Shown here: positions 1-60,496 of the stretch, piece by piece | Layout: each line of letters starts with the position of its first letter | Position numbering within the stretch: the first letter of the stretch is position 1 | Sequence record: NC_019524.2 | Reading direction: 5' to 3' (one strand) | Origin: Hafnia phage Enc34 | DNA length: 60,496 nt | Position numbers and translations under genes: made by a program | Notes under the pieces: model-generated | The model's database searches: none | Seen by the model: the letters and a program-made list of their open reading frames with translations, nothing else | Told to the model about the DNA's origin: nothing

Positions 1-224
1 GGTGCGCAGAGCCGCGTTCTCGGAAATTGCGCCGAATTCCTCATAGCCCCGCTTTCAAAATCAACGACTTACGCATAAAACGCGATTTCCCCCGTAGGGG
101 AGAACGGTCTGGAGGGGGATCGGTGGGGTGTGGGGTAAATGGGTATTAGCCCCGCATTCGCTTTTAATATCATACACTTATCCATGTGGGTTGGGGCGAT
201 CTCTTTGCCAAGATTACCAGTAGC

Positions 225-520
225 AGCAGACGTTTATTACAAATTACAAACGTATTACAAGTTTTTGGTTTGTAATAAAATCGTAAGTCATTAAATCTAT
301 TAGTCTTTTTTGCCTTTTTATTACATATTACAAATAAAGTAGTAATACTGTGTGAGAAAAATAGAAAACTGTAAGTAGATAGCTATCATCATACCTCACG
401 TTTTTTATACATATATAGAGTAGGCTCCGTTTGTAATAAATATATTTTGCCCGATTTCTGCTTACGGATCATGGTCATAACCCCCGCTTAACCGTTTTTT
501 ATGTTTGTAATAAATGCCAA
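225..520. repeat. AT-rich left-end region with five or more copies of GTTTGTAATAAA / TTTATTACAAA half-sites in both orientations
   Basis: Copies at about 234-256, 268-282, 310-332, 427-441 and 503-517. Confidence 0.5.
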
Positions 521-567
521 AAATGAAAAAAGGCCGCATTAGCGACCTTCGAATTTTTCAGATTTTC

Positions 568-3162
568 TTAAACTTCGTCTTCATCGTCAAATGGATCATG
601 TGGCGTTCCATTCAATTTTTCTACGTCACTATCGTGTTTCTTTAAAGTTTGCTGAACCCATTTTGAGTTTAGTTTCCCCTTCTCATCGAATGCACCTCTA
701 ACGCGTTTTCGGATATAAGTACGACCCGTAATCCCGCCATAGCAGATCACGCCACCGGGTTTAAAACCTAACTCCATAAGGATGTTTTTGAGGCGATTTG
801 TTTTAGGCATTTCTACGTCACCTGCGAGGTCGATAAATGCGTCCCGTAAAGATGGTACGAAGATCACGTCACGATTCACGCCGGGGGCATTTAAGTCCCT
901 CAACATTTGCACGATAAGGCCATCAACCCCGTCATCCGATGCGTCCACCATAATGCTAAATGCTTCGGTGTCTTGCGGCGCATGTCCACGGTGGTTGAAT
1001 GATGGGCTAAACTCCCACTGCGTGAACCATAACTTGATTGCACGGGAGTGGTTTTCGATGGCCCGGTACACGTCTTTAAAGAATTTCTCACGTTCTTTAA
1101 CCGAACCGTACACGCGTTCCATGTCCAGATGGTTCTCTGCTTGAGTGGACACCACCAGATAACGGCGCTGGTTTTCGTCCAATGGCAAGGCGTTAAAGTG
1201 GTTGGTGAACATCATCTTGCTTGATGTGTTAATCACTTCTTTCGCTTTACGACCTTTCGGCTCCACCATGAATTCATCGTTGGAAATAAACTCTTTTTGG
1301 CGTTCGATAGCGCTGTATCGGTCGCCTTTATCGTAGATTTCCTCAATGACTTTCAGGATGTGACCTTCAGCCCAATCAGTGAAGCGACCGTTCATCACGG
1401 TATTTGATACGTAGCCGATGTTTACGCGGCCTAGCATTTTAGACATCAATACGCCAAGCGTTGTTTTACCCGAACCGTGCGCACCACGAATAAGTAATGA
1501 GTAGTTCATGCGTGATGTTGGGTTACAGATAACGTAGGCCATCCAATCCATGACATAGGTACGCTCTTTCGTGTCAGGGAACAGTACGACGAAGAAGTCT
1601 TTGATAATCTCAATGGCTTTTTTGTCCAACTTAGACAAGGTTTCGGCGGGTTCCGGTATCGACTCAGGGTCGAACGTGTTTAACCACATGCGGCCTTGGC
1701 GGTCATAGAAATATTCTGGCCCGAGAAGACCTTCTGCCTGTTTCCACTTAGATCCTGGCATGTCGCCATGCATTTCCGGGTAATACATCGCATCCCACAC
1801 CATCGGAACCTTATTAACCGTTGATGCGTACACAGATGGCTTGAATGACTCATCGTCAAACTTACATTTCTGTGCAAAAGCGGTGTCAAAAGCGCCTTTT
1901 GTGATGAGATCTCCGGTCGGTTTGTGGATAAATGCGTCGTTTGACTTGGAAAAAGCGAAGTCTTTTAACCACTCAGGCATCTCACGGGAGCCATAATCGA
2001 AGCCTAAATACTCCTTTTTCTCGGCAGCAGTCATGCGAAGACTTTCAAAAATACGGTATTTTTCGGCGGCAACCTTCACTACAGCCTTACGTAACGCGCC
2101 AAAAATCTGTGCTTTTCGGAAAGAATCAGCCCAAGAATACCAATCCACCATGTTTTCACACGACATGAACCCTTCTTTGAAGTCTACCGCTGCCGCCGCC
2201 GCTTCTTCGTACTCAATATCTTTGACGACTTTGATGATTGAGGCGATTGTGACCAGTGAACCTGACTTGTGGTCAAAACCTTTTTCCCACTTGAGGTCAA
2301 ATTCAGTTTCGTCGAAGTTGCTGGCCTGTTCCGACCATTCGCGTGCGATGGCATACGCCTCATCTTGGTCACGGCAGGAGATCTGCAGCGCGGCGATCAG
2401 GGTAATCCAGTTTTCGTAGTCTTCCGGGTTCGGGTACTTCATGACAAGCTCACGAAGTTCATCGTAAGTGCCATCCCAGCGAGTTATTGTCGCGGTAGCA
2501 GCCCAATCATCGTCGTCGGCAGCACCAATTTCTGCTGATTCTTGACCATTGAACGGACGCTTAACGCGAGTCCAACCCTGCAGCTCTGCATATCGGTCGA
2601 ATTCGGCGGTGATGAGTCGCGCACTATCTAGGCTTAACTCTTCAAGGTCTAAATCCGCGATATTGTTTTCCGGGCTGTCAACGCCAGTCCAGAAATACTC
2701 TTTTTTCGTTTCCGGGTGGACGCCGTAGGCCACGAATTGCTGACCATCTGCCAGAATTTCCACGGCATGACGTTGCCCAAAATCATCTTCCCAAACGCCA
2801 GATTTAACTTTCGAAAACGGCGTTTCGGCACGGTACAAAAACAGCTTCTTAGGCGCACGCCCGATACGACATGGAGCCAGACCAATGTTTGCCTCAACCC
2901 AATTCGACATGTGCTTCACGGCTTTTTCGTCGTAAACGTCAATATCGACCGCAGGGTTGTGTTTGGTCAGAATACCCATGCCATTATTTGTGTAGCGTTT
3001 GGCCCAACGTTCGATTTGCTCCTTAGTGTTGACTGTAGTTTCCCAATCTTCACCGATAGGTCGTTTACCAGCACCTTTCTTCTCGGCGTCCGGGGCGTAA
3101 ATTGGCACAATTGTGTACCCATTACCCCGAAGGATTTCACCGTAACGTTGCCAGAAATTCAT
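568..3162 (-). CDS. DNA primase-polymerase / D5-like SF3 helicase (864 aa)
   Basis: N-terminal prim-pol-like region and a central Walker A motif (GAHGSGKTT). The size and layout are typical of phage primase-helicases. The C-terminus ends DDEDEV. Confidence 0.75.
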   Translation of the reverse strand: MNFWQRYGEILRGNGYTIVPIYAPDAEKKGAGKRPIGEDWETTVNTKEQIERWAKRYTNNGMGILTKHNPAVDIDVYDEKAVKHMSNWVEANIGLAPCRIGRAPKKLFLYRAETPFSKVKSGVWEDDFGQRHAVEILADGQQFVAYGVHPETKKEYFWTGVDSPENNIADLDLEELSLDSARLITAEFDRYAELQGWTRVKRPFNGQESAEIGAADDDDWAATATITRWDGTYDELRELVMKYPNPEDYENWITLIAALQISCRDQDEAYAIAREWSEQASNFDETEFDLKWEKGFDHKSGSLVTIASIIKVVKDIEYEEAAAAAVDFKEGFMSCENMVDWYSWADSFRKAQIFGALRKAVVKVAAEKYRIFESLRMTAAEKKEYLGFDYGSREMPEWLKDFAFSKSNDAFIHKPTGDLITKGAFDTAFAQKCKFDDESFKPSVYASTVNKVPMVWDAMYYPEMHGDMPGSKWKQAEGLLGPEYFYDRQGRMWLNTFDPESIPEPAETLSKLDKKAIEIIKDFFVVLFPDTKERTYVMDWMAYVICNPTSRMNYSLLIRGAHGSGKTTLGVLMSKMLGRVNIGYVSNTVMNGRFTDWAEGHILKVIEEIYDKGDRYSAIERQKEFISNDEFMVEPKGRKAKEVINTSSKMMFTNHFNALPLDENQRRYLVVSTQAENHLDMERVYGSVKEREKFFKDVYRAIENHSRAIKLWFTQWEFSPSFNHRGHAPQDTEAFSIMVDASDDGVDGLIVQMLRDLNAPGVNRDVIFVPSLRDAFIDLAGDVEMPKTNRLKNILMELGFKPGGVICYGGITGRTYIRKRVRGAFDEKGKLNSKWVQQTLKKHDSDVEKLNGTPHDPFDDEDEV

Positions 3163-3509
3163 TCGCTGACTTCCCCGGTTTGCTCGTTAACTTTCATCCA
3201 TGCCGGATTTGTCAACCAATGAGGCTTGATACCGACGCCCGGTGCCACTTTGCAGATCGCCTCGGCTACCGTGGCGGATACGTTATTCTGAACGTTCCAT
3301 AATAGCGTCGGATATTTGATGCCAGCCGCCTCAGCTAAGTCACTCAGACGCCCTTCCTGACTAACTTCTAAGGCCGCAAGGCTCATAAGGTACTTCACTC
3401 TAAGCTGGTCAGACGATCTGGCCCACATTGGCAATCGCATTGTTATAACTCCCGTACATGTGCGTGTGTAAACTGGCAAAGTGTATGTCGGGTTGATACG
3501 CTTAGTCAA
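3159..3509 (-). CDS. small HTH-like putative regulator (true start may be an internal Met)
   Basis: Start/stop-coupled to the primase gene. It has a helix-turn-helix-like segment (SDLAEAAGIKYPTLLWNV) and is divergent from the 3600 promoter. Confidence 0.35.
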   Translation of the reverse strand: MTKRINPTYTLPVYTRTCTGVITMRLPMWARSSDQLRVKYLMSLAALEVSQEGRLSDLAEAAGIKYPTLLWNVQNNVSATVAEAICKVAPGVGIKPHWLTNPAWMKVNEQTGEVSE

Positions 3510-3599
3510 ATAATAGATTTATTCCCGGATAAGTGGTCAGCTAGTGCCTGACTTAAAAGGATTTACGGTACCCAAATAAAAATATTTCAAAAAAAGTGG

Positions 3600-3634
3600 T
3601 TGACGGGCAGATCGGCATCGCCCATAATCCATCT
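3600..3634 (+). promoter_or_regulatory. sigma70-like promoter (TTGACG-17 nt-CATAAT) for the rightward replication operon
   Basis: TTGACG at 3600-3605, a 17-nt spacer and CATAAT. It lies upstream of the 3681 gene in a divergent intergenic region. Confidence 0.5.
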
Positions 3635-3680
3635 CGTCAACACGACAACCTACTTAAACAACCGAACGGAGCAACAAATT

Positions 3681-4055
3681 ATGTCACAAGGTATCTTAGA
3701 AACTATCGCGGCTAACCAGACTCGCATCATCACTCTGCTGGAAGGTCTGCAACTGAACGCCCCGGCATCTTCTGACGCTGGCGAAACCGCCACTACCAAA
3801 ACCACCGCTAAAAAGAACACCAAGGCTAAAGCGGAAGAAAAGGTGAAGCCGACTCATACCAAAGATGAAGTCGTTGCAGCGGTAGTTGCGGTTAAAGACG
3901 CTTTCGGCGCTCCGGCAGCTAAAGCCATCACCGGACAATTCGGTCTTGCTAAAATCGCAGAAGCGAAAGAAGACCAGTTCGACGCTATCTTCGACGCATG
4001 TCAGGAAAAACTGGCAGAAGCGGATAACGACGCAGGCGAAGAAGAAGAAGTTTAA
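3681..4055 (+). CDS. small acidic protein ending EEEEV
   Basis: ATG preceded by an ACGGAG RBS. Ala/Lys/Glu-rich, with a C-terminal acidic EV tail. Confidence 0.5.
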   Translation: MSQGILETIAANQTRIITLLEGLQLNAPASSDAGETATTKTTAKKNTKAKAEEKVKPTHTKDEVVAAVVAVKDAFGAPAAKAITGQFGLAKIAEAKEDQFDAIFDACQEKLAEADNDAGEEEEV

Positions 4056-4072
4056 TCGCCTAAACGGTATTG

Positions 4073-4099
4073 CGGCTCCCTCCGGGGGGCCGTTTTTCT
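4073..4099 (+). terminator. intrinsic terminator-like hairpin plus T-tract
   Basis: CGGCTCCC tccg GGGGGCCG followed by TTTTT. Confidence 0.45.
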
Positions 4100-4110
4100 C
4101 AGAGGTAGCT

Positions 4111-4434
4111 ATGAAAAAATTTCCTAAATTCAGCGTTATGACGGCGGGCGGAATGATCCCTGTAGTCACTTTTTCTGAATTCAGCCGTAACATCGGCGGT
4201 CTTGAGGTTCTTTTCAGAGTTACTTCGCCACTCAGCCCAAGCGTTGGAGCGTTAGTGTTAACCCACGTCGAAACAACGCGGCTAGTCGGTAAGGTGGAGT
4301 TTCTAGACATCGCGAAGACACGCGATAGCCTATTCGTAAATAATTATGAAAAGGCCGGGAATAGAGTTTTGAACCGAATATTAAGGGACGTTGGAGATGA
4401 TAGATTCGTCAAAGCCGTCAAAAGGTACTCGTAA
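4111..4434 (+). CDS. hypothetical protein (about 107 aa)
   Basis: ATG with an AGAGGTAGCT RBS. It overlaps the start of the downstream nuclease gene. Confidence 0.4.
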   Translation: MKKFPKFSVMTAGGMIPVVTFSEFSRNIGGLEVLFRVTSPLSPSVGALVLTHVETTRLVGKVEFLDIAKTRDSLFVNNYEKAGNRVLNRILRDVGDDRFVKAVKRYS

Positions 4435-5776
4435 AAGAAGTAAATCCCTGCTAACGCGGGTTATGCGAGAATTCGGATTTGGCAATCACTCCATTTTTGC
4501 CCCATCTGGATCGGCAATGTGGTTGGCCTGTTCTGGCAGCTTAATTGCCAATCTGTTCGAAGATGATGAAACGAGTTACGAGGCTGCAGAGGGCACCGTC
4601 GCTCACTCCATCGCAGAGCAGTGGTTAAAAACGGACAAACGACCTAACCATCTGGTCGGTACCACGATTAGCCTAACGGAGAATGGCGTTACGCATGACA
4701 TTTTAGTCACGCGCACAATGCTGGACTACCTGCAGGATTATGTCGACTGGTGCCGATTTGAAGAAGGGGAAATGTTCGTAGAGATAAAGGTTTGGTTCAC
4801 CGATTTGATGCCCCGGGCCAACCCGGACGCGCCAGACGAAGAACCCGAACCGTTCGTAAGGCAAGGCGGTACGGCGGACAACATCATCATTCGTGATCGC
4901 GTCCTGATCATTACCGACTTGAAGTACGGCGCGGGCGTTCAGGTCTTTGCAGAAGGTAATACCCAAGCATTGATTTACGCCTACGGAGCATGGAAAGCGT
5001 TTTGTGATGATTACGAGTTTGACCGGATAATCATACGAATCGCGCAGCCCCGGTTTGAACATTTCGACGTTTGGGAAGTTACCATCGACGAACTGCTAGA
5101 CTTTGCACGATATGTGAAAGAACGAGCAGCCGCAGCATGGCAGATTAAAGCGCCACGCAAAGCGACCTTAAAGGGTTGTCGTTGGTGCCGGGCAGCGCAG
5201 GATTGTTCAGCGATTGCCTATCTCATGGAATGTGCGGTCGGCGGCGATACGTACTTTCTGGATCAGGAATTCGGAGAGGACGAGATGAATGAGTTGCGAA
5301 GGGCGTTAGCGGAAGAGTATAAGATCCGCAGAGCGCAATTCGGAAACCTGACAACGGTTGAGATGGCAAAAATCCTCCCATACCGTAAAGTCATTGAGAA
5401 CTGGTTTGCCCGACTTGATTTCGAGTTGGAAAGCCGGGCACTCAAAGGCGAGAAGGTTCCCGGACAGAAGTTGGTGGAGTCCAGAACCAATAGGCAATTT
5501 AAAGATGCCGCAGAAGCACGCGAACATCTTTTATTCCTTGGCCTAACGGAAGAAGACATCACGATTTCTAAGATGATTTCCCCGGCGCAGGCCGAAGACA
5601 TCATCCGTGAGAAAATGGGAGTAAAGCGAGCCAATATTCCCGACTTAATAGCTAGTCAAGTCTTTAAGCCAGACGGAAAGCCTACCTTGGCCCCGCTGAC
5701 GGATAAGCGTCTACCAATCGACGGCAAATATAACGGTGCCTACGATGACGAAGACGAAGATGACGACGAAGTGTAA
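4397..5776 (+). CDS. PD-(D/E)XK (RecB/Cas4-like) nuclease with a C-terminal Cys cluster
   Basis: D...ITDLKYG motif and a CRWCRAAQDC cysteine cluster. Ends DEDEDDDEV. Confidence 0.6.
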   Translation: MIDSSKPSKGTRKRSKSLLTRVMREFGFGNHSIFAPSGSAMWLACSGSLIANLFEDDETSYEAAEGTVAHSIAEQWLKTDKRPNHLVGTTISLTENGVTHDILVTRTMLDYLQDYVDWCRFEEGEMFVEIKVWFTDLMPRANPDAPDEEPEPFVRQGGTADNIIIRDRVLIITDLKYGAGVQVFAEGNTQALIYAYGAWKAFCDDYEFDRIIIRIAQPRFEHFDVWEVTIDELLDFARYVKERAAAAWQIKAPRKATLKGCRWCRAAQDCSAIAYLMECAVGGDTYFLDQEFGEDEMNELRRALAEEYKIRRAQFGNLTTVEMAKILPYRKVIENWFARLDFELESRALKGEKVPGQKLVESRTNRQFKDAAEAREHLLFLGLTEEDITISKMISPAQAEDIIREKMGVKRANIPDLIASQVFKPDGKPTLAPLTDKRLPIDGKYNGAYDDEDEDDDEV

Positions 5777-5817
5777 ACCGATAATCCGAGCAAAACAGTA
5801 TAACGAGGTAGTTCGAT

Positions 5818-6420
5818 ATGGCAGAGAAATTAGTCCCAGCTAAAAAAGTGAAGAACGGTGTCCTGTATAAATCTGGTCACATTAAGGTTTCAAACGTCCG
5901 TTGTTCATACCCGCATCTGGATAAGCCGTATGGAGGCGAAGACGGTGGTGAACCGAAGTATTCAATCACCCTGTTAATGCCAAAAGATACTCATGGCGCT
6001 ATCAAAAAGATCATTGATGAGCAGATTGAGTTGACTAAGAAGAACCACAAGACAGGAGCACTGAAAGTGGCCCCGTCCATGTTGTTCATCAAAGACGGTG
6101 ATGTCGATTTCCCTGACAAACCAGAATGCGAAGGGATGTGGGTAATTTCTGCGCGTGAAAGCACGCGTCCTGATGTCCTGAACATGGAGCGCGAAGAACT
6201 GGAAAGCCCTAACGAGATCGCGGAAGAGATCTACGGTGGTTGTTGGGTTTCTAGCGTTATTCGTCCATGGTCGCAGGAAAATAAATATGGCAAACGAATC
6301 AACGCCAACTTACTTTCTGTTCTGAAACGCAAAGACGACGAGCCATTCGGTGAAGGTCGTGTCGACACGTCTGATGCGTATGACGAAGATGAAGACGAGT
6401 GGGACGAAGACGAAGTTTAA
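5818..6420 (+). CDS. single-stranded DNA-binding protein, T7 gp2.5-like
   Basis: N-terminal pattern YPHLDKPY...KYSITLLMPKD resembles the gp2.5 OB-fold region. Long acidic C-terminal tail ending DEDEWDEDEV. Confidence 0.6.
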   Translation: MAEKLVPAKKVKNGVLYKSGHIKVSNVRCSYPHLDKPYGGEDGGEPKYSITLLMPKDTHGAIKKIIDEQIELTKKNHKTGALKVAPSMLFIKDGDVDFPDKPECEGMWVISARESTRPDVLNMEREELESPNEIAEEIYGGCWVSSVIRPWSQENKYGKRINANLLSVLKRKDDEPFGEGRVDTSDAYDEDEDEWDEDEV

Positions 6421-6449
6421 CCATTTAGCCCCCGCAGGGCGCAGTAAAC

Positions 6450-6480
6450 AAAGCCAGCCCGCAAAGCTGGCTTTCTTTTT
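6450..6480 (+). terminator. rho-independent terminator
   Basis: AAAGCCAGC ccgcaaa GCTGGCTTT followed by CTTTTT. Confidence 0.6.
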
Positions 6481-6492
6481 AGGGGACATAAC

Positions 6493-8520
6493 GTGATTGA
6501 TTTTATTAACCTCGACTATGAGTCAAAAAGCCGAGTAAACCTAAAGACGCAAGGGCTTGACCGCTACAGCGCCGACCCGTCGACAGGTCTGCTTATGGCG
6601 TCATATGCGATAAACGACGGAAAGGTTAAGCACTGTGAGTTGCAACGCGGTCAGAAGTGGCCCGGCGAGTTGCGTGATGCGCTAGAAGACCCGAAGGTCA
6701 TGAAGTGGGCGTTCAACGCGCAGTTTGAGCGCGTCATGACAGCCCGCGTAGCTAAGATTAAGACTGACTATAATTCGTGGCGATGTACGATGGCCTATGC
6801 ATACATGTTAGGCTTTTCCGGCGATATGATGTTGGTCGGTAAGACTATTGGACTCCCGGCGCACTTGCTTAAAGACTCCGAAGGTAGTCGCCTTATCCAG
6901 AAGTTCTGCAAGCCGCAAAAGGTCACGAAGAACAACCCGATTGAATGGCATACTGACCGAACCGACCCGGAAGACTGGTGGGATTTTTGCGGGTATAACG
7001 TGCAGGATACGGTCACGGAAATGGCGATTAAGCACCGCCTTGAGCGATACAAAGTATTGCAATCCGAGTGGGACATGTATGCGCTAGACCAGTACATCAA
7101 TGATACTGGCGTAAATATCGACATCGACTTTGCGCACGCCGCGCTTGAATTAGCTGAACGTCGAAAGCCGCAGATCATTGAGCAGATGAAAGACCTTACC
7201 GGACTTGGAAACCCTAACTCCCCGGCGCAGTTAACCAAGTGGCTAAAAGAACGTGGCTACCCGTTTGATGATTTGCGTTCGGATACGGTGAAGAAGGTCA
7301 TTCGCGAGTCAGAGGAATTACGCGTTGATAAAGACGTCGTTGAAGTTCTGAAACTCCGCCAGAACAGCGCCAAGTCATCCATTGCTAAATACAAAACCAT
7401 GCTAGATGCAGCAGGGTTAGACGGGCGTTTCCGTTACTCACTGCAGTTCGCCGGGGCAAGCCGTACTAACCGTTGGGCGGGTCGTCGTATCCAGACTCAA
7501 AACCTCCCCCGAACCCCGAAGATGATTGAGAAAGAAGTCGACCTGAAAATCGTCAACAAGATGATCCATAACCGCGACTTGGATGCGTTAGGGTTGTACG
7601 TTGGTGAGCCAATGGACGCATTGGTCGGATGTATCCGATCCGCATTTATCCCGACACCGGGCTATAAGTTTGTCGTATCTGACTTGGCATCCATCGAATC
7701 CGTTGTCATCGGATGGTTGACGGGCTGCAAATGGTTCCTGAATACGCTGGCGATAGGCCACGACTTGTACCGTTCGTTCGCAGCAGAATGGCTACACATC
7801 CCGTATGAAGACACACTTCCGCATCGTTCCAAAGCAAAACCCGCAACACTCGGTGCAGGCTTCCGCTTAGGTGGCGGTGACATCGGTGAAGATGGTAAGA
7901 AAACCGGACTATGGGGCTACGCCGAGAACATGGGCGTACACATGACCCGCGAAGAATCGCACGCATCGGTAACGGCGTTCCGCGAACTGTGTCCTGAAAT
8001 TGTGCAGTCATGGTATGACCTTGAACGCGCTGTATTCAAAGTTATCCGCACTAAAAAGCCCGTTGAGTGGGGATGTTTAGTCATTGAGTACCACAAGCCT
8101 TTCCTGACAATCCGCCTGCCGTCCGGTCGCAAGATCTACTACTTCCGCCCACGCATCGTTACCCGCAAGATGAAGAACCGCGAAGGGGAAGAGTATTTCA
8201 AAGATAATTTCCAGTACGAAGGGAAAGTGGACGGCACGAATAAGTGGGGCAAGATTTTCAGCCACGGCGGTAAGCTGGTGGAAAACATCGTTCAGGCATT
8301 GGCCCGCGATATTCTGGCTGCAGGTCTTAAAGCAGCGCACCGTGCCGGGTTCCGAATCGTCATGCATATCCACGATGAGATCGTTACCGAAGTCAAAGAA
8401 GGTGATACCGGGTTGACGTTGGATAAGCTGATGGAGTGCATGAAAGCCGCCCTACCGTGGGCACCGGGTCTACCACTAGGCGCTGCCGGGTGGGAAGGTT
8501 ACTTTTACCGTAAGGATTAA
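6493..8520 (+). CDS. DNA polymerase, family A (3'-5' exo plus pol domains)
   Basis: Exo I DYES motif, motif A DLASIES and motif C HIHDEIV. Confidence 0.85.
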   Translation: MIDFINLDYESKSRVNLKTQGLDRYSADPSTGLLMASYAINDGKVKHCELQRGQKWPGELRDALEDPKVMKWAFNAQFERVMTARVAKIKTDYNSWRCTMAYAYMLGFSGDMMLVGKTIGLPAHLLKDSEGSRLIQKFCKPQKVTKNNPIEWHTDRTDPEDWWDFCGYNVQDTVTEMAIKHRLERYKVLQSEWDMYALDQYINDTGVNIDIDFAHAALELAERRKPQIIEQMKDLTGLGNPNSPAQLTKWLKERGYPFDDLRSDTVKKVIRESEELRVDKDVVEVLKLRQNSAKSSIAKYKTMLDAAGLDGRFRYSLQFAGASRTNRWAGRRIQTQNLPRTPKMIEKEVDLKIVNKMIHNRDLDALGLYVGEPMDALVGCIRSAFIPTPGYKFVVSDLASIESVVIGWLTGCKWFLNTLAIGHDLYRSFAAEWLHIPYEDTLPHRSKAKPATLGAGFRLGGGDIGEDGKKTGLWGYAENMGVHMTREESHASVTAFRELCPEIVQSWYDLERAVFKVIRTKKPVEWGCLVIEYHKPFLTIRLPSGRKIYYFRPRIVTRKMKNREGEEYFKDNFQYEGKVDGTNKWGKIFSHGGKLVENIVQALARDILAAGLKAAHRAGFRIVMHIHDEIVTEVKEGDTGLTLDKLMECMKAALPWAPGLPLGAAGWEGYFYRKD

Positions 8521-8521
8521 T

Positions 8522-8809
8522 ATGCCAGAAGTCCTAATAAGGGAATCCAAGGTCGAAAAAGAGTCATGTGAGTATGCCATGGCTCTTGGCTGGTGGGTTT
8601 CCAAGTACACCGCGCCCGGCAAAAAAGCCGTTCCTGATAGACTGTTTATCCGGGACGGCATTGTCGTTTTCGTGGAATTCAAAAGACCGACTAAAGTCCC
8701 GACGCTGCAGCAGGTTTTACGACATAAGCAGATGCGGGAAAAGGGCGCTAACGTATTTTGGGTAGACAACTATGAAGACTTTAAAAAGCTCATTAAGTCC
8801 TTTATGTAA
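8522..8809 (+). CDS. VRR-NUC domain nuclease
   Basis: 95 aa with a VRR-NUC-like core (PDRLF...VEFKRP...LQ..Q). Confidence 0.65.
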   Translation: MPEVLIRESKVEKESCEYAMALGWWVSKYTAPGKKAVPDRLFIRDGIVVFVEFKRPTKVPTLQQVLRHKQMREKGANVFWVDNYEDFKKLIKSFM

Positions 8810-10334
8810 GGCAATCGCGGCAAGCCGTCGCAACGTTCAGTTGGAACGCGGTGATATGCATAGCTACCAGAATGAAGGTGTACAGTTCATAAAAGACCAT
8901 CCATTCTGCGCACTTTTCGTCGACCTTGGGCTAGGTAAGTCCGTTATGTCGGCAACTGCAGCACTTGATTTAATCGTGGAAGATGAGATTAAAAAGGTAC
9001 TCATCATTGGCCCGTCCCGCGTAATTCAGGCGGGGTGGCCTAACGAATTTAGTGAATGGGGGCACCTATGCTTCTACCACATGCAGGTTATCGCCGGGAC
9101 AGCGAAAGAACGACTGCGAGCGCTGCAGACGGATTGCCATTTCTACACGGTTAGCCGTGACAACATCGGTTGGCTGGTCGAGCACTACAAGACTAAATGG
9201 CCTTTCGACATGGTGATCATTGATGAGTCCAGTAACTTCAAGTCCCACACGTCACAGCGCTTCAAGTTGCTTCGCCGCGTGCGGAAATACATGACGCGAT
9301 TAGTGGAGTTAACGGCGACCCCGGCAGCAGAAGGTTACATGGGCATCTTCGCGCAGACGTACTTGTTAGACGGCGGCGACAGGTTCGGGCAAGCGATAAC
9401 GAAATACCAAGAGAACTATTTCATACAGAACCGCTATAACTTCAAATTCAAACTCCGTGACGGTGCGGAAAAAGAGATAACTCGCAAGATTTCTGATATA
9501 TGTTTAGTTATGAAAGCCGTTGACTACCTCGACATGGGTGAGCCACATTTTATCCGGGTTCCGGTGCCGATGGATCGGGAGACATCCGACCTATACGCGG
9601 TGATGGAAGAAGAGAGCGTCATGCAAGTCCTGCCGCCTGACTTTGATGAATATCTGGATGACCCGATAGTCATTGAGGCAGAGCAAGCGGCATCGCTGCA
9701 GGCCAAGTTGATGCAGATTGCCAGCGGCTTCGTTTATGACACTAAAATTGTTGGCCTGACTGCCGATGATAAGGTGATTAAGCAGAAAGACTGCTACCGA
9801 CTGCATGAACTGAAACTGGACGCGCTTGACGAGTTGATGAATAACGAGTTAGCCGATAAGAACGTTCTGATCGCCTATCACTTCCAGTCAACACTTGAGC
9901 GCTTCCAATCCCGGTTCCCGAAAGCGGTATTGATGGACAAAGAAGGTAAGTGCATCAAGAAGTGGAATGACGGAAAGATTAAGATGTTGGCAGCTCACCC
10001 GCAGTCAGCAGGGTATGGCCTGAACCTTCAAAGGGGTGGTCATGTGATTGTCTACCTAGACCATCCGTGGTCATTGGAACAGTTCTTACAGTTCAACGGT
10101 CGCATTCACCGCCAAGGCCAGAAAGAACCTGTACGAATTTACCAACTGTGCGCCACGCTGACGACGCCAAACGGTTCACAGGCGGAAACGGTCGACGATA
10201 CGGTCATAAAGGCGCTACGGGACAAAGAGGACGTACAGGATGCGTTCTTTGAACTGTTAGAAAGACTACGCGGCAAGTATGCCAAGAAACGTAAAACTAA
10301 AAAATCGGTGATATGGGATGACGAAGAAGATTGA
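8772..10334 (+). CDS. SNF2/DEAD-like helicase
   Basis: DLGLGKS Walker A, DESS motif II, QxxGR motif VI. Confidence 0.8.
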   Translation: MKTLKSSLSPLCKAIAASRRNVQLERGDMHSYQNEGVQFIKDHPFCALFVDLGLGKSVMSATAALDLIVEDEIKKVLIIGPSRVIQAGWPNEFSEWGHLCFYHMQVIAGTAKERLRALQTDCHFYTVSRDNIGWLVEHYKTKWPFDMVIIDESSNFKSHTSQRFKLLRRVRKYMTRLVELTATPAAEGYMGIFAQTYLLDGGDRFGQAITKYQENYFIQNRYNFKFKLRDGAEKEITRKISDICLVMKAVDYLDMGEPHFIRVPVPMDRETSDLYAVMEEESVMQVLPPDFDEYLDDPIVIEAEQAASLQAKLMQIASGFVYDTKIVGLTADDKVIKQKDCYRLHELKLDALDELMNNELADKNVLIAYHFQSTLERFQSRFPKAVLMDKEGKCIKKWNDGKIKMLAAHPQSAGYGLNLQRGGHVIVYLDHPWSLEQFLQFNGRIHRQGQKEPVRIYQLCATLTTPNGSQAETVDDTVIKALRDKEDVQDAFFELLERLRGKYAKKRKTKKSVIWDDEED

Positions 10335-10893
10335 TGCACCAATTGCGGCAGGAAGACGCCGCTCTAATGCCCCGGACGCAGATACCGAGGCCATGATTTT
10401 CCAAGGCTGCAATATCACGCAGATAGCCAAGCTGTTTCGCATGGAGCGCCGGGACATCACGCCGAAGATTATGGATGTGCCGCCGATTGGTGAACGTGGT
10501 GGCTATCCGATCTACGCGGTGCATGAGGTGGCCCCGTACTTAGTCAAACCGCTGTACGACGTAGAAACGTATCTGCGTCGTATGAATTTTAAGGATCTGC
10601 CGAAAGAGTTGTCGAAAGAGTTTTGGGCGGGCCAACGAGCCAAGCAGGACTTTGACATCAAGGCCGGAAACCTTTGGGAGACAGAAGACATCATTTCCCA
10701 TTTTGGTGAGGCGGTTAAGATCCTGCGCATGTCACTTCTGCTGATCCCGGATACGCTGGCGCGTCAGGCCGGGCTAACAGAAGCACAACGATCAGCCACA
10801 CAGTCTGCAATCGACGGCATTCTGAACGACTTAACAGATGCGCTTGTCGACCGATTCAAAGAAGACAAAGAGGCCGATGACGATGAAGTTTAA
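10318..10893 (+). CDS. terminase small subunit (putative)
   Basis: Lies immediately upstream of TerL and overlaps it. HTH-like N-terminal region. Ends ADDDEV. Confidence 0.5.
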   Translation: MTKKIDAPIAAGRRRSNAPDADTEAMIFQGCNITQIAKLFRMERRDITPKIMDVPPIGERGGYPIYAVHEVAPYLVKPLYDVETYLRRMNFKDLPKELSKEFWAGQRAKQDFDIKAGNLWETEDIISHFGEAVKILRMSLLLIPDTLARQAGLTEAQRSATQSAIDGILNDLTDALVDRFKEDKEADDDEV

Positions 10894-12961
10894 ATCCATC
10901 GGGGCGATTCTCTGTAACGTCGCAGAGCAGCTACGCCCCCCAATGCGAATGACCGTGGCAGAGGCCGCGACTAAGTACCGTTATGTGAATCAGCCGGGCG
11001 CTTACGTAGGCCCGTGGATGAACAGCACAACGCCGTACATGGTTGACCCGATGAACATGCTCAACAGCCGCGACTATGACAAGATGGCGTTCATTGGCCC
11101 GGCACAGTCAGGAAAGACCGATGCGATCATCCTGAATGGCGTGGCGTTCTCGGTTAAAGTCGACCCCATGGACACAATGGTCTTCTGCCCGACAAGCACG
11201 GCAGCGCGTGACTTTTCAATGCGACGTGTCGACCGTCTTCACCGACACAGCCCGGAAATTGGCGCGATGTTGATGAAGAACCGCGATGCCGATAACAAGT
11301 TTGATAAGCACTACATTTCCGGCATCATCCTGACACTAAGCTACCCGTCTGTAACTGAACTGGCAGGCCGTCCGGTCGGTCGAATCATCATCACCGACTA
11401 TGACCGAATCGACGACGACATCGGCGGTGACGGTAACGCATTCGACCTCGCATCAAAACGTACAACGACCTTCGGGTCGTTTGCCATGTGTGCGGCAGAA
11501 TCCTCACCGTCCCGCCCGATTAAAGACCCGCAGTGGATTAGACGATCAGCTCACGAAGCCCCGCCATGCGACGGCATCGTCGGGCTATACAACCGTGGCG
11601 ACCGCAGACGTTGGAAGTGGCCTTGCCCGGATTGCGGCATGTATTTCGAAGGTGAATTCAAGTACCTGAAATGGGATACCAAGAACCGCGAAACCGGGGA
11701 AGACCTGTCAAACCTTGAGAAGTCTGAAACGGTGCGCATGGCCTGTCCGTGCTGTGGCGTTGAGATTTCACCGAACGACAAGTACGAGATGAATTTATGG
11801 GGGATGTGGGTACCGGAAGGATGTTCTGTGAATTCCGTTGGGCAATTGACGGGCACCAAGCCGCGTTCTTCGTTCGCATCGTTCTGGCTGAAAGGCACCG
11901 CCGCCGCGTTTATATCATGGCAGAAATTGGTACTGAACTATCTGGATGCGACTGACGATTATGAACGTACTATGTCAGAAGAGTCATTGAAAAAGTTCTG
12001 GAACAACGACATGGGCGAACCGTATCAACCGAAGTCCATTGAGTCGATGCGTGTCCCGGAACTGCTTAAAGCGCGTGCCGAAAAACTGGCAGAGAAAGAA
12101 GTCCCGCCGAACGTGAGATTCTTAGTCGCTACGGTCGACGTCCAGAAATACCGATTCGAAGTTATGGTCATGGGCATCGCGCCCGGCCTGCCGTTTGATA
12201 CGTACATTATCGACCGCTTCCCGATCACGAAGTCTAAGCGTCTGGATATTGACGGCGATCCTGAAATGCTTCGCCCCGGCTCATACCTAGAAGATTGGGA
12301 TCTGCTGATTGAGCAGGTGATGGATAAAGAGTATGAACTGTCTGACGGTTCGGGTCGCATGATGCCAATTAAGATGACCGGATGTGACTCAGGGGGTGAA
12401 GCCGGGGTAACAGGCAATGCGTATGAGTTTTACCGTAAATTACGCAAGACAGGTGAGAACAAACGGTTCACATTGGTTAAAGGCGACCCGTTAGTAAACC
12501 ATCCTCGCACGCATGTAGCTTTGCCTGACTCAAACCGCCGAGACAACAAGGCCATCGCACGCGGTGACGTTCCGGTATTGATGATTAACTCAAACATGAT
12601 GAAAGATGCCCTGAACGGTCGACTGGATGTCGTTGAGCCGGGCAAAGGCATGTACCACATCCCTGATTGGGTGGCAGATTATCTATACTCAGAACTGTGC
12701 GTTGAGATCCGTACCGAGAAGGGTTGGGAGAATCCGAACAGTTCACGAAACGAAACGTGGGACTTGAGTTATTATGTTTTAGGGATGTGCGCCAGTGGCA
12801 AGGTACTCGCAGTAGAATCTTTCGATTGGGACAACCCGCCATCATGGGCTGCAGATTGGGATGACAACACGCTGATCCGTATGCCAGAAGAAATGAAAAA
12901 GTTTGAACCGATCCCGTCGAAAGAATACAGTATGGCTGAATTAGCCGCGATATTAGCCTAG
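10877..12961 (+). CDS. terminase large subunit
   Basis: About 700 aa with ATPase and nuclease architecture, followed by gpW-like and portal genes. Confidence 0.8.
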   Translation: MTMKFKSIGAILCNVAEQLRPPMRMTVAEAATKYRYVNQPGAYVGPWMNSTTPYMVDPMNMLNSRDYDKMAFIGPAQSGKTDAIILNGVAFSVKVDPMDTMVFCPTSTAARDFSMRRVDRLHRHSPEIGAMLMKNRDADNKFDKHYISGIILTLSYPSVTELAGRPVGRIIITDYDRIDDDIGGDGNAFDLASKRTTTFGSFAMCAAESSPSRPIKDPQWIRRSAHEAPPCDGIVGLYNRGDRRRWKWPCPDCGMYFEGEFKYLKWDTKNRETGEDLSNLEKSETVRMACPCCGVEISPNDKYEMNLWGMWVPEGCSVNSVGQLTGTKPRSSFASFWLKGTAAAFISWQKLVLNYLDATDDYERTMSEESLKKFWNNDMGEPYQPKSIESMRVPELLKARAEKLAEKEVPPNVRFLVATVDVQKYRFEVMVMGIAPGLPFDTYIIDRFPITKSKRLDIDGDPEMLRPGSYLEDWDLLIEQVMDKEYELSDGSGRMMPIKMTGCDSGGEAGVTGNAYEFYRKLRKTGENKRFTLVKGDPLVNHPRTHVALPDSNRRDNKAIARGDVPVLMINSNMMKDALNGRLDVVEPGKGMYHIPDWVADYLYSELCVEIRTEKGWENPNSSRNETWDLSYYVLGMCASGKVLAVESFDWDNPPSWAADWDDNTLIRMPEEMKKFEPIPSKEYSMAELAAILA

Positions 12962-12978
12962 CAACAGGAGCCATAGCG

Positions 12979-13230
12979 ATGACCCCGGAAGAAGAATGCA
13001 GAGCACTATACAAAAAGTGGCTAGACGACGCCCTGAACGCCTACCAACAATTACAGATGGGTGGATCAGTCCGCGTGATCGTAGACCAGAACAGTGAACG
13101 CGTGGAATACACCGCAGCCAACCGACAAAGTTTGTGGGCGTGGATTCTGCAACTCAAAGCCGCCATTGCGTCAGATGACCCATGCAATGCCATCGGCAAA
13201 ACGGGCAAACCAGTAGGATTCTTATTCTGA
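12979..13230 (+). CDS. gpW-like head-tail joining protein
   Basis: 83 aa. The RVEYTAANRQSLWAWILQLKAAIA segment resembles lambda W, and the gene sits between TerL and portal. Confidence 0.5.
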   Translation: MTPEEECRALYKKWLDDALNAYQQLQMGGSVRVIVDQNSERVEYTAANRQSLWAWILQLKAAIASDDPCNAIGKTGKPVGFLF

Positions 13231-14900
13231 TGAAAGACGTCAAGAAAACGACCCGAACCCGGGCAAAGAAAGCCGTCGACGTCGTGGCAGAAACCGCAAC
13301 GGCTACCCCGATGGCAGTGGGCGGCGGCATGGAAGGAGCCGAGCGTACTACGCGTGAAATGTTCCAATGGAACCCGTCGATTATTTCCCCTGATCAGCAG
13401 ATTGCGCAGAATCAGGACATGGCGTCGGCCCGTGCTCAGGACATGGTTCAGAACGATGGTTACGCTGCAGGTGTTGTGGCAGTCCATCGTGATAGCATCG
13501 TTGGCTCACAGTACAAACTCAACGCCAAGCCAAACACTATCGTACTAGGTGCGCCTGACGGTTGGGGCGAAGAATTTCAGGAAGTGGTTGAGGCGCGTTT
13601 CAACATGGCAGCGGAGTCACCGGAAAATTGGTTCGACGCCCGTCGCATGTGTACGTTGACTGGCCTGACCCGATTAGCCGTAAGCGGATTTTTGATGACC
13701 GGGGAAGTCCTCGCAACCTGTGAGTGGTTGAACCCGACTGGCACTACAATGCAACGTCGTCCGTTCGGCACCGCCATCCAGATGATTAGCCCGTACCGCA
13801 TGTCCAACCCGAACAACGTGATGGATACGCCAAACCTGCGTTCTGGTGTTCAGCTAGACAATAACGGCGCAGCGCTAGGTTACTGGTTACGCAAAGCATT
13901 CCCGGGCGACCCAACAGACATGGAACAGTGGAAGTGGGGATATGAGCCAGCGCGATTCGATTGGGGACGTCGCCGCGTGATCCACATCATTGAGGCATTG
14001 CTGGCGGGCCAGACTCGCGGTATCAGTGAGATGGTTTCCGCGTTGAAGCAGATGAAGATGACGCGCAACTTTCAGGAGATTACCCTACAGAATGCCGTGG
14101 TCAATGCGACCTACGCCGCGTCTGTAGAATCTGAATTGCCGTCCGATGTGGTCTTCGGTCAGTTGGGTATGGGCCAAGGCGGATTTAAAGAGATCTTCAA
14201 CGAATACATGACCGGGTTAGCGAACTACGTTGCGCAGACGAAGAATATCGCGATTGACGGCGCTAAGATCCCACACTTATATCCGGGTACTAAGCTGAAA
14301 ATGCAGCCAGCCGGAACGCCGGGCGGCGTTGGTACCGACTATGAGCAATCACTGTTACGCAACATCGCCGCGTCTTTGGGTATGTCGTATGAGCAGTTCA
14401 GCCGCGACTACACCAAGACAAACTACTCGTCCGCGCGTGCATCCATGGCGGAAACGCAGAAGTACATGGACAGCCGTAAGAAGTTAGTAGCCGACCGATT
14501 TGCGTCAGCGATTTATACGTTGTGGTTGGAAGAAGAAGTCAACGCTGGTAATGTTCCGTTGCCACCGGGAAAAAACTGGCGCATGTTCTATGACCCGATG
14601 ATGCGTGATGCCCTATGTAACGCAGAGTGGATCGGTGCCAGCCGTGGTCAGATTGATGAGAAGAAAGAAACCGAAGCCGCAATCCTGCGAATCAAAAACG
14701 GCTTGTCGACTTACGAGGCCGAGATTTCACGCCTTGGCGGTGACTTCCGTGAAGTGTTCAAACAGCGAGCGCGTGAAGAAGGTCTTATCAAAAGCCTCAA
14801 ACTGGACTTCACAGGCAAGATGGTCGAAGGTAATTCGACTCAAAGCTCAAATAGCTCGGAAAGCACTAGCGACAATCCAAACGAGGAAACCACGCAATGA
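13230..14900 (+). CDS. portal protein (lambda B-like)
   Basis: Position and size. The ATG overlaps the gpW stop (TGATG). Confidence 0.8.
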   Translation: MKDVKKTTRTRAKKAVDVVAETATATPMAVGGGMEGAERTTREMFQWNPSIISPDQQIAQNQDMASARAQDMVQNDGYAAGVVAVHRDSIVGSQYKLNAKPNTIVLGAPDGWGEEFQEVVEARFNMAAESPENWFDARRMCTLTGLTRLAVSGFLMTGEVLATCEWLNPTGTTMQRRPFGTAIQMISPYRMSNPNNVMDTPNLRSGVQLDNNGAALGYWLRKAFPGDPTDMEQWKWGYEPARFDWGRRRVIHIIEALLAGQTRGISEMVSALKQMKMTRNFQEITLQNAVVNATYAASVESELPSDVVFGQLGMGQGGFKEIFNEYMTGLANYVAQTKNIAIDGAKIPHLYPGTKLKMQPAGTPGGVGTDYEQSLLRNIAASLGMSYEQFSRDYTKTNYSSARASMAETQKYMDSRKKLVADRFASAIYTLWLEEEVNAGNVPLPPGKNWRMFYDPMMRDALCNAEWIGASRGQIDEKKETEAAILRIKNGLSTYEAEISRLGGDFREVFKQRAREEGLIKSLKLDFTGKMVEGNSTQSSNSSESTSDNPNEETTQ

Positions 14901-16225
14901 GTGTCCAAATCAAATCGGCAATCACGTCCGCCCTGAACCGAATGAACGGCAATTTAGTCGCGGTTCGGGAAAACGACGCGACGTTTTTACAGAACATTAG
15001 CCAAATGCTCAACTGCAGCGCCGAAGATGACGTTGAGTTAGCAGAAGTGCAGATGCGTAATAGCTTATGCGCGGCCTACGGGATGAGTCCATCGACCTCC
15101 AATAAGCCATTCGCATTTTCTGGTGGGTATGCAATTATCCCGATCCATGGCTCCCTGATTAACCGTTACGGCGGTTATTACTACGGATACGTGACGGGGT
15201 ATAACTTTATCCGCAGCCAACGAAATGCTGCGCTGAATGACCCGGATGTCTTGGGTATCATTTACGACGTAAACTCCGGTGGCGGTGAAGCAGCAGGCTG
15301 TTTCGAACTGGCTCAAGAAATGTTCGATACACGCGACGTGAAACCTTCACTGGCGGTTGTCGACTCAAATTGCTATTCTGCTGCATATGCATTGGCAAGT
15401 GCGGCGGGTAGCATTGCGTTAACCCCGTCTGGCGGTGCAGGAAGTATCGGTGTTATCTCAATGCACGTCGACATGTCAAAAATGTTAGACGACATCGGAA
15501 TCAAGATTACACTGATTAAGTCCGGCGACCATAAAGCGGACGGCTCACCATACGAACCACTATCGGACGAAGTTAAAGCCGGGTGGCAGAAAGATGTTGA
15601 TGCCATGCGAGCCGATTTTGTCAATTTAGTCGCGCAAAATCGTGGGCTTGACGCTAAAGTAGTGCATGATACACAGGCAATGTGCTATAACGCTAACGAC
15701 GCACTGGCCCTTGGCCTAGTCGATGCAGTAGCGACACCACAACAATCAGTAGCAGCGTTTATCACCGGGGAAACAAACTCGGAATCAACTGGAGCTAACG
15801 CCATGACCTATACGCAAGAACAAATGGACGCCGCAGTAAACACCGCGCGTGCCGAAGCGTCCACCGAGGCGACGACTGCAGAGCGCAGCCGCGTTTCTGG
15901 AATCCTCGGATGTGAAGCAGCGAAAAACCGCCAGACACAGGCAGCACACTTAGCATTCAAAACTAGCATGTCGGTAGACGATGCAAGTGGCTTGATGTTA
16001 GCGTCCGCCGAAGAAGTACCAGTAGCCGCCGCAGCAGCAGCAGCGCCGACTAAGCCGGAAGCAAAAGCTGATCCTAGCCCGTTTAATGCGGCAATGGATG
16101 GCGCAAACCACCCTAACGCTGGCGCAGATACCGTTGCGGCAGAACCGGGTTCCGAGCAGGCGCAGACTGATGGTCTGATGGCTGCAATGTCTTCTGTGGC
16201 AGGCGCAGACGCGCTTAACGCATAA
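14897..16225 (+). CDS. prohead protease (S49/ClpP-like) with C-terminal scaffold-like region
   Basis: S49-type core (IPIHGSLINRYG...SGGGEA). Ala/Gln-rich C-terminal part similar to the nested lambda C/Nu3 arrangement. Confidence 0.75.
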   Translation: MSVQIKSAITSALNRMNGNLVAVRENDATFLQNISQMLNCSAEDDVELAEVQMRNSLCAAYGMSPSTSNKPFAFSGGYAIIPIHGSLINRYGGYYYGYVTGYNFIRSQRNAALNDPDVLGIIYDVNSGGGEAAGCFELAQEMFDTRDVKPSLAVVDSNCYSAAYALASAAGSIALTPSGGAGSIGVISMHVDMSKMLDDIGIKITLIKSGDHKADGSPYEPLSDEVKAGWQKDVDAMRADFVNLVAQNRGLDAKVVHDTQAMCYNANDALALGLVDAVATPQQSVAAFITGETNSESTGANAMTYTQEQMDAAVNTARAEASTEATTAERSRVSGILGCEAAKNRQTQAAHLAFKTSMSVDDASGLMLASAEEVPVAAAAAAAPTKPEAKADPSPFNAAMDGANHPNAGADTVAAEPGSEQAQTDGLMAAMSSVAGADALNA

Positions 16226-16240
16226 TTCGGGGATCATCCA

Positions 16241-16660
16241 ATGACCATGATTGCACTGATGGCGGCAACTAGCCTGCCAAACTACTTAGCCGGGAACGGC
16301 GACTTGGGTACGTGGGAACCTACTCAGATCTTTGCGGGTGAATCTGACATCGTTACAGACGGTGGTACTTGCGGCGCTGCCGTGACTATCTATCAGGTAA
16401 TCGCGAAAAACGCCGCTGGCGCTATCGTTCCGCATGATCCTACCGCAACTACGGGTTCTGGTGCCGACGAGAAGCCAGCGCCGCAAGCCGTAGCTATCGG
16501 CATTGCCGCACAGCCGTCCGAGAATGGTAAGAACATCCCTTACTACATCGGTGGCGTGTTCAACCACGCAGCGCTGACTTGGCATTCTTCTTTGGATACG
16601 TTGGCGAAGCGTCAGGCAGTATTTGAACGCACCAACCTCCACGTAACTAACCTGTACTAA
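16241..16660 (+). CDS. head decoration protein (gpD-like)
   Basis: Position before the MCP. The segment GIAAQPSENGKNIPYYIGGVFNHAALTW parallels lambda D. Confidence 0.55.
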   Translation: MTMIALMAATSLPNYLAGNGDLGTWEPTQIFAGESDIVTDGGTCGAAVTIYQVIAKNAAGAIVPHDPTATTGSGADEKPAPQAVAIGIAAQPSENGKNIPYYIGGVFNHAALTWHSSLDTLAKRQAVFERTNLHVTNLY

Positions 16661-16673
16661 GGAGCAGCATAAA

Positions 16674-17738
16674 ATGGCTGGATTATATACTACGTACCAA
16701 CTGCTGCAGGTACAGCGTAAGTTGAAAACGCTTCCGGCGTTCTTCCTGCAGTGGTTCCCGCGTGCCATTAACTTTGAAGAGGACATGATTGCCTTTGATA
16801 AAGTTATTCAGGACGTAACCCGTGTAGCGCCATTCGTGGCACCGAACGTCCAAGGTCGCGTGATCAAGGAAGAAGGTTACTCTACCAAAACGTTCAAACC
16901 TGCTTATGTAAAACCTAAGCATGTTATCGATCCTAATATGTTCGTTCCGCGTCAGCCGGGCGAAGCGTTGGGTACTGGCTCCCTGTCAATCGCACAGCGC
17001 CGTGACCGCGTAATCGCATTCCTGCTGATGAAGCACCGCGCGATGCACGAAAACACTTGGGAGTGGATGGCAGCACAGGCCGCGCAGTTCGGCTATGTTG
17101 ACGTACAAGGCCAAGACTACCCGCAAGTGCGTGTTGACTTCGGTCGTGACGCCGCGCTGACTATCACTACTGATTGGTCGGCAAGCGGTGTAACCCTGAT
17201 GGATATGATTCAAGACCTCCGTGACGGTCAGCGTCTGGTGTCGGATAAGTCTCTGTCTGGTACCGTGATCCGTGACTACATCTTCGGCGGTGACGCATGG
17301 GATCAGTTCGTCAAAGTTGGTGGCAAAGACCTGTGGGGCAAAGATGGTCTGATGGATTCGACGATCCGTGGGTCTGATACCAACGTCACCCGCTTGTGGG
17401 ATGATGTGGAAGGTGTTCAGTTCATGGGCGAATTAGTCGGAGCCAATGGCGCAGGTCGTATGCGTATTTGGGTGAATACTCAGAAGTACCGCGATGCGAA
17501 CAACCAAGAGCAATACCTGATGAAGCAGAAAGCTGTTATGGGTATTTCTCAGGCCATCGAAGGGGTACGTTGCTTTGGTGCGATTCTGGATAAGGCCGCA
17601 GGCTATCAAGCGCTTGAATACTTCCCTAAAATGTGGGATGAAGAAGACCCAAGCGTTGAGTACCTGATGTCGCAGGGGGCACCACTGATGGTTCCTGCTG
17701 ATCCTAACGCGTCCTTCCTGTTAACCGTGCTGGCATAA
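16674..17738 (+). CDS. major capsid protein (lambda E-like)
   Basis: 354 aa directly after the decoration gene. Strong GGAG RBS. Confidence 0.8.
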   Translation: MAGLYTTYQLLQVQRKLKTLPAFFLQWFPRAINFEEDMIAFDKVIQDVTRVAPFVAPNVQGRVIKEEGYSTKTFKPAYVKPKHVIDPNMFVPRQPGEALGTGSLSIAQRRDRVIAFLLMKHRAMHENTWEWMAAQAAQFGYVDVQGQDYPQVRVDFGRDAALTITTDWSASGVTLMDMIQDLRDGQRLVSDKSLSGTVIRDYIFGGDAWDQFVKVGGKDLWGKDGLMDSTIRGSDTNVTRLWDDVEGVQFMGELVGANGAGRMRIWVNTQKYRDANNQEQYLMKQKAVMGISQAIEGVRCFGAILDKAAGYQALEYFPKMWDEEDPSVEYLMSQGAPLMVPADPNASFLLTVLA

Positions 17739-17800
17739 TAGCCCGCTAAATTGAAACCGCGACCTGCCCGTTATGGGTGGGTCGAATTGGAGAAGTGATT

Positions 17801-18085
17801 ATGCCAAAACGTAAAGTTATTCAGACCGTTATCCTGTACCGCAACGGCGAGCGTGTTAAGCCAGCAATCGGTTCTATCTTTGACTTCACCGCAGACGAAG
17901 TTAAACAGCTAGGCGAGATTGCACCGGAAGCGCTGGCCCGCCCGATCATGGAAGTGGACGTGGAAAACCTTGAAGCCCAAAAGAAAGCAGAAGCCGCTAA
18001 AGAAGAAGCGCCAGCCAAGGTAGAGGATAAAGCTACCAAAGGCGGCAAATCTACCAAAGGCAATGCTGCAGACGATGAAGTCTAA
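17801..18085 (+). CDS. hypothetical head-tail module protein ending ADDEV
   Basis: ATG with a GGAGAAG RBS. Lys/Glu/Ala-rich C-terminal half with an acidic EV tail. Confidence 0.45.
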   Translation: MPKRKVIQTVILYRNGERVKPAIGSIFDFTADEVKQLGEIAPEALARPIMEVDVENLEAQKKAEAAKEEAPAKVEDKATKGGKSTKGNAADDEV

Positions 18086-18087
18086 TT

Positions 18088-18450
18088 ATGGCTTCTAACT
18101 TCGCGGCAGCAAAAGCGAAGATGCGGAGGGACGTTCACGCGTCCCTTTCCGTTTCTGCCCGCTATGAGAGTTATTCGCTGGATGTCGTAGTTGATGACAT
18201 TTCCGTTCGCTGGCACAACAAGATTGCCGTTCTCGGTGACTTAGAGAATGGCGGATATGCAAATGTGATCGAGGGCATTGAGCGCATCATTTTCGACCGT
18301 GCAGAACTGTTAGCCAAGAATGTCATGCTGGATGAAGGTGACGTGATTGTCATAACAGCCGAAGGGTTCGAAAATGCCCGTTTGGTACTAAAGACACAAG
18401 AGCCAATTGTTGGCCCGGTTGAAGTGGTCTGGCAGGTAGCAAGGGGGTAA
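18088..18450 (+). CDS. head-tail connector/adaptor-like protein
   Basis: Lambda FII-like position and size. Start/stop coupled. Confidence 0.4.
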   Translation: MASNFAAAKAKMRRDVHASLSVSARYESYSLDVVVDDISVRWHNKIAVLGDLENGGYANVIEGIERIIFDRAELLAKNVMLDEGDVIVITAEGFENARLVLKTQEPIVGPVEVVWQVARG

Positions 18451-18452
18451 AG

Positions 18453-19079
18453 ATGCCCATTAACATCGTATCTATCGGCGGTGCGGAGTTGTCCGAGTAC
18501 ATCCAACAAGTCCCTACCATCGCAAAACAATCAATCCGCTTGGCGATAAACAGTGTAGCCTCCGGCAAGGGTATGACCCTTCTCAAGAAGTCAATGTTAG
18601 ACGAGGTGGCTTTCCCCACTGGATACCTTAACGGCGACCGCCTAAAGCTAACTCAACGCGCCACCCCCTCAAACCTTGAAGCAGTTATCACAGGCCGTAA
18701 GCGTGCCACCAGCCTTGCTCGTTTCGTTACGGGTGGCAAGATGGTAGCGAACAGCAAACGGTCGGGCGGCGTACAGGTTCGGGTGAGTAAAGGCAAGACC
18801 ACCTACCTGAAAAACGCATTTCTAGTGAGACTGAACAAAGGTGCGAGCCTGACCGAAGATAACTACAACCTTGGCCTAGCGGTACGGTTATCGTCAGGGG
18901 AATCGTTATCCAATAAGCGGACTCAGCATAAGTCATGGCTGGTACCGGGTAAGGTAGCACTGCTTTACGGGCCATCCGTAGATCAGGTGTTTGCCACGGT
19001 TTCGGATGAACAGGCACCGAAGTTAGGGGATATGATTGCGGCTGAATTCCACCGTAACTTTGAAAGGTTATCCAAATGA
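18453..19079 (+). CDS. tail completion-like protein
   Basis: Synteny only (Z-like position). Confidence 0.35.
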   Translation: MPINIVSIGGAELSEYIQQVPTIAKQSIRLAINSVASGKGMTLLKKSMLDEVAFPTGYLNGDRLKLTQRATPSNLEAVITGRKRATSLARFVTGGKMVANSKRSGGVQVRVSKGKTTYLKNAFLVRLNKGASLTEDNYNLGLAVRLSSGESLSNKRTQHKSWLVPGKVALLYGPSVDQVFATVSDEQAPKLGDMIAAEFHRNFERLSK

Positions 19080-19582
19080 GCAATAGGCTAGATATTCTGA
19101 AAAAATTGACAGCGCATCTGGAAGGTATCACTATCACCAACGGTTATGCTCACGACCTAGCCGGGAAAGTCTTTCGGGGACGCGAGCGATTCGGGGAAAA
19201 CTTCACTAGCCGTCTACCGTTTCTATCCATACTGGAAGCGAAAGCAACGGACTATGGAAACTTCGCGGATGAAGAACAGGTAGTGCGCCAAGATGATTGG
19301 GTACTGCTTGTACAGGGTTGGGTCAATGACGACCCGCGCAACCCCACCGACCCGGCGTATGAATTAGTGGCAGATGTAGAAAAGCGATTAGCGATGATCA
19401 TTGAGCGCGACGCCCGGGGCATTGACCCTAAGTATCCCGGGGTCTACCTATTAGGCGGGATGATTGCTAAACTCACGGTAGCACAACCGGTTGTGCGACC
19501 ACCAGAAGACGCCCTTTCGGATAAAGCGTTCTTCTTCCTGCCGATTCGGGTGGGGCTAAAAGTCGACTTGAGAAACCCTTAA
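19076..19582 (+). CDS. tail terminator-like protein
   Basis: Synteny only (U-like position). Confidence 0.35.
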   Translation: MSNRLDILKKLTAHLEGITITNGYAHDLAGKVFRGRERFGENFTSRLPFLSILEAKATDYGNFADEEQVVRQDDWVLLVQGWVNDDPRNPTDPAYELVADVEKRLAMIIERDARGIDPKYPGVYLLGGMIAKLTVAQPVVRPPEDALSDKAFFFLPIRVGLKVDLRNP

Positions 19583-19596
19583 CAGGAGAAAGTACA

Positions 19597-20733
19597 ATGC
19601 CAGATTATGATAACAACTACGTCGTTGGTCGCGGGAAGGTCTACTTTGACCGCTTCAAAGACGGTAGCAACACCAAGACTGGTGAGATGTATTTCGGTAA
19701 CACCCCGGAATTCACGATCAGCACCGACTCAGAAACGCTAGACCACTACTCTTCTGATCACGGTATGCGTGTGATGGATGCCTCAGTATTACTGGAAGCG
19801 TCACAGGGCGGTACTTTCACTACCGATAACATCAACGCAGATAACTTAGCACTGTGGTTCTTGGGTGACGTGGATACAACCGCGCAGACTCAGGTTACAG
19901 ACGCTAAAGAGATTTTCAATCCGGTGATGCGCGGTCGTTACTACCAGCTAGGTGAAAGCCCGTCCAACCCAACTGGCGTGCGCGGCATTGATAATTTCCA
20001 AATGGTCAAGGCTGATGCATCGGTATCTATCTCAGTAGGTTCGGGCGACATCACGACAATCGTAGGTGCGACCGAAGTCCCGGCAGCAGGGAACTACGAT
20101 ATTGACTTAGAAACAGGTCGTGTCTATATCGAACCAGACTCAACCCTGTTAGCAGGCAACGTGCAGATCGCCGTTCAGTATGACATCGCCGCACAGAGCC
20201 GTACTTTGGTTATTGGCAAGTCCAACATGGTTTATGGCGCACTGCGCATGATTTCTGATAACCCGGTTGGCCTGAACAAAAACTACTACTTCCCTAAAGT
20301 GTCATTAGCGCCAGATGGTGACTATGCGCTGAAAGGTGATGACTGGCAGGTAATGTCGTTCACGTATAAAGCGATGCAGTTGAGCAACAGCACGCAGCGC
20401 GTATACATCGACATCGTTAAGCCGACTGGAACGATTGACCCGACCACCCAACGCTCTATCACCATTTCGCCAGCCTCAACGTCTGGTACCGTGGCTGACG
20501 GCATTGACGTGACGGCTACTGTCCGCGACGGCAACGGCGACATCGTGAATGGCGAGCAGGTAACGTTCACCGCGACTAACAGCGCGACCTTGACACCAGC
20601 AAGCGCCGCAACGACAGGTGCAGGCCAAGCCAAGACTAAGGTCAAACTGGCTGCAGCGGGTTCGACCGTAGTAACCGCCACAATCGCAGGCAATAAGTCT
20701 GCCTCAACGGGTACCCTGACTATCACTGCATAA
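19597..20733 (+). CDS. major tail tube protein with C-terminal Ig-like (Big) domain
   Basis: 378 aa before the chaperone genes. C-terminal Ig-like repeat (TVADGIDVTATVRDGNGDIVNGEQVTFTATN). Confidence 0.7.
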   Translation: MPDYDNNYVVGRGKVYFDRFKDGSNTKTGEMYFGNTPEFTISTDSETLDHYSSDHGMRVMDASVLLEASQGGTFTTDNINADNLALWFLGDVDTTAQTQVTDAKEIFNPVMRGRYYQLGESPSNPTGVRGIDNFQMVKADASVSISVGSGDITTIVGATEVPAAGNYDIDLETGRVYIEPDSTLLAGNVQIAVQYDIAAQSRTLVIGKSNMVYGALRMISDNPVGLNKNYYFPKVSLAPDGDYALKGDDWQVMSFTYKAMQLSNSTQRVYIDIVKPTGTIDPTTQRSITISPASTSGTVADGIDVTATVRDGNGDIVNGEQVTFTATNSATLTPASAATTGAGQAKTKVKLAAAGSTVVTATIAGNKSASTGTLTITA

Positions 20734-20754
20734 TCGGGTATCAAGTTGTACCGG

Positions 20755-20780
20755 AAAGCGCCTACGGGCGCTTTTCTTTT
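20755..20780 (+). terminator. rho-independent terminator
   Basis: AAAGCGCC tacg GGCGCTTT followed by TCTTTT. Confidence 0.65.
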
Positions 20781-20837
20781 ATGCGTTGTCTAAAGCTGTG
20801 CTACATTAACGACGGATTAGCGCAAAGGAGATCCGTC

Positions 20838-21278
20838 ATGTCATTAGCAAACTTCAAACCCGAAGTAGAAGAAATTAAGTACAAAGGCCAGACCGTATTC
20901 ACAGTTCGCGGCCTATCATTCTTTGATATTTCAAAAATCGTCCGCGTGCATTATCACGATCTGGATAGCCTATTCGACCTGTATGAGAATACAGCCGGGC
21001 AGGACTTCACCGCCATCGCAACTGGCAAATTTGCCGTGAACCTAATCAACGATGCCCCGGGTATCATTTCACATATCATCGCGCTTGCCGCCGATGAAGA
21101 AGACCAACTGGAAACCGTTCAGAAGTTAGGGATCATGACGCAGTATGAGGCGTTGGTCGCTATCGGTCGTCTTACCTTCTCGGACGTTGAAGAAGTAAAA
21201 AAGATGGTCGCTCAGGTGGTGGGGCTAGTGAAGAAAGTCAAGGCGGAAGACCAGACGTCCGCAGCAAACGCGAAGTAG
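20838..21278 (+). CDS. tail assembly chaperone G
   Basis: Position upstream of the tape measure gene. Contains the slippery site near its 3' end. Confidence 0.6.
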   Translation: MSLANFKPEVEEIKYKGQTVFTVRGLSFFDISKIVRVHYHDLDSLFDLYENTAGQDFTAIATGKFAVNLINDAPGIISHIIALAADEEDQLETVQKLGIMTQYEALVAIGRLTFSDVEEVKKMVAQVVGLVKKVKAEDQTSAANAK

Positions 21279-21520
21279 TTCTCGACTTCCATAATCAACT
21301 TCGCGCCAGTGTGTCCTTCCTCCTATCGGAAGGGCACTCGTCTGCTGGGCACTACCCGCTAGGTTATTTATGGAGTGAAGTAAAAATCGCTCGTCGCCGG
21401 GTGAACGCCAGTCACGTTACACAAAGCCTACTGATGCAGGCGTGTATCGGGGCAGTCATGAACGGTAAGAAGGGCGGGCCAGAATATAAGAAATTGATTA
21501 AGGGGTTACAAGATGGCTAA
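20838..21520 (+). CDS. tail assembly chaperone G-T fusion (-1 frameshift product)
   Basis: After a -1 slip at 21197-21203 the -1 frame stays open to 21520 (translation ...GLVKKVKAEDQTSAANAKVVLDFHNQLRASVSFLLSEGH...). Confidence 0.55.
21197..21203 (+). other. A_AAA_AAG -1 slippery heptamer
   Basis: In frame 0 of gene G the heptamer reads a aaa aag (V-K-K), the canonical X_XXY_YYZ pattern. Confidence 0.6.
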
Positions 21521-22259
21521 CAGTAAAGACGTTGAGTTACGAATCCGGGCTAGGGATTACAGCCAGAAGCCGCTTAAAGCCGTGTCGAAAGCCATCAATG
21601 AAATGGCCCGGGCGCAGGAAGAACAGCGTAAGGCGGCGGAGCGCGGAGAAGTCTCAACGCGTGATCTGGAAGCCTCGTATAAGAAATTAGAATCAGCCGG
21701 GCAGCAGTTGCTTAAACTCAACTCGCTGATTGAGGTGTTCAAACGCCAAAATCTAGCAATGTCCGAAGCGACCACCAAGACCGAGGCATTACGCGCCAAG
21801 CAGAAAGAATTGCAGTCCGCGTATGACTCGGCATCCACCGTTACCAAGAAACAGGAAACGGCGCTCGCCAGAATTAACCGTCAAGTCGAAGCCGCGACTA
21901 AAGCCGAGGCTACACGCGCAGCAACCCTAGCCCGAACCACAAAAGAGATGGAACGCTACGGCATTGAGACAACCAAGATTGGTCAGGCTCAAAGCGGTAT
22001 CGTTAACAGCGTTTCTCAGGTCAATAAGGTTCTGCAGCGTCAGGATGAGATTATCGCTACGGCAGGTGCGGCAGCGGCACAGTCTAAAATCATCAACGGA
22101 CTGCAGCAGCAAGCCAACCAAGCCATTGCGACGGCGAAGGGGTACCAAACGTTAGGCCGCGTCGTTCAGACGACCACGGGGCAGCTAGGGCCGTTGGGTA
22201 AGCAGATTCAGCAGATCGTCAGCCCGGCAGAAGCCGCGCGGTCTACCTGTCTGGATTAG
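21513..22259 (+). CDS. tape measure protein, N-terminal segment
   Basis: Coiled-coil-like N-terminus directly after T. Frame 0 ends at 22259, while frame 2 is open from 22202. Confidence 0.55.
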   Translation: MANSKDVELRIRARDYSQKPLKAVSKAINEMARAQEEQRKAAERGEVSTRDLEASYKKLESAGQQLLKLNSLIEVFKRQNLAMSEATTKTEALRAKQKELQSAYDSASTVTKKQETALARINRQVEAATKAEATRAATLARTTKEMERYGIETTKIGQAQSGIVNSVSQVNKVLQRQDEIIATAGAAAAQSKIINGLQQQANQAIATAKGYQTLGRVVQTTTGQLGPLGKQIQQIVSPAEAARSTCLD

Positions 22260-22336
22260 AGAAGCAGGTATCCGGCGTATCGTCACAACTGAACCGTTCT
22301 GGTCAGGCCATTGACGGTGCCGCGCAAAAACTGCGA

Positions 22337-24610
22337 ATGCTTAACGAGGCTAACAAAACCGTAACGGCATTAGCACAACAGATTGACATGTACCGTCAGC
22401 AGATGACAGTATTGCGCGGTGCCCGCACTGAATACCGAAATGCCCGTCAGGATGTGATTAATCTTGCGCAGCAGATGCGAACAGCAACGACAGACACCGG
22501 GGCACTCGGTATTCAGATGCAGGCCGCACAGCAGCGTTTAAGCGCCGCAGCCGCAGCACTCCGCAACACAGGCAACTCCGCTCGATCCGTACAGGCCGCA
22601 CTCCGCTCCGCAGGCGTGGACACGCGATACCTGACCGACGCGGAAATGCGCCTAATCGCGACAAGCCAGCAATCATCTACCGCCGTTAACGTCCTGACAG
22701 AAGCCTTGAAACGAAACGCAGGTGCAGCCCGTGATGGCGGCAAAGCGTTTTCCTTCTTCGCGGATAATGGGCGTACAACCCTGTCTGCCGTTCAGCGTTT
22801 AAAAGGTGAAGTCCTTGCACTGACAACCACGTATATCGGTTTTCAGGGGGCAATCAACTTAGCGGGTGGTGCGGTAGAAGCCTATAAGATGCGTCAACAG
22901 GCCATGGTGAAAATCGCTACGGTCGTGGGCAACAGCCAAGCCAACATCAACAAAGAATGGGAATACATGATCGGCTTGTCTAACAAGCTCGGTATTGACC
23001 TGACTACGTTATCTTCGTCTTACACGAAATTTGCGGTAGCCGCTAAGTCCGTTGGGATGTCATTGCAGGATACAAAGTTTATCTTCGAAAGTATCGCGAA
23101 GACAGGCCGTGTATTCCACTTATCACAAGATGACATGGAAGGTGTGTTTAAAGCACTGGAACAGATGTTGTCTAAAGGTCAGGTCTACGCCGAAGAATTG
23201 CGTGGTCAGTTGGGTGAACGTCTACCGGGCGCATTCGCTATGTTCGCGAAGGGCATGGACATGACGACCCAAGAACTGATTAAGGCGATGGAAAACGGGG
23301 AGATCTCAGGCGAAGCGGTTATCAACTTTGCCCGCGAACAAGGTAAATCAATTGACGCGCAGTTAGCTACGGCGACGAAAGGTGTTGACGCCATGGAAGC
23401 GCGTTCCCGTAACGCCATGACCATGTTCAAACTTGCGCTGGCGGACTCAGGGTTTATCGAAGCCTACGTTCAAATGCTCAACAAGATCACCGAATTCCTA
23501 AGCAGCAGCGATGGCAAACAGGCCGCGCAGCAATTAGGCGAGGCGTTCTCTAAAGTAGCCGATGCGGTTATTTGGTTGGTCGATAATCTGGATGGCCTGA
23601 TTACGGTACTCAGCATCTTTGCCGGGTTGAAAGTGGTCGGCTTCCTCGTCGGCATCTGGCAAAACTTGGTCAAGCTAATCCCGCTCATCAATCAGTTTGC
23701 AAAAGTGGGCAACGGCATTATCGGTGTCATGGAAACGTGGGCAGCACGAATGATTGCGGCACGCGGGGCTATCGGTCTTCTCGGTGTGGCGCTGCAGGGG
23801 CTAACTCGCCTCATCCCGATCCTTGGGTGGGCACTGCTGGCCTATGACATCGGCGCAATCATGTACGAGCAGTCACAGACGTTCCGTGAGGGCGTTAACG
23901 CTGTGGTTCGGGACTTCCAACATCTAGGTAATCAGGTACTAGCAATTGCGAAGACCATGCCGACCGCGCTGTATGATTTGGTCGTGTCTATCGTGCGCCC
24001 AATCACCACGATGTTCAGCTCAACGACCAAGATGATTATCGGTTGGATTGCTGACGTTCTGCGTCTGATCCCGGGCGTCGGTGAAGGGCTGGCTGATTGG
24101 GCAACGTCCATCGGTGATGACCTGACCAAAGAACAGCGCAGCTTCATGGAGTCGACGGGCCAGCTATGGGATGACGTCAATAAGAAGTGGGTCAAACTTA
24201 ACGACGATATGGTCGCTAAGAACGCGGACGCTACAGCCATCATCAAAGGCAAAGTGGCGGATATGGTTTCCGACATTAAGGCCATCACCAAAGACGGCTT
24301 TGAGTTTACCGCCGACCCGGAAACAGGCGTTACCAAACGTCAGCGTGAGATTAAAGGGCTGACCAAAGAACTAGGCAAGATGGAAGAGGCCGCGAAGAAA
24401 GCCGACGTCGCAGCCCGTAAAGCCGAGCAGCGTAAAAACCTGCCGGGCCGATTGAAGATTATTGATGAGGAATTTGCGCCTCAGTACGCCCGTGCTAAGT
24501 CGATTGGGGGTAGCGAAGGTGATGCCATGACTAAACGTCTGGACGCCATCGTAGCGGCTCGCAAGAAAAGCAGAGAGCACACTGTTTGCATCACAGCAGA
24601 AAACGACTAG
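22337..24610 (+). CDS. tape measure protein, central segment
   Basis: Central-domain-like region (KGQVYAEELRGQLGERLPGAFAMF), hydrophobic stretches and Gly-rich segments. Confidence 0.65.
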   Translation: MLNEANKTVTALAQQIDMYRQQMTVLRGARTEYRNARQDVINLAQQMRTATTDTGALGIQMQAAQQRLSAAAAALRNTGNSARSVQAALRSAGVDTRYLTDAEMRLIATSQQSSTAVNVLTEALKRNAGAARDGGKAFSFFADNGRTTLSAVQRLKGEVLALTTTYIGFQGAINLAGGAVEAYKMRQQAMVKIATVVGNSQANINKEWEYMIGLSNKLGIDLTTLSSSYTKFAVAAKSVGMSLQDTKFIFESIAKTGRVFHLSQDDMEGVFKALEQMLSKGQVYAEELRGQLGERLPGAFAMFAKGMDMTTQELIKAMENGEISGEAVINFAREQGKSIDAQLATATKGVDAMEARSRNAMTMFKLALADSGFIEAYVQMLNKITEFLSSSDGKQAAQQLGEAFSKVADAVIWLVDNLDGLITVLSIFAGLKVVGFLVGIWQNLVKLIPLINQFAKVGNGIIGVMETWAARMIAARGAIGLLGVALQGLTRLIPILGWALLAYDIGAIMYEQSQTFREGVNAVVRDFQHLGNQVLAIAKTMPTALYDLVVSIVRPITTMFSSTTKMIIGWIADVLRLIPGVGEGLADWATSIGDDLTKEQRSFMESTGQLWDDVNKKWVKLNDDMVAKNADATAIIKGKVADMVSDIKAITKDGFEFTADPETGVTKRQREIKGLTKELGKMEEAAKKADVAARKAEQRKNLPGRLKIIDEEFAPQYARAKSIGGSEGDAMTKRLDAIVAARKKSREHTVCITAEND

Positions 24611-24665
24611 CGGCATCAAGGGGCAAGAGAACGCCCTGCAAGCGCTGATTAACAAGTACAAAGAG

Positions 24666-25805
24666 TTGGACGCGGCGGTAGGGGTCAAAGAAGCGAAGCA
24701 AGATCCTAACGCGAGTTTTGATGACCGATTGGCGGCGAAACTGCAGGCAGTGAATGTCCAGTATGACGCGCTGATCGCTAAGGCTGATAAACTCGGTGGC
24801 AAGACTGGCACTAAACTTGGTGAGGACTTCGAAGCGCTCCGCAAGCGTAACTTGGAATACGCAACCACGCAGGCCAAACTTGAAGAACTGAAACGCATTG
24901 AGGATCAACTCACAGCGCAGCAGAACACCAAGAAAAACCTACTGGATGAAATTAACGCGAAACGTCAAGCCGGGGTTATCTCAGAGAATGACGCCGTAGC
25001 ACAGACCATCGCGCTGTACGGGCAGATGAATACGTCAATTGCTTCGTCGGCTATGCAGCTTGAGGCGTTTGCCACCAAAGTGAAAGACACCATGTCGCCG
25101 GAAGAGTACAGCCGGATCATGGCGTCTATCGCGTCAATTAACGCCGGGCTGGTGGATTTGACCGGGACGTTTACGACCATGGACACCACCGTCGTACAGG
25201 GCGTTCTTGACGGTATGTCTACCGCGCTATCTACCATCACGTCTGAACTGGTAAACGTGGTAGCAGGTACGCAGAGTTTAGGCGGTGCGTTGCAGCAGGC
25301 AGGCGTGGCAGTGGCCCGATTCTTTGCTGACTTCTTGCAGAAGATTGCCATGGCGATTTTGCAGCAATTGGCGTTGAACGCGTTAGCCGGGATGGGTGGT
25401 GGTATCGGCGGTGCCGCGTCAGCAATGGGTGGTGTAGCCGCGAAGCATAACGGCGGGATCGTTGGCAGCAAGTCAACGGGCGGGATGCAGACACGTAGCT
25501 CTACTAGCCCGTCCCTGTTTGTCGGCGCACCGCGATTCCATGACGGCGGTCTGCCGGGCTTGAAGTCAGATGAGGTGCCGACCATCTTGCAGAAAGGTGA
25601 ACAGGTGTTGTCCAAGAATGACCCGAACAACATCCTGAACCAGTCGAAAGGTGGTACCAGCACACAGCAGCAACAAGCCATGCGTTTCGTTTTAGTTGAC
25701 GACCGCACAAAAGTGCCCGAGGCTATGAATACCCCGGAGGGCGAAACCGCTGTTATGCAGATCTTGCAGCGTAACGTCTTAACGCTCAAAAACTTGGTAG
25801 GATAA
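24666..25805 (+). CDS. tape measure protein, C-terminal segment
   Basis: Frame 0 is open from 24555 and overlaps the previous segment. Gly-rich tape-measure-like C-terminus. Confidence 0.55.
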   Translation: MDAAVGVKEAKQDPNASFDDRLAAKLQAVNVQYDALIAKADKLGGKTGTKLGEDFEALRKRNLEYATTQAKLEELKRIEDQLTAQQNTKKNLLDEINAKRQAGVISENDAVAQTIALYGQMNTSIASSAMQLEAFATKVKDTMSPEEYSRIMASIASINAGLVDLTGTFTTMDTTVVQGVLDGMSTALSTITSELVNVVAGTQSLGGALQQAGVAVARFFADFLQKIAMAILQQLALNALAGMGGGIGGAASAMGGVAAKHNGGIVGSKSTGGMQTRSSTSPSLFVGAPRFHDGGLPGLKSDEVPTILQKGEQVLSKNDPNNILNQSKGGTSTQQQQAMRFVLVDDRTKVPEAMNTPEGETAVMQILQRNVLTLKNLVG

Positions 25806-25806
25806 A

Positions 25807-27516
25807 ATGGCGCTTACAGGTTTAAGACCAGCACGCGAAACTAATACGCTCGGTAATGCGCCGAGCCATTACGCCACGCTTAACGGGGCATATGACCTGT
25901 TCGTTCAGGACTCGTATGCCAATGGCGGCGTGAACCAGACGTACTACATGGCGAAGTGGTTCAAACTCAAAGCGGGTACGTACCACGTCCGCGCCATTGC
26001 TGACGATTCCGGCTCGCTGTCCGTAGATAAAAACATCGTGTTTAGCGGATCTCACGGCGCGACGTGGACTGACCCGATTGAAGGGGACTTCACCGTCGAG
26101 CAAAATGGCGTGTACCGGTTCGACTGCATCTATAAAAACGTCCCGGAGAATACCCCGGCGTTCATGTGTTATGAGATAACACTGGATGGCGAGGTCTATG
26201 AGGTTTCCCGCGCCAACGATTATATTGCCGACCTAGTACCGATCCCGGACAGCGCACTTGGGCCAAAGCCACCGTACTCAGATGACGCCCGCCTGACCTA
26301 CCCGGTGTTCCTGCCGTTGCCCAATTGGAAAGATGGTGTGACCGAGCGCATCGAATGGCAGACCGACGTTTTAGTTTCGGAAACGGGGGCAGAACAGCGC
26401 CGCCCGATCCGCCTACATCCACGCCGTTCGTTTGAGGGTTCTTTCCTGCGCTGGGAGGAAAACCGCACGATACTGGATACGACCGTCGCGGGTATCGGCA
26501 GCGCACCATTGCTGTTACCGCTGTGGCACGATATGACTGCGACCGAGAATGACGCCTCAGCCGGGGCAGTAGACATCTTCGGGCAATTTCTGGTTAAGGA
26601 TTTCAACGTTGGTGACGTCGTACTGTTCCGCCGTGATCTGCGATGGGATTACGAGGTTAACATTATTGCAGGGCTAGACGTGGACGCAGGCCATATGACG
26701 TTGCAGTTTGGCCTACAGACCGATACACCGAAAGGCACTCGACTCTATCCGGTGCGAGTTGCGCAGATCCGTGATGATATGTCTGGCACGCAGCTAACCG
26801 ATTCGGTGGCGCAACTTCAACTGCGCTTCTACTGCCTTGAGAACTATTCACTACCGCCGTCGTGGTCAAACATGCCGACTTACACCCGAACCGGGCTGCA
26901 TATTTTACGACTGCCGGAAGACTGGACGTCAGGGAATGAGATTACGTCATCGCGCCTGACATTCAGCTACGATAACCAATCTGGCCCGGTCGTCTTGGTA
27001 GACCCCGGCAACCAGAACTATGCGAGCGTGAAGAAGCAGTACACGATTACCGGACGTACCAACGACCGCCAATTCCGCCAGATCTTGTTTGCGCTGAAAG
27101 GCCGCACCAAGACTTTCCACCTACCGCTTGATACTAATGACTTCATCCTAACCCGCGATATTAATCCGGCAGATGGGGCGCTCATCGTTCGCAGATGCGG
27201 TTACACTCAGTACGTCGGTGGCACGCAGGAAACGAAACGCGACATCCTGATTGAACTGTACGATGGTACTATCATCCCGACCACCATCATTTCAAGTCGA
27301 ACCGTTCAGGAAGAAGAGTGGTTATTTTTGTCGCAATCTGTACCTGCAACGTCCAGAAACAACGTCCGTCGCATCGGATATATGCCAATTTCGCGATTAG
27401 ATGTTGACGGAATCGAAATAAAACGTTTGACTGACTCGGCGGGCGTAAGTCAAGTTTCCCTAACCTACAAAGCATTCGACGATAGGAGGGAGGCGCAGCC
27501 CGTCCCATTACCATAA
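25807..27516 (+). CDS. distal tail protein-like (569 aa)
   Basis: Position directly after the tape measure gene. The TERIEWQTDVLVSETGAEQRRP region resembles minor tail protein families. Confidence 0.5.
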   Translation: MALTGLRPARETNTLGNAPSHYATLNGAYDLFVQDSYANGGVNQTYYMAKWFKLKAGTYHVRAIADDSGSLSVDKNIVFSGSHGATWTDPIEGDFTVEQNGVYRFDCIYKNVPENTPAFMCYEITLDGEVYEVSRANDYIADLVPIPDSALGPKPPYSDDARLTYPVFLPLPNWKDGVTERIEWQTDVLVSETGAEQRRPIRLHPRRSFEGSFLRWEENRTILDTTVAGIGSAPLLLPLWHDMTATENDASAGAVDIFGQFLVKDFNVGDVVLFRRDLRWDYEVNIIAGLDVDAGHMTLQFGLQTDTPKGTRLYPVRVAQIRDDMSGTQLTDSVAQLQLRFYCLENYSLPPSWSNMPTYTRTGLHILRLPEDWTSGNEITSSRLTFSYDNQSGPVVLVDPGNQNYASVKKQYTITGRTNDRQFRQILFALKGRTKTFHLPLDTNDFILTRDINPADGALIVRRCGYTQYVGGTQETKRDILIELYDGTIIPTTIISSRTVQEEEWLFLSQSVPATSRNNVRRIGYMPISRLDVDGIEIKRLTDSAGVSQVSLTYKAFDDRREAQPVPLP

Positions 27517-27525
27517 GAGGGGCGT

Positions 27526-28341
27526 ATGAGCTACAACATTCAGGAAACATCCAACGACAATGGACAGCCGATTTACTTGTATGAGTTTCGGCTGTTAGAT
27601 AAATACTGGCGCTATACGTCCGCAGACGCTAAAGTAAGCCTGCTGGGGAGCGTTTGGGAACCGATAGGGATGTCCGACGACGGGATTAAACAGACGGGCG
27701 AGGCAAAGACGGATGCGCTAAATCTAACTATGCCAACCTCGACTGCCTTAGTCGGACTCTTTATCGGAACCCCGCCCGGCGCACCAGTATTCCTCACATG
27801 CCGCCGCTACCATGAAGTCGATAACGACCCAATCGTCTGCTACGTGGGCCAAGTTACAACCATCAATCTATCTACCCCGATGACCGCCATCGTGACGTGT
27901 GCGACCCTATCTGCGACCCTTGAGCGCAATGGCCTGCGTCTGGCGTGGAGCCGTGGCTGTCCGCACGCGCTTTACGATGGACAATGCCGCGTAGACAAAG
28001 CCCGCTTCCTCGTAAATGCTACAGTTAAAACGGTTGGTGCCGGGACTGTTAAGTCGGATGCCTACAAAGCGTTCCCGGATGCCTACTTCGCGGGTGGGTA
28101 CATTGAGTGGATTGACCCGATGTACGGAACAGAACGCCGTGGGATTGAATCTCATACAGGTGATACTATTGAGATCTTCGGTACCGTTGACGGTTTAGCC
28201 GGGGGCTACATCCTGAAAACCTATCCGGGCTGTGCGCGTACTACTGCAGCATGTGATACCAAGTTTAACAATCTAGACAACTACGGCGGTGTTCCATCGC
28301 TGCCAGACCGCTCGCCGTTCGACGGCAATCCATTATTCTAA
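27526..28341 (+). CDS. tail hub protein (DUF2163/BR0599-like)
   Basis: About 270 aa at the position of GTA-type tail-tip modules. Confidence 0.45.
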   Translation: MSYNIQETSNDNGQPIYLYEFRLLDKYWRYTSADAKVSLLGSVWEPIGMSDDGIKQTGEAKTDALNLTMPTSTALVGLFIGTPPGAPVFLTCRRYHEVDNDPIVCYVGQVTTINLSTPMTAIVTCATLSATLERNGLRLAWSRGCPHALYDGQCRVDKARFLVNATVKTVGAGTVKSDAYKAFPDAYFAGGYIEWIDPMYGTERRGIESHTGDTIEIFGTVDGLAGGYILKTYPGCARTTAACDTKFNNLDNYGGVPSLPDRSPFDGNPLF

Positions 28342-28353
28342 GGAGAACTAAAT

Positions 28354-28590
28354 ATGTGGTGGGCACTAGCAATGCTTGTGGCGTCCGTGCTGATCAACGT
28401 AGCACTCGCGCCGAAAAGCACATCGAATGATCCGAAAGCCGCGACTATTGATGACTTCGACATCCCGCAAGTTAAAGAAGGGACGCCGCAGTCCGTAGTA
28501 TTCGGGGAGGTCTGGTCATCTGACTGGCAAGTATTAGGGTTCGGAAACTTCCGCACCAAGGCTGTTAAAGCGAAACAGGCGAAAAAATAA
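28354..28590 (+). CDS. small membrane-anchored tail module protein
   Basis: N-terminal TM helix (WWALAMLVASVLINVALA). GGAG RBS. Confidence 0.35.
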   Translation: MWWALAMLVASVLINVALAPKSTSNDPKAATIDDFDIPQVKEGTPQSVVFGEVWSSDWQVLGFGNFRTKAVKAKQAKK

Positions 28591-28823
28591 TGAGCACACA
28601 AGACGACTCAGAGCCAAGAATCCACATGCGGCACGCCCGGCAGTTGGGTTATTGCACTCGCGGATCAGAACGGTTATCCGAGCGGTTCGGGATGACGTTC
28701 GAAGAATTTCTAGAAAAAGGGTACCCGGTATCGGAAGCCGAGAAGTCAAACAACCCGCTACTGCGCAAGGCCGCAATGTTAGCGCGAGCGGAATGGGAAG
28801 AGGCACATGGGAATGGGAAGTAA
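28590..28823 (+). CDS. hypothetical protein
   Basis: Start/stop coupled in a tight operon. Confidence 0.3.
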   Translation: MSTQDDSEPRIHMRHARQLGYCTRGSERLSERFGMTFEEFLEKGYPVSEAEKSNNPLLRKAAMLARAEWEEAHGNGK

Positions 28824-30867
28824 GGCTAAAAAGATTACGGTGGGTTTCAAGTATTACATGGGCCTGTTCATGGGGTTATCCCGTGGGCCAGTCAATGAGA
28901 TTACTGAAATTCGTGTAGGCGACCGAACCGCATGGACAGGTTCAGTTAAGACGTCGCAGACAATCAACATCAACAAGCCAGAACTATTCGGGGGCACGAA
29001 AGCCGAAGGTGGGGTAGAAGGGCCACTTGAGATTTACATGGGGGAGGCTAACCAGACGATCAGTCAGGCATTGCGCAACATGCTCGGCGGTCGACAGCCT
29101 CAATTCCGTGGTGTGGTCACAATGTTCTTTGATGGCCTAGTCTGCGCGATGAGTCCATATCCGAAAGCATGGAAATTCAAGACGCGCCGCTCTACTGCCG
29201 GGTGGGAAGGTGGTGTGTGGTATGCGGCAAAGTGCCTAATTAAGATGACCGGGTACGACGCGGCAGGCAAAGAGTTTGAGATCCACGCGATGAACCCGGT
29301 ACACATCATCTACGAATGTCAGTCAAATGTTGCGTGGGGTCGTGGCCTAGACCGTTCTCAGATTGATGACGTGTCATTCCGTAAAGCCGCAGACCAGTGT
29401 TACGAAGAAGGCTTTGGCCTTTGTATGCGATGGACACGTCAGGATACGTTGCAAGCGTTCATGCAGCTAATCCTTGACCATGTAGGCGGCGTGCTATCGG
29501 TCAGCAAGCAGACGGGTAAACTGACTATCCGCCTGATCCGTGATGACTATGACTCAGACAACTTGCCGATTTTCGATATGGATTCTGGCCTGCTGTCCAT
29601 TGAGGAAGCGACTAACGCCTCGCCTGCAGATTTCGTTAACGAGGTCATCGTCACCTACCACAACCCGATTATGGATGAGGATCAGCAAGTCCGCTGCCAC
29701 AACCTAGCGCAAATCCAGAATCAGGGATGTCTCAACAGTAACACCGTGGACTACAAAGGTGTGCCGACTGGTAAGCTGGCGATGATACTGGCGCAACGCG
29801 ACCTACGTGTTTCGTCAACTAACGTCCGCCGTTTTACCATCACTTGCGACCGCCGCGCATGGAGCATTGAGCCGGGAGCCGTGTTCAAACTGCGTGACCC
29901 GAAACAACGTGGCCTGACCGAAGTTATCGTGCGCGTTGGTACGGTAGAAGATGGCACGCTGCCTGACGGTAAGATTAAGATTGTCGCCGTACAGGATCAG
30001 TTCGCGTTCCGCCTGAATACCTTCAACCAAGTTGAGCCGCCGTCCGGTTATGAGCCTGACTTGTCGCCCGCGATTGCCCGCCGCATCGTGTATGAAATGC
30101 CATACGTCGATCTGGTGCAGCAATTACCGGAAGCAGACCTGAATACCGTGGCAGCGACCGACGCGTTCATCAACTCCCAAGCAGAGAAGCCGACAGCGAT
30201 GTCCGCCGCGTTTGACATGGGCATCAAGGCCGAGGGTGAATCATCATACGACGTTCGCGGGAATGGTGACTTTGGTTCATTGGGCGCGTTACAGGCCGAC
30301 GTCGATTATCTGGACACACAGTTTAGACTCGGTGAGTTGTCACTGTGGGAAGACGTGGTTGTCGGCGCTGCAGCACGTATCAGTAAACCTGTCCTGCCGG
30401 GCCAGACAACGCAGATGGAAATTGCCGAAGAGTTTGTGCGTATCGACGCAATCAGCGGTGGCATCATCACGGTAGCACGCGGTGTTATGGATACTATTCC
30501 GCAACGCCACCAGAAAGGTGAACTGCTTTGGGTTACATCAATGGACGGTGGTACCGACTGGCAGCGCTACGCGGGTAACGAGAAAGTCGACATCAAGATC
30601 CTGCCGTGGACGCTAGGTGGTGGTCGCTATCCAATTGAAGACGCCCCGGTAGACCACATCGACTTCAACTTCCGCCAGATTCGACCATATCCACCGGGCA
30701 ACGTTCAGTGGGAATTGGCATCCAATCCGGGTCAGAAGTTCTACTGGTACAATCCGTCAGCCTTGACTTACACCGCAGCAGCGGGGAGAAACGCCAGACA
30801 GCTACACCCTGACGTGGGCACACCGCGACCGCAAATTACAGGCCGACAAGTTAATCGACTTCCATGA
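28807..30867 (+). CDS. central tail fiber / host-specificity protein, N-terminal segment
   Basis: Large tail-tip protein. Its reading frame continues in another frame after about 30780. Confidence 0.6.
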   Translation: MGMGSKAKKITVGFKYYMGLFMGLSRGPVNEITEIRVGDRTAWTGSVKTSQTININKPELFGGTKAEGGVEGPLEIYMGEANQTISQALRNMLGGRQPQFRGVVTMFFDGLVCAMSPYPKAWKFKTRRSTAGWEGGVWYAAKCLIKMTGYDAAGKEFEIHAMNPVHIIYECQSNVAWGRGLDRSQIDDVSFRKAADQCYEEGFGLCMRWTRQDTLQAFMQLILDHVGGVLSVSKQTGKLTIRLIRDDYDSDNLPIFDMDSGLLSIEEATNASPADFVNEVIVTYHNPIMDEDQQVRCHNLAQIQNQGCLNSNTVDYKGVPTGKLAMILAQRDLRVSSTNVRRFTITCDRRAWSIEPGAVFKLRDPKQRGLTEVIVRVGTVEDGTLPDGKIKIVAVQDQFAFRLNTFNQVEPPSGYEPDLSPAIARRIVYEMPYVDLVQQLPEADLNTVAATDAFINSQAEKPTAMSAAFDMGIKAEGESSYDVRGNGDFGSLGALQADVDYLDTQFRLGELSLWEDVVVGAAARISKPVLPGQTTQMEIAEEFVRIDAISGGIITVARGVMDTIPQRHQKGELLWVTSMDGGTDWQRYAGNEKVDIKILPWTLGGGRYPIEDAPVDHIDFNFRQIRPYPPGNVQWELASNPGQKFYWYNPSALTYTAAAGRNARQLHPDVGTPRPQITGRQVNRLP

Positions 30868-32689
30868 CGGCGACCTTGGCCCTGAACCGGGTACAACGTA
30901 TCTGATCCGCGTTTATTCGCCAGATGGTTCGATTGTGCGAACGGAGTCGGGCATTACGGGCACAACGTGGGTTTACCCATACGCAACTGCCGCTAACGAT
31001 TTAAACGTTGAGGCGGGCACCGTAGACCCGGTATTAGCGACTGTTCGTTTGGTGTCCACTCGTAACAACCGAGAATGCTGGGAATACTACGAGACTAAGA
31101 TTAGCGTTTATAAAAAGCCGCCGCAGTTCGCATACCTCGCGAGTTTCATGCAGCAAGCCGCTCAACCGTTCAACCCTGAAACGGCGGGTGAGCCTGACTA
31201 TGAACCGGATGGTGGCGCGTCTATGGCAAACTTAATGCAGCAGGTCACGCAGATCTCTTCGTTCCCGGAAGCAGACAGCATGGCTGGGCCGAACATCGCC
31301 CTACTGCCGCACCAAGTAACGCAAGAATCGTCAGTCATCGTGCCGCTAGATACACTGCTGTACGAAGCGCCGTATATCGACCTGTACCGGAATGGGAACG
31401 ACCTGACCCACTCGCAGGTATTGTCATTCGTTGCTCGCTCATCTGACCGAACCGTAGACAGTTACACCCTGTTCACGAAGCACGAAGCCGATACGGATTA
31501 CACGTCAGCAGGCGTTCAACCGTGGACACCGTGGGGCATGTCAACTGCCGGGCTAGGTTTCTTTAACGACGAGATCACCGTGGGCAACACGTCAGACAAA
31601 GACGGCGTGCCAATCGCGGCGGCAGGCGTTAACGACCTGATTCTGATTGACGATGAGATCATGGTCATCACAGCGGTCAACGGTAAAACCTTTAAAGTCG
31701 GTCGCGGTGTTGCCGATACAATCCCTGCGCAGCATTACAGCAAACGTCCAGTCTGGTTATTCACTGCCGGGCGCGGATATTCGCCAATGCAATTCGGTGA
31801 CAAAGAAAAAGCGATGGTCATCGTTCGCCCTGATACTTACGGCACCGATATTCCATTAAGCAAGATGTATCCGCTGCAGTTGCAAATGCAATACCGTCCA
31901 CGTCGTCCATACCCACCGGGACTGATGATGATTGGCGGTGGCGCATGGTTTACTCAGGCATCGGCACTAGGTGATGACTTCGACCCGTACAAGAACCTGA
32001 CCGGGAAGAACGTGTCAGTCACTTGGGCGCACCGTAACCGCATTACTCAGGCTGGGACAGCGCGTGACCACTTCACGGTTGGTATTGAGCCGGAGCCGGG
32101 CGTCAAGTATCGTGTGCGTATCGGTTATGCGTATGCATCGGCAGCACCGGGCGGCGGATTCAGCTTGATCCGTGAGTTTGAAACGGAAGACGCGGGATTC
32201 ATCTACCTGAAAGAGTGGGCGGAATCAGATGGCAAACAAGCCGGATATGCGCAAAACTCCCAAGGGTGGGCAACGGTTAACATCACGGTCAACGCCGTTC
32301 GTGACGGACTGATTAACTGGCAAGGCTACACAATGACGGTTAGCTGTCCATCCATTCCACTGACGGCGGGTAATAAGCCGGGTGGAGGTACCGGGCCATG
32401 GAATCCGGGAGGAGGCGGGAACACAGGTGGTACGACACCACCAGTTGAACCGCCAGACCGTCCAGACCCGGAAAACCCGGGCGGCGGAGGTGGTACGACT
32501 GACCCAACTGACCCGGATGAGCCGCCACCAGTTACACCGCCAGTTGACCCGGAAGACCCGGATACGAAACCACCGGAGCCACCAGAACCACCGATTGACC
32601 CAACGAACGTACCGGGTTGGTCATTAAGTTGGGATCACGGTTGGGCGCTACGACTGCCAGACCAACGTTACGTACCAGATGAGGAATAA
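30767..32689 (+). CDS. central tail fiber protein, C-terminal segment (frame open from 30767; first ATG at 30935)
   Basis: The frame-2 translation from 30767 reads ...ETPDSYTLTWAHRDRKLQADKLIDFHDGDLGPEPGTTYLIRVYS, which repeats the TWAHRNR...EPEPGVKYRVRIGY module further downstream. Pro/Gly/Thr-rich linker near the C-terminus. Confidence 0.55.
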   Translation, partial: LTPQQRGETPDSYTLTWAHRDRKLQADKLIDFHDGDLGPEPGTTYLIRVYSPDGSIVRTESGITGTTWVYPYATAANDLNVEAGTVDPVLATVRLVSTRNNRECWEYYETKISVYKKPPQFAYLASFMQQAAQPFNPETAGEPDYEPDGGASMANLMQQVTQISSFPEADSMAGPNIALLPHQVTQESSVIVPLDTLLYEAPYIDLYRNGNDLTHSQVLSFVARSSDRTVDSYTLFTKHEADTDYTSAGVQPWTPWGMSTAGLGFFNDEITVGNTSDKDGVPIAAAGVNDLILIDDEIMVITAVNGKTFKVGRGVADTIPAQHYSKRPVWLFTAGRGYSPMQFGDKEKAMVIVRPDTYGTDIPLSKMYPLQLQMQYRPRRPYPPGLMMIGGGAWFTQASALGDDFDPYKNLTGKNVSVTWAHRNRITQAGTARDHFTVGIEPEPGVKYRVRIGYAYASAAPGGGFSLIREFETEDAGFIYLKEWAESDGKQAGYAQNSQGWATVNITVNAVRDGLINWQGYTMTVSCPSIPLTAGNKPGGGTGPWNPGGGGNTGGTTPPVEPPDRPDPENPGGGGGTTDPTDPDEPPPVTPPVDPEDPDTKPPEPPEPPIDPTNVPGWSLSWDHGWALRLPDQRYVPDEE

Positions 32690-32694
32690 GACCA

Positions 32695-33441
32695 ATGCCT
32701 AAAAAGTTAGCCCCGAATCAGGGGCTACCTTATGGCTGGATCAGGGGAGAAGATTATTGGGGCGGGCCTATGTCCGACTCCCAAATTTTCCTAGATACCA
32801 TGCTATTTCCGGTAGTCCAATCACTAACGTTTTCCGCGCCCCCGCCGAACGTTTTAGAAGGTCAGCAGTATATCGTTGCTGCAAACCCTACAGGCGCGTG
32901 GGCTAACCATGCGGGTGAGTATGCGGTTTACGTTGAGAACACATGGCGTTTCTTCGCGCCGAAACCGTACTGGCGTGCTTACGCCGTATCGTATGGCAAG
33001 TTTGTGTATTATGACCCGGTTAGTAAGACGTGGCTGTTTGAGGAATCGGGCGACGACCCGGTTAATCCTGATCCAGACCCGACCGTTAAACCGAAGTTCT
33101 ATGACATCGGGGTTACGGTATCTGACACCATGTACTCAAACGAACCTATCGTACACCTCCCGATCCTTGACCCGATGTACATCCCGGGAAACATGGTTGG
33201 GTCGGATTTAGATATGGCAGATGGCGCAAGCCCGTCCTATGTTCAACTCCGCGTGCAGCGTAATGGCAATAACGTTGGCGTGATGACCATTGAGCAGGGT
33301 AACTTTAACGCGACCTTTTCCACGACCGGGGGCAACACGGTATCACTGGCGAAGGGGGATAGGCTTACGGTTCGGGCACCGCAGGAAGTTGTAGCGGGCT
33401 TTAAGAATTTCGGCTTTATCTTGCGACTAGCGATTGTATAG
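32695..33441 (+). CDS. tail-associated hypothetical protein
   Basis: 248 aa, start/stop coupled in the tail module. Confidence 0.4.
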   Translation: MPKKLAPNQGLPYGWIRGEDYWGGPMSDSQIFLDTMLFPVVQSLTFSAPPPNVLEGQQYIVAANPTGAWANHAGEYAVYVENTWRFFAPKPYWRAYAVSYGKFVYYDPVSKTWLFEESGDDPVNPDPDPTVKPKFYDIGVTVSDTMYSNEPIVHLPILDPMYIPGNMVGSDLDMADGASPSYVQLRVQRNGNNVGVMTIEQGNFNATFSTTGGNTVSLAKGDRLTVRAPQEVVAGFKNFGFILRLAIV

Positions 33442-33449
33442 GAAAACAC

Positions 33450-34445
33450 ATGGCACAGTTCTTTGATGGATACGAACAGTTCAGAACCACTGATATTCCG
33501 AATGGCCCGATGTCGATGGCAAAGTACATCACGCGCGGGCCACTATCGGCAGGCGGTGGTCGACTTGGCAACAGCATCGGGATCAGCACGCTTAACTCGG
33601 CCTACGAGCGTGACTGGACTTGGAGTGGTGACACCCTGACCGTTGGGTTCGCCTGTCAGCAATTTAACCAACGCGGCGCACTGTTTGGCGTGAAGATCGG
33701 TGATGAAACGGGCGTAGACGTTCCGCATATCGTGGCCTACACCGACCCAACGTCTGCGCTTATTACGTTGCAGTCCGGCGTGGATAAACTGGAAGTCGGT
33801 TATGTCACACCGCTGCCGGGGCGTTGGTATTACTATGAAGTGGTGATGAACCGCACGACGAAAGTCATTCAGGTATGGGTTAACGGCAAAGCGGATGTGG
33901 CCTATACGCTGCCCAATGAGATAGCCGCCGCCGCGACAATCCGTTTGGTGTTCAACCCGTTCGACATGATGGCAGGCGTAGTGGACTTTATTGAAGACGC
34001 CAAAATCTTTGATGACATGTACGCCCGTGACGGTGGTCGCTTAGGTGCCATCCAGATCAGCGGGCGTTTGCCTAACAAAGATAAAGATAAACAGTGGGGA
34101 GTATCGTCGCCTGATCCGGCTGGCCCGCATTGGGCGATGGTCGGCGTGCTGCCGCCAGATGTCAATAACCGCTTTGTCTACACCGGAACCAATAACTACC
34201 ACGATTCCTATACGTCTGGTGATCCTTTGCCGGACAACGGGAACATCATTTCTCAGGGGTTAATCGCGTTGGTCAGAAAGGCGACGGCAGATCCCGTGAC
34301 CATCATTGCCAACATCAACGGCGACACGGTTAACATGTCGAATATCGGGCGTGGCTGGGAATATCGCTACACACTTTTCAGTGCCAGCGGCTATGATAAG
34401 GCCAGCATTGAAGCAGCCGAATTTGGCGTGCGTTCACAACTGTAG
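33450..34445 (+). CDS. tandem paralog A, putative tail fiber/adhesin-like protein
   Basis: Shares the N-terminal FDGYEQF, WYYYEVV, IQVWVNG and ISGRLP motifs with the two following ORFs. Confidence 0.5.
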   Translation: MAQFFDGYEQFRTTDIPNGPMSMAKYITRGPLSAGGGRLGNSIGISTLNSAYERDWTWSGDTLTVGFACQQFNQRGALFGVKIGDETGVDVPHIVAYTDPTSALITLQSGVDKLEVGYVTPLPGRWYYYEVVMNRTTKVIQVWVNGKADVAYTLPNEIAAAATIRLVFNPFDMMAGVVDFIEDAKIFDDMYARDGGRLGAIQISGRLPNKDKDKQWGVSSPDPAGPHWAMVGVLPPDVNNRFVYTGTNNYHDSYTSGDPLPDNGNIISQGLIALVRKATADPVTIIANINGDTVNMSNIGRGWEYRYTLFSASGYDKASIEAAEFGVRSQL

Positions 34446-34453
34446 GGGGCAAC

Positions 34454-35416
34454 ATGCTGAAATATATGGAAGGTTTTGACCAACTCAAAGGGATGTCGAA
34501 TATCGTTGATGGCCTGACACAGTGTGGGTTTACCGTGTCTGGCACGCCAACGTTGGTTGAAGGTCGTACCGCTACGCAACTGGCGGTTTCGCTGCCTGAC
34601 ACGGCATCTATTAAGAAGGTCTTCCCGTCGCAGAACAGTAAGGTGGTTTTCGGCTTTGCGTTCCGTGCGGTCGGGAAACGTCATACGCTCGTAACGATTA
34701 AAGACGTCGTAACCCTGACGTGGAATGAGAGCACAGGGAAAATCACGGCTGCAGGCGGGGAAGGTACCGCCATTCTACTGTTAGACCTGTGGTACTACAT
34801 TGAGATCGTACTGGACAAAACGACCAACACTATTGAGGTGTGGGTTAACAACGGGAAAGACATTACCGCGCCATCGCCATCTAGCGCCAACCCGGTTACG
34901 AATTACGAAGTTACTTGGGCATCCGTGGCGGCAGCGCAATACCTGCTAGATGATATGGTATTCATTGATAACTCAAACGGGAAATACATCAACCGAGTTG
35001 GCCCGGTGCAGATCACTAGCCGCTTGCCATTGGTTGACGTGGATAAAGAGTGGTCGCCGTCTACCGGAACGGATCACTACCCGCTGGTGTACAATCAGCC
35101 GCCCGTGGATGGGAAGTATATCCAGTCCAATACGTCTGGCGCGATTGATACGTTTCTATCTAACACGCCGCTGCCTGACACGCAGAACATCATTGCAGTC
35201 GGTATGACCGTATTCAATAAAAAGTCAGACGTGGATAACCGTCAACTCGGCATGTGCATTGGGCAGAAAGGCCAGACGCAAAAAGTAGTTATTGACGCGG
35301 CACTATCCATTACAAACAAGTTCAGTTACGCTGTGTTTGAGACAAATCAGACAGACCAAGACTGGAACGACGAAAGATTAAGCAATGCGCCATTCGGCGT
35401 CATCGTTAAACCGTAG
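34454..35416 (+). CDS. tandem paralog B
   Basis: MEGFDQL, WYYIEIV, IEVWVNN, PVQITSRLP, LGM. Confidence 0.5.
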   Translation: MLKYMEGFDQLKGMSNIVDGLTQCGFTVSGTPTLVEGRTATQLAVSLPDTASIKKVFPSQNSKVVFGFAFRAVGKRHTLVTIKDVVTLTWNESTGKITAAGGEGTAILLLDLWYYIEIVLDKTTNTIEVWVNNGKDITAPSPSSANPVTNYEVTWASVAAAQYLLDDMVFIDNSNGKYINRVGPVQITSRLPLVDVDKEWSPSTGTDHYPLVYNQPPVDGKYIQSNTSGAIDTFLSNTPLPDTQNIIAVGMTVFNKKSDVDNRQLGMCIGQKGQTQKVVIDAALSITNKFSYAVFETNQTDQDWNDERLSNAPFGVIVKP

Positions 35417-35427
35417 GAGCGACACAC

Positions 35428-36447
35428 ATGTTTAAATTCTGTGACGGATATGACCACTACGCCGACATCGGGGTGAAAGGTACTATCTTACAAGGCTACC
35501 TCACTGCAGCCGGGTACACCGTTCGAAACGCCAGTGATACCACGTTTGCGGTAGTGGAAGGTCGACGCACCGGGGCAAAAGCCTTGATGTTTACCGTAGC
35601 CGCCAGCTCATCAATCAACGCCTCATTGTCGTGGGGTTTCTCTACTACGGATAACATGGTCACTTTCGGGTTCGCCATGAAAGCAGGCCAATCGCGTATG
35701 CGTATCTGCCGTGTAGAGAATATCATCGACGTTGATTGGGACACGACCACGGGTAAACTGCGCGTTGGTGAAACGTTGGGTAAAGACCCGCTGATCCTGA
35801 ACGCATGGTATTACTTTGAGATTGAGATCCACAAAGACACCAACGAGGTTAAGGTATGGGCGAACAACGAACTGCAGTTGACCGTGGCACCCTCTAGTGC
35901 GCCGACGACTCAATATACAATCTCTTGGGGTCAAACGGGTACCGCGCCTACAGCCGGGCAGCAGACGTTAGATGACTTCTATGTTATCGACGGTACCGGA
36001 AGCAAGAACAACACCCGCTTAACGCCTGTGGAAATTACTAGCCGTATGCCAACGGCGGATATTACTACACAGTGGGAAGTAGTCGGCGCGGCTTCTGGTA
36101 CACCTCACTACCAGATCGTTTCCCAACTGTCACCGGGCGGTTCGGGCAAGCCATACCTGCAGTCAAACACGGCGGGCGCTACCGATATGTATCGCTCCAA
36201 CGCCACCCTACCAACATCCAACCAAGTATTCGCAGTTTCCGTAATCGCGTATGCCCGTAAAGGTGACTTGGATGACCGTAAACTCGGTATGGTGATCAAC
36301 ACCGATGGCGGCACACCGACCGAAGTTCAGGTACCGCTAACGGAGGAATATAAGTATTACCAGACTACCTATGAGCAAACGCCGGGTGGTGGTGACTGGA
36401 ATCAGAACAACGTCGAATCATTGCAATTCGGCATCATCACGCGATAA
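35428..36447 (+). CDS. tandem paralog C
   Basis: CDGYDHY, WYYFEIEI, VKVWANN, PVEITSRMP, LGM, FGII. Confidence 0.5.
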   Translation: MFKFCDGYDHYADIGVKGTILQGYLTAAGYTVRNASDTTFAVVEGRRTGAKALMFTVAASSSINASLSWGFSTTDNMVTFGFAMKAGQSRMRICRVENIIDVDWDTTTGKLRVGETLGKDPLILNAWYYFEIEIHKDTNEVKVWANNELQLTVAPSSAPTTQYTISWGQTGTAPTAGQQTLDDFYVIDGTGSKNNTRLTPVEITSRMPTADITTQWEVVGAASGTPHYQIVSQLSPGGSGKPYLQSNTAGATDMYRSNATLPTSNQVFAVSVIAYARKGDLDDRKLGMVINTDGGTPTEVQVPLTEEYKYYQTTYEQTPGGGDWNQNNVESLQFGIITR

Positions 36448-36457
36448 GGGGTAGCAC

Positions 36458-37741
36458 ATGCCAATTGAACACATCACCTCATTCAGCGGGCTGGATATGC
36501 GGATGGACGGCACCTTCGGGTCAGCCGCGATAGCCGGATATACCAATTTGAGTGTCACTAAGGACTCACTAACCGGGCCAGCCGGGATCAGACGGATCAC
36601 AGAATCAAACATGCTCTCGTATAATTTCGGGGTCTATGCTACGCCGAGTACGAACCTCGCCGTCGGGATGCGCTACAGCCTCATCGGTGGTCGATTCAAT
36701 AGCGCTCAGGCATACACATCTGCATTCTTCACCCTTCGTGCCGGGCCGCGTGAGTTAGACGCTACTCAATACGCAATTATTGGCACACTTAAATGTCAAC
36801 CCAACTTCTATGCAGATTTTTATGGGGGGACATGTTTTTTCCCATATGACAACGTTGATCCCGGGGTCGATAGCTTCCGATTCGGGTATCGGATTCGTCA
36901 GCGAAATTCTCAAACACACACCATACCTCAGCTAACAATTTGTACATGTACGTCATCCCCGCCAACGGCAATTGGGAGTACATCGGTCGGGAAAGGGCAA
37001 GATTGTTTTCTTGAGTTTGAGTGGACACGCACCGGGGCTACCGTTGGGTCTACGTACTACGGGGTTTTAAAAATCTATGTAGATGACATTGTGATTAATA
37101 CCGTGACCAATCCGACATATGACCCTCGTTTTTGCGGATGGTATAAAGAGTGTTATACCACTACGACCCAAGTCGGTAGCAATCTTACATACGTTGATGA
37201 TTTCGAAGTGTATGACCTGTATTTCCAACGGGTTACTTCGCCAGCAGATACGCGCCCGGGGCCATTGACAAGCGTTGTGTGTACGGTTCCGGTATCCGAC
37301 GCGTCCGTAGAATTTACCCGACCATCTGGATATAACTCCAACGCCTCGGTCGCAGCCGGGCGGATGAAAGCCGATAACACGGTCACTTACGTTGCACCGT
37401 TCGATCCTTTGAAATATTTGAGTGCAACCGCTATAGGTCAACAAGATATGTACAATATCGACGCGACGGCGATTAAGTCTCGGGTATCGAATATCGCGGC
37501 GGTGGTAGCTCGGTCATGGGCGCGTAACTCAGGGGCGGGGCTTCGTGGGCATACAACGCGCCTCGCGGCGGGTGGCGTGGAAGCAACACCGGGTTTCACA
37601 ACAGCTCTCGCAGCAAATGAGGCTAGCTATGGGTATAAACCGTCATGGACACCGGCTCTTTTAGTTAACCCGGCAACGGGCCAGCGTTGGATTCCGGCAG
37701 ATCTTGATACCGTTACAATCGGCGCAAAACTAGATACATAA
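36458..37741 (+). CDS. divergent fourth paralog / tail fiber-like protein
   Basis: 427 aa. The segments YYGVLKIYVDDIVIN and PLTSVVCTVPV resemble the paralog motifs weakly. Confidence 0.4.
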   Translation: MPIEHITSFSGLDMRMDGTFGSAAIAGYTNLSVTKDSLTGPAGIRRITESNMLSYNFGVYATPSTNLAVGMRYSLIGGRFNSAQAYTSAFFTLRAGPRELDATQYAIIGTLKCQPNFYADFYGGTCFFPYDNVDPGVDSFRFGYRIRQRNSQTHTIPQLTICTCTSSPPTAIGSTSVGKGQDCFLEFEWTRTGATVGSTYYGVLKIYVDDIVINTVTNPTYDPRFCGWYKECYTTTTQVGSNLTYVDDFEVYDLYFQRVTSPADTRPGPLTSVVCTVPVSDASVEFTRPSGYNSNASVAAGRMKADNTVTYVAPFDPLKYLSATAIGQQDMYNIDATAIKSRVSNIAAVVARSWARNSGAGLRGHTTRLAAGGVEATPGFTTALAANEASYGYKPSWTPALLVNPATGQRWIPADLDTVTIGAKLDT

Positions 37742-37750
37742 GGCGGACTT

Positions 37751-39757
37751 GTGGCAGATGAATTAGTTCGCATTGGGGGCAGCATCCTTGAAGCGATGGG
37801 GACGAAACCTGCAGATGTTCGGGTTTCTACTTCCGTACTTGAGGTTATGCTTGAGGGGCCACCGTCCATATCGGTATCGACGGTACTCCTTGAGGTACTA
37901 TTAGTATCCCCGCCTGCCGCATTCGCAACGACCGTGATTGAAGTTATGGGGGAGCGCAATGTGTCGCGCCCTCCACTTTACACGGATGCCGTGTATACCT
38001 ACGCTACGCAGCCGAATGCGGTTCCCCCGGTTAGTGAAGTCATCTCAACTGAAAGACTTTGGACTGTCTGGAATTATGCCGTTGTCCAGATGCCCATTGA
38101 TGACGCTATTTCTTACGACATCGTGGGACAAAGTGTCATGTTAGCGGTGCAAGGTTTGCCAATCGTGACCATTTCACCGGAAACCGTGAAACAAGCATGG
38201 TCATATGCGGTACAGGAGTCCAAGTTAGGTGACTTCCCGCTGCCAGAAGATATGTGGTCTAAAGTATCGGTGGCGCACTACAGCATGATGGTCTTGCAGT
38301 CAATTGACATCCCATATGAGCCGACGTCTGGCGTGTTCGCTAAACAGGTAGCCTCGCTATCCGTTCAGGCGTTCCCGCTGCCTATGTATCATACCCCGGC
38401 GTCAGTGCAGTTCAGCGCCATGCTCGCAGCGCAGAAACGACCCGTGGAGCGTTTGCCTCGGTCTTACACCAGAGTCCCGCAGCAGCTTTCACAGGCGGTA
38501 ACAGCGCGAGGTATTGAGCCGTTGCCACGGTCTACATCGTCCGCCGCTCAGGTGTTATCGCAAGCCGCGATCCCGGCGAACTTTGATGAGCATACCGTTG
38601 GTGTTGAGTGGGTTCGGGCGGTGACGTCTTACGCCCTGACCAGTTTGCCAATGACGCTGCCAATCAGTTACAGCCGTGTGGGTCATGAGTCCGTTAAAGT
38701 TCTGCAGCACGATTCACGCAGTCAGGCGTTGCCACTATCGCTAACGTCAGTGTGGACAGTTGCCAGTCAGTTAGTTGTTAAGTCTGACCAATTCCCTGTT
38801 ATTTCGGCAGAGCGGGTTAAGCATAACAGCATGTTGGTGGCACAGGACTCAACGGATTATTTGCCTCCGATAAACATGGTGGTGTGGTCGCGTGCTGATC
38901 ACGTCGATATGCAGGTAGCGCAGCAGGCCACGGATTACCCTGACCCAAGCATTCCGACCACTACATCAATCGTTGAGCAGATGGCGGCGCTGTACTCTCA
39001 AGCTACGGACTATGATAGCCCGGAAGATATTTACGAAAAGAGTAAGGTGCAGTATGTGCCATCGGTTGTCGAATTGGTTCCGCAACGGTCGGTGCAGCCA
39101 CTACCGAAAAGCTACACGCCTATCGCTCAGTTTGTGGAGTTGGTCACAGCTTTCAGATTTATGGAAAAGCCGGGTGACATAGCAAACAGTGGTGTCTTTG
39201 TCCGCCAGATTACGCAGCCGATCGCTCAGGTCGCGGAATACCCTGACCCGCATGTGCCGTCATCCCCGATTACGGTATCGCAGGTCTTGGAGCATGTCGC
39301 GGTTCCGGCAGAGTATCCAGATGTCCACTTGCCGACGTCGGACGCGGTAGTAGGTCAGATCCTTGAGCACGTCGCACAAGTTGACGACTTCCCTGATCCA
39401 GCTAATATGTTCAGGCCGCTAATAGTGAGTCAGGTACTTCAATCTGTCTCGCAAGAAACGACATACCCGGCGTGGGATACCTTGCATAAACCTATCTCGG
39501 TGTCTCAGGTTGTTGAGCATGTTTCGGTAACAGCGATTTACCCGGATAAAGACCAGCCGCAATCTTTTGTAAAAGTTACTCAAGTTCTGCAGCAGGTTGC
39601 CGATAAAGCTAATTACCCAGACAAAGACGCTCCCCAATCCACGCTTCGAGTCCATCAAGTATTCGAAACGGTAATGATGCGTGACCTTACGATGTACGTA
39701 ATGCCTACGCCGCCACGGAAACACCGTGTTCAAATCAGTTGCCGATTTGTATACTAA
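37751..39757 (+). CDS. highly repetitive 668-aa tail-module protein
   Basis: Many tandem repeats of about 20 aa, for example VSQVLEHVAVPAEYPD, VGQILEHVAQVDDFPD, VSQVVEHVSVTAIYPD and VTQVLQQVADKANYPD. The N-terminus also has VLEVMLEGPP-type repeats. Confidence 0.5.
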   Translation: MADELVRIGGSILEAMGTKPADVRVSTSVLEVMLEGPPSISVSTVLLEVLLVSPPAAFATTVIEVMGERNVSRPPLYTDAVYTYATQPNAVPPVSEVISTERLWTVWNYAVVQMPIDDAISYDIVGQSVMLAVQGLPIVTISPETVKQAWSYAVQESKLGDFPLPEDMWSKVSVAHYSMMVLQSIDIPYEPTSGVFAKQVASLSVQAFPLPMYHTPASVQFSAMLAAQKRPVERLPRSYTRVPQQLSQAVTARGIEPLPRSTSSAAQVLSQAAIPANFDEHTVGVEWVRAVTSYALTSLPMTLPISYSRVGHESVKVLQHDSRSQALPLSLTSVWTVASQLVVKSDQFPVISAERVKHNSMLVAQDSTDYLPPINMVVWSRADHVDMQVAQQATDYPDPSIPTTTSIVEQMAALYSQATDYDSPEDIYEKSKVQYVPSVVELVPQRSVQPLPKSYTPIAQFVELVTAFRFMEKPGDIANSGVFVRQITQPIAQVAEYPDPHVPSSPITVSQVLEHVAVPAEYPDVHLPTSDAVVGQILEHVAQVDDFPDPANMFRPLIVSQVLQSVSQETTYPAWDTLHKPISVSQVVEHVSVTAIYPDKDQPQSFVKVTQVLQQVADKANYPDKDAPQSTLRVHQVFETVMMRDLTMYVMPTPPRKHRVQISCRFVY

Positions 39758-39777
39758 CGATGATGGGTTAATATTCT

Positions 39778-39803
39778 TAGCGGGCATGTCCCGCTAATTT
39801 TTT
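39778..39803 (+). terminator. rho-independent terminator
   Basis: TAGCGGG catgt CCCGCTA followed by ATTTTTTG. Confidence 0.6.
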
Positions 39804-39818
39804 GTGAGGTAACACCCG

Positions 39819-40163
39819 ATGAGCGATATGGAACGGGACAGAGAGAACGAAGGTACTGGCGGCATTCGACTTGATCTTTCACTCAATATTCCGACTATCT
39901 TATTGATGACCACCATGCTTGTTAGCTCGGTGTTGTACCTGAATAACCGTTTTGGGGAGCTACAATCTCAGAGCGTTCAGGTGGACACCCGTCTAACTAA
40001 CGTGGAAAAACGTCAAGATAATTTCGACACGGCAATCACTATCGTCCGTACCGAAGCGTCAGCGTCAAACGCCGCTCTACGTCAGGACGTCCGCGCAGAC
40101 ATCCGGGATGTGAAGAACAGCGTTGATACCCTAACTGCCACACTTAACAGCCGAGGTCGCTAA
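39819..40163 (+). CDS. holin-like single-TM protein (positional)
   Basis: One TM helix (PTILLMTTMLVSSVLYL). First gene of the putative lysis cassette. Confidence 0.35.
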   Translation: MSDMERDRENEGTGGIRLDLSLNIPTILLMTTMLVSSVLYLNNRFGELQSQSVQVDTRLTNVEKRQDNFDTAITIVRTEASASNAALRQDVRADIRDVKNSVDTLTATLNSRGR

Positions 40164-40165
40164 TA

Positions 40166-40894
40166 ATGGCTAAGACGTCGTTGCCGCGAGGCATCCGAAA
40201 CAACAACCCCGGGAATATTGAATGGGGTTCACCATGGCAAGGGCTGCAGGCCCGAACCGCCGCATCTGACCCGCGTTTCTGTCAGTTCATTGACCCAGCA
40301 TCCGGCATCCGGGCGTTAGCGGTGATCCTGACTACCTATTTCGATAAGCGTAAGGCCGCAGACGGCAGCAAGATCGATACCATCCGTGAAGTTATTGAGC
40401 GATGGGCACCACCCAAGAAGAACGGCGTAGTTGAGAACAACACTACCGCCTATGCCAACCAGATTGCCCGCGTGCTTAACATGCAGCCGGACGATGAAAC
40501 GTTGAACCTCCACGATTACGAAACCATGCGTAAGATGGTTGAAGGGATTATCCGTCATGAGAACGGTAGCCCGGAAGACTACGACCGCGCACCGTACAAC
40601 AACATCAACCAATGGTACTCGGACGAGCAGATCGCAGAAGGTCTTCGCCGTGCCGGATTGGTTAAGCCAAAGACTGCCGTTAACCGGGCCACCGTTACTG
40701 CGACTAGCGTAACTGGATTGGGCGCAGCGCAACTGGTAGATCTGGTTCAGCCTGTTAAGGCCGCAATGGACAGCGCTCATGGTGACATCTCGTCTGGCGA
40801 TTGGGTACGGATTGCCTTTGGTGTCATGACCATCGGCGTTGGGCTGTACATGGGTTGGGTGGCCTACCAGAAACACAAGGCCGGGGCTGCATGA
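40166..40894 (+). CDS. putative endolysin/muralytic protein with C-terminal TM helix
   Basis: Sits between the holin-like and spanin genes. Contains RGIRNNNPGNIEWG and a C-terminal hydrophobic helix. Confidence 0.35.
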   Translation: MAKTSLPRGIRNNNPGNIEWGSPWQGLQARTAASDPRFCQFIDPASGIRALAVILTTYFDKRKAADGSKIDTIREVIERWAPPKKNGVVENNTTAYANQIARVLNMQPDDETLNLHDYETMRKMVEGIIRHENGSPEDYDRAPYNNINQWYSDEQIAEGLRRAGLVKPKTAVNRATVTATSVTGLGAAQLVDLVQPVKAAMDSAHGDISSGDWVRIAFGVMTIGVGLYMGWVAYQKHKAGAA

Positions 40895-41145
40895 TGGGCA
40901 TCCTTGCCCGAATAAAGGCGGGCGTCCTAGCGGCGCTCGTTTTTGTTGGTGTAGTCGTTAGCGTCTGGTGGGCAGGACGTTCTAAAGGCAAATCCGAGCA
41001 GCGTTCCGAACAGGATCATGAAACGGTACGGAATCAGGCACAGGCGGATAAAGTGGTTAATGAGGTACATAATGAAACGAATAAACTCCCTGCTGGTGGC
41101 GCTTCTGATCAGCTTCGCCGTAAGTGGATGCGTAAAAAAGATTGA
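40891..41145 (+). CDS. i-spanin (Rz-like)
   Basis: N-terminal TM (VLAALVFVGVVVSVWWA) followed by a charged periplasmic region. The ATGA start overlaps the upstream stop. Confidence 0.55.
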   Translation: MMGILARIKAGVLAALVFVGVVVSVWWAGRSKGKSEQRSEQDHETVRNQAQADKVVNEVHNETNKLPAGGASDQLRRKWMRKKD

Positions 41146-41278
41146 GGTGGCACCATCTTTTTGCGCGGTCGCTACTGCAATCTATATTGGTGAGGACGAT
41201 ACCCTGTCAGATGAAACCGCCCGCCAGATCCTAATTCACGATGAGATTGGCGAGCGGTTATGCGGTTGGGGTCGTTAA
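41072..41278 (+). CDS. o-spanin (Rz1-like lipoprotein), partly embedded in the i-spanin gene
   Basis: GAGG RBS. Lipoprotein signal MKRINSLLVALLISFAVSGC. Lies in the +1 frame overlapping the 3' end of the i-spanin gene. Confidence 0.55.
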   Translation: MKRINSLLVALLISFAVSGCVKKIEVAPSFCAVATAIYIGEDDTLSDETARQILIHDEIGERLCGWGR

Positions 41279-41709
41279 CGTTGAGGCGGGATTAACTGTA
41301 AATCAGGTATCCCGCGCTCATTCAGATAGGCTTCTAATTCATCTAGCGTGCTGAACATCGGAAAACCCGCCATACTTTCAGCAGTAGTCCATTCAACCCA
41401 CGTCCCTTGGCTAACCTTGTACGCGTCGGAATGCGTCAACAGAACGCCGTCACAGCGTTTCATCAACTCAAGCGTGCTATCTAGCCAATACTTCTGGCGA
41501 ACGTCTTTAAGGTCGGGTAGTTGCTCAAAATGGGCGGTATTCAGATGTGGTGTTACCGGGTACACCGTGCGCAGGCCAAAACGCTTAACGACTTCAACCG
41601 CCATACGCGTAGCCATCTGGATATGGAAAGCCGTTGTAAAAGTTACGCCGTTCTCATCGGTGTACGGGGAGTACGGGCCAGCTATGTACAGCAGGAATGG
41701 TTTGCTCAT
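41275..41709 (-). CDS. nucleoside 2-deoxyribosyltransferase-like protein
   Basis: N-terminal LYIAGPYS motif typical of NDT-like/DUF4406 proteins. Confidence 0.4.
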   Translation of the reverse strand: MSKPFLLYIAGPYSPYTDENGVTFTTAFHIQMATRMAVEVVKRFGLRTVYPVTPHLNTAHFEQLPDLKDVRQKYWLDSTLELMKRCDGVLLTHSDAYKVSQGTWVEWTTAESMAGFPMFSTLDELEAYLNERGIPDLQLIPPQR

Positions 41710-42056
41710 AGTGCGTCCTTCATTCGGTCATCAATCGCTTCATCAAATTCGGCGCAGTCCAGTTCAGCTAGGCCGTCCCATGTAACCAGACCCGGTTCGT
41801 CTTCATTACCGAACAGGTCTTTATCGCGCAGGAAACGGTACCGGGCGGCATCCAGTGATAGTGCCTGATACTTCTTGCATAGCTGAACGATGGCTGGCCC
41901 CATTGTGCCGGGGTTGTCGATTATTCCCTGAATAAATTCAGGCGTGATGTACTGCTTTTCTTGTGTCTGGTCAGGCATAAATGTCCCTTCATCGTGGGTA
42001 TAGGCCGTGTGATACGTCACTTTAAACGTATCGTACATTACGGTGGTCTTATTCAT
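41706..42056 (-). CDS. hypothetical protein
   Basis: Start/stop coupled in the leftward operon. Confidence 0.4.
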   Translation of the reverse strand: MNKTTVMYDTFKVTYHTAYTHDEGTFMPDQTQEKQYITPEFIQGIIDNPGTMGPAIVQLCKKYQALSLDAARYRFLRDKDLFGNEDEPGLVTWDGLAELDCAEFDEAIDDRMKDAL

Positions 42057-42358
42057 ATATCGCCTCGGTTATAGGCGTCTACATACACCTGATTTTCCGG
42101 TGAGCGGTCAACTTGGGTTAATTCTTTAAAATCACAGCTAATTACATCGCCGTTAGCCAGTTCAACTCGCCAGAAGACGTCATCATCCTTGAAGCCTGTT
42201 CTTACCACCTCAACCACCTTTCCGCAATACAGTCTGCCGTTATAGCGGTCTGTGAAGTGGATAGTATCGCCACGTATGGGCCAGTTCGGTGTGATCTTGG
42301 CGCGGTACTTCTTCAACATACCTGCTACGAATTCACGCATTAGATTTCCTCGCACCAT
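42053..42358 (-). CDS. hypothetical protein
   Basis: Start/stop coupled. Confidence 0.4.
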   Translation of the reverse strand: MVRGNLMREFVAGMLKKYRAKITPNWPIRGDTIHFTDRYNGRLYCGKVVEVVRTGFKDDDVFWRVELANGDVISCDFKELTQVDRSPENQVYVDAYNRGDI

Positions 42359-43032
42359 GGAACAAAACAGTCCGGGCCTTCGTCGGAGCCGGGGAAGAGT
42401 TTAAACAGATAGTCGCTATCAATTACCATTGAATCGTTTGAGTAGCAGCGGCGGTAGTGGTCGCCCATTCCGTACCCGTGAGCGCGAGCCATCCCGCTAC
42501 CCAACGGGTCATGTGGCTCCAGATCCACCGCTAATACTTCTTTCCAATCCTCCCGGTCAATGCGCGTTACCCGGTGATGTTTATTTGACGTTCTGCGATA
42601 CCCCGACGCAATTAAGGCCGGGATCATTTCAGGGGCTATCCGTGACTTTCCGCCCTTAACGTTTTTGCAACGACGGGATACATAGCTAATGTACTCCGCT
42701 GTGAAAATGCTGCCGGGGTTAAGCATGAATACATCGGACTTCCCGACAATATCGAAGCGCTTACGCCCATGGAGATCCCAAAAACGGTATGCCGACGCAT
42801 GACGAAGCAACATGGCATCCGTCATGCGGGCGTTCTCTTTATCTATGCTTTTCCACCAACGGTATGCACTGACCAGCTTTTCCATGTTAGCCACGCTGTA
42901 ATACAACTTTGCGTGCTTAACCGGGAAGTAGTTCGGGTACTTACCTTCGTTATCAAATTCCCGGAAGCAATACCAGACGCCGCCGTTAAACTTGAAATGT
43001 GGTATAACGTGTTGTTCTGCTAAACGTGCCAT
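42340..43032 (-). CDS. hypothetical protein (230 aa)
   Basis: Long ORF with overlapping coupling to its neighbours. Confidence 0.45.
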   Translation of the reverse strand: MARLAEQHVIPHFKFNGGVWYCFREFDNEGKYPNYFPVKHAKLYYSVANMEKLVSAYRWWKSIDKENARMTDAMLLRHASAYRFWDLHGRKRFDIVGKSDVFMLNPGSIFTAEYISYVSRRCKNVKGGKSRIAPEMIPALIASGYRRTSNKHHRVTRIDREDWKEVLAVDLEPHDPLGSGMARAHGYGMGDHYRRCYSNDSMVIDSDYLFKLFPGSDEGPDCFVPWCEEI

Positions 43033-43047
43033 GACGCTGCCCCCTTC

Positions 43048-43614
43048 CTATCCGGTATATCCGAGGATGTCGCGCAGGATTTCAGATACATAACGTACTT
43101 GATGTTTGGCATCTGCGAGTGGTGTGTGTGCTACGCCTTTGAACGCGGTGTGCCGCTTTGGATCAATACCTTTATCTAACCCCAGCGCAACGACAGTTCG
43201 GACGTCACAGTCTGTCCACCACCCACAAGGCATCTCAATACCGTTTTGTCTAAAGGCGTTTCGAATCCACACGCAATCCGATGCGATACCATTGCCCCAC
43301 AATTTCGTGTCACGCGGGTCTTCTTCGGTGGTGTTATCCAGAATGAACCGCTTGAAGTCTTCAAGAGCCTTAATAATTCCACTTGCGGCAGCGCAGACGG
43401 GCTTGCGGGCTTTCTCATGTTGGGACATCCACCATATGACCGTTGACGCATCAACCACGCCGCCACTCTGCATAGCGGACTCAAGCGAAATATATCGTTC
43501 AAACTCCGCACCTGTTTTCCCGGATATGGTGTCAAAGAATACCGCACCGATTGCGACAACGGCGGCGTTGTTGCCCTTGCCCATGGTTTCTAAATCAAGC
43601 ATTACGTGTTTCAT
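43048..43614 (-). CDS. DEDDh 3'-5' exonuclease (RNase T/DnaQ-like)
   Basis: N-terminal MLDLETMG and the distal H motif (HTPLADAKHQ). Confidence 0.7.
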   Translation of the reverse strand: MKHVMLDLETMGKGNNAAVVAIGAVFFDTISGKTGAEFERYISLESAMQSGGVVDASTVIWWMSQHEKARKPVCAAASGIIKALEDFKRFILDNTTEEDPRDTKLWGNGIASDCVWIRNAFRQNGIEMPCGWWTDCDVRTVVALGLDKGIDPKRHTAFKGVAHTPLADAKHQVRYVSEILRDILGYTG

Positions 43615-43623
43615 TTTAAGTCC

Positions 43624-43875
43624 TCAAAAGCCGGGGAATTTATCAGAATACAAAAGGTTGCGGGCCTGTTCCTGACTCAGTTGAATCGCCACCATGTCTT
43701 CACTGATTGCGTGGGACACTTTGCCAAATACTTCGGCTTCTTCGCTACGGGTCATCTTCTTCCCGTCTTTGCGCTTGATGTGGATGTTGATTTCATCCTG
43801 AACAGTGGATAACGCAACGGTGTAGCCCTTTGACGCCATGTCGATAACGACTTGCTGTGTATTCTTCTGGTACAT
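43624..43875 (-). CDS. hypothetical protein
   Basis: 83 aa, coupled to its neighbours. Confidence 0.4.
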   Translation of the reverse strand: MYQKNTQQVVIDMASKGYTVALSTVQDEINIHIKRKDGKKMTRSEEAEVFGKVSHAISEDMVAIQLSQEQARNLLYSDKFPGF

Positions 43876-43877
43876 AG

Positions 43878-44363
43878 TTAGCCTCGCAAAACTTTACTGG
43901 TGATGGATGGGTTGATGTGGAAAAACATCCCGGTCGTGTATCCGTATTTCAGCAAGACAACGGACTTCGGCGTCATTATTCTTGGTGCCGAGTCATGCCC
44001 GGTTGGTATCTCATCCTTAGTGTGCTCCGCGTAAGCATCATCCTCATTCTTCCACGGGGCGCTTGAGCGTCCTTTCCGGTACACAAGCGACCAATGTATC
44101 GGACAGTTAGGACGCGTGATAAAGGCTGGCGGGTAGCGGTGTCCAAGGTTGCTCATTCTTGCACTAGACGGCGACCGCGTGATCCCGTAAAACATCCCAA
44201 ACACCGTCCAATCTTCTTTCGATAGGATGGGCATACATACGTCCTGATCGCCTGCCAGAATGCGGCGGACAATCCGCTTAACCGCCATGTAGCGGTTCCA
44301 TTTTAATTGCTGGCGATTAACCGACTGCTGCCGGGCCAACTCTACTGCAAAGATTTCACCGCG
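43878..44363 (-). CDS. hypothetical protein (start set at an internal Met to avoid an 89-nt overlap)
   Basis: ORF 43878..44444. The ATG at 44363 is flush with the upstream gene's stop. Confidence 0.4.
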   Translation of the reverse strand, partial: RGEIFAVELARQQSVNRQQLKWNRYMAVKRIVRRILAGDQDVCMPILSKEDWTVFGMFYGITRSPSSARMSNLGHRYPPAFITRPNCPIHWSLVYRKGRSSAPWKNEDDAYAEHTKDEIPTGHDSAPRIMTPKSVVLLKYGYTTGMFFHINPSITSKVLRG

Positions 44364-44646
44364 CATTTTTCGGCCCCACTGACCAGTTAACATCGAAAGA
44401 CCCCGGGTGGTAGTCCACACTTTCATAAATTGTGAAGCCTGCATCTTCTAGCCAAACGTGAATCTGGCGGCGGGTTTCATCCGATGGGACGTGGTTATCG
44501 ATCACAACGCTAACCATCGTGTTAGTCAGCCCGGCTTCTGCCGCACGCTGAATACGGTGTTCAATTGCATCGCGAACCTTCTCGGCTTCCGTCAAGTGGG
44601 ACTTCGCGGCGGTGATGTACATCTGGTGTGCTGTTATTGACATCAT
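44356..44646 (-). CDS. hypothetical protein
   Basis: GAGGTAGG RBS. It is the first gene downstream of the 44697-44725 promoter. Confidence 0.5.
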   Translation of the reverse strand: MMSITAHQMYITAAKSHLTEAEKVRDAIEHRIQRAAEAGLTNTMVSVVIDNHVPSDETRRQIHVWLEDAGFTIYESVDYHPGSFDVNWSVGPKNAR

Positions 44647-44671
44647 GGTGCCTACCTCGCTAAAAAGAAAA

Positions 44672-44695
44672 ACTCCCGTTGTTGCCTTCGGGAGT
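44672..44695 (-). terminator. hairpin (ACTCCCG/CGGGAGT) plus U-tract, terminator-like, placed immediately after a promoter
   Basis: On the minus strand the hairpin is followed by TTTTTCTTTTT. It directly abuts the -10 element at 44697-44702. Confidence 0.5.
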
Positions 44696-44696
44696 A

Positions 44697-44725
44697 ATAT
44701 TAGCTGTACACGTCGCGTGTGTCAA
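44697..44725 (-). promoter_or_regulatory. conserved-spacer sigma70-like promoter (leftward)
   Basis: Minus-strand TTGACA, then ACGCGACGTGTACAGC spacer context, then TAATAT. It is one of six promoters in this family. Confidence 0.55.
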
Positions 44726-44744
44726 ACGGTTTCTTACATCATGT

Positions 44745-44939
44745 TTAAAGATCCCATGGCAACGGTACCCAAGAATCGTTGATGTAAATGTAACACCCGG
44801 TTATGGGTGAGAATTTTGTTGGCAGGCTGGTTTGCTGACTCACGTCGTTACATCTGATAGTCGCACCAGCCCAAACAAGAACGTATAACAGACTAAATAT
44901 GATAATAATCAATATTATGAGAGCAGCAATCTTACGCAT
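44745..44939 (-). CDS. small membrane protein
   Basis: 64 aa with a highly hydrophobic N-terminus (IAALIILIIIIFSLLYVLVWA). Confidence 0.45.
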   Translation of the reverse strand: MRKIAALIILIIIIFSLLYVLVWAGATIRCNDVSQQTSLPTKFSPITGCYIYINDSWVPLPWDL

Positions 44940-44941
44940 TG

Positions 44942-45985
44942 TTATACCTCGTTATCTTCGTCGTGGCGTTTAAGCCAGATTAACATTCCGGCAGTATAAT
45001 TGATTGCGCCGTACAACTCCCTTTCCTGCTGTTCAACGGTCGGCATATTTAGCGCCTCGGTGACTTTCTTGACTACCTGATAGGCCATGCCGCTGACCGA
45101 ACCTACTTGGTCGCTGATCACCTGCATACGTTGGCTTTCAAATGGATCGTCATTCGCGTGGCGCTCGCGACCCTTGCCATACGCGGCTTGATGTAGCGCA
45201 CCGAAAAGCACATCGCATAGTGACTGGTAGTTTTTCAGGTCGCGCGGGCTTGCAAACTCATACGACACGACCGGGCCATCGGGTTGCGCCATCGACGCAT
45301 ATTCAGATAATTCCTTAATCTTATCTAGTATCTGGCCCGCCGTAGTAGTGCCGCGATCCATGGATAGATAGTCACAAATGTCTTCTCGTAGACCACTCTT
45401 AGATTTCGACCCCGGCCCGAACCCCGTCATACTCCAATCATGGTGGTTAGCGAACATGAGATAGTTCATGGCATCCACGTAATTCCCCGCCCGGATGTGC
45501 TCACGGATACTCTGTTTACAACGACCCTCCCAATTTTCTGCCATCCATGCCAGTGGTGGGCGACCGTGCTCCCCATTAGCCAACGCTTTCAGCATTTCCG
45601 CTGCAGTGACCAAGAATAGCGAGAGTGTTTCGGAGTGCAGATGCGGCGCATCTTTAAGTAATTCTCGGTGGAATTTATAACTGGTATAGCAATCGGATAC
45701 GATGCCGGGTAGTTGGTGGTCTGGAACACTTTCAAAGGAGTCTTGTGCTGCCTCCACCGCAGCCATCCCAAGGGCTGAACGGATTTGAGAAAGTGTAACC
45801 TTCTGTTCTAAAGACGTTTTGTACATCTTCCTGATGTGGTCACATGCCGCCTGTGGTGGGACAACGCCAGTAATGCCGAGGTCATGGCGCAATGCTTCAA
45901 ATGCGTTAATCACATCAAGTGTAGGTGTTGCAGAGACAAGGCCGTCAACTTCGCCCGCGACCTTGGTGTAGGATTTACTAGTCAT
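44942..45985 (-). CDS. hypothetical 347-aa protein ending DEDNEV
   Basis: ATG preceded by GGGAG. Acidic EV C-terminus. Confidence 0.5.
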   Translation of the reverse strand: MTSKSYTKVAGEVDGLVSATPTLDVINAFEALRHDLGITGVVPPQAACDHIRKMYKTSLEQKVTLSQIRSALGMAAVEAAQDSFESVPDHQLPGIVSDCYTSYKFHRELLKDAPHLHSETLSLFLVTAAEMLKALANGEHGRPPLAWMAENWEGRCKQSIREHIRAGNYVDAMNYLMFANHHDWSMTGFGPGSKSKSGLREDICDYLSMDRGTTTAGQILDKIKELSEYASMAQPDGPVVSYEFASPRDLKNYQSLCDVLFGALHQAAYGKGRERHANDDPFESQRMQVISDQVGSVSGMAYQVVKKVTEALNMPTVEQQERELYGAINYTAGMLIWLKRHDEDNEV

Positions 45986-45993
45986 AATAAAAA

Positions 45994-46023
45994 ACTCCCG
46001 TTGGTTTGATTACCTTCGGGAGT
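45994..46023 (-). terminator. hairpin (ACTCCCG/CGGGAGT) plus U-tract overlapping the 5' UTR/RBS of the 45985 gene
   Basis: Same stem sequence as the 44672 hairpin. On the minus strand it is followed by TTTTTTATT and then ATG. The 3' arm contains the GGGAG RBS. Confidence 0.5.
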
Positions 46024-46024
46024 T

Positions 46025-46053
46025 AGATTAGTTGCTTACGCGGCGTGTGTCAA
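46025..46053 (-). promoter_or_regulatory. conserved-spacer sigma70-like promoter (leftward)
   Basis: Minus-strand TTGACA-CACGCCGCGTAAGCAAC-TAATCT. Confidence 0.55.
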
Positions 46054-46062
46054 ACGGTTTCT

Positions 46063-46767
46063 CTATATCTCATCCCACAATCTGATCCACGCCTGACGTT
46101 CTTCGTCGCTGATCTGTGCGAGCGGGCCACCCACTTCCATGAGGTATTCGCGTGAGATGTATTCGTTCGGCAGCACGCGGTCAGTAGCCGGGTCGAATAG
46201 CAGGATTGCCGCCCCGAACCCGGCACCGCATACCTCGCTAGACAACTCATCCGGGCGGTACCAGACAGGCGGCTCAAACCCAATGCGGCCTTTGATGAAG
46301 ATCGTCTTGGTCGCAATCTCGTCAGGCCACCAGCTTTCGGATGTCGCTGACTTCGTTAGCCAGATTGTCCCTGCGCCTTTCTTACGTTCCTCATCGGCCT
46401 TACGCATGATGTGGGTCATTCCGGTCAGTGGTTCCTTCCCGGCACGCTTCTGGCTGTATGGGGGGTTGGCAAAGCCCTTGCCTTGGATGTTGTATACATC
46501 GTCGAACCCCGGCAGACCTAGATTATCTATCTGTATTTCTGCCAGACGTGCTGCCCAATCTTGCTGCAGCGCGTTATCTTCCGCCGTAAAGAACCGTGGG
46601 CACTTGGAGTTCTGTCCATCGGTGAACAGGTCTAGCACGCATGGCCCGTACAGCTTATTAATCGCTTGGTACAACCATTCCGGTGTGCGCCATTGGTCGC
46701 CAATCTGCTTCGGGAGGTGCGTGCTCTCGGCTTTAAGTGCATTAAGGGCATTAACGTAATCCGACAT
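46063..46767 (-). CDS. phage Dam-family DNA N6-adenine methyltransferase
   Basis: N-terminal QWRTPEWLY and the catalytic NPPYS motif. Confidence 0.7.
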   Translation of the reverse strand: MSDYVNALNALKAESTHLPKQIGDQWRTPEWLYQAINKLYGPCVLDLFTDGQNSKCPRFFTAEDNALQQDWAARLAEIQIDNLGLPGFDDVYNIQGKGFANPPYSQKRAGKEPLTGMTHIMRKADEERKKGAGTIWLTKSATSESWWPDEIATKTIFIKGRIGFEPPVWYRPDELSSEVCGAGFGAAILLFDPATDRVLPNEYISREYLMEVGGPLAQISDEERQAWIRLWDEI

Positions 46768-47738
46768 TACTCGTCATCCTCCCCAACCCAGCCATTGTGG
46801 ATCTCAATCGCGGATTGTAATACATCCATTATCAGGCGGCGTTTATTTTCAGGTACGGATCGCGGTTCATACATGCCGTTATCTGCCATGAGTCGCTTCG
46901 TCTTTCTGGTGCCTAAAAGCTGGATGGCTTTGGCGTGTAGCGCGAGCCATTGCTGTTCAGTTGGCGCAACGGATTCCGGTACCGGGCACTTCTGGTACTC
47001 ATGGTCTTTGAAGTGGATAGCCATCATCTCATATGGTGAATAACCAAGCCCGGAACAACGCAGCCAACCTACTACCTCGGATGGTTCGGTCTTGTCCACG
47101 ACCGGGCCATCAGACCATTCAGGCACCCCACGCATGTTTAGTTGGATCTGCAGGCTGGTGATCAGCGCGTCTTTCTCGGCAACATCATTGCGCAGTTTTA
47201 CCAGTTCATCTTCCATGCTGCGAACCGCGTCCACCGTCATTCCGCTCAACGTCTTAAACTCCATCATCGGCTCAAAGTCTTCGGCAGTGAGTTTACCTTG
47301 ACGGGCTACCATCATGTATGCGTCTTCCATCGACATACGCGGCACGCTGCCTAGGCCGTATGGGGCGGAAATGGCAACATGGTTAATCTTACGACGGTTG
47401 CTTTCCCGGATACCTTTGACCACTCCGGTGATGATGTAGTCCAGTTGTTCCTTCTTCCACGATTCACCCTGTTCCGGTGTCGGCTCAACCTTGTCTACGC
47501 GCTCCCATACGATGACGATCTCATTTGGCAGCTTGCCCGGTTCTTCTTTGGCGGTGATCACATCGGTTATTGCCGCGATGTTCTTCGGCTCAACGCCACA
47601 AACTTCTTTCAAGAACTGTGGGGCTGCAGCGCGATAGCCTTGGACATCCGGCACCATGTGTAGCTGATTAACTACGATGGATGTGAATTGGGCCAGCTCA
47701 TCTAGTGAGTTGATGTACGTCTTTCTAGCGATTGTCAT
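46767..47738 (-). CDS. hypothetical 323-aa protein
   Basis: ATGA coupling to the Dam gene. Ends EDDE. Confidence 0.45.
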   Translation of the reverse strand: MTIARKTYINSLDELAQFTSIVVNQLHMVPDVQGYRAAAPQFLKEVCGVEPKNIAAITDVITAKEEPGKLPNEIVIVWERVDKVEPTPEQGESWKKEQLDYIITGVVKGIRESNRRKINHVAISAPYGLGSVPRMSMEDAYMMVARQGKLTAEDFEPMMEFKTLSGMTVDAVRSMEDELVKLRNDVAEKDALITSLQIQLNMRGVPEWSDGPVVDKTEPSEVVGWLRCSGLGYSPYEMMAIHFKDHEYQKCPVPESVAPTEQQWLALHAKAIQLLGTRKTKRLMADNGMYEPRSVPENKRRLIMDVLQSAIEIHNGWVGEDDE

Positions 47739-47749
47739 ATTCGTGATCC

Positions 47750-48082
47750 TTATTTCTTCTGTTCATCTGTATGGTAAGTGCAAGTTCCTGCCGGGAGGAC
47801 TTCGCCTAATTCGTTTACCGCATAATTTTCTAGCAACACCGCGCGGGCAAACCAGAAATAGTCAATCAACCCGCTGCCAACGGCGAACCCGGACGATGAT
47901 TTAACAGGTACACCGTTATTCTCTACCCGGTAGAAGTATGGCCCGTCGTTCCGTGTTTTATAGCGCAGGATGTAGTACGCCGAATCTCTGCCATTCACGC
48001 GCAGGTATCGACGGTCGTTATCCCACGTCCGGGATACGGATACCCCGGCTTTTTTCAGCGCCGCGTACAGTGGTTTGTACAT
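47750..48082 (-). CDS. hypothetical protein
   Basis: 110 aa in the operon. Confidence 0.4.
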   Translation of the reverse strand: MYKPLYAALKKAGVSVSRTWDNDRRYLRVNGRDSAYYILRYKTRNDGPYFYRVENNGVPVKSSSGFAVGSGLIDYFWFARAVLLENYAVNELGEVLPAGTCTYHTDEQKK

Positions 48083-48348
48083 TTACCGCCCTCCTGATTG
48101 TTTTTCGGTTCTACTTTGACGAAATACCCGCATCCCGCGCACTCGTATTCATTAATGGTGCGACCGTTTTCCGTCCAGTTATTCGAGTTGCACATCAAGC
48201 ATTTTAACTCGCCTTGTGTTCCGGCGCGGGCACTACCCACTTGATACCAAGTCCGCATTCCATCAAAGCAAAAACTTTCTATCTCCTGAATCTTGGTCTT
48301 TCCTCTCGGTGTGGTGTAGCGAATGAATACGTGGTTCCCGGTGCCCAT
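48055..48348 (-). CDS. zinc-ribbon-like protein
   Basis: CLMC...CAGCG...C..HC cysteine pattern. Confidence 0.4.
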   Translation of the reverse strand: MGTGNHVFIRYTTPRGKTKIQEIESFCFDGMRTWYQVGSARAGTQGELKCLMCNSNNWTENGRTINEYECAGCGYFVKVEPKNNQEGGKCTNHCTRR

Positions 48349-48349
48349 G

Positions 48350-48955
48350 TCATTTACCTTTTACGATATTTCGGAAAACAAGCGGGCTAACGACGTTGTA
48401 AGGCGATATTTCGTTAGCCCGGGCGATGACGCTAGGGTTCAACTCAACGCGCGGAGCACGCCCGGTGCAGTATTCATCCATTCGATGTAACCGCATGACC
48501 GTTACCACAAATACTGAATCCCATAGCAGCTTTTCCGCGAAACCTAGCGCCTGACTTTCCCCGAACGCGTAGACAATGAACCCCGTAGTACCGCAGTCGC
48601 TGATCAGGTAAGCTACTGGCTTCTCTAACATCTCATCTAAGAAACGCGTATCTACCGGGACAACCGGGAGTGAATGTATAGCCGGGTCAAAGCTATACTG
48701 GAACCGCCCGGTTGGGCTTGGTGGCACCTGTCCACGCTTAAATCGACTATTCCTGTCCCGTGGTAAATTCTGCAGGTTTCCCACATAACCGCCAGCCCAC
48801 CGTGCCTTGATTTGTCCGCCCCACTTAGCCGGGGCGCGTTCTTCGGTGCATTCTGGTGGGTCGATGTCATTCATGTCCCACGCCTTTCCGCAGTAAGTAC
48901 AGATGGCCTGATCCGACATCTGCAGAATCTCTTTGTGGCCCTTTGGGTTTTCCAT
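48350..48955 (-). CDS. hypothetical protein with N-terminal CxxC
   Basis: 201 aa, coupled to its neighbours. Confidence 0.4.
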   Translation of the reverse strand: MENPKGHKEILQMSDQAICTYCGKAWDMNDIDPPECTEERAPAKWGGQIKARWAGGYVGNLQNLPRDRNSRFKRGQVPPSPTGRFQYSFDPAIHSLPVVPVDTRFLDEMLEKPVAYLISDCGTTGFIVYAFGESQALGFAEKLLWDSVFVVTVMRLHRMDEYCTGRAPRVELNPSVIARANEISPYNVVSPLVFRNIVKGK

Positions 48956-49698
48956 TAGATCTCCACGTCTTCTTCAAGTAATACTCGGAATGCATCGCCA
49001 CGGGTTTTATAGCCCTGCCATACGTCAACGATAAGCGCACCTTTGAACGCCCGGTTGAAACAGTTGTAGATCATCGCCCACGACATGTCCGGTTGGTTTG
49101 TCCCGACACCGCCAGTCGGACTATCCCAATTACGCGGAGCGATGGTCAGGTGGCGCAGGATTGGTTTAGGCTTGGCATACGGGTTAATCATGCCAATTCT
49201 CGCAAGCCCTCGGCACAGCCACGCCCTTTGCCACCAAATATCGGTACGAGTGCCACCGGATTCCAATTCGCTCGTTAGAATCGGGCACAGGATGAGCGCG
49301 GTGGTGCTGCCAGCCGGGGCAGGTGCGCCAAGATCCCAAAAGTCATTCAGGTGTTTCGCAAGGTTCTTACTGGAACCGTCATTCTTCGCATCGGTGTTCG
49401 CGTCGTATAGGATCATGTCGAACGTCAATTCAGGGAACGAGGTCTGTTTGCCGTTGGTCGTGTACTTCGGGTTCGGCTCGTTAAACATGGCGGTGTATAG
49501 CTCAAGCAGCGCGGCTTCAATGTCTGGCAGGAATCCTTGGATGTCGGCGTCTTTCGGTAGCATCTGCAGGTGCATGGTCACGCTAATGCCGTCACACGTC
49601 GCATAGCAGCGCGGGCCGTTGGGCAGCGGGAAGATGTAGATAGGCATTTTACCTATCAGGCTTTGGTCAAACTTAACGAAGGGGGCGAGTGGTTTCAC
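48955..49698 (-). CDS. hypothetical 247-aa protein
   Basis: AGGAGA RBS. It is the first gene after the 49730 promoter. Confidence 0.5.
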   Translation of the reverse strand: MKPLAPFVKFDQSLIGKMPIYIFPLPNGPRCYATCDGISVTMHLQMLPKDADIQGFLPDIEAALLELYTAMFNEPNPKYTTNGKQTSFPELTFDMILYDANTDAKNDGSSKNLAKHLNDFWDLGAPAPAGSTTALILCPILTSELESGGTRTDIWWQRAWLCRGLARIGMINPYAKPKPILRHLTIAPRNWDSPTGGVGTNQPDMSWAMIYNCFNRAFKGALIVDVWQGYKTRGDAFRVLLEEDVEI

Positions 49699-49729
49699 TT
49701 ATTATTCTCCTGTAGTGGCTCAGGTAGAA

Positions 49730-49758
49730 TCTTAGGTGTACACGTCACGTATGTCAAA
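49730..49758 (-). promoter_or_regulatory. conserved-spacer sigma70-like promoter (leftward)
   Basis: Minus-strand TTGACA-TACGTGACGTGTACACC-TAAGAT. Confidence 0.55.
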
Positions 49759-49772
49759 CGCTTTTATTCAGA

Positions 49773-49810
49773 TAAAAAGAAACCCGCCATAAAATTAATT
49801 AGGCGGGTTG
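49773..49810 (-). terminator. rho-independent terminator (leftward)
   Basis: On the minus strand, AACCCGCC/GGCGGGTT hairpin followed by TTTCTTTTTAT. Confidence 0.6.
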
Positions 49811-49901
49811 GGAAAGCGTGGTTAGCGACACCACTGGCAACAAGGATTGGAAAGCACACGCCAATAGCTACTGCAACAACTACGGAAGTGATATGAGTAC
49901 A

Positions 49902-50177
49902 TCATATATCCGGGTTGCTGTAAATAAGATTCCAGTAATTAAACGTAGGCAAGTCCACCTCAATGACATTCGGGTCATCCGTGAACGACAGATTCGTCGT
50001 CACATCCTCAACGATGACACACTCGGACTCAGGGTGGTGGAGCAAACGGACTTCCCGTAGGTACGTCCGCCACTCGTTACTTGCTGTCCAAGTCTCAGGC
50101 ATATGGGTTTCAATGACCATGCCGTTTTTCTTATCTTGCCAGTATTTCACGACAAGTTTACTTCCGTATTGAGCCAT
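49902..50177 (-). CDS. hypothetical protein
   Basis: 91 aa, coupled to the upstream gene. Confidence 0.4.
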   Translation of the reverse strand: MAQYGSKLVVKYWQDKKNGMVIETHMPETWTASNEWRTYLREVRLLHHPESECVIVEDVTTNLSFTDDPNVIEVDLPTFNYWNLIYSNPDI

Positions 50178-50444
50178 CTAGCGTGCCTCTGTATTTCCGG
50201 TTGCTGCCACGGTACCGTAGTCTGCCTGACGCATGACGCGGGTACCCATTTTCCCGTAGATCTGGTCTTCCAAGACGAACCGAATTGATAAGCGGATATT
50301 GAGTTTATACCCAAGGCGGCGGACGTACTTTAAGTCGCTAGGCTTGACACCTTCGATAAAGAACGACTCGCCTACCTTCATTTCTGACATCAGCTTTTCA
50401 TGCTTGGCCTTGTAATCCTCAGTCGTTGGGGTTGCCATCATCAC
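50178..50444 (-). CDS. hypothetical protein
   Basis: 88 aa. Confidence 0.4.
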   Translation of the reverse strand: MMMATPTTEDYKAKHEKLMSEMKVGESFFIEGVKPSDLKYVRRLGYKLNIRLSIRFVLEDQIYGKMGTRVMRQADYGTVAATGNTEAR

Positions 50445-51508
50445 ACCTCGTCATCTTCTTCGAGTGAGCCAGTGATCTCCGCCAGCATACTCACATCGTT
50501 AAAGCGGGCCATAAGCGCGGATAGGCTCTTATCCATCATGAACAGGTTAGCCATAAGCGTGAGGAAACTCGCCCCGTCGTTCTGGTAGTTCTCAAGCGTG
50601 GCATCATAGTTAGCGTCGACGTCCGCATCACCGATGTGGATACCCGTCAGGATGGCTTTGTCTGTCAGGCGGAAGAACATGTTTTCCAGACCTGCAGTCT
50701 TCAATGCGACCGCCATATCCAACGCACGCGGTGTATAGGACTGCGAGATCAGCTCATCGACATGTTCGTTCCCTAAGATGGCGACGTCTTTAAATTTAAC
50801 GTCCTCGCCGTCGTCATGCTTCATGTGAACGAAGTCAGTCGCGTTAAACTCATTGTGCTCACGGCGGATAACCTGACGCATGAACAGGCGCAGTGAATAC
50901 TCATCAATCAGCGCATGTTCGACCGGGAAGGTGCCGAATGCTTTACGGATCAGCGCGGTGCAGTTCTCGCCAACCTTGGCGCTTGAGGTGAACACATAGA
51001 CATACGGCATTGAGATTAACACCGGGATGCGGTTCGGGCGGATAGGCGCGAATTTCAGCATTTCCGCTTCGACTTCTTCTTTCAGTTGCGCCCAATCTTT
51101 GCGGGTCGGCGTCCATCCATCCACTTCTTTCGCGATTAGCTTTTCCATGCGCTTAGTCACGGCGTTGCGTACCGATACGCCCGGCAGCACACGTTCACGC
51201 TTCTCAATCTGGATCAGGAAAGCGGTGGTGCCCGGCACCTGCAGACAGAATGAATTGTTTAACTCATCGCCGTTCGCCACAAATCCCATGGTGCTGTAAC
51301 ACGCTTCCGGTGGGTCGCTCACTTCTAGCTCGGACAGCGCATTAGATAGGGTGGTGCTGGCAAACTTAAACGCCGCTTCTTCTGACATGTTCGGGGAGTT
51401 GAGCAGCATACGCAGCAGCGGAGTTATAGTCTCTTCGCCATCGTTGGCCTTGTCGTACAGTGATCCCAAGTGCAGCGGGATTAGCTTTTCAAAGTTTTTT
51501 ACTTTCAT
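50441..51508 (-). CDS. RdgC-like recombination-associated protein
   Basis: Collinear similarity to RdgC (KRERVLPGVSVRNAVTKRMEKL, SSAKVGENCTALIRKAFGTFPV). Ends EEDDEV. Confidence 0.55.
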   Translation of the reverse strand: MKVKNFEKLIPLHLGSLYDKANDGEETITPLLRMLLNSPNMSEEAAFKFASTTLSNALSELEVSDPPEACYSTMGFVANGDELNNSFCLQVPGTTAFLIQIEKRERVLPGVSVRNAVTKRMEKLIAKEVDGWTPTRKDWAQLKEEVEAEMLKFAPIRPNRIPVLISMPYVYVFTSSAKVGENCTALIRKAFGTFPVEHALIDEYSLRLFMRQVIRREHNEFNATDFVHMKHDDGEDVKFKDVAILGNEHVDELISQSYTPRALDMAVALKTAGLENMFFRLTDKAILTGIHIGDADVDANYDATLENYQNDGASFLTLMANLFMMDKSLSALMARFNDVSMLAEITGSLEEDDEV

Positions 51509-51860
51509 TGCGGATTGCCTCAATGTTGATTAGGTCAGTTAGGTGGCCTTTGAACTGGCTAAGGCTCACATGGATAAGGGCACAGCGGATGTTCTCACGC
51601 GCGGCCTGAATGGATGCCAACGTCTGCGCTTGATTGCGGCTCAACGCGTCGTACTTCCCGGTGAGATCTTCGGTTGGGTCGATTTGCTCTGCCATACGCG
51701 GCATTAAATCGTTGAACGCGGCTTCGTAGTAGTCGGTTGCATCCTTTTCCAAATCGTTTAGCCATGCTTCCAGTGCCGTAAACTTCGACAAGCCTTGATC
51801 TAAACGTACATAGCGCAGTTCGCGGTTCTCTGCGTCGAGTGTAGATATGCGCTTGGTCAT
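51489..51860 (-). CDS. hypothetical coiled-coil protein
   Basis: 123 aa. Confidence 0.4.
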   Translation of the reverse strand: MTKRISTLDAENRELRYVRLDQGLSKFTALEAWLNDLEKDATDYYEAAFNDLMPRMAEQIDPTEDLTGKYDALSRNQAQTLASIQAARENIRCALIHVSLSQFKGHLTDLINIEAIRNESKKL

Positions 51861-52204
51861 TGAACGCCCCCTGATACTTCGCGAACAAATTTAGCAACTT
51901 CTTCGCATGGCATGTTAGTTGAAGCCCACATAAGGAAATTAAACGCGAAAGATCGCTGTGCGCTGCATTGGTCTTTGCCGAGGGCTTGCGTCGTGCCGAT
52001 GGCCTTATCCACATCACCTGCTTCATAATGGACTTTCCCCATTCCGTATGTTGAACGTACCTTGATCCCGGTGTGCGTCAGGCGAATAGTCACGTTGTAC
52101 GCACGCTCAATGTGGTGGAATGCAGTCACCGCATCTACCGGGTCTTTACCGTGGATCAGGTTGTTGACTAACAGGGCATTAAGCGTTGGTTGGGTCTTTA
52201 ACAT
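51857..52204 (-). CDS. hypothetical protein
   Basis: 115 aa, coupled to its neighbours. Confidence 0.4.
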   Translation of the reverse strand: MLKTQPTLNALLVNNLIHGKDPVDAVTAFHHIERAYNVTIRLTHTGIKVRSTYGMGKVHYEAGDVDKAIGTTQALGKDQCSAQRSFAFNFLMWASTNMPCEEVAKFVREVSGGVQ

Positions 52205-52631
52205 TTAAAGGTTCCTCCGTCAGCGTGTACTCAATCAGGCCGACTTTATTTGCGTTAATGGTAACTTGGGGCGCGTCTTCGCGCAGGATGCGGTCAGTGG
52301 TTATGACAGCGGTTTTCAGGCCATTCTCATACATCAGGTTAGCGATGCAGGTAACGGCAAACTGTTCGACAAACGATTCATGGCGTGCATCGCTCATGTC
52401 CAACAGCAAGGCCAGTTCAGCGGAGCGATCCGGGATGTCAAAGGCTTCACGCAGCCCGGCGATGAGTGCTACCGCATCTTCTTTGGTTATGTGTTTCAGT
52501 TCACCGACGACATCATCATCAGCTTCAATGCTCACCACAGCGGTTCGGGATTTAGCGTTATAGTAGATAAGCCCTGAACGGTCGTAGCCGCCGATACTGC
52601 TTAGGGTCATAGGGTGTTCTGTGTTTTTCAT
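52179..52631 (-). CDS. hypothetical protein
   Basis: 150 aa. Confidence 0.4.
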   Translation of the reverse strand: MKNTEHPMTLSSIGGYDRSGLIYYNAKSRTAVVSIEADDDVVGELKHITKEDAVALIAGLREAFDIPDRSAELALLLDMSDARHESFVEQFAVTCIANLMYENGLKTAVITTDRILREDAPQVTINANKVGLIEYTLTEEPLNVKDPTNA

Positions 52632-52708
52632 GTGCTCAAATCCTATGGATAGGGTGGTAGGGGTGAAAAGGGTGGTACGCCCAAAAACGGGCGTGCCGTC
52701 CTACAGAT

Positions 52709-53092
52709 TTACACTTCGTCGTCGTCGTCCACGCCAGCTTCAAGGCATGTGACCACAACCTGAATGAACATACGGCCTGACGGGTAGGTGATCAGCGCGG
52801 ACTCCATGCTGAACTTCTGCCCATGGTGGCGCATGGCATTGCGGATGGATGAGTTAAGGCTGGAACGGATCTTGGACTTCAAACCATTGGCATCGGCCTG
52901 TGCCTGCGCAAGTGTGACGTCGCCTGCCATCTCAAGTGATAGCGTGTACACTTCGCCCGGCTTCAACGCGATGAGGTTCCCGGCTACGCTGTGTGGGCGG
53001 ACGCGTGATGGCAGTTCAACGTCAGACTCGCACGTCATCATTGCTGCCGTAAGGTTGTCAGGGTATGGCTGATTGGTAGTCTTTGTAGTCAT
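52709..53092 (-). CDS. small protein ending DDDDEV (first gene of the leftward early operon)
   Basis: ATG at 53092 with an AGGAG RBS, directly downstream of the 53137 promoter. Confidence 0.5.
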   Translation of the reverse strand: MTTKTTNQPYPDNLTAAMMTCESDVELPSRVRPHSVAGNLIALKPGEVYTLSLEMAGDVTLAQAQADANGLKSKIRSSLNSSIRNAMRHHGQKFSMESALITYPSGRMFIQVVVTCLEAGVDDDDEV

Positions 53093-53136
53093 CTGGATGG
53101 CTCCTGCATTCGGTATATCTCGCATGTAATTGGCAA

Positions 53137-53165
53137 ACAATAGTGCTACATGCCGCGTATGTCAA
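53137..53165 (-). promoter_or_regulatory. conserved-spacer sigma70-like promoter (leftward)
   Basis: Minus-strand TTGACA-TACGCGGCATGTAGCAC-TATTGT. Confidence 0.55.
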
Positions 53166-53244
53166 ACTCTTTCAATTATACTCGGCTAACCTCACCAGAT
53201 TTCTTTTCCTTTATTGCCTACGCCAATCCAATCGGTATTTCGCG

Positions 53245-53440
53245 AACGACGACCTGTCAGGTTTTTCAAGTAAGCCGTGGGAAAACGACGACCTGTCAGG
53301 TTTTTGAAGTAAGCGAACGACGACCTGTCAGGTTTTTCAAGTAAGACCCGATGACCGAACCGACGACCTGCTAGGTTTTTCAAGTAAGCCGTGGGATCGG
53401 CGTTCAAAAATTTTCGACCTGCTAGGTTTTTCAAGTAAGC
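53245..53440. repeat. array of five direct repeats (iterons) of about 30 bp, CGACCTG(TC/CT)AGGTTTTT(C/G)AAGTAAGC
   Basis: Copies at about 53245, 53283, 53315, 53359 and 53411, separated by spacers of 0 to 21 bp. They lie in the 640-bp non-coding region between the divergent early promoters. Confidence 0.7.
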
Positions 53441-53752
53441 CGCGCGGGGGGTTTTTCGTTGGGGTCTGGCCTGAAATTTTTGTAGAGAGCGACGAAAATC
53501 ACGCTGAAACACGGGTTTGACGTGCTACAAGGCGAAAATCGTTATATTTCAACACTTTAAGCCACTATAGGCGGTACCAAATCGGGGTTCACTCGAAATT
53601 TTTATAGAGAATTCAATGGTTTAAGCGGGCGGCGATGACCAGGATCACGGGGCGGGATTTTGTAATGTCTTTATATATATCAACGCGTTACCCGATTTGC
53701 TTGTTTTGCGTATAGATGAAGGGGGGTTATGTTGCGGGCCTTGAAAATATGT

Positions 53753-53781
53753 TTGACATACGCGGCGTGTGTTTCTATTCT
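53753..53781 (+). promoter_or_regulatory. conserved-spacer sigma70-like promoter (rightward)
   Basis: TTGACA-TACGCGGCGTGTGTTTC-TATTCT, upstream of the 53830 operon. Confidence 0.55.
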
Positions 53782-53829
53782 GTAGTTCAGCTTCACTACT
53801 TTAAACAACTAAACACGGGATAACACACC

Positions 53830-54981
53830 ATGACAAAGACTAACTTTTTAAACCTGCTTTCCTCTCTGCGCAGTGGCGGCGCTAAAACCTTCACGCTGAC
53901 TGTAGACGGCAACGCGGTTAACATGTTGGCGGACGGTGAACCAATCGCGGATCGTATCTATCGCGGGGCAAACGTGGCGCGGGAACACGACCGCATGAAA
54001 CGCTGGTTAGGTGTATGGATGTATGAGAACCCGATCCCTGTTATCAAAACAACGGATCAGGAAATGACCGCAATCAAAGCGGCGGACGCAAAAACGGCGG
54101 ACGTGTTAACGGTTGGTTTCCGTTATTATCGTTTCGATACCAGCTATGACGACGAATCCCGCGCCTATCAGGATTTATGCGCGGATGTTCGCCAGCGCAA
54201 CGGCGGATCATATATTGCCCGCCAGACGTTAGGATCATGGAATCCGTCAAAAGAGTCACAAGCGTTTCATTCTGCGTTGCAGGTTTACGGGCTGAATAAT
54301 ACGACGATTGATATTGATACAACGCATCTATTTAAAGACCAATTTAACACGCCGAAAGGGGTTGTTACTGCTAACGGTATCCGCGTTTATTTGTGGGCTG
54401 AATATTCATACCCTAACGCGGCGATTAAAGAAGGTTATTTTTTAATAGATGATCAGAACATTCTAAAAAATCGCTTGGCTACTACATATAATTGCGGTTA
54501 TTGCGGCGCTCAATATCCAGAAGCGAAAGCGGCGGCGCTTAATTATTGCTGTGATTCATGTATTTCTAGCCCGCTATTAAAGCTAGACCATCTTCACATG
54601 CTTAAATTAATCCCGATGATCGACGGGAATAAAAAACGCGCTTTCGATGCTGATCAGTTGGCGCAAGTTAAAGACGCGGTTATTAGTGCGCAACTTCAAG
54701 CCACACAAAAGCGGGCGGCGGCGTACTTCCCTAAAAAACTTGAAGAGTTAAAGGCCAACCATGAGAAAGCGCTTAAACATTTAAACCATGAATTTAACGC
54801 TATGCAATGGTTGTTAAATCACAATATCAGTATTGAGGACGTAATTTATTACAACCATAGAAATCTGCTTTCGTTCGGGTGGCGCGGTGATGGCATGGAA
54901 CCGGAAAAGGCGGAAAAGTTAAAAGCGCTTTTAAACGGTTTTCCTTTTGAGTATGAGATTGTTACTAAGGGAGCAAAATAA
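53830..54981 (+). CDS. hypothetical 383-aa early protein with a Cys cluster
   Basis: CGYCG...CCDSC pattern. First gene of the AT-richer rightward block. Confidence 0.5.
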   Translation: MTKTNFLNLLSSLRSGGAKTFTLTVDGNAVNMLADGEPIADRIYRGANVAREHDRMKRWLGVWMYENPIPVIKTTDQEMTAIKAADAKTADVLTVGFRYYRFDTSYDDESRAYQDLCADVRQRNGGSYIARQTLGSWNPSKESQAFHSALQVYGLNNTTIDIDTTHLFKDQFNTPKGVVTANGIRVYLWAEYSYPNAAIKEGYFLIDDQNILKNRLATTYNCGYCGAQYPEAKAAALNYCCDSCISSPLLKLDHLHMLKLIPMIDGNKKRAFDADQLAQVKDAVISAQLQATQKRAAAYFPKKLEELKANHEKALKHLNHEFNAMQWLLNHNISIEDVIYYNHRNLLSFGWRGDGMEPEKAEKLKALLNGFPFEYEIVTKGAK

Positions 54982-55301
54982 TGACTGTTAAATATATTTC
55001 TCATGGCACTTGTCATTTTGTATCACTGGCGGCGGCGGTGCGTTATTACGGCACAAAAGAAACCGTTAATCATAAAATCAGTGAGGGGGAGATCCGCGTG
55101 GGGTACCCTGATGTTAAAGAAGGCGATAAGGTATCTATTAATGATGAAGGCCGCTATTTTATCAAGCGCCTTGATCCTAGCAGTGTAAAACATTACGACA
55201 CGTTTGATCAGGCAATGGAAGCTAACCCTAACGGGATTTTCACCGCTACCATTATCCGCCAGATGATCCGCCGTGGCGAAATTGTAATTAAATCGGCTTA
55301 A
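54981..55301 (+). CDS. hypothetical protein
   Basis: TAATG coupling to the upstream gene. Confidence 0.45.
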   Translation: MTVKYISHGTCHFVSLAAAVRYYGTKETVNHKISEGEIRVGYPDVKEGDKVSINDEGRYFIKRLDPSSVKHYDTFDQAMEANPNGIFTATIIRQMIRRGEIVIKSA

Positions 55302-55316
55302 ACTAGGGCGCACACC

Positions 55317-55520
55317 ATGCTTTATTTAATAATGTTTATCGGTTATTCAATAATTGCGGTTTATATCGCGCATGATGTGCGCCACGTTTTAAACCGCTGC
55401 AAAGTGGAGCGCCGTTATTCTTTTGGAAAGCGTGTTATTTATCTGCGCGAAAAGAAAACAGGCCGCTTGATTGGTTGCTCCAATAATTTTTTCACTCTTT
55501 TATTACAAGGTACTAAATAA
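55317..55520 (+). CDS. small membrane protein
   Basis: N-terminal hydrophobic helix. Confidence 0.4.
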   Translation: MLYLIMFIGYSIIAVYIAHDVRHVLNRCKVERRYSFGKRVIYLREKKTGRLIGCSNNFFTLLLQGTK

Positions 55521-55987
55521 TGACTCTCTCAATTAATAAAGAACGCGCTTTATATTTCAATAACGGATCATGCATTGGCTTTACTTATGCTGATAGCCGC
55601 GCCCGTGCCGTTTTAGAATGGTTAAAGTCTCAAGGCCGATCCGCTGAAATGCTTTTAGGTGCGAACGGTGTAGACCTGCAATCGCTATCCGTTCCCGCTC
55701 GTATGGGTACCAAAAAGCATTATGCAGCGTGTGACGCGATCATGCGTGCGGGGCTTATGTTCGCATCACATAGCGGGGAAGTATGCAACGCAGATCTAAC
55801 GCCGCAATTAATCGGCCTTGAAGGTAAACGGGTTCGGGTCATTGATTCATACGGGGCGGATCGCCGTTTCACGGTTGGTAAATCTTGCGGGTGGCTGCCT
55901 TGCCACCTTGAGATGGGTTTGCGTACCAGTAAAGGCGGGATCGCGGTTTGCGGCGCCCCATTCAAATCAATTGAGGTGATCGGCTAA
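55520..55987 (+). CDS. hypothetical protein
   Basis: 155 aa, coupled to its neighbours. Confidence 0.45.
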   Translation: MTLSINKERALYFNNGSCIGFTYADSRARAVLEWLKSQGRSAEMLLGANGVDLQSLSVPARMGTKKHYAACDAIMRAGLMFASHSGEVCNADLTPQLIGLEGKRVRVIDSYGADRRFTVGKSCGWLPCHLEMGLRTSKGGIAVCGAPFKSIEVIG

Positions 55988-56172
55988 TGGCTAGTAAAAC
56001 TTATGGCGTGGTTGGCAGTAATTCCGGTTACGTAGACACAAGCCGCACGTTAAAAGGCGCTAAACAACACGCCACGCGCAACGGTTACACGGCGGTTTAT
56101 TGTCGACCAAATAACGGCTATCACGTTTATCAGGTGGCGCGTCGTATTAACGGTAAATGGATTAATTTATAA
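55987..56172 (+). CDS. hypothetical small protein
   Basis: 61 aa, basic. Confidence 0.35.
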   Translation: MASKTYGVVGSNSGYVDTSRTLKGAKQHATRNGYTAVYCRPNNGYHVYQVARRINGKWINL

Positions 56173-56183
56173 GGGGTAGTCTT

Positions 56184-56531
56184 ATGTCTAAATATATCGC
56201 TTTATCTAACATCCTTAAATCGGCAAACGTCGCACACCTTGAAACTGATCGTTATACCGTGGACGTTAACGGCTATCGAGGGGCGGACGGTTGGATCGTG
56301 TTCCAATTGGCTAACGGTGATGTATTACGCCGCCGTGCCAATTTTGATGCTACTTGCGGGCAATCCTGCTTTTATTGGGTACGCGTGGCGGGCGTTCTCT
56401 ATCTGGTTGACTACCTGATCGACGCCACCAGCTTTACGCCTGCTGAATGGTCATCTATAGATCAGGCTGAGTTTTTCAAAACAGGCCGTAAAGTGATAAG
56501 CGTAGAGGGGGCGGATCATGCTACCGCTTAA
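56184..56531 (+). CDS. hypothetical protein
   Basis: 115 aa. Confidence 0.4.
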   Translation: MSKYIALSNILKSANVAHLETDRYTVDVNGYRGADGWIVFQLANGDVLRRRANFDATCGQSCFYWVRVAGVLYLVDYLIDATSFTPAEWSSIDQAEFFKTGRKVISVEGADHATA

Positions 56532-56919
56532 ACTTTTCTGTGAGTATGCCGCCGCGCTTGTGGATGGCATGATCTCACACCGTCCAGATGTAAGCACTAC
56601 ATACGACGACGGCAACGGATCAGCGGCTGGGGATGTTTTGGCGCTTATCCTCACGCCTGCTTTTGTTGTTGAGTTTGAGGACTTGATCAGCGATTGCGTC
56701 CTAGAAGTGCCAAAGGTTGAAATATTATTCCATCTAGGCGGGGCTGTGGTCGATTCCGTGGATTGCGTGGGTTGTTGTTGGACTATGCCAACGCCGGATC
56801 AGATTGCTTTATGGTCGATTCCTGTTTTAACCGAATACACGACCGCCACGGCGGATCGCATCACACGCTTTAATAAAAACGTTATGGGGTCATCATATGT
56901 CGAAAAAGCTAACCAGTGA
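56518..56919 (+). CDS. hypothetical protein
   Basis: 133 aa. Confidence 0.4.
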   Translation: MLPLKLFCEYAAALVDGMISHRPDVSTTYDDGNGSAAGDVLALILTPAFVVEFEDLISDCVLEVPKVEILFHLGGAVVDSVDCVGCCWTMPTPDQIALWSIPVLTEYTTATADRITRFNKNVMGSSYVEKANQ

Positions 56920-57112
56920 GGCGGCAACGGGCGCGGCTAAATTCCTAGCGTGTGGCGTGGTCATAGGTGTAATCGCGGTGTGTATCGCTTGCGGTGATGA
57001 CCTCACGCCGTATAAAGCCTTTCTCTACACCGTAGCGGGCGGCGTATGTATAACGATGTTATGGCCTACTCAAGATCAAGGCGATGCGCTGATCGAATAC
57101 TCAAAGAAATAA
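56897..57112 (+). CDS. small membrane protein
   Basis: Two hydrophobic segments. Confidence 0.4.
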   Translation: MSKKLTSEAATGAAKFLACGVVIGVIAVCIACGDDLTPYKAFLYTVAGGVCITMLWPTQDQGDALIEYSKK

Positions 57113-57130
57113 CCCACACCGCCAGACGAT

Positions 57131-57157
57131 AACGCCCCTTTAATGGGGCTTTTTGCG
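57131..57157 (+). terminator. rho-independent terminator
   Basis: AACGCCCC tttaat GGGGC followed by TTTTT. Confidence 0.6.
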
Positions 57158-57175
57158 TTATCCTGTAAAACATGT

Positions 57176-57204
57176 TTGACACACGCGGCATGTACTATTA
57201 CTCT
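57176..57204 (+). promoter_or_regulatory. conserved-spacer sigma70-like promoter (rightward)
   Basis: TTGACA-CACGCGGCATGTACTAT-TACTCT. Confidence 0.5.
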
Positions 57205-57253
57205 ATAGATCAGCTTCAATTATTTAAACTAACTAACCACGGGGTAACGCATC

Positions 57254-57916
57254 ATGGAACTACTCGCAATCAAAGAAATGTTAGCCGCTTATGAGTTAAA
57301 AGACGGCATCACGGCAACGATCACGACTTGCCCGCGCTACGGTTCACACACCGTTACTTTGCGCCGCGCGGATGGTCAATTGATTAGCCGTTATCCTGAT
57401 TATCAAGATGATTTCGAATTTTGCTTAAATCAGGATCTTAAATTCTACGGTGTGAAAGTTGCGCCCGTTGCCGTGGATATTCCCGCCACTACCGAAAAAT
57501 TAAAAGTTGGCCTAATGCGTTGTGATTTCGCAACGGATCGCGCCTATCGCGTGTATAAATGCGCGGTTAAAGTTTATTTAATCCGCACTTTGTGGCGTTT
57601 CCGTTGTGACCCTAAGATCCGCCGCGCTATTCGTTCTCATGTTATCCGCTTGCGTGATCATCGTATCGGCTTATTACAGGCTAAAAAAGCATTGGACGAA
57701 AGCGCCGCAAAAATGGCTCAGGATTTTATTAATACGCCTGTTAAATCGCCCGTAGTAGCGACATGTTTAAATAAACGCGGGGATAAGGTTTATTTAACGG
57801 CGGCGGGCTTTTGGCATCACGACATAAAAGAAGCAATGGTATTCACTGCTATACCGTCATTTAGTGATCCAATGTCTTTTTATAACACCTTAATCACATA
57901 TGAGGATGTTAAATAA
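57254..57916 (+). CDS. hypothetical 220-aa protein
   Basis: First gene after the 57176 promoter. Confidence 0.45.
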   Translation: MELLAIKEMLAAYELKDGITATITTCPRYGSHTVTLRRADGQLISRYPDYQDDFEFCLNQDLKFYGVKVAPVAVDIPATTEKLKVGLMRCDFATDRAYRVYKCAVKVYLIRTLWRFRCDPKIRRAIRSHVIRLRDHRIGLLQAKKALDESAAKMAQDFINTPVKSPVVATCLNKRGDKVYLTAAGFWHHDIKEAMVFTAIPSFSDPMSFYNTLITYEDVK

Positions 57917-58098
57917 TGGTCGTTAAAATTACCACTAACGGCGGTATGACGCTTCAAGCTAACAGCGCGGCGGTTCGGGTTATTAACGGGCGCTTTGAGG
58001 CATCATGGCTAATGCGCATTAACTTAATCGAAAATAAATTCTATTTCTTATCGGTTAACCCTGAAATGATTAAAACGGTTGAATACATCAATGGATAA
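57916..58098 (+). CDS. hypothetical small protein
   Basis: 60 aa, coupled. Confidence 0.35.
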   Translation: MVVKITTNGGMTLQANSAAVRVINGRFEASWLMRINLIENKFYFLSVNPEMIKTVEYING

Positions 58099-58351
58099 TA
58101 AAAAACTGGCAAAACAGGCCGCTATTGAGTTGGCAGCACAAAAGGCGCGGGGCGTTGCCCGTGCTCACGGCTTCAAGCCATCACGCCGCGCTAGTGGTGA
58201 ACCTTTTTACACTCGCAAAGATGCCGATATTTATCATCGTGGCGGCTTCTGGCATTTCGAAAGTTTCTTATTCTGTGAAGGTGAACGCGGCGCGATCGTA
58301 CAACGCAAAAAACACGCTGATTTAGTCGTTTTATTACGCTCAATTATTTAA
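58079..58351 (+). CDS. hypothetical protein
   Basis: 90 aa. Confidence 0.4.
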   Translation: MNTSMDNKKLAKQAAIELAAQKARGVARAHGFKPSRRASGEPFYTRKDADIYHRGGFWHFESFLFCEGERGAIVQRKKHADLVVLLRSII

Positions 58352-58360
58352 GGCGGATTT

Positions 58361-58699
58361 ATGGCGAACAAAATTGATATTAATAAACTGGTAACGGTTA
58401 AAACGGTAATTATCTCAAATCTTCACATTAACGGTGTGGATGACGGGGAAGTATTATCTAAACATCAATACTATGAATTCGAAAACGGTTCTCATGGTAT
58501 GTATTGGATTAATGGCACGGCGGGCGGTTGGATCATCCGCGTTCATGCGTGCCCGTGCTTTGTGGATGAGTTGAAACGCATAGGGTTAGCAGAAACCACA
58601 ATAGACAATATAAAGGCGCTGGCGGCGCTAGGGTTCGACGCGATTCAATTTGATTGTGATGGCGATGAAGTAGACGGTTTACACGGCACGGAATGGTGA
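58361..58699 (+). CDS. hypothetical protein
   Basis: 112 aa. Confidence 0.4.
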   Translation: MANKIDINKLVTVKTVIISNLHINGVDDGEVLSKHQYYEFENGSHGMYWINGTAGGWIIRVHACPCFVDELKRIGLAETTIDNIKALAALGFDAIQFDCDGDEVDGLHGTEW

Positions 58700-58708
58700 G
58701 GGGTATTT

Positions 58709-58897
58709 ATGTTCGCATGGTTTTTAGTGATGACGATTTGCACGGCTGGCGGTGATGCCTGCAATGATTACGTGATAGACGGCGGCTTATCATTCCGCGA
58801 TTGCCAGACGCAAGCGCTGACCGTGGCGGAAAAGGCGGATATGTTTTCCCTACGTTGCGACAAGGGCGAAATTAAAAGGGGTGATCATGAAAATTAA
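58709..58897 (+). CDS. hypothetical small Cys-containing protein
   Basis: 62 aa. Confidence 0.35.
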   Translation: MFAWFLVMTICTAGGDACNDYVIDGGLSFRDCQTQALTVAEKADMFSLRCDKGEIKRGDHEN

Positions 58898-59156
58898 GAA
58901 GGTCATAAAATACCAATACGGCGGCGTGTTGTACGATTCCGAAAAGAAAGCGATGGCAGCAAACGAGAACGATATAAACACGTTTATCAATCGCATGATT
59001 AGCAAGATTAACAGCACCGCAAAGAATGCTAATCAATACATGCCAGCGCGTGCCGAAATTGAGATAACCCAATACATTCTAGATCGCCGCGATATGCTGG
59101 CGGGTATGTTAACGCTAGATCTAGATTATCCGAATGATGGGGAAGATCATGAATAA
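58881..59156 (+). CDS. hypothetical protein
   Basis: 91 aa. Confidence 0.4.
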   Translation: MIMKIKKVIKYQYGGVLYDSEKKAMAANENDINTFINRMISKINSTAKNANQYMPARAEIEITQYILDRRDMLAGMLTLDLDYPNDGEDHE

Positions 59157-59637
59157 AGACGCGTACAGGGTATCGCGCCGCCTCATCCGTGAAAACGGGA
59201 TGTATGCGCTTCAATGGCTAACTGACGACCACGCCGCGATCATGGACGTGTTAGGCAGTCAGTTAGACGACCCACTAGAAACGCGGGCGGCTATTGTCAC
59301 ATATAGCACGCGGGCGGGGCTTGATTGTTCCGTGAGAAAAACAGCAACGCTAGATTTATTAGCACGTTTTAATGACATCAAATCAAATACTCAAAAGGTG
59401 GATTCTATGGACTGCGTAACCGAACAACCAAAAACTAAAACCGTAACCATGTACAGCGCTGGAAATTACGACGATATGCAAGAAGCCGCTGAATGCTGCG
59501 CGGTGTACACTTCAACCGTTCCCGCCGATACATCGAATGACGTGATCCTAGCGATGGCAGATCTAGCCCGCCGCGCATTAAGTGAGGCGGAAACACTTTG
59601 CGTAATGGTCGACGGCATCGAATTAGAATGGTGTTAA
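59134..59637 (+). CDS. hypothetical protein
   Basis: 167 aa. Confidence 0.4.
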   Translation: MMGKIMNKDAYRVSRRLIRENGMYALQWLTDDHAAIMDVLGSQLDDPLETRAAIVTYSTRAGLDCSVRKTATLDLLARFNDIKSNTQKVDSMDCVTEQPKTKTVTMYSAGNYDDMQEAAECCAVYTSTVPADTSNDVILAMADLARRALSEAETLCVMVDGIELEWC

Positions 59638-59649
59638 GGGGTTTTTCTT

Positions 59650-59961
59650 ATGGGTATCGTTTCACGTAAAGAGGCGGCAATAGGCGGGCGGTTGTACGTT
59701 CTGACAATTGAGACTGACACGACGGCGGGCTGTTATGGCGTTTTTGCCAGTCATCCTATATCTGGACGGCGGGAGCGTATCGGCTTAATCGGTGTGGTTC
59801 GGGCTAATGGTCAAACATGCCACACGGTCAAAACGTCACAAGGTGCCTTTCCGCGCTTTGATGGAATGGCGGGCTGTATGGTGTTTTTAATTGACCATCT
59901 AACGCAGTTTTCACGGCATGACAGGGATATATTTGTTCGTATGACCATTGGAAACGATTAG
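59650..59961 (+). CDS. hypothetical protein
   Basis: 103 aa, last gene of the rightward block. Confidence 0.4.
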   Translation: MGIVSRKEAAIGGRLYVLTIETDTTAGCYGVFASHPISGRRERIGLIGVVRANGQTCHTVKTSQGAFPRFDGMAGCMVFLIDHLTQFSRHDRDIFVRMTIGND

Positions 59962-60014
59962 GGGTTTAACGCGTCCTATAGATGGGCGCTTATACACACA
60001 CCGCGTATATTAAA

Positions 60015-60039
60015 GGCCGTCCATTGGGGCGGCTTTTTT
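60015..60039 (+). terminator. weak terminator-like hairpin plus T6
   Basis: GGCCG..CGGC followed by TTTTTT, downstream of the last rightward gene. Confidence 0.35.
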
Positions 60040-60496
60040 GTGTCTGCGTTTTGCGCGTGTGGCGTGTGTTTTTAAGGGGGTGATTCTGGTAGGGGTGGCA
60101 TGGGGTGGTGTGATATACGCGGCGTGTGCCTTTGTGGGGTACATCACATTACGGATATAAGGCCGAAAATAAATAATGTTATGCATTGGTAGGGGGCGCG
60201 GTACCGCATAAGGGCTAGGCGTGGCGGGGGTGGCACACGCGGCATGTATCATGAGGGGCTAATCATTTAGGTGATTGGCCTTTTTTATTGCCTAGTGTGT
60301 ATTGTGGTCATACATGGGGGTTGTGTGTAGCCTTTATCCGAGCTGTACGGGCTGTGGTGCGTATATCATCGTGTAACATGAGATACCCTATTGCTTTGCG
60401 TCGTGCGGGGCGTGGCTGGCTGCTGGCGAAGAATCCCCGATCATATTTCAAAAAGGTACTTCCCCGACTATCCGACCGCCCGGGGGTGCGCAGAGC

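Follow-up and report, generated by a model that had tools for sequence, protein, structure and literature searches.

The C-terminal tail of bacterial SSB, which in E. coli reads DFDDDIPF, organises many genome-maintenance enzymes around ssDNA, and in phage T4 the C-terminal peptides of gp43, gp33 and gp55 dock on the sliding clamp gp45 and couple replication with another late function. Autoinhibitory tails have been described for T7 gp2.5, E. coli SSB and T4 gp32. In phage T7 the tails contact basic patches of the polymerase, and that of gp2.5 also fills the basic groove of its own protein (PMC12339929). The SSB of phage Enc34 (ORF6) is a structural homologue of T7 gp2.5 with acidic side chains at 16 of its last 29 residues; in the crystal its tail lies in the concave β-sheet of a neighbouring molecule, and upon deletion of 21 tail residues the protein binds dsDNA (PMC5686142).

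We find that this SSB is one of nine Enc34 proteins with a common type of C-terminus. Enc34 is a Chi-like Hafnia/Enterobacter phage of the Casjensviridae, and in the window analysed here, its complete genome of 60,496 nucleotides (NC_019524.2), an acidic run followed by -E-V forms the C-terminus of nine genes, all of them present as ORFs. The original prediction had listed these nine, and both coordinates and translated tails were confirmed for every one; the list was nevertheless incomplete, having missed three genes with an -E-I ending and the SNF2 helicase, which features a related tail. In the literature searched we found no prior description of such a tail system. The tails are as follows, with protein labels checked against Pfam and PHROGs and the last three lines giving the possible or related cases:

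571..588, minus strand: DDEDEV, primase-helicase (gene 568-3162), the tail being preceded by P-F
4035..4052, plus strand: GEEEEV, Enc34 gp4, 124 aa (gene 3681-4055)
5747..5773, plus strand: DEDEDDDEV, DUF2800 PD-(D/E)XK-type exonuclease (gene 4391-5776)
6382..6417, plus strand: DEDEDEWDEDEV, gp2.5-like SSB, Enc34 ORF6 (gene 5818-6420)
10876..10890, plus strand: DDDEV, small terminase subunit TerS, DUF1441 (gene 10318-10893)
18071..18082, plus strand: DDEV (ADDEV), head-module protein gp18, DUF7443 (gene 17777/17801-18085)
44945..44962, minus strand: DEDNEV, 347-aa protein, phrog_8209 (gene 44942-45985)
50444..50461, minus strand: EEDDEV, RdgC-like protein, RdgC by Pfam/PHROGs (gene 50441-51523)
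52712..52729, minus strand: DDDDEV, 143-aa DUF7609 protein (gene 52709-53140)
46066..46077, minus strand: WDEI, Dam-type DNA methyltransferase, possible client (gene 46063-46767)
48958..48975, minus strand: EEDVEI, 247-aa protein, possible client (gene 48955-49698)
10311..10331, plus strand: IWDDEED, SNF2 helicase, related tail without the hydrophobic end (gene 8772-10334)

The third -E-I ending, CEEI, belongs to gene 42340-43032. The primase-helicase combines Prim-Pol, PriCT_2 and DUF5906 (SF3 type) domains (Pfam/PHROGs), and the SSB matches Pfam Enc34_ssDNA-bd and the PHROG 'Gp2.5-like', with no secondary structure predicted beyond residue 172. An aromatic residue (A-Y) stands ahead of the DUF2800 exonuclease tail, the gp18 gene directly follows the major capsid gene in the position of lambda gpFI, and the true start of Enc34 gp4 is the ATG at 3681, the TTG at 3600 belonging, as the -35 hexamer, to a promoter-like site (3600-3628).

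The shared tail is real and far beyond chance. Among 475 six-frame ORFs of at least 35 aa, the EV end occurs in the nine ORFs only; nine such ends in 84 genes compare with 0.33 expected from the window's own amino-acid composition (P(≥9) = 5.6e-11), and for [DE][DE]EV ends the expectation on the same basis is 0.0045 (P(≥8) = 2.7e-24). Within proteins, [DE][DE]EV has a single occurrence in 19,428 positions, where 1.03 would be expected, so the enrichment is specific to the C-terminus. In the same analysis T7 yielded two such tails, the known DEDGDF of gp2.5 and NDTDF of gp4, and lambda none in which three of the four residues ahead of a hydrophobic end are acidic. Lambda Gam ends in DIDSEV, which is weakly acidic. 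The original prediction had staked itself on the tails being rarer in other phages and retained in close relatives: they are not as frequent in these two controls as in Enc34, and they are kept in the relatives described below.

A signal or artefact at the nucleotide level, be it a Shine-Dalgarno GAGGT, a terminator or recombination boundary, gene conversion or compositional chance, is so improbable as to be nearly negligible. GAG GTx does stand directly before the next start codon in two of the nine tails (44942 and 50441), and in 17777-18085 (GAA GTC TAA TT ATG) the spacing between the last two codons and the next ATG would suit a Shine-Dalgarno sequence, but GAA GTx is used in seven of the nine, four tails are followed by terminators or long spacers, the internal motif is unenriched, and chance alone has a probability of about 6e-11. 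Terminator-like hairpins lie at 550-529, just past the primase-helicase tail, and at 6450-6474, downstream of the SSB tail. Across the family Val, Ile and Leu appear in every one of their synonymous codons, each of the three stop codons occurs, and the DNA downstream of the tails is unrelated, from which we conclude that selection acts on the amino acid or peptide. A translational-coupling Shine-Dalgarno signal, defined as a nucleotide-conserved GGAGG/GAGGT core 5-10 nt before the next start codon, was rejected, GAGGT occurring in only two of nine tails and the codons and stops varying in relatives.

Comparison with 58 IMG/VR loci and several isolates reveals acidic tails family-wide on the same orthologues, namely the prim-pol/SF3 helicase, gp4, the DUF2800 exonuclease and the gp2.5-like SSB, as well as on the SNF2 helicase, TerS, head-module gp18 and RdgC orthologues, while Dam/methyltransferase, PAPS-reductase-like and ParB-like proteins carry them in some lineages. 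Phage Chi, at about 75% nucleotide identity, features eight -EV tails and one -DV tail on orthologues of Enc34 clients, including ADDDEV on gp62, the DUF7609 orthologue. Chi gp51, the orthologue of the 44942-45985 protein, is without a tail, so this client is inconstant even inside the Chi clade. The primase-helicase orthologues end in -EV (Chi), -DDL (MA12, SS2019XI) or -GDI (A18P4), those of gp18 in AEDEV (Chi), EEEL (MA12), DDGEL (JS26) or DNDEI (A18P4), and those of RdgC in DDDEV (Chi), DDEL (MA12), DDDL (SS2019XI), DDGEI (A18P4) or EDDM (E21), and the V, I or L end of the DUF2800 exonuclease likewise tracks lineage. Among 120 SSB homologues the last residue is L in 71, I in 32, V in 10, M in 2 and F in 1; among 150 representatives of the TerS family (50% identity clustering), L is the last residue in 102, and an acidic run plus a hydrophobic end is present in 97. 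The possible clients show comparable endings: WDEI of Dam is identical in Chi gp52, the A18P4 methyltransferase ends in QDEEI, Chi gp55, the counterpart of the 48955-49698 protein, ends in GEVEI, and the SNF2 helicase has a full tail in other lineages (DDDEL in MA12, EDDDI in A18P4). The -E-V definition given in the original prediction is hence valid for the Chi clade but too narrow for the family, where the motif takes the form [acidic run]-[V/I/L/F/M]-COOH.

Strikingly, the last residue is uniform per genome and differs among lineages (58 IMG/VR loci, several isolates), being V in the Chi clade, L in most lineages, I in two clades and F or M in a few. The agreement inside genomes amounts to 0.805, versus 0.335 ± 0.027 when residues are shuffled inside each protein family, and none of 20,000 permutations reached the observed value. 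A tree computed from core sequences stripped of their tails shows no fewer than three concerted switches: the V clade, its sister I clade, and a second I clade (A18P4/L033) that is nested beside all-L genomes and ends in I in six of six locus proteins and, genome-wide in Aeromonas phage A18P4, in 11 proteins. An independent, distant V lineage (contig L067), with an SSB 39% identical to that of Enc34 and a primase nearer to the L lineages, carries the V end in 10 of 14 genes, even on non-acidic C-termini. V, I and L are one nucleotide apart, yet they stay unmixed over deep divergence, as in the homologue clusters of Enc34 gp4, where 118 of 120 end in V and two in I. Mixed genomes exist (F and I in L057; F on the primase and L elsewhere in L031 and L038; M, F and I in E21; M and L in L073), and Enc34 and Chi retain three -EI tails, so the specificity is not absolute. 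The Phe end is confined to few relatives (JC01, L057, the L031/L038 primase and E21), and TerS and the helicase of E21 are without a tail.

Concerted switching across unrelated proteins, which a shared and co-evolving reader would predict, points at the level of sequence to one shared docking partner. We give slightly better than even chances to a model where a tail of the T7 gp2.5/gp4 kind has been extended to about ten clients as a short docking motif at the C-terminus, co-evolving with a shared partner that is probably phage-encoded. Docking on a host hub instead, with the tails imitating a host motif such as the DDDIPF of SSB so as to recruit or block its readers, is unlikely. The primase ending PFDDEDEV does resemble E. 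coli SSB DFDDDIPF in layout, but the -PF ending is absent from the tails, and these are lineage-specific even though the host SSB tail (IPF) is, to our knowledge, essentially invariant across these hosts. Hosts moreover overlap: E. coli and close relatives are infected by phages with V, M/F/I and F tails, E. coli itself by both Chi with its V and E21 with its M/F/I ends, and Serratia is host to JS26 (L) and to the Chi-like Smarc5, whose V tail is taken from close similarity rather than read directly. The presence of different tails on the same hosts argues against a host-determined pocket.

In the favoured phage-encoded docking model, the motif would consist of a flexible acidic stretch, in many cases with an aromatic residue ahead of it, and of a single aliphatic end residue whose carboxylate is free. 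It is carried by some ten proteins that have no other relationship and whose roles on phage DNA span replication, recombination, DNA modification and packaging. All tails would insert into grooves of one type, basic and furnished with a small hydrophobic pocket, on one partner or very few, most likely phage-encoded, and this pocket would dictate which last residue a lineage accepts (V for Enc34 and Chi; L, I, F or M for the others). The T7 case suggests two prime candidate receptors, the DNA polymerase (6493-8520), a distant family A enzyme, and the SSB (5818-6420) with the concave groove of its OB-fold. The tail would then serve as an address label that gathers these enzymes, or passes them on, where phage DNA is replicating or covered with SSB and, if this is true, links replication and recombination with packaging. 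AF2 assigns the last two blocks of the SSB tail pLDDT values of 70 and 58, versus about 44 (below 50) for the Enc34 gp4 tail, and these predictions are compatible with an SSB groove able to hold such a tail, as reported for T7 gp2.5 (PMC12339929). The deletion and crystal data on ORF6 (PMC5686142) provide an experimental precedent from Enc34 itself. A search for alignment columns that track the tail residue, covering the polymerase, SSB core, primase, exonuclease, helicase, TerS, TerL, portal and others, returned no cluster above control lineage pairs. The TerS tail might instead bind TerL, by analogy with lambda, where the Nu1 C-terminus binds gpA; there would in that case be more than one receptor. 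The common hub-binding peptide of the original prediction thus gains strong if indirect support from tails that are conserved, selected as peptides and switched in concert, while the hub itself, that is the existence and identity of a common receptor and what recruitment to it would bring about, is what we infer.

The same tails could in principle be independent autoinhibitory DNA mimics, each folding onto the DNA-binding surface of its own protein with no common receptor. Nearly all clients bind or process DNA, the SSB tail is partly ordered by AF2, the acidic runs vary freely in length and composition with insertions and deletions, and removal of the SSB tail unmasks dsDNA binding (PMC5686142). 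Such mimicry nonetheless leaves unexplained the same last residue on unrelated folds and its joint switches in several lineages, as well as the V end on non-acidic C-termini of L067, and for Enc34 gp4 the prediction is of a free tail, not a docked one; we consider it fairly unlikely, though it deserves some weight.

The original prediction had also offered a degron, and for this we find no support, the acidic tails being unlike known C-degrons. Bacterial AAA+ and tail-specific proteases do read C-terminal residues with a free carboxylate, a feature of these tails, and a shared protease or protective factor that sets when early, middle and late proteins turn over would also yield concerted evolution. 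Known E. coli C-degrons, however, carry non-polar (ssrA LAA) or basic (MuA RRKKAI) residues, and an acidic C-terminus generally stabilises a protein; neither -LAA nor -RRKKAI is found on the Enc34 tails, which consist of 60-100% Asp/Glu plus a terminal aliphatic residue. The clients furthermore include the stoichiometrically needed SSB and the late TerS and gp18, tail types overlap in hosts, and no cytoplasmic tail-reading protease and no domain of PDZ/TPR type was detected by Pfam in the 44 proteins scanned, a set made up of early and non-structural ORFs together with the tail-bearing proteins. In the related contigs L069 and L073 the orthologue of the protease carries an S49 peptidase annotation. 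Altogether, a C-terminal stability signal is very unlikely.

Set against described systems, the Enc34 tails share with the eukaryotic class III PDZ ligands ([DE]-x-hydrophobic-COOH) and the eukaryotic, TPR-read EEVD the use of a last residue with a free carboxylate and acidic residues upstream; those systems serve many unrelated clients per reader type, and the likeness is one of logic only, no PDZ or TPR domain being detected by Pfam in the 44 early, non-structural and tail-bearing Enc34 proteins scanned. The T4 gp45 peptides offer a similar single-hub logic, one C-terminal peptide on functionally different phage proteins, but the clamp motif is hydrophobic (SLDFLF type) where the Enc34 tails are acidic, and no clamp gene is recognisable among these 44 Enc34 proteins. 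With the E. coli SSB tip (DFDDDIPF) the tails share their layout, in which an acidic run follows an aromatic residue and leads to a hydrophobic C-terminus. The Enc34 SSB is, however, a monomeric or dimeric gp2.5-type OB-fold rather than a homotetramer, its C-terminus is not -D-D-D-I-P-F, and no -IPF or -PF ending occurs among the tails examined in Enc34, its relatives and SSB homologues; the polarity is also reversed, in that bacterial SSB offers one tail to pockets on more than 12 enzymes, whereas in Enc34 the enzymes bear the tail. T7 gp2.5 and gp4 come closest, with a disordered acidic tail, a single hydrophobic end residue and a free carboxylate, and with the tail placed on a gp2.5-like SSB and a replicative primase-helicase (PFDDEDEV in Enc34). 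The analogy with T7 drawn in the original prediction is accordingly apt for the SSB, whose C-terminus is disordered and strongly acidic, but goes less far for the other partners: the tailed helicase-primase of Enc34 is of the Prim-Pol and SF3 type and not a gp4 homologue, and its distant family A polymerase has no detectable similarity to T7 gp5 in a PDB sequence search. Finally, T7 has two clients and a Phe end, whereas in Enc34 all nine tails end in the aliphatic Val, with lineage-specific alternatives in relatives, and the clients number nine to twelve, including TerS, the head-module protein, RdgC and Dam.

Among the 475 open reading frames of at least 35 residues in the six frames of Enc34, nine and only nine end in -E-V, all of them named in the original prediction and each with the acidic run that it had described in front of the terminal pair. 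Its list was thus correct but slightly incomplete, as three genes ending in -E-I and a SNF2 helicase had been left out. The genes encoding tail-bearing proteins, hereafter clients, are as follows; the three -E-I proteins are possible further clients, and the helicase bears a related tail that lacks the hydrophobic end.

Tail-bearing genes of Enc34
568-3162, minus strand: primase-helicase with Prim-Pol, PriCT_2 and DUF5906 (SF3-type) matches (Pfam/PHROGs); -E-V
3681-4055: gp4, tail carrier; -E-V
4391-5776: DUF2800 nuclease; -E-V
[quoted passage not shown]
10318-10893: DUF1441 small terminase subunit (TerS); -E-V
17801-18085: gp18, DUF7443, directly 3' of the major capsid gene in the position of lambda gpFI; -E-V
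44942-45985: 347-residue protein, tail DEDNEV
50441-51523: RdgC-like protein; -E-V
52709-53140: DUF7609 protein; -E-V
42340-43032: -E-I protein, end CEEI
46063-46767: Dam methyltransferase, -E-I end WDEI
48955-49698: -E-I protein, end EEDVEI
8772-10334: SNF2 helicase, end IWDDEED

Given the amino-acid composition of 84 non-overlapping genes of the window, only 0.33 EV ends are expected (probability of at least nine, 5.6e-11) and only 0.0045 ends of the form [DE][DE]EV (probability of at least eight, 2.7e-24). Internally the latter motif is found once in 19,428 residues, against 1.03 expected, so that the enrichment is specific to the C terminus and no general property of the proteome. Under the same analysis T7 yields its two known tails only, those of gp2.5 (...DEDGDF) and gp4 (...NDTDF), and lambda features no tail of comparable acidity, with Gam ending in DIDSEV. 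The composition statistics and these two controls together rule out chance or composition as the source of the tails. The acidic run differs in length from tail to tail and shows insertions and deletions; an aromatic residue often stands in front of it (PF-DDEDEV, AY-DDEDEDDDEV, W-DEDEV, IW-DDEED).

Explanations at the nucleotide level are excluded. A Shine-Dalgarno signal, with E-V written as GAG GTx, fits two tails only, the other seven using GAA GTx, and four tails precede terminators or long spacers. Family-wide, the last position is encoded by GTT (12), GTG (9), GTA (3) and GTC (1) for valine, by ATC (11), ATT (6) and ATA (5) for isoleucine, and by CTG (26), CTT (7), CTA (5), TTA (5), CTC (3) and TTG (1) for leucine, followed by TAA (68), TGA (18) or TAG (14), and the DNA 3' of the tails is unrelated among family members. 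As every synonymous codon and all three stops are in use and the downstream sequences are unrelated, selection acts on the peptide, and neither a Shine-Dalgarno sequence nor any other DNA-level signal accounts for it.

After the SSB, the most constant tail carrier is gp4, which is 100% identical to Enc34 F418_p02. Its start is better placed at ATG 3681, as predicted, since TTG 3600 belongs to a promoter match (10/12), as part of its -35 hexamer; this strong sigma-70-like match (TTGACG-17-CATAAT, 3600-3628) lies just upstream of the gene. Likewise, in the longer reading frame of gp18 similarity to DUF7443 starts only at residue 9, and a start at about 17801 is the better placed one. For gp4 the model predicts a helix near the N terminus (residues 4-25) and a C-terminal domain of three helices (61-120), connected by a disordered stretch rich in T, K and A. 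A fold search of gp4 against the PDB returned no significant match; the UniRef label 'RecT protein' is supported neither by its size (124 residues) nor by its predicted fold. Terminator-like hairpins directly follow the tail-encoding ends of gp4 (4072-4093), the SSB (6450-6474) and the primase (550-529).

Conservation in relatives, on which the prediction had been staked beforehand, holds well outside Enc34, with the same orthologues tailed in Salmonella phage Chi and in distant Casjensviridae. Enc34 is itself one of the Chi-like phages (Casjensviridae). Its replication and head region shares about 75% nucleotide identity with Chi and its relatives, and the Chi proteins end in DDEDEV (gp2), EEDDV (gp4), DDDDEV (gp6), WEDEV (gp7), DDDEV (gp11, gp58 and gp62) and AEDEV (gp18). 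The client set varies even inside the Chi clade: the PAPS-reductase-like gp42 (42230-43129 in L001; FEDDEV) is an extra client with no Enc34 orthologue, and the 44942-45985 protein, tailed in Enc34, has a Chi orthologue, gp51, that ends in ...NPPKE.

Across the family, the last residue changes in concert. Tails end in -[DE]-L throughout in Pectobacterium phage MA12, Pseudomonas phage SS2019XI and Serratia phage JS26, in F in Cronobacter phage JC01, and in M, with some I and F, in E21-like phages. In Aeromonas phage A18P4, where I ends 15 of 70 proteins overall, acidic tails ending in -I are found on eleven: primase, gp4, exonuclease, SSB, helicase, TerS, gp18, RdgC, methyltransferase, a PAPS-reductase-like protein and a 71-residue protein. 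The same lineage pattern is seen in a matrix of six orthologue families by 58 IMG/VR loci. Agreement of terminal residues within genomes reaches 0.805 (28 representative genomes), and shuffling among genomes within each protein family lowers it to 0.335 +/- 0.027, with none of 20,000 shuffles attaining the observed value. Although a single base change can turn V, I and L into one another, V is the last residue in 118 of 120 gp4 clusters from the V clade. Among 120 homologues of the SSB the last residue is L in 71, I in 32, V in 10, M in 2 and F in 1, and among 150 representatives of TerS (clustering at 50% identity) it is L in 102.

In a neighbour-joining tree of the exonuclease, SSB and helicase cores without their tails, the V clade is monophyletic and has an I clade as its sister, and a second all-I clade adjoins all-L genomes; L, the state most often seen, is probably ancestral. 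Some five independent switches can be counted in all. A 13,375-bp Logan contig (SRR22868772), here L067, is an independent V lineage: 10 of its 14 genes end in V, its SSB is 39% identical to that of Enc34, and its primase is nearer to the L lineages. These genes use all four valine codons and all three stops, and the contig's non-acidic C termini can also end in V (SRFKV, DVRRV, WPPDV). What counts most in this lineage seems to be the terminal residue, more so than the acidic run.

We propose that the tails are a shared docking motif that brings the clients to one phage-encoded partner, or reader. A lineage-specific last residue that switches jointly and repeatedly in unrelated proteins is what is expected if the same pocket reads all tails and co-evolves with them. 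The common hub-binding peptide of the original prediction thus gains strong, if indirect, support from the concerted switching, and from this we infer a single common reader, although there may be two or more, for instance TerL for TerS. Independent autoinhibitory DNA mimicry, in which each tail would serve its own protein, accounts for the acidity but leaves the concerted last residue unexplained. The alternative originally offered, that the tail is a degron, fits poorly with the chemistry of the tails and with the kinds of protein that carry them. Docking on a host hub is also disfavoured, as the tip of the host SSB is invariant and phages with different tail types overlap in their hosts: E. 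coli is infected by both Chi (V) and E21 (M/F/I), and Serratia hosts JS26 (L tails) as well as the Chi-like Smarc5, whose V tail is presumed from close similarity. Because of these shared hosts, the reader of a common docking motif is more likely encoded by the phage than by the host.

The prime suspects for such a reader are the polymerase and the SSB groove. Three residue-association scans, for columns common to both I clades and absent from neighbouring L genomes, for columns common to the two independent V lineages, and for columns changing in all four sister contrasts, gave few matches per protein and no cluster above control lineage pairs. Three residues of the primase SF3 domain, adjacent to conserved helicase motifs (R593, H655 and T673; region of residues ~586-683, nt ~1114-1405, minus strand) are present in the Chi clade and L067 and absent from the L and I lineages, even though the L067 SF3 domain is nearer to the L lineages; R593 precedes a conserved Phe and H655 follows a T-N motif. 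As a reader signal the trio was rejected as not significant, since control clade or genome pairs gave equal or higher counts, and it may be a coincidence. Pfam searches limited to the tail-bearing proteins, the polymerase and the reading frames of the early region, minus strand and right arm detected no domain of the PDZ, TPR, clamp, ATP-grasp ligase or cytoplasmic protease kind.

As the 60,496-base window is the whole genome of Hafnia/Enterobacter phage Enc34, published crystal and tail-deletion work (PMC5686142) concerns gene 5818-6420 itself: removal of the 21-residue tail endows the SSB with double-stranded DNA binding, and in the crystal the tail sits in the concave beta-sheet of an adjacent molecule (PMC5686142). 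AlphaFold2 models show partial order in the tail of the SSB (pLDDT 70/58) but not in that of gp4 (~44), values that carry no contact information; they are compatible with an SSB groove able to hold such a tail, suggestive rather than proof.

TerL (10838-12961) and the polymerase (6493-8520), with their orthologues in L001-L073, are never acidic-tailed and have strongly conserved C termini of their own, [LF]A-x-x-[LM]A in TerL (LAAILA in Enc34, LAMALA in Chi, FAEALA elsewhere) and F/Y-Y-R-K-D in the polymerase. None of the proteins of the right-arm block (53830-59961) carries an acidic tail; its roughly 17 small plus-strand reading frames have a G+C content of 0.45-0.47, against about 0.52 elsewhere, and a single Pfam match, DUF5983 at 58361-58699. 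The orthologue of the Chi tape-measure protein gp25 (1431 residues) is split in Enc34 into 21513-22259, 22337-24610 and 24666-25805, in different frames, and that of the large tail protein gp30 (1296 residues) into 28807-30867 and 30935-32689; the C-terminal ends of both match those of Chi, and the splits reflect frameshift errors in the database record or else are genuine interruptions.

In its fullest form, which we put forward tentatively and would not call probable as it stands, the proposal is a genome-wide C-terminal 'address code' of Casjensviridae, where one phage-encoded reader recognizes some 10-14 acidic-tailed proteins by a lineage-specific last residue. Candidates for this reader include the polymerase and, in an assembly or condensate of SSB with DNA, the SSB groove; the code would assemble replication, recombination, DNA-modification and packaging enzymes on the phage's own DNA. 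Reader and tails would co-evolve as one lock with many keys, and the code could stop co-infecting relatives from using each other's machinery. If so, a physical link between replication and packaging is implied in a large and little-studied phage family, and a one-residue code switched jointly several times would be one of nature's rare experiments on how short linear motifs co-evolve with their readers. The hypothesis is directly testable in this phage, whose SSB has already been crystallized, and the tail offers a simple marker for DNA-metabolism proteins among the many unknown reading frames of these phages.

The original prediction did not recognize the tails as a described system, and our full-text search of the literature agrees: what is already known is the SSB tail, the only one discussed in the Enc34 SSB paper (PMC5686142), and neither the multi-protein tail, which the Chi genome paper does not mention, nor its lineage-specific code was found anywhere in the literature searched. 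The closest known mechanism is that of the T7 replisome, where gp2.5 and gp4 each have an acidic tail with a terminal Phe that docks on basic patches of the polymerase, and where the gp2.5 tail can also fill the protein's own basic DNA-binding groove (PMC12339929). The tails of Casjensviridae are carried by about ten unrelated proteins and extend beyond replication to recombination (RdgC and the exonuclease), DNA methylation, the terminase and a protein of the head module. Replisomes classically use such acidic C termini, as in T7 gp2.5 and gp4, bacterial SSB and T4 gp32, and for a T7 gp2.5 deprived of its terminal Phe the suppressors mapped to gene 5. The tails of Casjensviridae extend this T7- and SSB-type device across functional modules and feature a co-evolving specificity.

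Follow-up and report, generated by a model that had tools for sequence, protein, structure and literature searches.

Promoters predicted to overlap intrinsic terminators at two gene junctions of Hafnia phage Enc34 and in related Chi-like phages

The DNA analyzed here (the window) is the whole 60,496-nt stretch of sequence record NC_019524.2, from Hafnia phage Enc34. Its structural region runs collinear with those of Salmonella phage Chi and YSD1, at ∼75% nucleotide identity, and the early region is ∼73% identical. On the basis of this collinearity and identity, the window is, as judged by sequence comparison, the complete genome of a Chi-like siphophage of the Casjensviridae. All of the genes around the two junctions of interest (modules A and B) are encoded on the minus strand. 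A DNA methyltransferase lies upstream of module A and an exonuclease downstream; the other neighbors have no assigned function. The methyltransferase gene ends with a TAG codon at 46065-46063 (minus strand), and the -35 element of module A begins 10 nt later, while a 64-aa ORF ends with a TAA codon at 44747-44745 (minus strand), 19 nt before the -35 element of module B. The distance from the stop codon to the 5' arm of the hairpin is about 40 nt in module A and about 50 nt in module B. Both modules are thus located downstream of the end of a same-strand gene, in the position of an intrinsic terminator, and every module in the annotated relatives likewise lies just beyond a same-strand stop codon.

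Each module measures ∼75 bp. Reading of the minus strand established that the preliminary description had located and described both sites accurately: at each of them an identical 7-bp stem (ACTCCCG/CGGGAGT), with differing loops, begins 1 nt past the -10 element and is followed by a U-run (Table 1). A search of the 60.5 kb for ACTCCCG-N3-20-CGGGAGT gave exactly two matches, versus none in 100 shuffles. The promoter hexamers and their spacing conform to the sigma-70 type, with TTGACA-17-TAATAT in module B (10/12 positions) and TTGACA-17-TAATCT in module A, and an 18-nt promoter core, GAAACCGTTTGACACACG, is identical between the two modules. The U-rich tails (UUUUUAUU in module A and UUUUCUUUUU in module B) start directly after the last stem pair. 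The 3' arm that ends at 45994 had also been said to carry the GGGAG ribosome-binding site of the gene beginning at 45985. This was borne out, in that GGGAG lies inside the stem, 9 nt before the ATG, and no other Shine-Dalgarno (SD) sequence is present there. In module B, the SD sequence GAGG lies outside the stem, after the U-run.

Table 1. Coordinates of modules A and B and of the other promoter junctions in the window.
Feature	Coordinates	Strand	Remarks
Module A, -35 TTGACA	46053-46048	-	Preceded by conserved GAAA block
Module A, spacer, 17 nt	46047-46031	-	
Module A, -10 TAATCT	46030-46025	-	Followed by A at 46024
Module A, whole hairpin	46023-45994	-	-15.9 kcal/mol, z -5.1
Module A, 5' arm ACTCCCG	46023-46017	-	
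Module A, loop, 16 nt	46016-46001	-	Inner GGU/ACC helix
Module A, 3' arm CGGGAGT	46000-45994	-	Contains SD GGGAG, 45999-45995
Module A, predicted start site	G46017 or A46016	-	
Module A, U-run TTTTTATT	45993-45986	-	Putative terminator tail and SD-AUG spacer in one
ATG of 347-aa ORF, downstream of module A	45985-45983	-	
Module B, -35 TTGACA	44725-44720	-	
Module B, spacer, 17 nt	44719-44703	-	
Module B, -10 TAATAT	44702-44697	-	Followed by T at 44696
Module B, whole hairpin	44695-44672	-	-11.3 kcal/mol, z -3.3
Module B, 5' arm ACTCCCG	44695-44689	-	
Module B, loop AAGGCAACAA, 10 nt	44688-44679	-	
Module B, 3' arm CGGGAGT	44678-44672	-	
Module B, predicted start site	G44689 or A44688	-	
Module B, U-run TTTTCTTTTT	44671-44662	-	
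Module B, separate SD GAGG	44658-44655	-	Further AGG at 44653-44651
ATG of 96-aa ORF, downstream of module B	44646	-	
Serial junction, terminator then family promoter	49809-49729	-	Comparison
Terminator AACCCGCC-loop-GGCGGGTT + TCTTTTT	49809-49773	-	Stem-loop 49809-49781
Family promoter after 49809 terminator	TTGACA 49757 ... TAAGAT 49729	-	
Serial junction, terminator then family promoter	57134-57204	+	Comparison
Terminator GCCCC-TTTAAT-GGGGC-TTTTT	57134-57154	+	Family promoter starts at 57176
Divergent family promoter pair, 53165 (-) / 53753 (+)	53137-53781	both	

The two hairpins are stable and rich in G+C, and none of 200 shuffled sequences folded as stably. Terminator loops are typically 3-8 nt long. 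The loops in the window exceed this range, being longer than those of typical E. coli terminators, which could reduce the efficiency of termination. An inner G-C pair or the GGU/ACC helix closes part of these long loops and shrinks their effective size, and the relatives include shorter, canonical loops of 4-7 nt. Both hairpins escaped a generic terminator scan owing solely to its 8-nt limit on loops; in a relaxed scan of the whole genome, the two modules ranked among the few good hairpin-plus-U sites of the minus strand. Rfam covariance models gave no family at the gathering score, the sole match being a chance resemblance to a miRNA (18 bits versus 60). A bidirectional terminator was also considered and rejected, as the plus-strand tail past the hairpin reads AATATTAG and no convergent genes are present.

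Initiation by sigma-70 polymerase occurs 6-9 nt past the -10 element, most often at 7-8 nt, and a purine preceded by a pyrimidine is preferred. By these two rules, transcription is predicted to start on the last base of the 5' arm or on the first base of the loop, i.e., at the G or A of CCCGAAGG. The 5' arm occupies nucleotides 2-8 after the -10 element and the predicted +1 is nucleotide 8-9, a geometry that would place initiation too far into the hairpin for the structure to form. An RNA begun at this point would be unable to form the terminator, because the 5' arm would be absent from it apart from at most one base. The earlier expectation that locally initiated RNA cannot form the hairpin agrees with the folding of the RNAs that begin at the predicted +1 (GAAGG...), which reached only -4.4 and -2.8 kcal/mol (z about +1) and were no more structured than shuffles.

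A regular-expression scan identified six promoters of a single family in the window, of the form GAAA-N3-4-TTTGACAyACGyGrCrTGTa-N-TAnnnT, located at 53753 and 57176 on the plus strand and at 53165, 49757, 46053 and 44725 on the minus strand. Only the last two are overlapped by a hairpin. The promoters at 49757 and 57176 belong to serial junctions, in which the terminator comes first and the family promoter follows it. The divergent promoters at 53165 (minus strand) and 53753 (plus strand), which flank a 590-bp region containing repeats, have no associated terminator hairpin. Within the window, a terminator-like element, either serial or overlapping, accompanies each family promoter that has same-strand genes upstream of it. 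Such insulation is not universal among the relatives, because some of their same-strand promoters, for example that of Klebsiella phage Soft (L127 10074), occur without any terminator.

The hairpins might be regarded as ordinary terminators next to TTGACA-17-TAnnnT matches that have no activity or are there by chance, with no functional overlap. The promoters are indeed predicted from the consensus only, and their C-rich discriminator predicts short-lived open complexes. The six copies per genome nevertheless share an invariant TTGACA, a 17-nt spacer, a common motif within the spacer and the upstream GAAA block. All of them head gene blocks on the correct strand, and they have been kept across genera while their flanks diverged. 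Furthermore, a scan found fewer promoter-like sites in the window than expected (4 versus 12.3 in shuffles), which argues that the matches are not background. The incidental reading is given a low probability.

The occurrence of the modules was analyzed further in relatives drawn from an annotated phage collection and from a pattern scan for the promoter core; a search seeded with the single methyltransferase protein returned four related loci. The same architecture was observed in at least six genera, with nine distinct, fully complementary stems. Orthologous junctions are occupied in Chi (upstream of gp51 and gp46), in Serratia phage Smarc5, Providencia phage Stilesk, Salmonella phage SAP012 and Klebsiella phages Soft and N137, and in IMG/VR contigs. 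The copy in Salmonella phage SLP-22 is weaker and has a poor T-run. The GenBank record of phage Soft independently marks the orthologous hairpin as a terminator enclosing the ribosome-binding site, and none of the GenBank records inspected annotates a promoter at the orthologous hairpins.

Compensatory changes in the stem are found in Chi and Smarc5 (ATCCCCG/CGGGGAT and ACCCCCG/CGGGGGT). Other genera carry more divergent stems (for example AACCCTGTAT/ATACGGGGTT, CCCCTTG/CGAGGGG and GCCTCTGA/TCAGAGGC), and two further pairs, GTCCCCGTAG/CTGCGGGGAT and ACCCCTGA/TCAGGGGT, have 5' arms that both come from SAP012. All nine stems pair in full with their own partner (7/7, or 6/6 for the six-base arm), against 4.8/7 on average with the partners of other stems, although self-complementarity is partly built into this comparison, the stems having been located by a hairpin finder. 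Several types of base pair, G-T wobbles included, are represented, and six of the seven stem positions show more than one type. Pairs were counted by a script anchored on the -10 element and the T-run, an anchoring that is independent of the hairpin search; MAFFT alignment had placed the distant stems out of register.

The stem variation also bears on the possibility that the inverted repeat is a DNA operator, at which a dimeric phage or host protein, positioned over the start site, represses the promoter. The repeat is perfect, overlaps +1 and is identical at the two window promoters, as an operator might be. Its half-sites, however, are spaced 10 nt apart in one module and 16 nt in the other, and 4-17 nt apart in the relatives. 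Moreover, a single genome may contain two different stems (ACTCCCG and ATCCCCG in Chi; GTCCCCGTAG and ACCCCTGA in SAP012), wobble pairs occur and a T-run always follows. Taken together, the varying spacing, the differing stems, the wobbles and the constant T-run favor pairing in RNA over one DNA-binding specificity. The operator was rejected on account of the variable half-site spacing and the different stems within one genome, and we attach next to no probability to it.

Of 72 unique promoter-like sequences, 23, from the relatives and the window, are followed within 45 nt by a hairpin and a T-rich tail. In every one of these (23/23), 0-1 nt separates the -10 element from the stem. The length of the loop varies from 4 to 17 nt across the modules, and the distance to the start codon varies too; insertions and deletions have evidently been tolerated everywhere but between the -10 element and the stem. 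A fixed register of this kind would follow from a requirement for the start to lie within the 5' arm: no gap other than 0-1 nt keeps the 5' arm out of the local transcript while sparing the -10 hexamer. Of all the arguments that selection may act on the overlap itself, this register is the strongest.

The same register bears on a further alternative, in which the hairpin is a promoter-proximal attenuator, or a target of Q/AlpA-type antitermination, and the local transcript spans it and terminates unless the polymerase is modified. In accordance with this alternative, a conserved dyad-like element is present in the promoter spacer, where lambda Q-type factors bind, and other phages commonly have terminators just past their promoters (PMC10914365). 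The spacer element is, however, also present at promoters that have no hairpin. With only 0-1 nt between the -10 element and the first paired base, a sigma-70 start 6-9 nt further on omits the 5' arm. Since the full hairpin would not be transcribed from the local promoter, the geometry excludes such a unit, and we hold it to be extremely improbable.

The distribution of SD sequences divides the modules into two types. In module A of the window, the A modules of Chi, Smarc5 and Stilesk, the Klebsiella modules and the L126 modules, the 3' arm provides the sole SD sequence. In approximately half of the distinct modules (window B, Chi_B, Smarc5_B, Stilesk_B, SAP012_A and SAP012_B), a separate SD sequence follows the U-run. 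The first type would suit a hairpin that is mainly translational, as in T4 gene e, where the SD sequence is hidden in read-through RNA and little termination takes place; the U-run would then be simply an AU-rich spacer between the SD sequence and the AUG, or an S1-binding enhancer. The only SD sequence of module A and its orthologues is indeed the one within the 3' arm (GGGAG, GGGGG or GAGGGG), 6-9 nt before the ATG. Hairpins that adjoin the -10 element and contain the SD sequence, but have no U-run, occur in E21 (L132 8977) and in a Kokobel1-like contig (L125 2605), with similar cases in the unrelated contigs L177, L186, L159 and L196, and the T4 precedent is documented (PMC3014915).

The modules with a separate SD sequence, on the other hand, keep both the hairpin and the U-run. 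Occlusion of the SD sequence is impossible in these copies because it lies downstream of the U-run, and their hairpin is best read as a terminator, as no translational role is left for the hairpin and U-run. A mainly translational function is thus considered unlikely for the modules as a whole, and it would in any case be compatible with termination. In module A, termination and SD occlusion probably act together. The translational switch that had been suggested earlier for the 45994 site is supported for module A and its orthologues, in which the 3' arm is the only SD sequence, and does not fit modules of the B type.

We consider it likely that each module consists of an intrinsic terminator and an overlapping sigma-70 early promoter. 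In this arrangement, the same-strand transcription unit before the promoter would have its intrinsic terminator fused to that promoter head-to-tail, with the promoter occupying the roughly 40 nt that separate the upstream stop codon from the terminator stem. A polymerase arriving from upstream would copy both arms and the U-run, and the hairpin would form and terminate transcription; in the read-through RNA of module A, the SD sequence GGGAG would be trapped in the stem. Wherever the 3' arm holds the sole SD sequence, read-through RNA would also be poorly translated, amounting to a double insulation. A polymerase initiating locally, 7-9 nt past the -10 element, would produce an RNA that retains no more than a single base of the 5' arm; lacking that arm, the RNA would form no hairpin, the U-run would be passed and, in module A, the SD sequence would be free. 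Expression of the downstream genes would thereby depend on the local promoter alone. The overlapping terminator-promoter proposed in the preliminary description has withstood every prediction that could be tested in silico (folding, covariation, register and context), and the mechanism that we infer is supported by the folding, covariation, position and context of the elements. The searchable literature yielded neither 5'/3' end mapping nor a transcriptome for any Casjensviridae phage.

Among known systems, late promoters of the T4 gene e type come closest. McPheeters et al. reportedly described, in 1986, a T4 late promoter embedded in the DNA of an inhibitory hairpin. For the T4 genes e, soc, 49 and I-TevI, the late promoter is located within the stretch of DNA from which the 5' strand of an inhibitory RNA hairpin is transcribed (PMC3014915). 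As proposed for the phage modules, transcripts from the promoter itself have no 5' strand of the hairpin that forms in RNA initiated upstream, and the SD sequence is part of the 3' strand, as it is in module A. In contrast, the T4 hairpin acts on translation only and is not followed by a U-run; the promoter embedded in it is of another temporal class (gp55 late). The Casjensviridae modules possess a U-run and are terminator-like, their upstream and embedded promoters are members of the same sigma-70 family, and the SD sequence is not involved in half of them.

An overlap between the terminator of E. coli frd and the attenuator of ampC was reportedly described by Grundstrom and Jaurin in 1982. 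There too, the downstream promoter precedes the terminator of the preceding same-strand operon and one hairpin serves both units. The ampC start is located upstream of the whole hairpin, which consequently attenuates ampC transcripts, whereas the predicted start in the phage modules lies inside the hairpin and local transcripts should escape. The serial junctions of the window use the same components for the same presumed purpose. In the overlapping modules, the order is inverted, the elements overlap in the fixed register, ∼40 bp are saved and the incoming polymerase would cross the promoter before terminating. Variation of terminator efficiency with the origin of the transcript is also known from E. 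coli, where read-through dependent on the transcription start site was reported as an empirical correlation with no defined mechanism (Yan et al. 2018; PMC6131387). The phage modules, by comparison, would offer an explicit mechanism, with the 5' arm physically excluded and the outcome all-or-none by design.

No previous description of an overlapping promoter-terminator architecture was found in the literature searched, including the Chi genome paper. The arrangement is apparently undescribed, conserved and built from ordinary parts. It would combine known ideas into a terminator that is invisible to an embedded sigma-70 promoter of the same class, in a strictly conserved register.

The logic of a start inside a hairpin is displayed by three unrelated IMG/VR contigs, L172, L177 and L186. 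In L172, which has no protein similarity to the window, a consensus promoter shows the same design (TATAAT-ACCCCCGT...ACGGGGGT-UUUUACUUUUU). The scan of IMG/VR for TTGACA-17-TATAAT-NNYCCCG was biased: it proves that unrelated examples exist and gives no frequency. A scan of IMG/VR with a loose hairpin pattern produced chance matches only. The overlapping design may extend beyond the Casjensviridae and be more widespread.

Polymerase has been described to diffuse along DNA after termination and to reinitiate (PMC11347151). It is conceivable, though we are doubtful, that the modules are more than two adjoining parts and act as selected reset elements, in which the upstream polymerase, released ∼35 bp past a strong promoter, would be recaptured there and reinitiate, and that this design is widespread but unrecognised in phages. 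Read-through transcription would in that case be converted into fresh transcripts with unstructured, translation-competent 5' ends.

The terminator-promoter overlap, if confirmed, would constitute a natural element of ∼75 bp, found family-wide. Its terminator, joined to a promoter and, in module A, to a ribosome-binding site as well, would not act on transcripts from that promoter. The fixed register provides a clean and testable rule for start-site-dependent termination. Standard annotation of terminators and promoters misses such sites or captures each of them only in part, and a compact insulator of this kind would be a useful part for synthetic biology. For the phages themselves, confirmation would explain how the early region of the Chi-like genomes is split into independently driven units at no intergenic cost.

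All six predicted promoters of the common family in the window carry the spacer motif TTGACAyACGyGrCrTGTa, with partial dyad symmetry (ACACG-N3-CGTGT) within the spacer, and have in common a GAAA block a few nucleotides upstream of the -35 element. The motif is kept across Casjensviridae genera; a phage regulator could use it as its operator, a Q-like factor could load there, or it could act as an UP-like element. In addition, the 590-bp region separating the divergent early promoters contains five direct repeats (CGACGACCTGyyAGGTTTTTCAAGTAAGC) of ~29-36 nt each, with a spacing of 32-51 nt. These repeats resemble either the iterons of a replication origin or an array of binding sites for a regulator.

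Positions of promoters and associated elements in Enc34 and in other phages and viral contigs
Source	Position	Strand	Feature
Enc34	53753	+	family promoter
Enc34	57176	+	family promoter
Enc34	53165	-	family promoter
Enc34	49757	-	family promoter
Enc34	46053	-	family promoter
Enc34	44725	-	family promoter
Enc34	53247-53447		direct repeats
Klebsiella phage Soft (L127)	10074		family promoter after gene end
N137 (L129)	9478		family promoter after gene end
Escherichia phage E21 (L132)	8977		promoter with short hairpin, 3' arm AGGGGG
Providencia Kokobel1-like (L125)	2605		promoter with short hairpin, 3' arm TAGGGGG
Salmonella phage BP12C-like contig (L146)	2793	-	family promoter with tetraloop hairpin
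Salmonella phage BP12C-like contig (L146)	5782	-	family promoter with tetraloop hairpin
E21 (L132)	5289		inverted repeat
IMGVR_UViG_3300025133_000306 (L172)	~6038	-	terminator-like hairpin

In Soft and N137, a same-strand family promoter was found straight after a gene end, with neither kind of terminator present, so not every early unit in the family is insulated from its neighbour. The short hairpins of E21 and the Kokobel1-like phage, which belong to more distant genera, again directly follow the -10 element; their 3' arm is the Shine-Dalgarno (SD) sequence, and they lack a U-run. They would represent a form of the module that, like the T4 gene e hairpin, acts on translation alone. One E21 promoter also has an inverted repeat (GGGGGA...TCCCCC) across its spacer and -10 element. 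Family promoters of the BP12C-like contig are followed, ~6 nt past the -10 element, by a tetraloop hairpin (CCC-TTCG-GGG) that lacks a U-run and whose stem may have a stabilising role at the transcript 5' end.

Structures directly following consensus TTGACA-17-TATAAT promoters were also observed in six viral contigs (L172, L177, L186, L159, L188 and L196). L172 carries a full terminator-like hairpin with a U-run, while the other five bear instead an anti-SD/SD hairpin, e.g., CTCCC-CGAA-GGGAGG. Comparison by tblastn of the window proteins with four of the six contigs (L172, L177, L186 and L159) yielded no matches. These promoter-abutting structures hint that the design in which the transcript starts inside the hairpin is not restricted to the Chi-like phages.

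Follow-up and report, generated by a model that had tools for sequence, protein, structure and literature searches.

Five co-oriented copies of an asymmetric sequence unit lie between two divergent early promoters in the genome of phage Enc34. Our leading, still tentative, reading of this array is that it is an IHF-assisted upstream control platform for the early promoters, operated through one sequence-specific protein. Enc34 is a Hafnia/Enterobacter phage of the Chi-like group (Casjensviridae), and the window analyzed here is its whole genome of 60.5 kb (60,496 nucleotides), across which the array is the sole multi-copy local repeat family. Chi-like phages are often isolated, and they serve work on flagellar biology and phage therapy; to our knowledge, early regulation and replication initiation in these phages are essentially unstudied. 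No published description of the array was found, and the genome papers on Chi-like phages that were consulted make no mention of it.

The array spans positions 53247–53439, and its units conform to CGACCTG(TC/CT)AGGTTTTT(C/G)AAGTAAG. All five are on the plus strand, at 53247–53274 (CGACGACCTGTCAGGTTTTTCAAGTAAG, composed of box A CCTG, a T-run, and box B CAAGTAAG), 53286–53313 (CGACGACCTGTCAGGTTTTTGAAGTAAG), 53318–53345 (CGACGACCTGTCAGGTTTTTCAAGTAAG again), 53361–53388 (CGACGACCTGCTAGGTTTTTCAAGTAAG), and 53412–53439 (TTTCGACCTGCTAGGTTTTTCAAGTAAG, with a conserved AAAAATTTT tract just before it). Start-to-start distances are 39, 32, 43, and 51 bp, leaving 4–23 nucleotides between the 28-nucleotide cores. 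Copies 1–3 contain GTCAGG, and copies 4–5 contain GCTAGG. The original prediction had described five direct repeats in two variants with irregular short spacers, situated between leftward and rightward conserved promoters and iteron-like rather than CRISPR-like in geometry, and the array agrees with that description in these respects. A search with GGTTTTTCAAGTAAG, allowing up to three mismatches, gave seven matches in the genome (5/7 in the array) as compared with 1.29 expected, and 0 of 100 shuffles gave seven matches. An iteron-type origin would be expected to have at least three direct repeats of one asymmetric site; Enc34 has five, and its relatives have two to six. From these features we infer that the array is a platform of candidate protein-binding sites.

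The two flanking promoters are σ70-type, divergent, and predicted rather than mapped, and together they form a 29-nucleotide inverted repeat. The leftward early promoter (53165–53137, minus strand; TTGACA-17-TATTGT) has a conserved, partly palindromic spacer, is kept in relatives, and is predicted to drive the DUF7609/RdgC operon. The rightward early promoter (53753–53781, plus strand; TTGACA-17-TATTCT) belongs to the same conserved-spacer family. The spacer of this family, TTGACAyACGyGrCrTGT, also occurs at 44708 (minus), 49740 (minus), and 57176 (plus). None of the mapped or predicted promoters would send transcripts through the gap that holds the array. The DUF7609 gene (PF24582; 52709–53095, minus strand) is the first of the leftward operon, encodes a protein with the acidic tail DDDDEV, and adjoins the array in nearly all array-bearing phages. 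The rightward operon begins with a gene (phrog_26133, function unknown; 53830–54981, plus strand; 383 amino acids) that is not kept at this position in relatives; elsewhere, two unrelated families of ~146–200 amino acids are found.

An A/T box follows the last unit at 53473–53488 (plus strand; GAAATTTTTGTAGAGA, general form AAATTTTTRTAGAGA). All array-bearing lineages that were inspected, those of Klebsiella phage N133 and Aeromonas phage LAh_7 among them, have an equivalent box past the last unit. The second A/T box, at 53595–53623 (plus strand; GAAATTTTTATAGAGA), is fused to an IHF-core-like site (ATTCAATGGTTTA), and TATAGAATTCA...GTTTA is common to Enc34, L137, Smarc5, and Chi. A second repeat, GAAATTTTT(G/A)TAGAGA, had been predicted to be present twice and was located at 53473–53488 and 53595–53610. 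Alone it is statistically weak (three matches were reached in 4 of 100 shuffles), yet it is kept in relatives. The predicted AT-rich DNA after the repeats was confirmed only as 30-bp patches with 76–80% A+T at ~53595 and ~53655. When the genome was ranked for stability in windows of 30, 60, or 100 bp, the region was missing from the 12 least stable, and the lowest stability was at 230–520.

In addition to the site within the second A/T box, an IHF-core-like site is present at 53547–53559 (plus strand; TTTCAACACTTTA, one mismatch to WATCAANNNNTTR), and an exact IHF consensus is present at 53678–53690 (plus strand; TATCAACGCGTTA), preceded by an A+T-rich patch (TTTGTAATGTCTTTATATATA). Enc34 has therefore one exact and two near IHF sites between array and promoter. 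Exact consensus sites, of which ~0.02 are expected by chance per region, occur 94–110 bp past the last unit in six lineages (Smarc5, Utah, SP-088, SAP012, JC01, and Seifer), and Chi has a site with one mismatch at this position. A consensus search found no IHF site there in PibeRecoleta, Redjac, pPM_01, and E21. The pattern suggests that IHF bends the DNA downstream of the array.

Among the loci fetched, 56 carry arrays of two to six units of the form CCNG-N10-[C/G]AAGTAAG, though many of them overlap or duplicate others from the same phage; these loci contain 105 distinct units and include Aeromonas and probably Pseudomonas phages. A search of IMG/VR for pairs of adjacent units yielded 30 stretches, almost all of them on contigs of 55–62 kb, which is the size of Chi-like genomes (an earlier scan with three box B cores alone was swamped by unrelated A+T-rich repeats). 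The units appear to be under purifying selection, since 64% of their columns are invariant in a four-phage alignment, as compared with 25% of spacer columns and 17% of other intergenic columns; the value for the promoters is 67%. Box B ([C/G]AAGTAAG) is nearly unchanged among phages of Salmonella, Klebsiella, Proteus, Providencia, Serratia, Cronobacter, Hafnia, and probably Pseudomonas, and it drifts slightly to AAAGTAAG and AAAGTAGC in an Aeromonas phage. Box A varies between lineages. As the motif is shared by phages that infect gut bacteria, Pseudomonas, and Aeromonas, we consider it a real candidate for a protein docking site. Spacing differs as well (49, 43, 71, and 51 bp in Chi, Smarc5, and L137; 31, 167, and 45 bp in Klebsiella phages).

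The arrays occur in three contexts. The divergent early-promoter gap is occupied in Enc34, Chi, Smarc5, Redjac, SAP012, Seifer, JC01, pPM_01, and one probable Pseudomonas phage contig (57,567 bp). In Klebsiella phage N133, a terminator, three units, an A/T box, and a promoter follow one another, all co-directional, and DUF7609 is 5.7 kb away. In Aeromonas phage LAh_7, two units and AAATTTTTGTAGA are located upstream of one promoter, after a terminator. Throughout these contexts, in which promoters and terminators are predicted, the array is upstream of a promoter and shares its orientation. Units also come very close to promoters. Two diverged units in LAh_7 stop ~8 bp short of the TTGACA of the gp20 promoter, and in N133, where a gp20 homologue (44% identity, E ~1e-16) has its own promoter, one unit ends 6 bp from the −35 element. 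Similarly, 5 bp separate the leftward −35 element from the start of unit 1 in Redjac and PibeRecoleta. The promoter-proximal unit of N133 could be a chance match, as about one relaxed match is expected per locus. The original prediction had offered a replication origin or regulatory hub. The regulatory hub gained support, because in each of the three contexts the units precede a promoter and point the same way, and because in two distant phages they abut the −35 element of a further promoter; the origin lost some. It is this abutment in two distant phages that leads us to favor promoter control, as a tentative reading, over an origin, which we hold to be doubtful.

Promoter control could operate as follows. 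One sequence-specific protein, most likely encoded by the phage, would bind all five units, reading a two-part asymmetric site in which box A (tCArCCnGC) and box B are ~1.5 helical turns apart. Host IHF would bind ~100 bp downstream and, together with the A/T box, allow the loaded array to fold back onto the neighboring promoter region. The folded array would then activate or silence the adjoining early transcription units in a time-dependent manner, with the rightward promoter, toward which the array points, as the main target. The output of the array would be transcriptional; by analogy with many initiators, the same complex may also mark the start of replication and so have a dual role.

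Several features expected of a promoter-control array are found in Enc34, namely location upstream in unread DNA, fixed orientation, and an IHF consensus between array and promoter. The cognate transcription factor, also expected, was not identified, and no DNA-binding protein could be linked to the array. Further points against promoter control are that the array-to-promoter distance is variable (~110 to 400 bp, and 5 to 82 bp on the leftward side) and that the Enc34 promoters of the same family at 44708, 49740, and 57176 have no units. Five sites over 200 bp, located ~300 bp from a σ70 promoter, would be unusual for simple activation, and an iteron origin would look much the same in anatomy. 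We compared the array with the early operators O1–O3 of phage Mu, in which an IHF site is located between divergent promoters, and with enhancer or UAS-IHF-promoter architectures. As in these, Enc34 has multiple sites in unread upstream DNA, an IHF consensus before the promoter, divergent early promoters, and an element that is dispensable in closely related genomes. However, the Enc34 promoters are σ70-type and not σ54-type, and the search for a repressor or activator found none. The Enc34 units are strictly direct repeats of a 26-bp two-part motif, and Chi-like phages are virulent whereas Mu is temperate.

The search for a binder covered several routes. Profile-based presence and absence across phages revealed no credible protein that co-occurs with the array. 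Among the early proteins, no HTH, RHH, or wH domain was detected except for an HTH-like segment in a 116-amino acid protein (3159–3509) encoded beside the primase gene. The AlphaFold model of DUF7609 (pLDDT 78) had no significant structural match (best PDB match, E = 0.06, TM ≤ 0.36; matches to RepE54 insignificant), no recognizable DNA-binding fold, and no PDB sequence match. A 71-amino acid protein (56897–57112) with the best phyletic pattern was rejected as it is a two-helix membrane protein, and a 135/138-amino acid protein encoded behind the unit-flanked promoters of N133 and LAh_7 was rejected as it has no homologue in Enc34 or at the other loci.

The main alternative, possible though doubtful, is that the array is a replication origin, or one of several, with the units serving as iterons. 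The phage primase-helicase would assemble on the units, making contact either by way of its C-terminal winged-helix-like domain or via an adaptor, for instance DUF7609. Bending would be provided by IHF, and negative supercoiling behind two diverging RNA polymerases would help the A/T boxes to melt. Enc34 indeed has its own replisome, consisting of a primase-helicase (568–3162, minus strand; Prim-Pol, PriCT_2, and DUF5906/P4-type), a family A polymerase, and a T7-type SSB. Binding to short-repeat arrays is established for SF3 initiators (P4 α, SaPI Rep, papillomavirus E1, and AAV Rep), which counts in favor of an origin. So do the uniqueness of the array as a repeat array in the genome, its position in the unread gap between the predicted divergent promoters, and the adjoining IHF consensus and A/T boxes. 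DUF7609 shares a D/E-E-V acidic tail with the primase-helicase, SSB, nuclease, and RdgC-like proteins. Residues 745–818 of the primase-helicase are predicted to form a helix-strand-helix-helix-strand-strand arrangement (pLDDT 65–86), and the Foldseek matches of this C-terminus include many winged-helix regulators, although all are insignificant (E > 0.2; the alignment contained only four sequences). The C-terminal region falls to 27% identity in pPM_01-type phages, whereas box B is invariant. The primase-helicase gene is ~7.6–10 kb from the array, across cos.

The origin reading is weakened because the spacing of the units is irregular and out of helical phase (49/43/71/51 bp in Chi, as well as the Enc34 values, where iterons would be expected at ~21–24 bp or multiples), DnaA boxes are absent (no TTWTNCACA in 53096–53829), the A+T-rich patches are short and no unwinding element stands out, some relatives have no array, and a rival repeat cluster exists. 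A self-loading SF3 helicase does not need DnaA boxes; a DnaA-dependent origin was rejected on their absence. Among the relatives, Saba has no unit in a promoter gap of only 246 bp, though it keeps the primase-helicase, PolA, SSB, DUF2800 nuclease, SNF2 helicase, and DUF7609. JS26-type phages likewise have no array, and JS26 retains DUF7609 and a primase match. With a full replication module and DUF7609 present in Saba, and with the array missing also from JS26-type phages, the array is dispensable in some lineages. Moreover, the units of N133 and LAh_7 are at two separate promoters rather than between divergent ones.

Comparison with iteron origins (lambda ori, P4 ori/crr with its α primase-helicase, SaPI ori with Rep, pSC101, and R6K γ with IHF sites) gives a similarly divided result. 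Like these, Enc34 has several co-oriented asymmetric sites of ~20–26 bp with an A/T-rich element and an IHF site nearby; it also encodes a primase-helicase of SF3 type whose C-terminus may bind DNA. In contrast, the spacing is 31–83 bp (167 bp once in Klebsiella phages) instead of ~22 bp, and the array has no DnaA boxes, no recognized initiator gene that overlaps or directly follows it, and no marked unwinding element. It is also missing from relatives with the same replisome, and in some relatives units occur at more than one promoter.

The rival cluster is located at 230–520, where the A+T content of the genome is highest, directly 3′ of the primase-helicase gene. It is composed of short repeats in both orientations that flank A+T-rich DNA, and its sequence is unrelated to that of the five-unit array. 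Its motif differs between phages (TTTGTAAT, TTGTAAC, and TTTTTTAACC). By these features the cluster looks to be the better origin candidate of the two. Its placement matches that of SaPI- and P4-type origins, which are immediately 3′ of the rep or primase gene; unlike these, it is also near the left cos end, at a distance of 230–520 bp, so that a role as a cosB-type terminase-binding region is equally plausible. GC skew across the genome tracks gene orientation and is uninformative on the origin.

A host protein widespread in γ-proteobacteria, such as a nucleoid-associated protein, is an unlikely binder of the units; in this case the array would recruit or titrate the factor near the early promoters. 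The near constancy of box B would fit such a binder, as neighboring phage proteins drop to ~30% identity or below detection, and the left-end cluster drifts by contrast, as expected if its binder were phage-encoded and co-evolving. The tolerated loss of the array in some lineages is likewise consistent with a host binder. On the other hand, we know of no resemblance of the unit motif, by inspection, to the consensus sites of DnaA, IHF, Fis, CRP, Lrp, OmpR, CpxR, RcsB, or LexA or to promoter elements of σ32, σE, σ28, or σ54, and both the drift of the motif in the Aeromonas phage and the variation of box A fit a phage-encoded binder.

We give little credence to the idea that DUF7609 and the array are an unrecognized initiator/iteron pair, in which DUF7609, a small α/β protein with no known fold relative, would bind the units and dock the replisome and recombination machinery through its D/E-E-V tail; if true, the pair would link the initiation of replication to early transcription. 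Just as improbable is that the array serves another DNA transaction, as a pause or stop in stepwise DNA entry, a recombination hot spot for RdgC and the nuclease, or a centromere-like site. Its position relative to the right genome end is fixed across syntenic genomes, the cos ends are defined, and the recombination operon adjoins it. The array is ~7 kb (12% of the genome) from the right end, loosely like the first-step-transfer boundary of T5. However, the position differs in N133 and LAh_7, partition genes and a recombinase are absent, none of the features examined is specific to an entry pause, recombination, or a centromere, and the link to promoters would be left unexplained.

The remaining candidates were rejected. 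A CRISPR array, with repeats of 24–48 nucleotides and unique spacers of about the same length, does not fit the 4–23-nucleotide spacers and the conserved place across phages, and no cas genes were recognized and no Rfam match was found; a cosB or pac site does not fit the distance of ~7 kb to the nearer of the cos ends (GGTGCGCAGAGC at 1–12 and 60485–60496). We take the array to act as DNA, because its spacings are not multiples of three, it has no Rfam match (E ≤ 1), and none of the mapped or predicted promoters is directed into it. Coding repeats and a structured RNA were dismissed on these grounds; in addition, the overlapping open reading frames at 53192–53512 (minus) and 53143–53344 (plus) have no support in relatives, and the hairpin potential of box A (ACCT..AGGT) is lost in many Chi and Seifer units. 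Inspection of the units and A/T box for σ70 or alternative-σ promoters gave no acceptable −35/−10 pair, and the would-be key G of the −35 element is the position that alternates between C and G. Plasmid-derived iterons (no PLSDB match) and an iterons-upstream-of-rep layout (the first downstream gene varies by lineage) were likewise dismissed.

The 26-bp motif hardly varies among the phages of eight or more host genera and, along with the conserved IHF site, offers a cheap entry point to a putative key early DNA-binding protein. Placed on a multicopy plasmid, the array could titrate its binder and confer phage resistance, comparable to the PER effect of cloned phage origins. In the engineering of Chi-like phages, the array region is best left intact.

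The array between the divergent early promoters of Enc34 (53247–53439) consists, as originally predicted, of five direct repeat units, each made up of a box A, a variable middle, and a box B. The units begin at 53247, 53286, 53318, 53361, and 53412, with start-to-start distances of 39, 32, 43, and 51, and they share 28 conserved nucleotides, CGACGACCTG[TC/CT]AGGTTTTT[C/G]AAGTAAG. The 15-mer GGTTTTTCAAGTAAG has seven genomic matches with three or fewer mismatches (five in the array; 1.29 expected), a number reached in none of 100 shuffles, and a genome-wide search for a second local multi-copy repeat found none besides the five-unit array. A second repeat, the A/T-rich GAAATTTTT(G/A)TAGAGA (A/T box), occurs after the last unit at 53473 and 53595, also as described. 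The array does lie between leftward (53165..53137, minus strand) and rightward (53753..53781, plus strand) promoters, which are of the sigma-70 type, form a 29-nt inverted repeat, and both fire away from the array. The leftward early operon runs from 53095 down to 42053 (minus strand) and includes the genes for DUF7609 and an RdgC-like protein, the rightward early operon occupies 53830–59961 (plus strand), and structural and lysis genes extend up to ~41.8 kb. The DNA following the array had been called AT-rich; this holds for 30-bp patches at ~53595 and ~53655 (76–80% A+T), but none of the twelve least stable windows of 30, 60, or 100 bp falls in this intergenic region. Predicted IHF sites with one mismatch are located at 53547–53559 and 53611–53623, and an exact consensus is located at 53678–53690.

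Nucleotide matches between Enc34 and other deposited phages are weak. The same array occurs in equal place and orientation in Serratia phage Smarc5; E. coli phage Utah; Salmonella phages Chi, FSL SP-088, and SAP012; Providencia phages Redjac and PibeRecoleta; Klebsiella phage Seifer; Cronobacter phage JC01; Proteus phage pPM_01; and phage E21. Box A is tCA(A/G)CC(G/T/C)GC and box B is (C/G)AAGTAAG, and the variable 9–10 nt between them are mostly AGGTTTTT, with GATCGGC in many Klebsiella-phage units. Scanning IMG/VR for two adjacent units (CCNG-N10-SAAGTAAG) yielded 30 stretches on ~26 contigs, nearly all 55–62 kb in length, and one contig of 57,567 bp has the array in matching layout beside a DUF7609 gene. 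Arrays of 2–6 units were found in 56 loci, which include many overlapping or duplicate stretches from the same phages. When Enc34, Smarc5, Chi, and an uncultured relative (L137) are aligned, 64% of columns are invariant in the units and 67% in the promoters, as compared to 25% in the spacers and 17% in the remaining intergenic region; purifying selection on the units is thus as strong as on the promoters. Positions fixed by the search pattern were excluded as evidence of invariance, and box B variation was taken from pattern-free and relaxed searches, in which the only changes seen were AAGTAAT (unit 1 of Redjac and PibeRecoleta), AAAGTAAG and AAAGTAGC (Aeromonas phage), and AAGTAAA (Klebsiella phage YMC16/01/N133).

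The A/T box AAATTTTTRTAGAGAA is located 10–35 bp after the last unit in all array-bearing lineages inspected. An exact IHF consensus (WATCAANNNNTTR) lies 94–110 bp past the last unit in Smarc5, Utah, SP-088, SAP012, JC01, and Seifer (on the opposite strand in Seifer), and Chi has a one-mismatch site in the same position; the consensus was not found at this position in PibeRecoleta, Redjac, pPM_01, or E21. Chance alone would place only ~0.02 exact sites in such a region, and conservation does not extend to the DNA separating the elements; the predicted IHF site therefore belongs to the module.

A coding repeat was rejected, as the unit spacings are not multiples of three and ORFs over the array, whether annotated or mechanical, are not conserved. 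A search of the array against Rfam gave no match. In each context, a diverging promoter or an upstream terminator (both themselves predictions) keeps predicted transcription from entering the array, and the downstream promoter fires away. Judged from its sequence and setting, the array functions as DNA. The feature in the original prediction is real and was accurately described: a putative protein-binding array that acts at the DNA level, occurs throughout the family, is under selection, and is accompanied by a predicted IHF site. No description of it was found in the genome announcements for Chi and Utah, in papers on Enc34, in comparative papers, or in openly accessible full text (by motif search). 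Arrays of this general kind are already well known, and the Enc34-type array is a newly found example.

We tentatively favor IHF-assisted promoter control as the function of the array. In N133 (locus L164), 5.7 kb separate the array from the DUF7609 gene, and a predicted terminator, three units, AAAAATTTATAGAGGA, ~190 bp, a promoter whose spacer is palindromic, and a gene follow one another co-directionally. In Aeromonas phage LAh_7 (locus L183), two units and AAATTTTTGTAGA lie ~150 bp upstream of one promoter, and the proximal of two diverged units (box B AAAGTAGC) ends ~8 bp from the TTGACA of a second. This second promoter drives gp20; the N133 homologue of gp20 (44% identity across 59 residues, E ~1e-16) is likewise preceded by a promoter, and a unit stops 6 bp short of its −35. 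In Redjac and PibeRecoleta, unit 1 begins 5 bp from the leftward −35. The sole constant across contexts is the order of units, A/T box, usually an IHF site, and a promoter firing away, in a single orientation. This constant order, along with the dispensability of the array in some lineages, suggests that an upstream control platform fits better than an essential origin. Against promoter control, no transcription factor tied to the array was found among the phage proteins examined, the array-to-promoter distance varies, and single relaxed unit matches occur by chance about once per 12-kb locus.

In both N133 and LAh_7, the promoters with units abutting the −35 precede a family of 135/138-amino acid proteins (7630–8037, plus strand, in L164; 2065–2481, minus strand, in L183) with the motif GSTY[VL]KF...GS[IL]R[IV]xDHxGRE. 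The family matches nothing in Pfam, and neither Enc34 nor the other loci examined have a homologue.

The two promoters flanking the Enc34 array belong to one family of early promoters, marked by a spacer that is conserved and in part palindromic (TTGACAyACGyGrCrTGT). Copies with the spacer ACAyACGC/GCGTrTGT between −35 and −10 are located at 44708–44725, 49740–49757, and 53148–53165 (minus strand) and at 53753–53770 and 57176–57193 (plus strand). Spacer copies lacking a −35 cluster in the noncoding right end (59996–60013, minus strand; 60110–60127 and 60230–60247, plus strand). The palindrome, lying within the promoter, resembles the operator of a dimeric regulator, and the LAh_7 and N133 promoters carry palindromic spacers of their own (GACAC-N9-GTGTC; TAACGAATCGTTA). 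The remaining Enc34 promoters of this family have no units, which also weighs against promoter control by the array.

That the array is a replication origin, as first proposed alongside a regulatory hub, is possible but doubtful. Enc34 has its own polymerase, SSB, and SF3 primase-helicase, and so needs a start site. Its left-end replication module contains the primase-helicase (prim-pol/PriCT_2/DUF5906, P4/D5-type; 568–3162, minus strand), a 116-amino acid protein with an HTH-like segment, a DUF2800 nuclease, the Enc34 T7-type SSB, a family A polymerase, and an SNF2 helicase. SF3 initiators (P4 alpha, SaPI Rep, papillomavirus E1, and AAV Rep) recognize short-repeat arrays by means of a distinct DNA-binding domain. 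In the Enc34 primase-helicase, the C-terminal part (~745–818) is predicted to have the helix-strand-helix-helix-strand-strand order of a winged helix (pLDDT 65–86), but its matches to that fold, from a four-sequence alignment, are nonsignificant (E > 0.2). The array is the only repeat array of the genome, has the IHF site and A/T boxes alongside, and in most relatives sits where two diverging polymerases would leave DNA underwound. However, the unit spacing is irregular and out of helical phase, and neither DnaA boxes at the array nor a conspicuous unwinding element in its region was found. Proteus phage Saba also argues against an origin, having a DUF7609 gene at the corresponding divergent junction and the whole replication module (identity to Enc34 of 37% for primase-helicase residues 8–801, 56% for PolA, 44% for SSB, 41% for DUF2800, and 49% for the SNF2 helicase) yet no array in the sequence examined. 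The Saba promoter gap is only 246 bp, the 36 kb examined contain no units, and its IMG/VR contig was unmatched by the two-unit scan. JS26-type phages likewise have DUF7609 but lack the array. A dual role in origin function and promoter control is possible.

The least stable, most A+T-rich Enc34 DNA is instead at ~230–520, directly past the primase-helicase stop codon. Six of the eight genomic copies of TTTGTAAT (2.2 expected by chance; eight reached by no shuffle) are within 230–520, in both orientations, flanking the A+T-rich core. One more copy lies past the array, at 53659–53666, in the A+T-rich patch before the rightward promoter. Chi has GTTACAA/TTGTAAC repeats in the corresponding place and Saba has TCATTTTTTAACCG repeats past its primase gene, the motif differing from phage to phage. 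This layout resembles SaPI- and P4-type origins, in which repeats flank A+T-rich DNA just 3' of the rep/primase gene, making the cluster a candidate origin. It could equally be a cosB-type terminase-binding region, as it is only 230–520 bp from the left cos end. Under either assignment, the five-unit array is no longer the only origin candidate. Positions 1–12 and 60485–60496 both read GGTGCGCAGAGC, which matches exactly the published 12-base cohesive end of Chi (PMC4342425). The sequence is therefore a complete linear genome in which the cos overhang appears once per end, that of Enc34, a Chi-like siphovirus (Casjensviridae).

Recruitment of a host factor by the array is unlikely: box B is near-invariant across phages whose proteins share ~30% identity or less, which could hint at such a factor, but the unit motif drifts in the Aeromonas phage and, compared by inspection, matches no binding consensus that we know of. 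Service in other DNA transactions we likewise consider unlikely.

As a possible binder of the units, DUF7609 (52709–53095, minus strand) is a near-constant neighbor of the array, but it also occurs without it. The protein adjoining the Enc34 array is 100% identical to F418_p58, and no significant structural relative was found for its model (pLDDT 78). Eight Enc34 proteins have a common acidic C-terminus, consisting of three to four D/E followed by E-V. These are, on the minus strand, DUF7609 (..DDDDEV), the primase-helicase (..DDEDEV), a 347-amino acid protein (..DEDNEV; 44942–45985), and the RdgC-like protein (..EEDDEV; 50441–51523), and on the plus strand, a small protein (..GEEEEV; 3600/3681–4055), the DUF2800 nuclease (..DDDEV; 4391–5776), the SSB (..DEDEV; 5818–6420), and a 191-amino acid protein (..DDDEV; 10318–10893). 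The SNF2 helicase ends in ..WDDEED. By likeness to the tails of T7 gp4 and gp2.5, the acidic tails look like a common peptide for docking to a single hub protein. DUF7609 homologues in Chi, Smarc5, PibeRecoleta, SAP012, and Seifer have the tail, and those in JC01, JS26, Saba, and pPM_01 lack it. The longest ORF at the small-protein locus (3696–4310, minus strand; 204 amino acids) is low-complexity, F-rich, and without a family match, and is probably spurious; a likelier gene is the plus-strand ORF at 3600–4055 with its acidic ..GEEEEV terminus.
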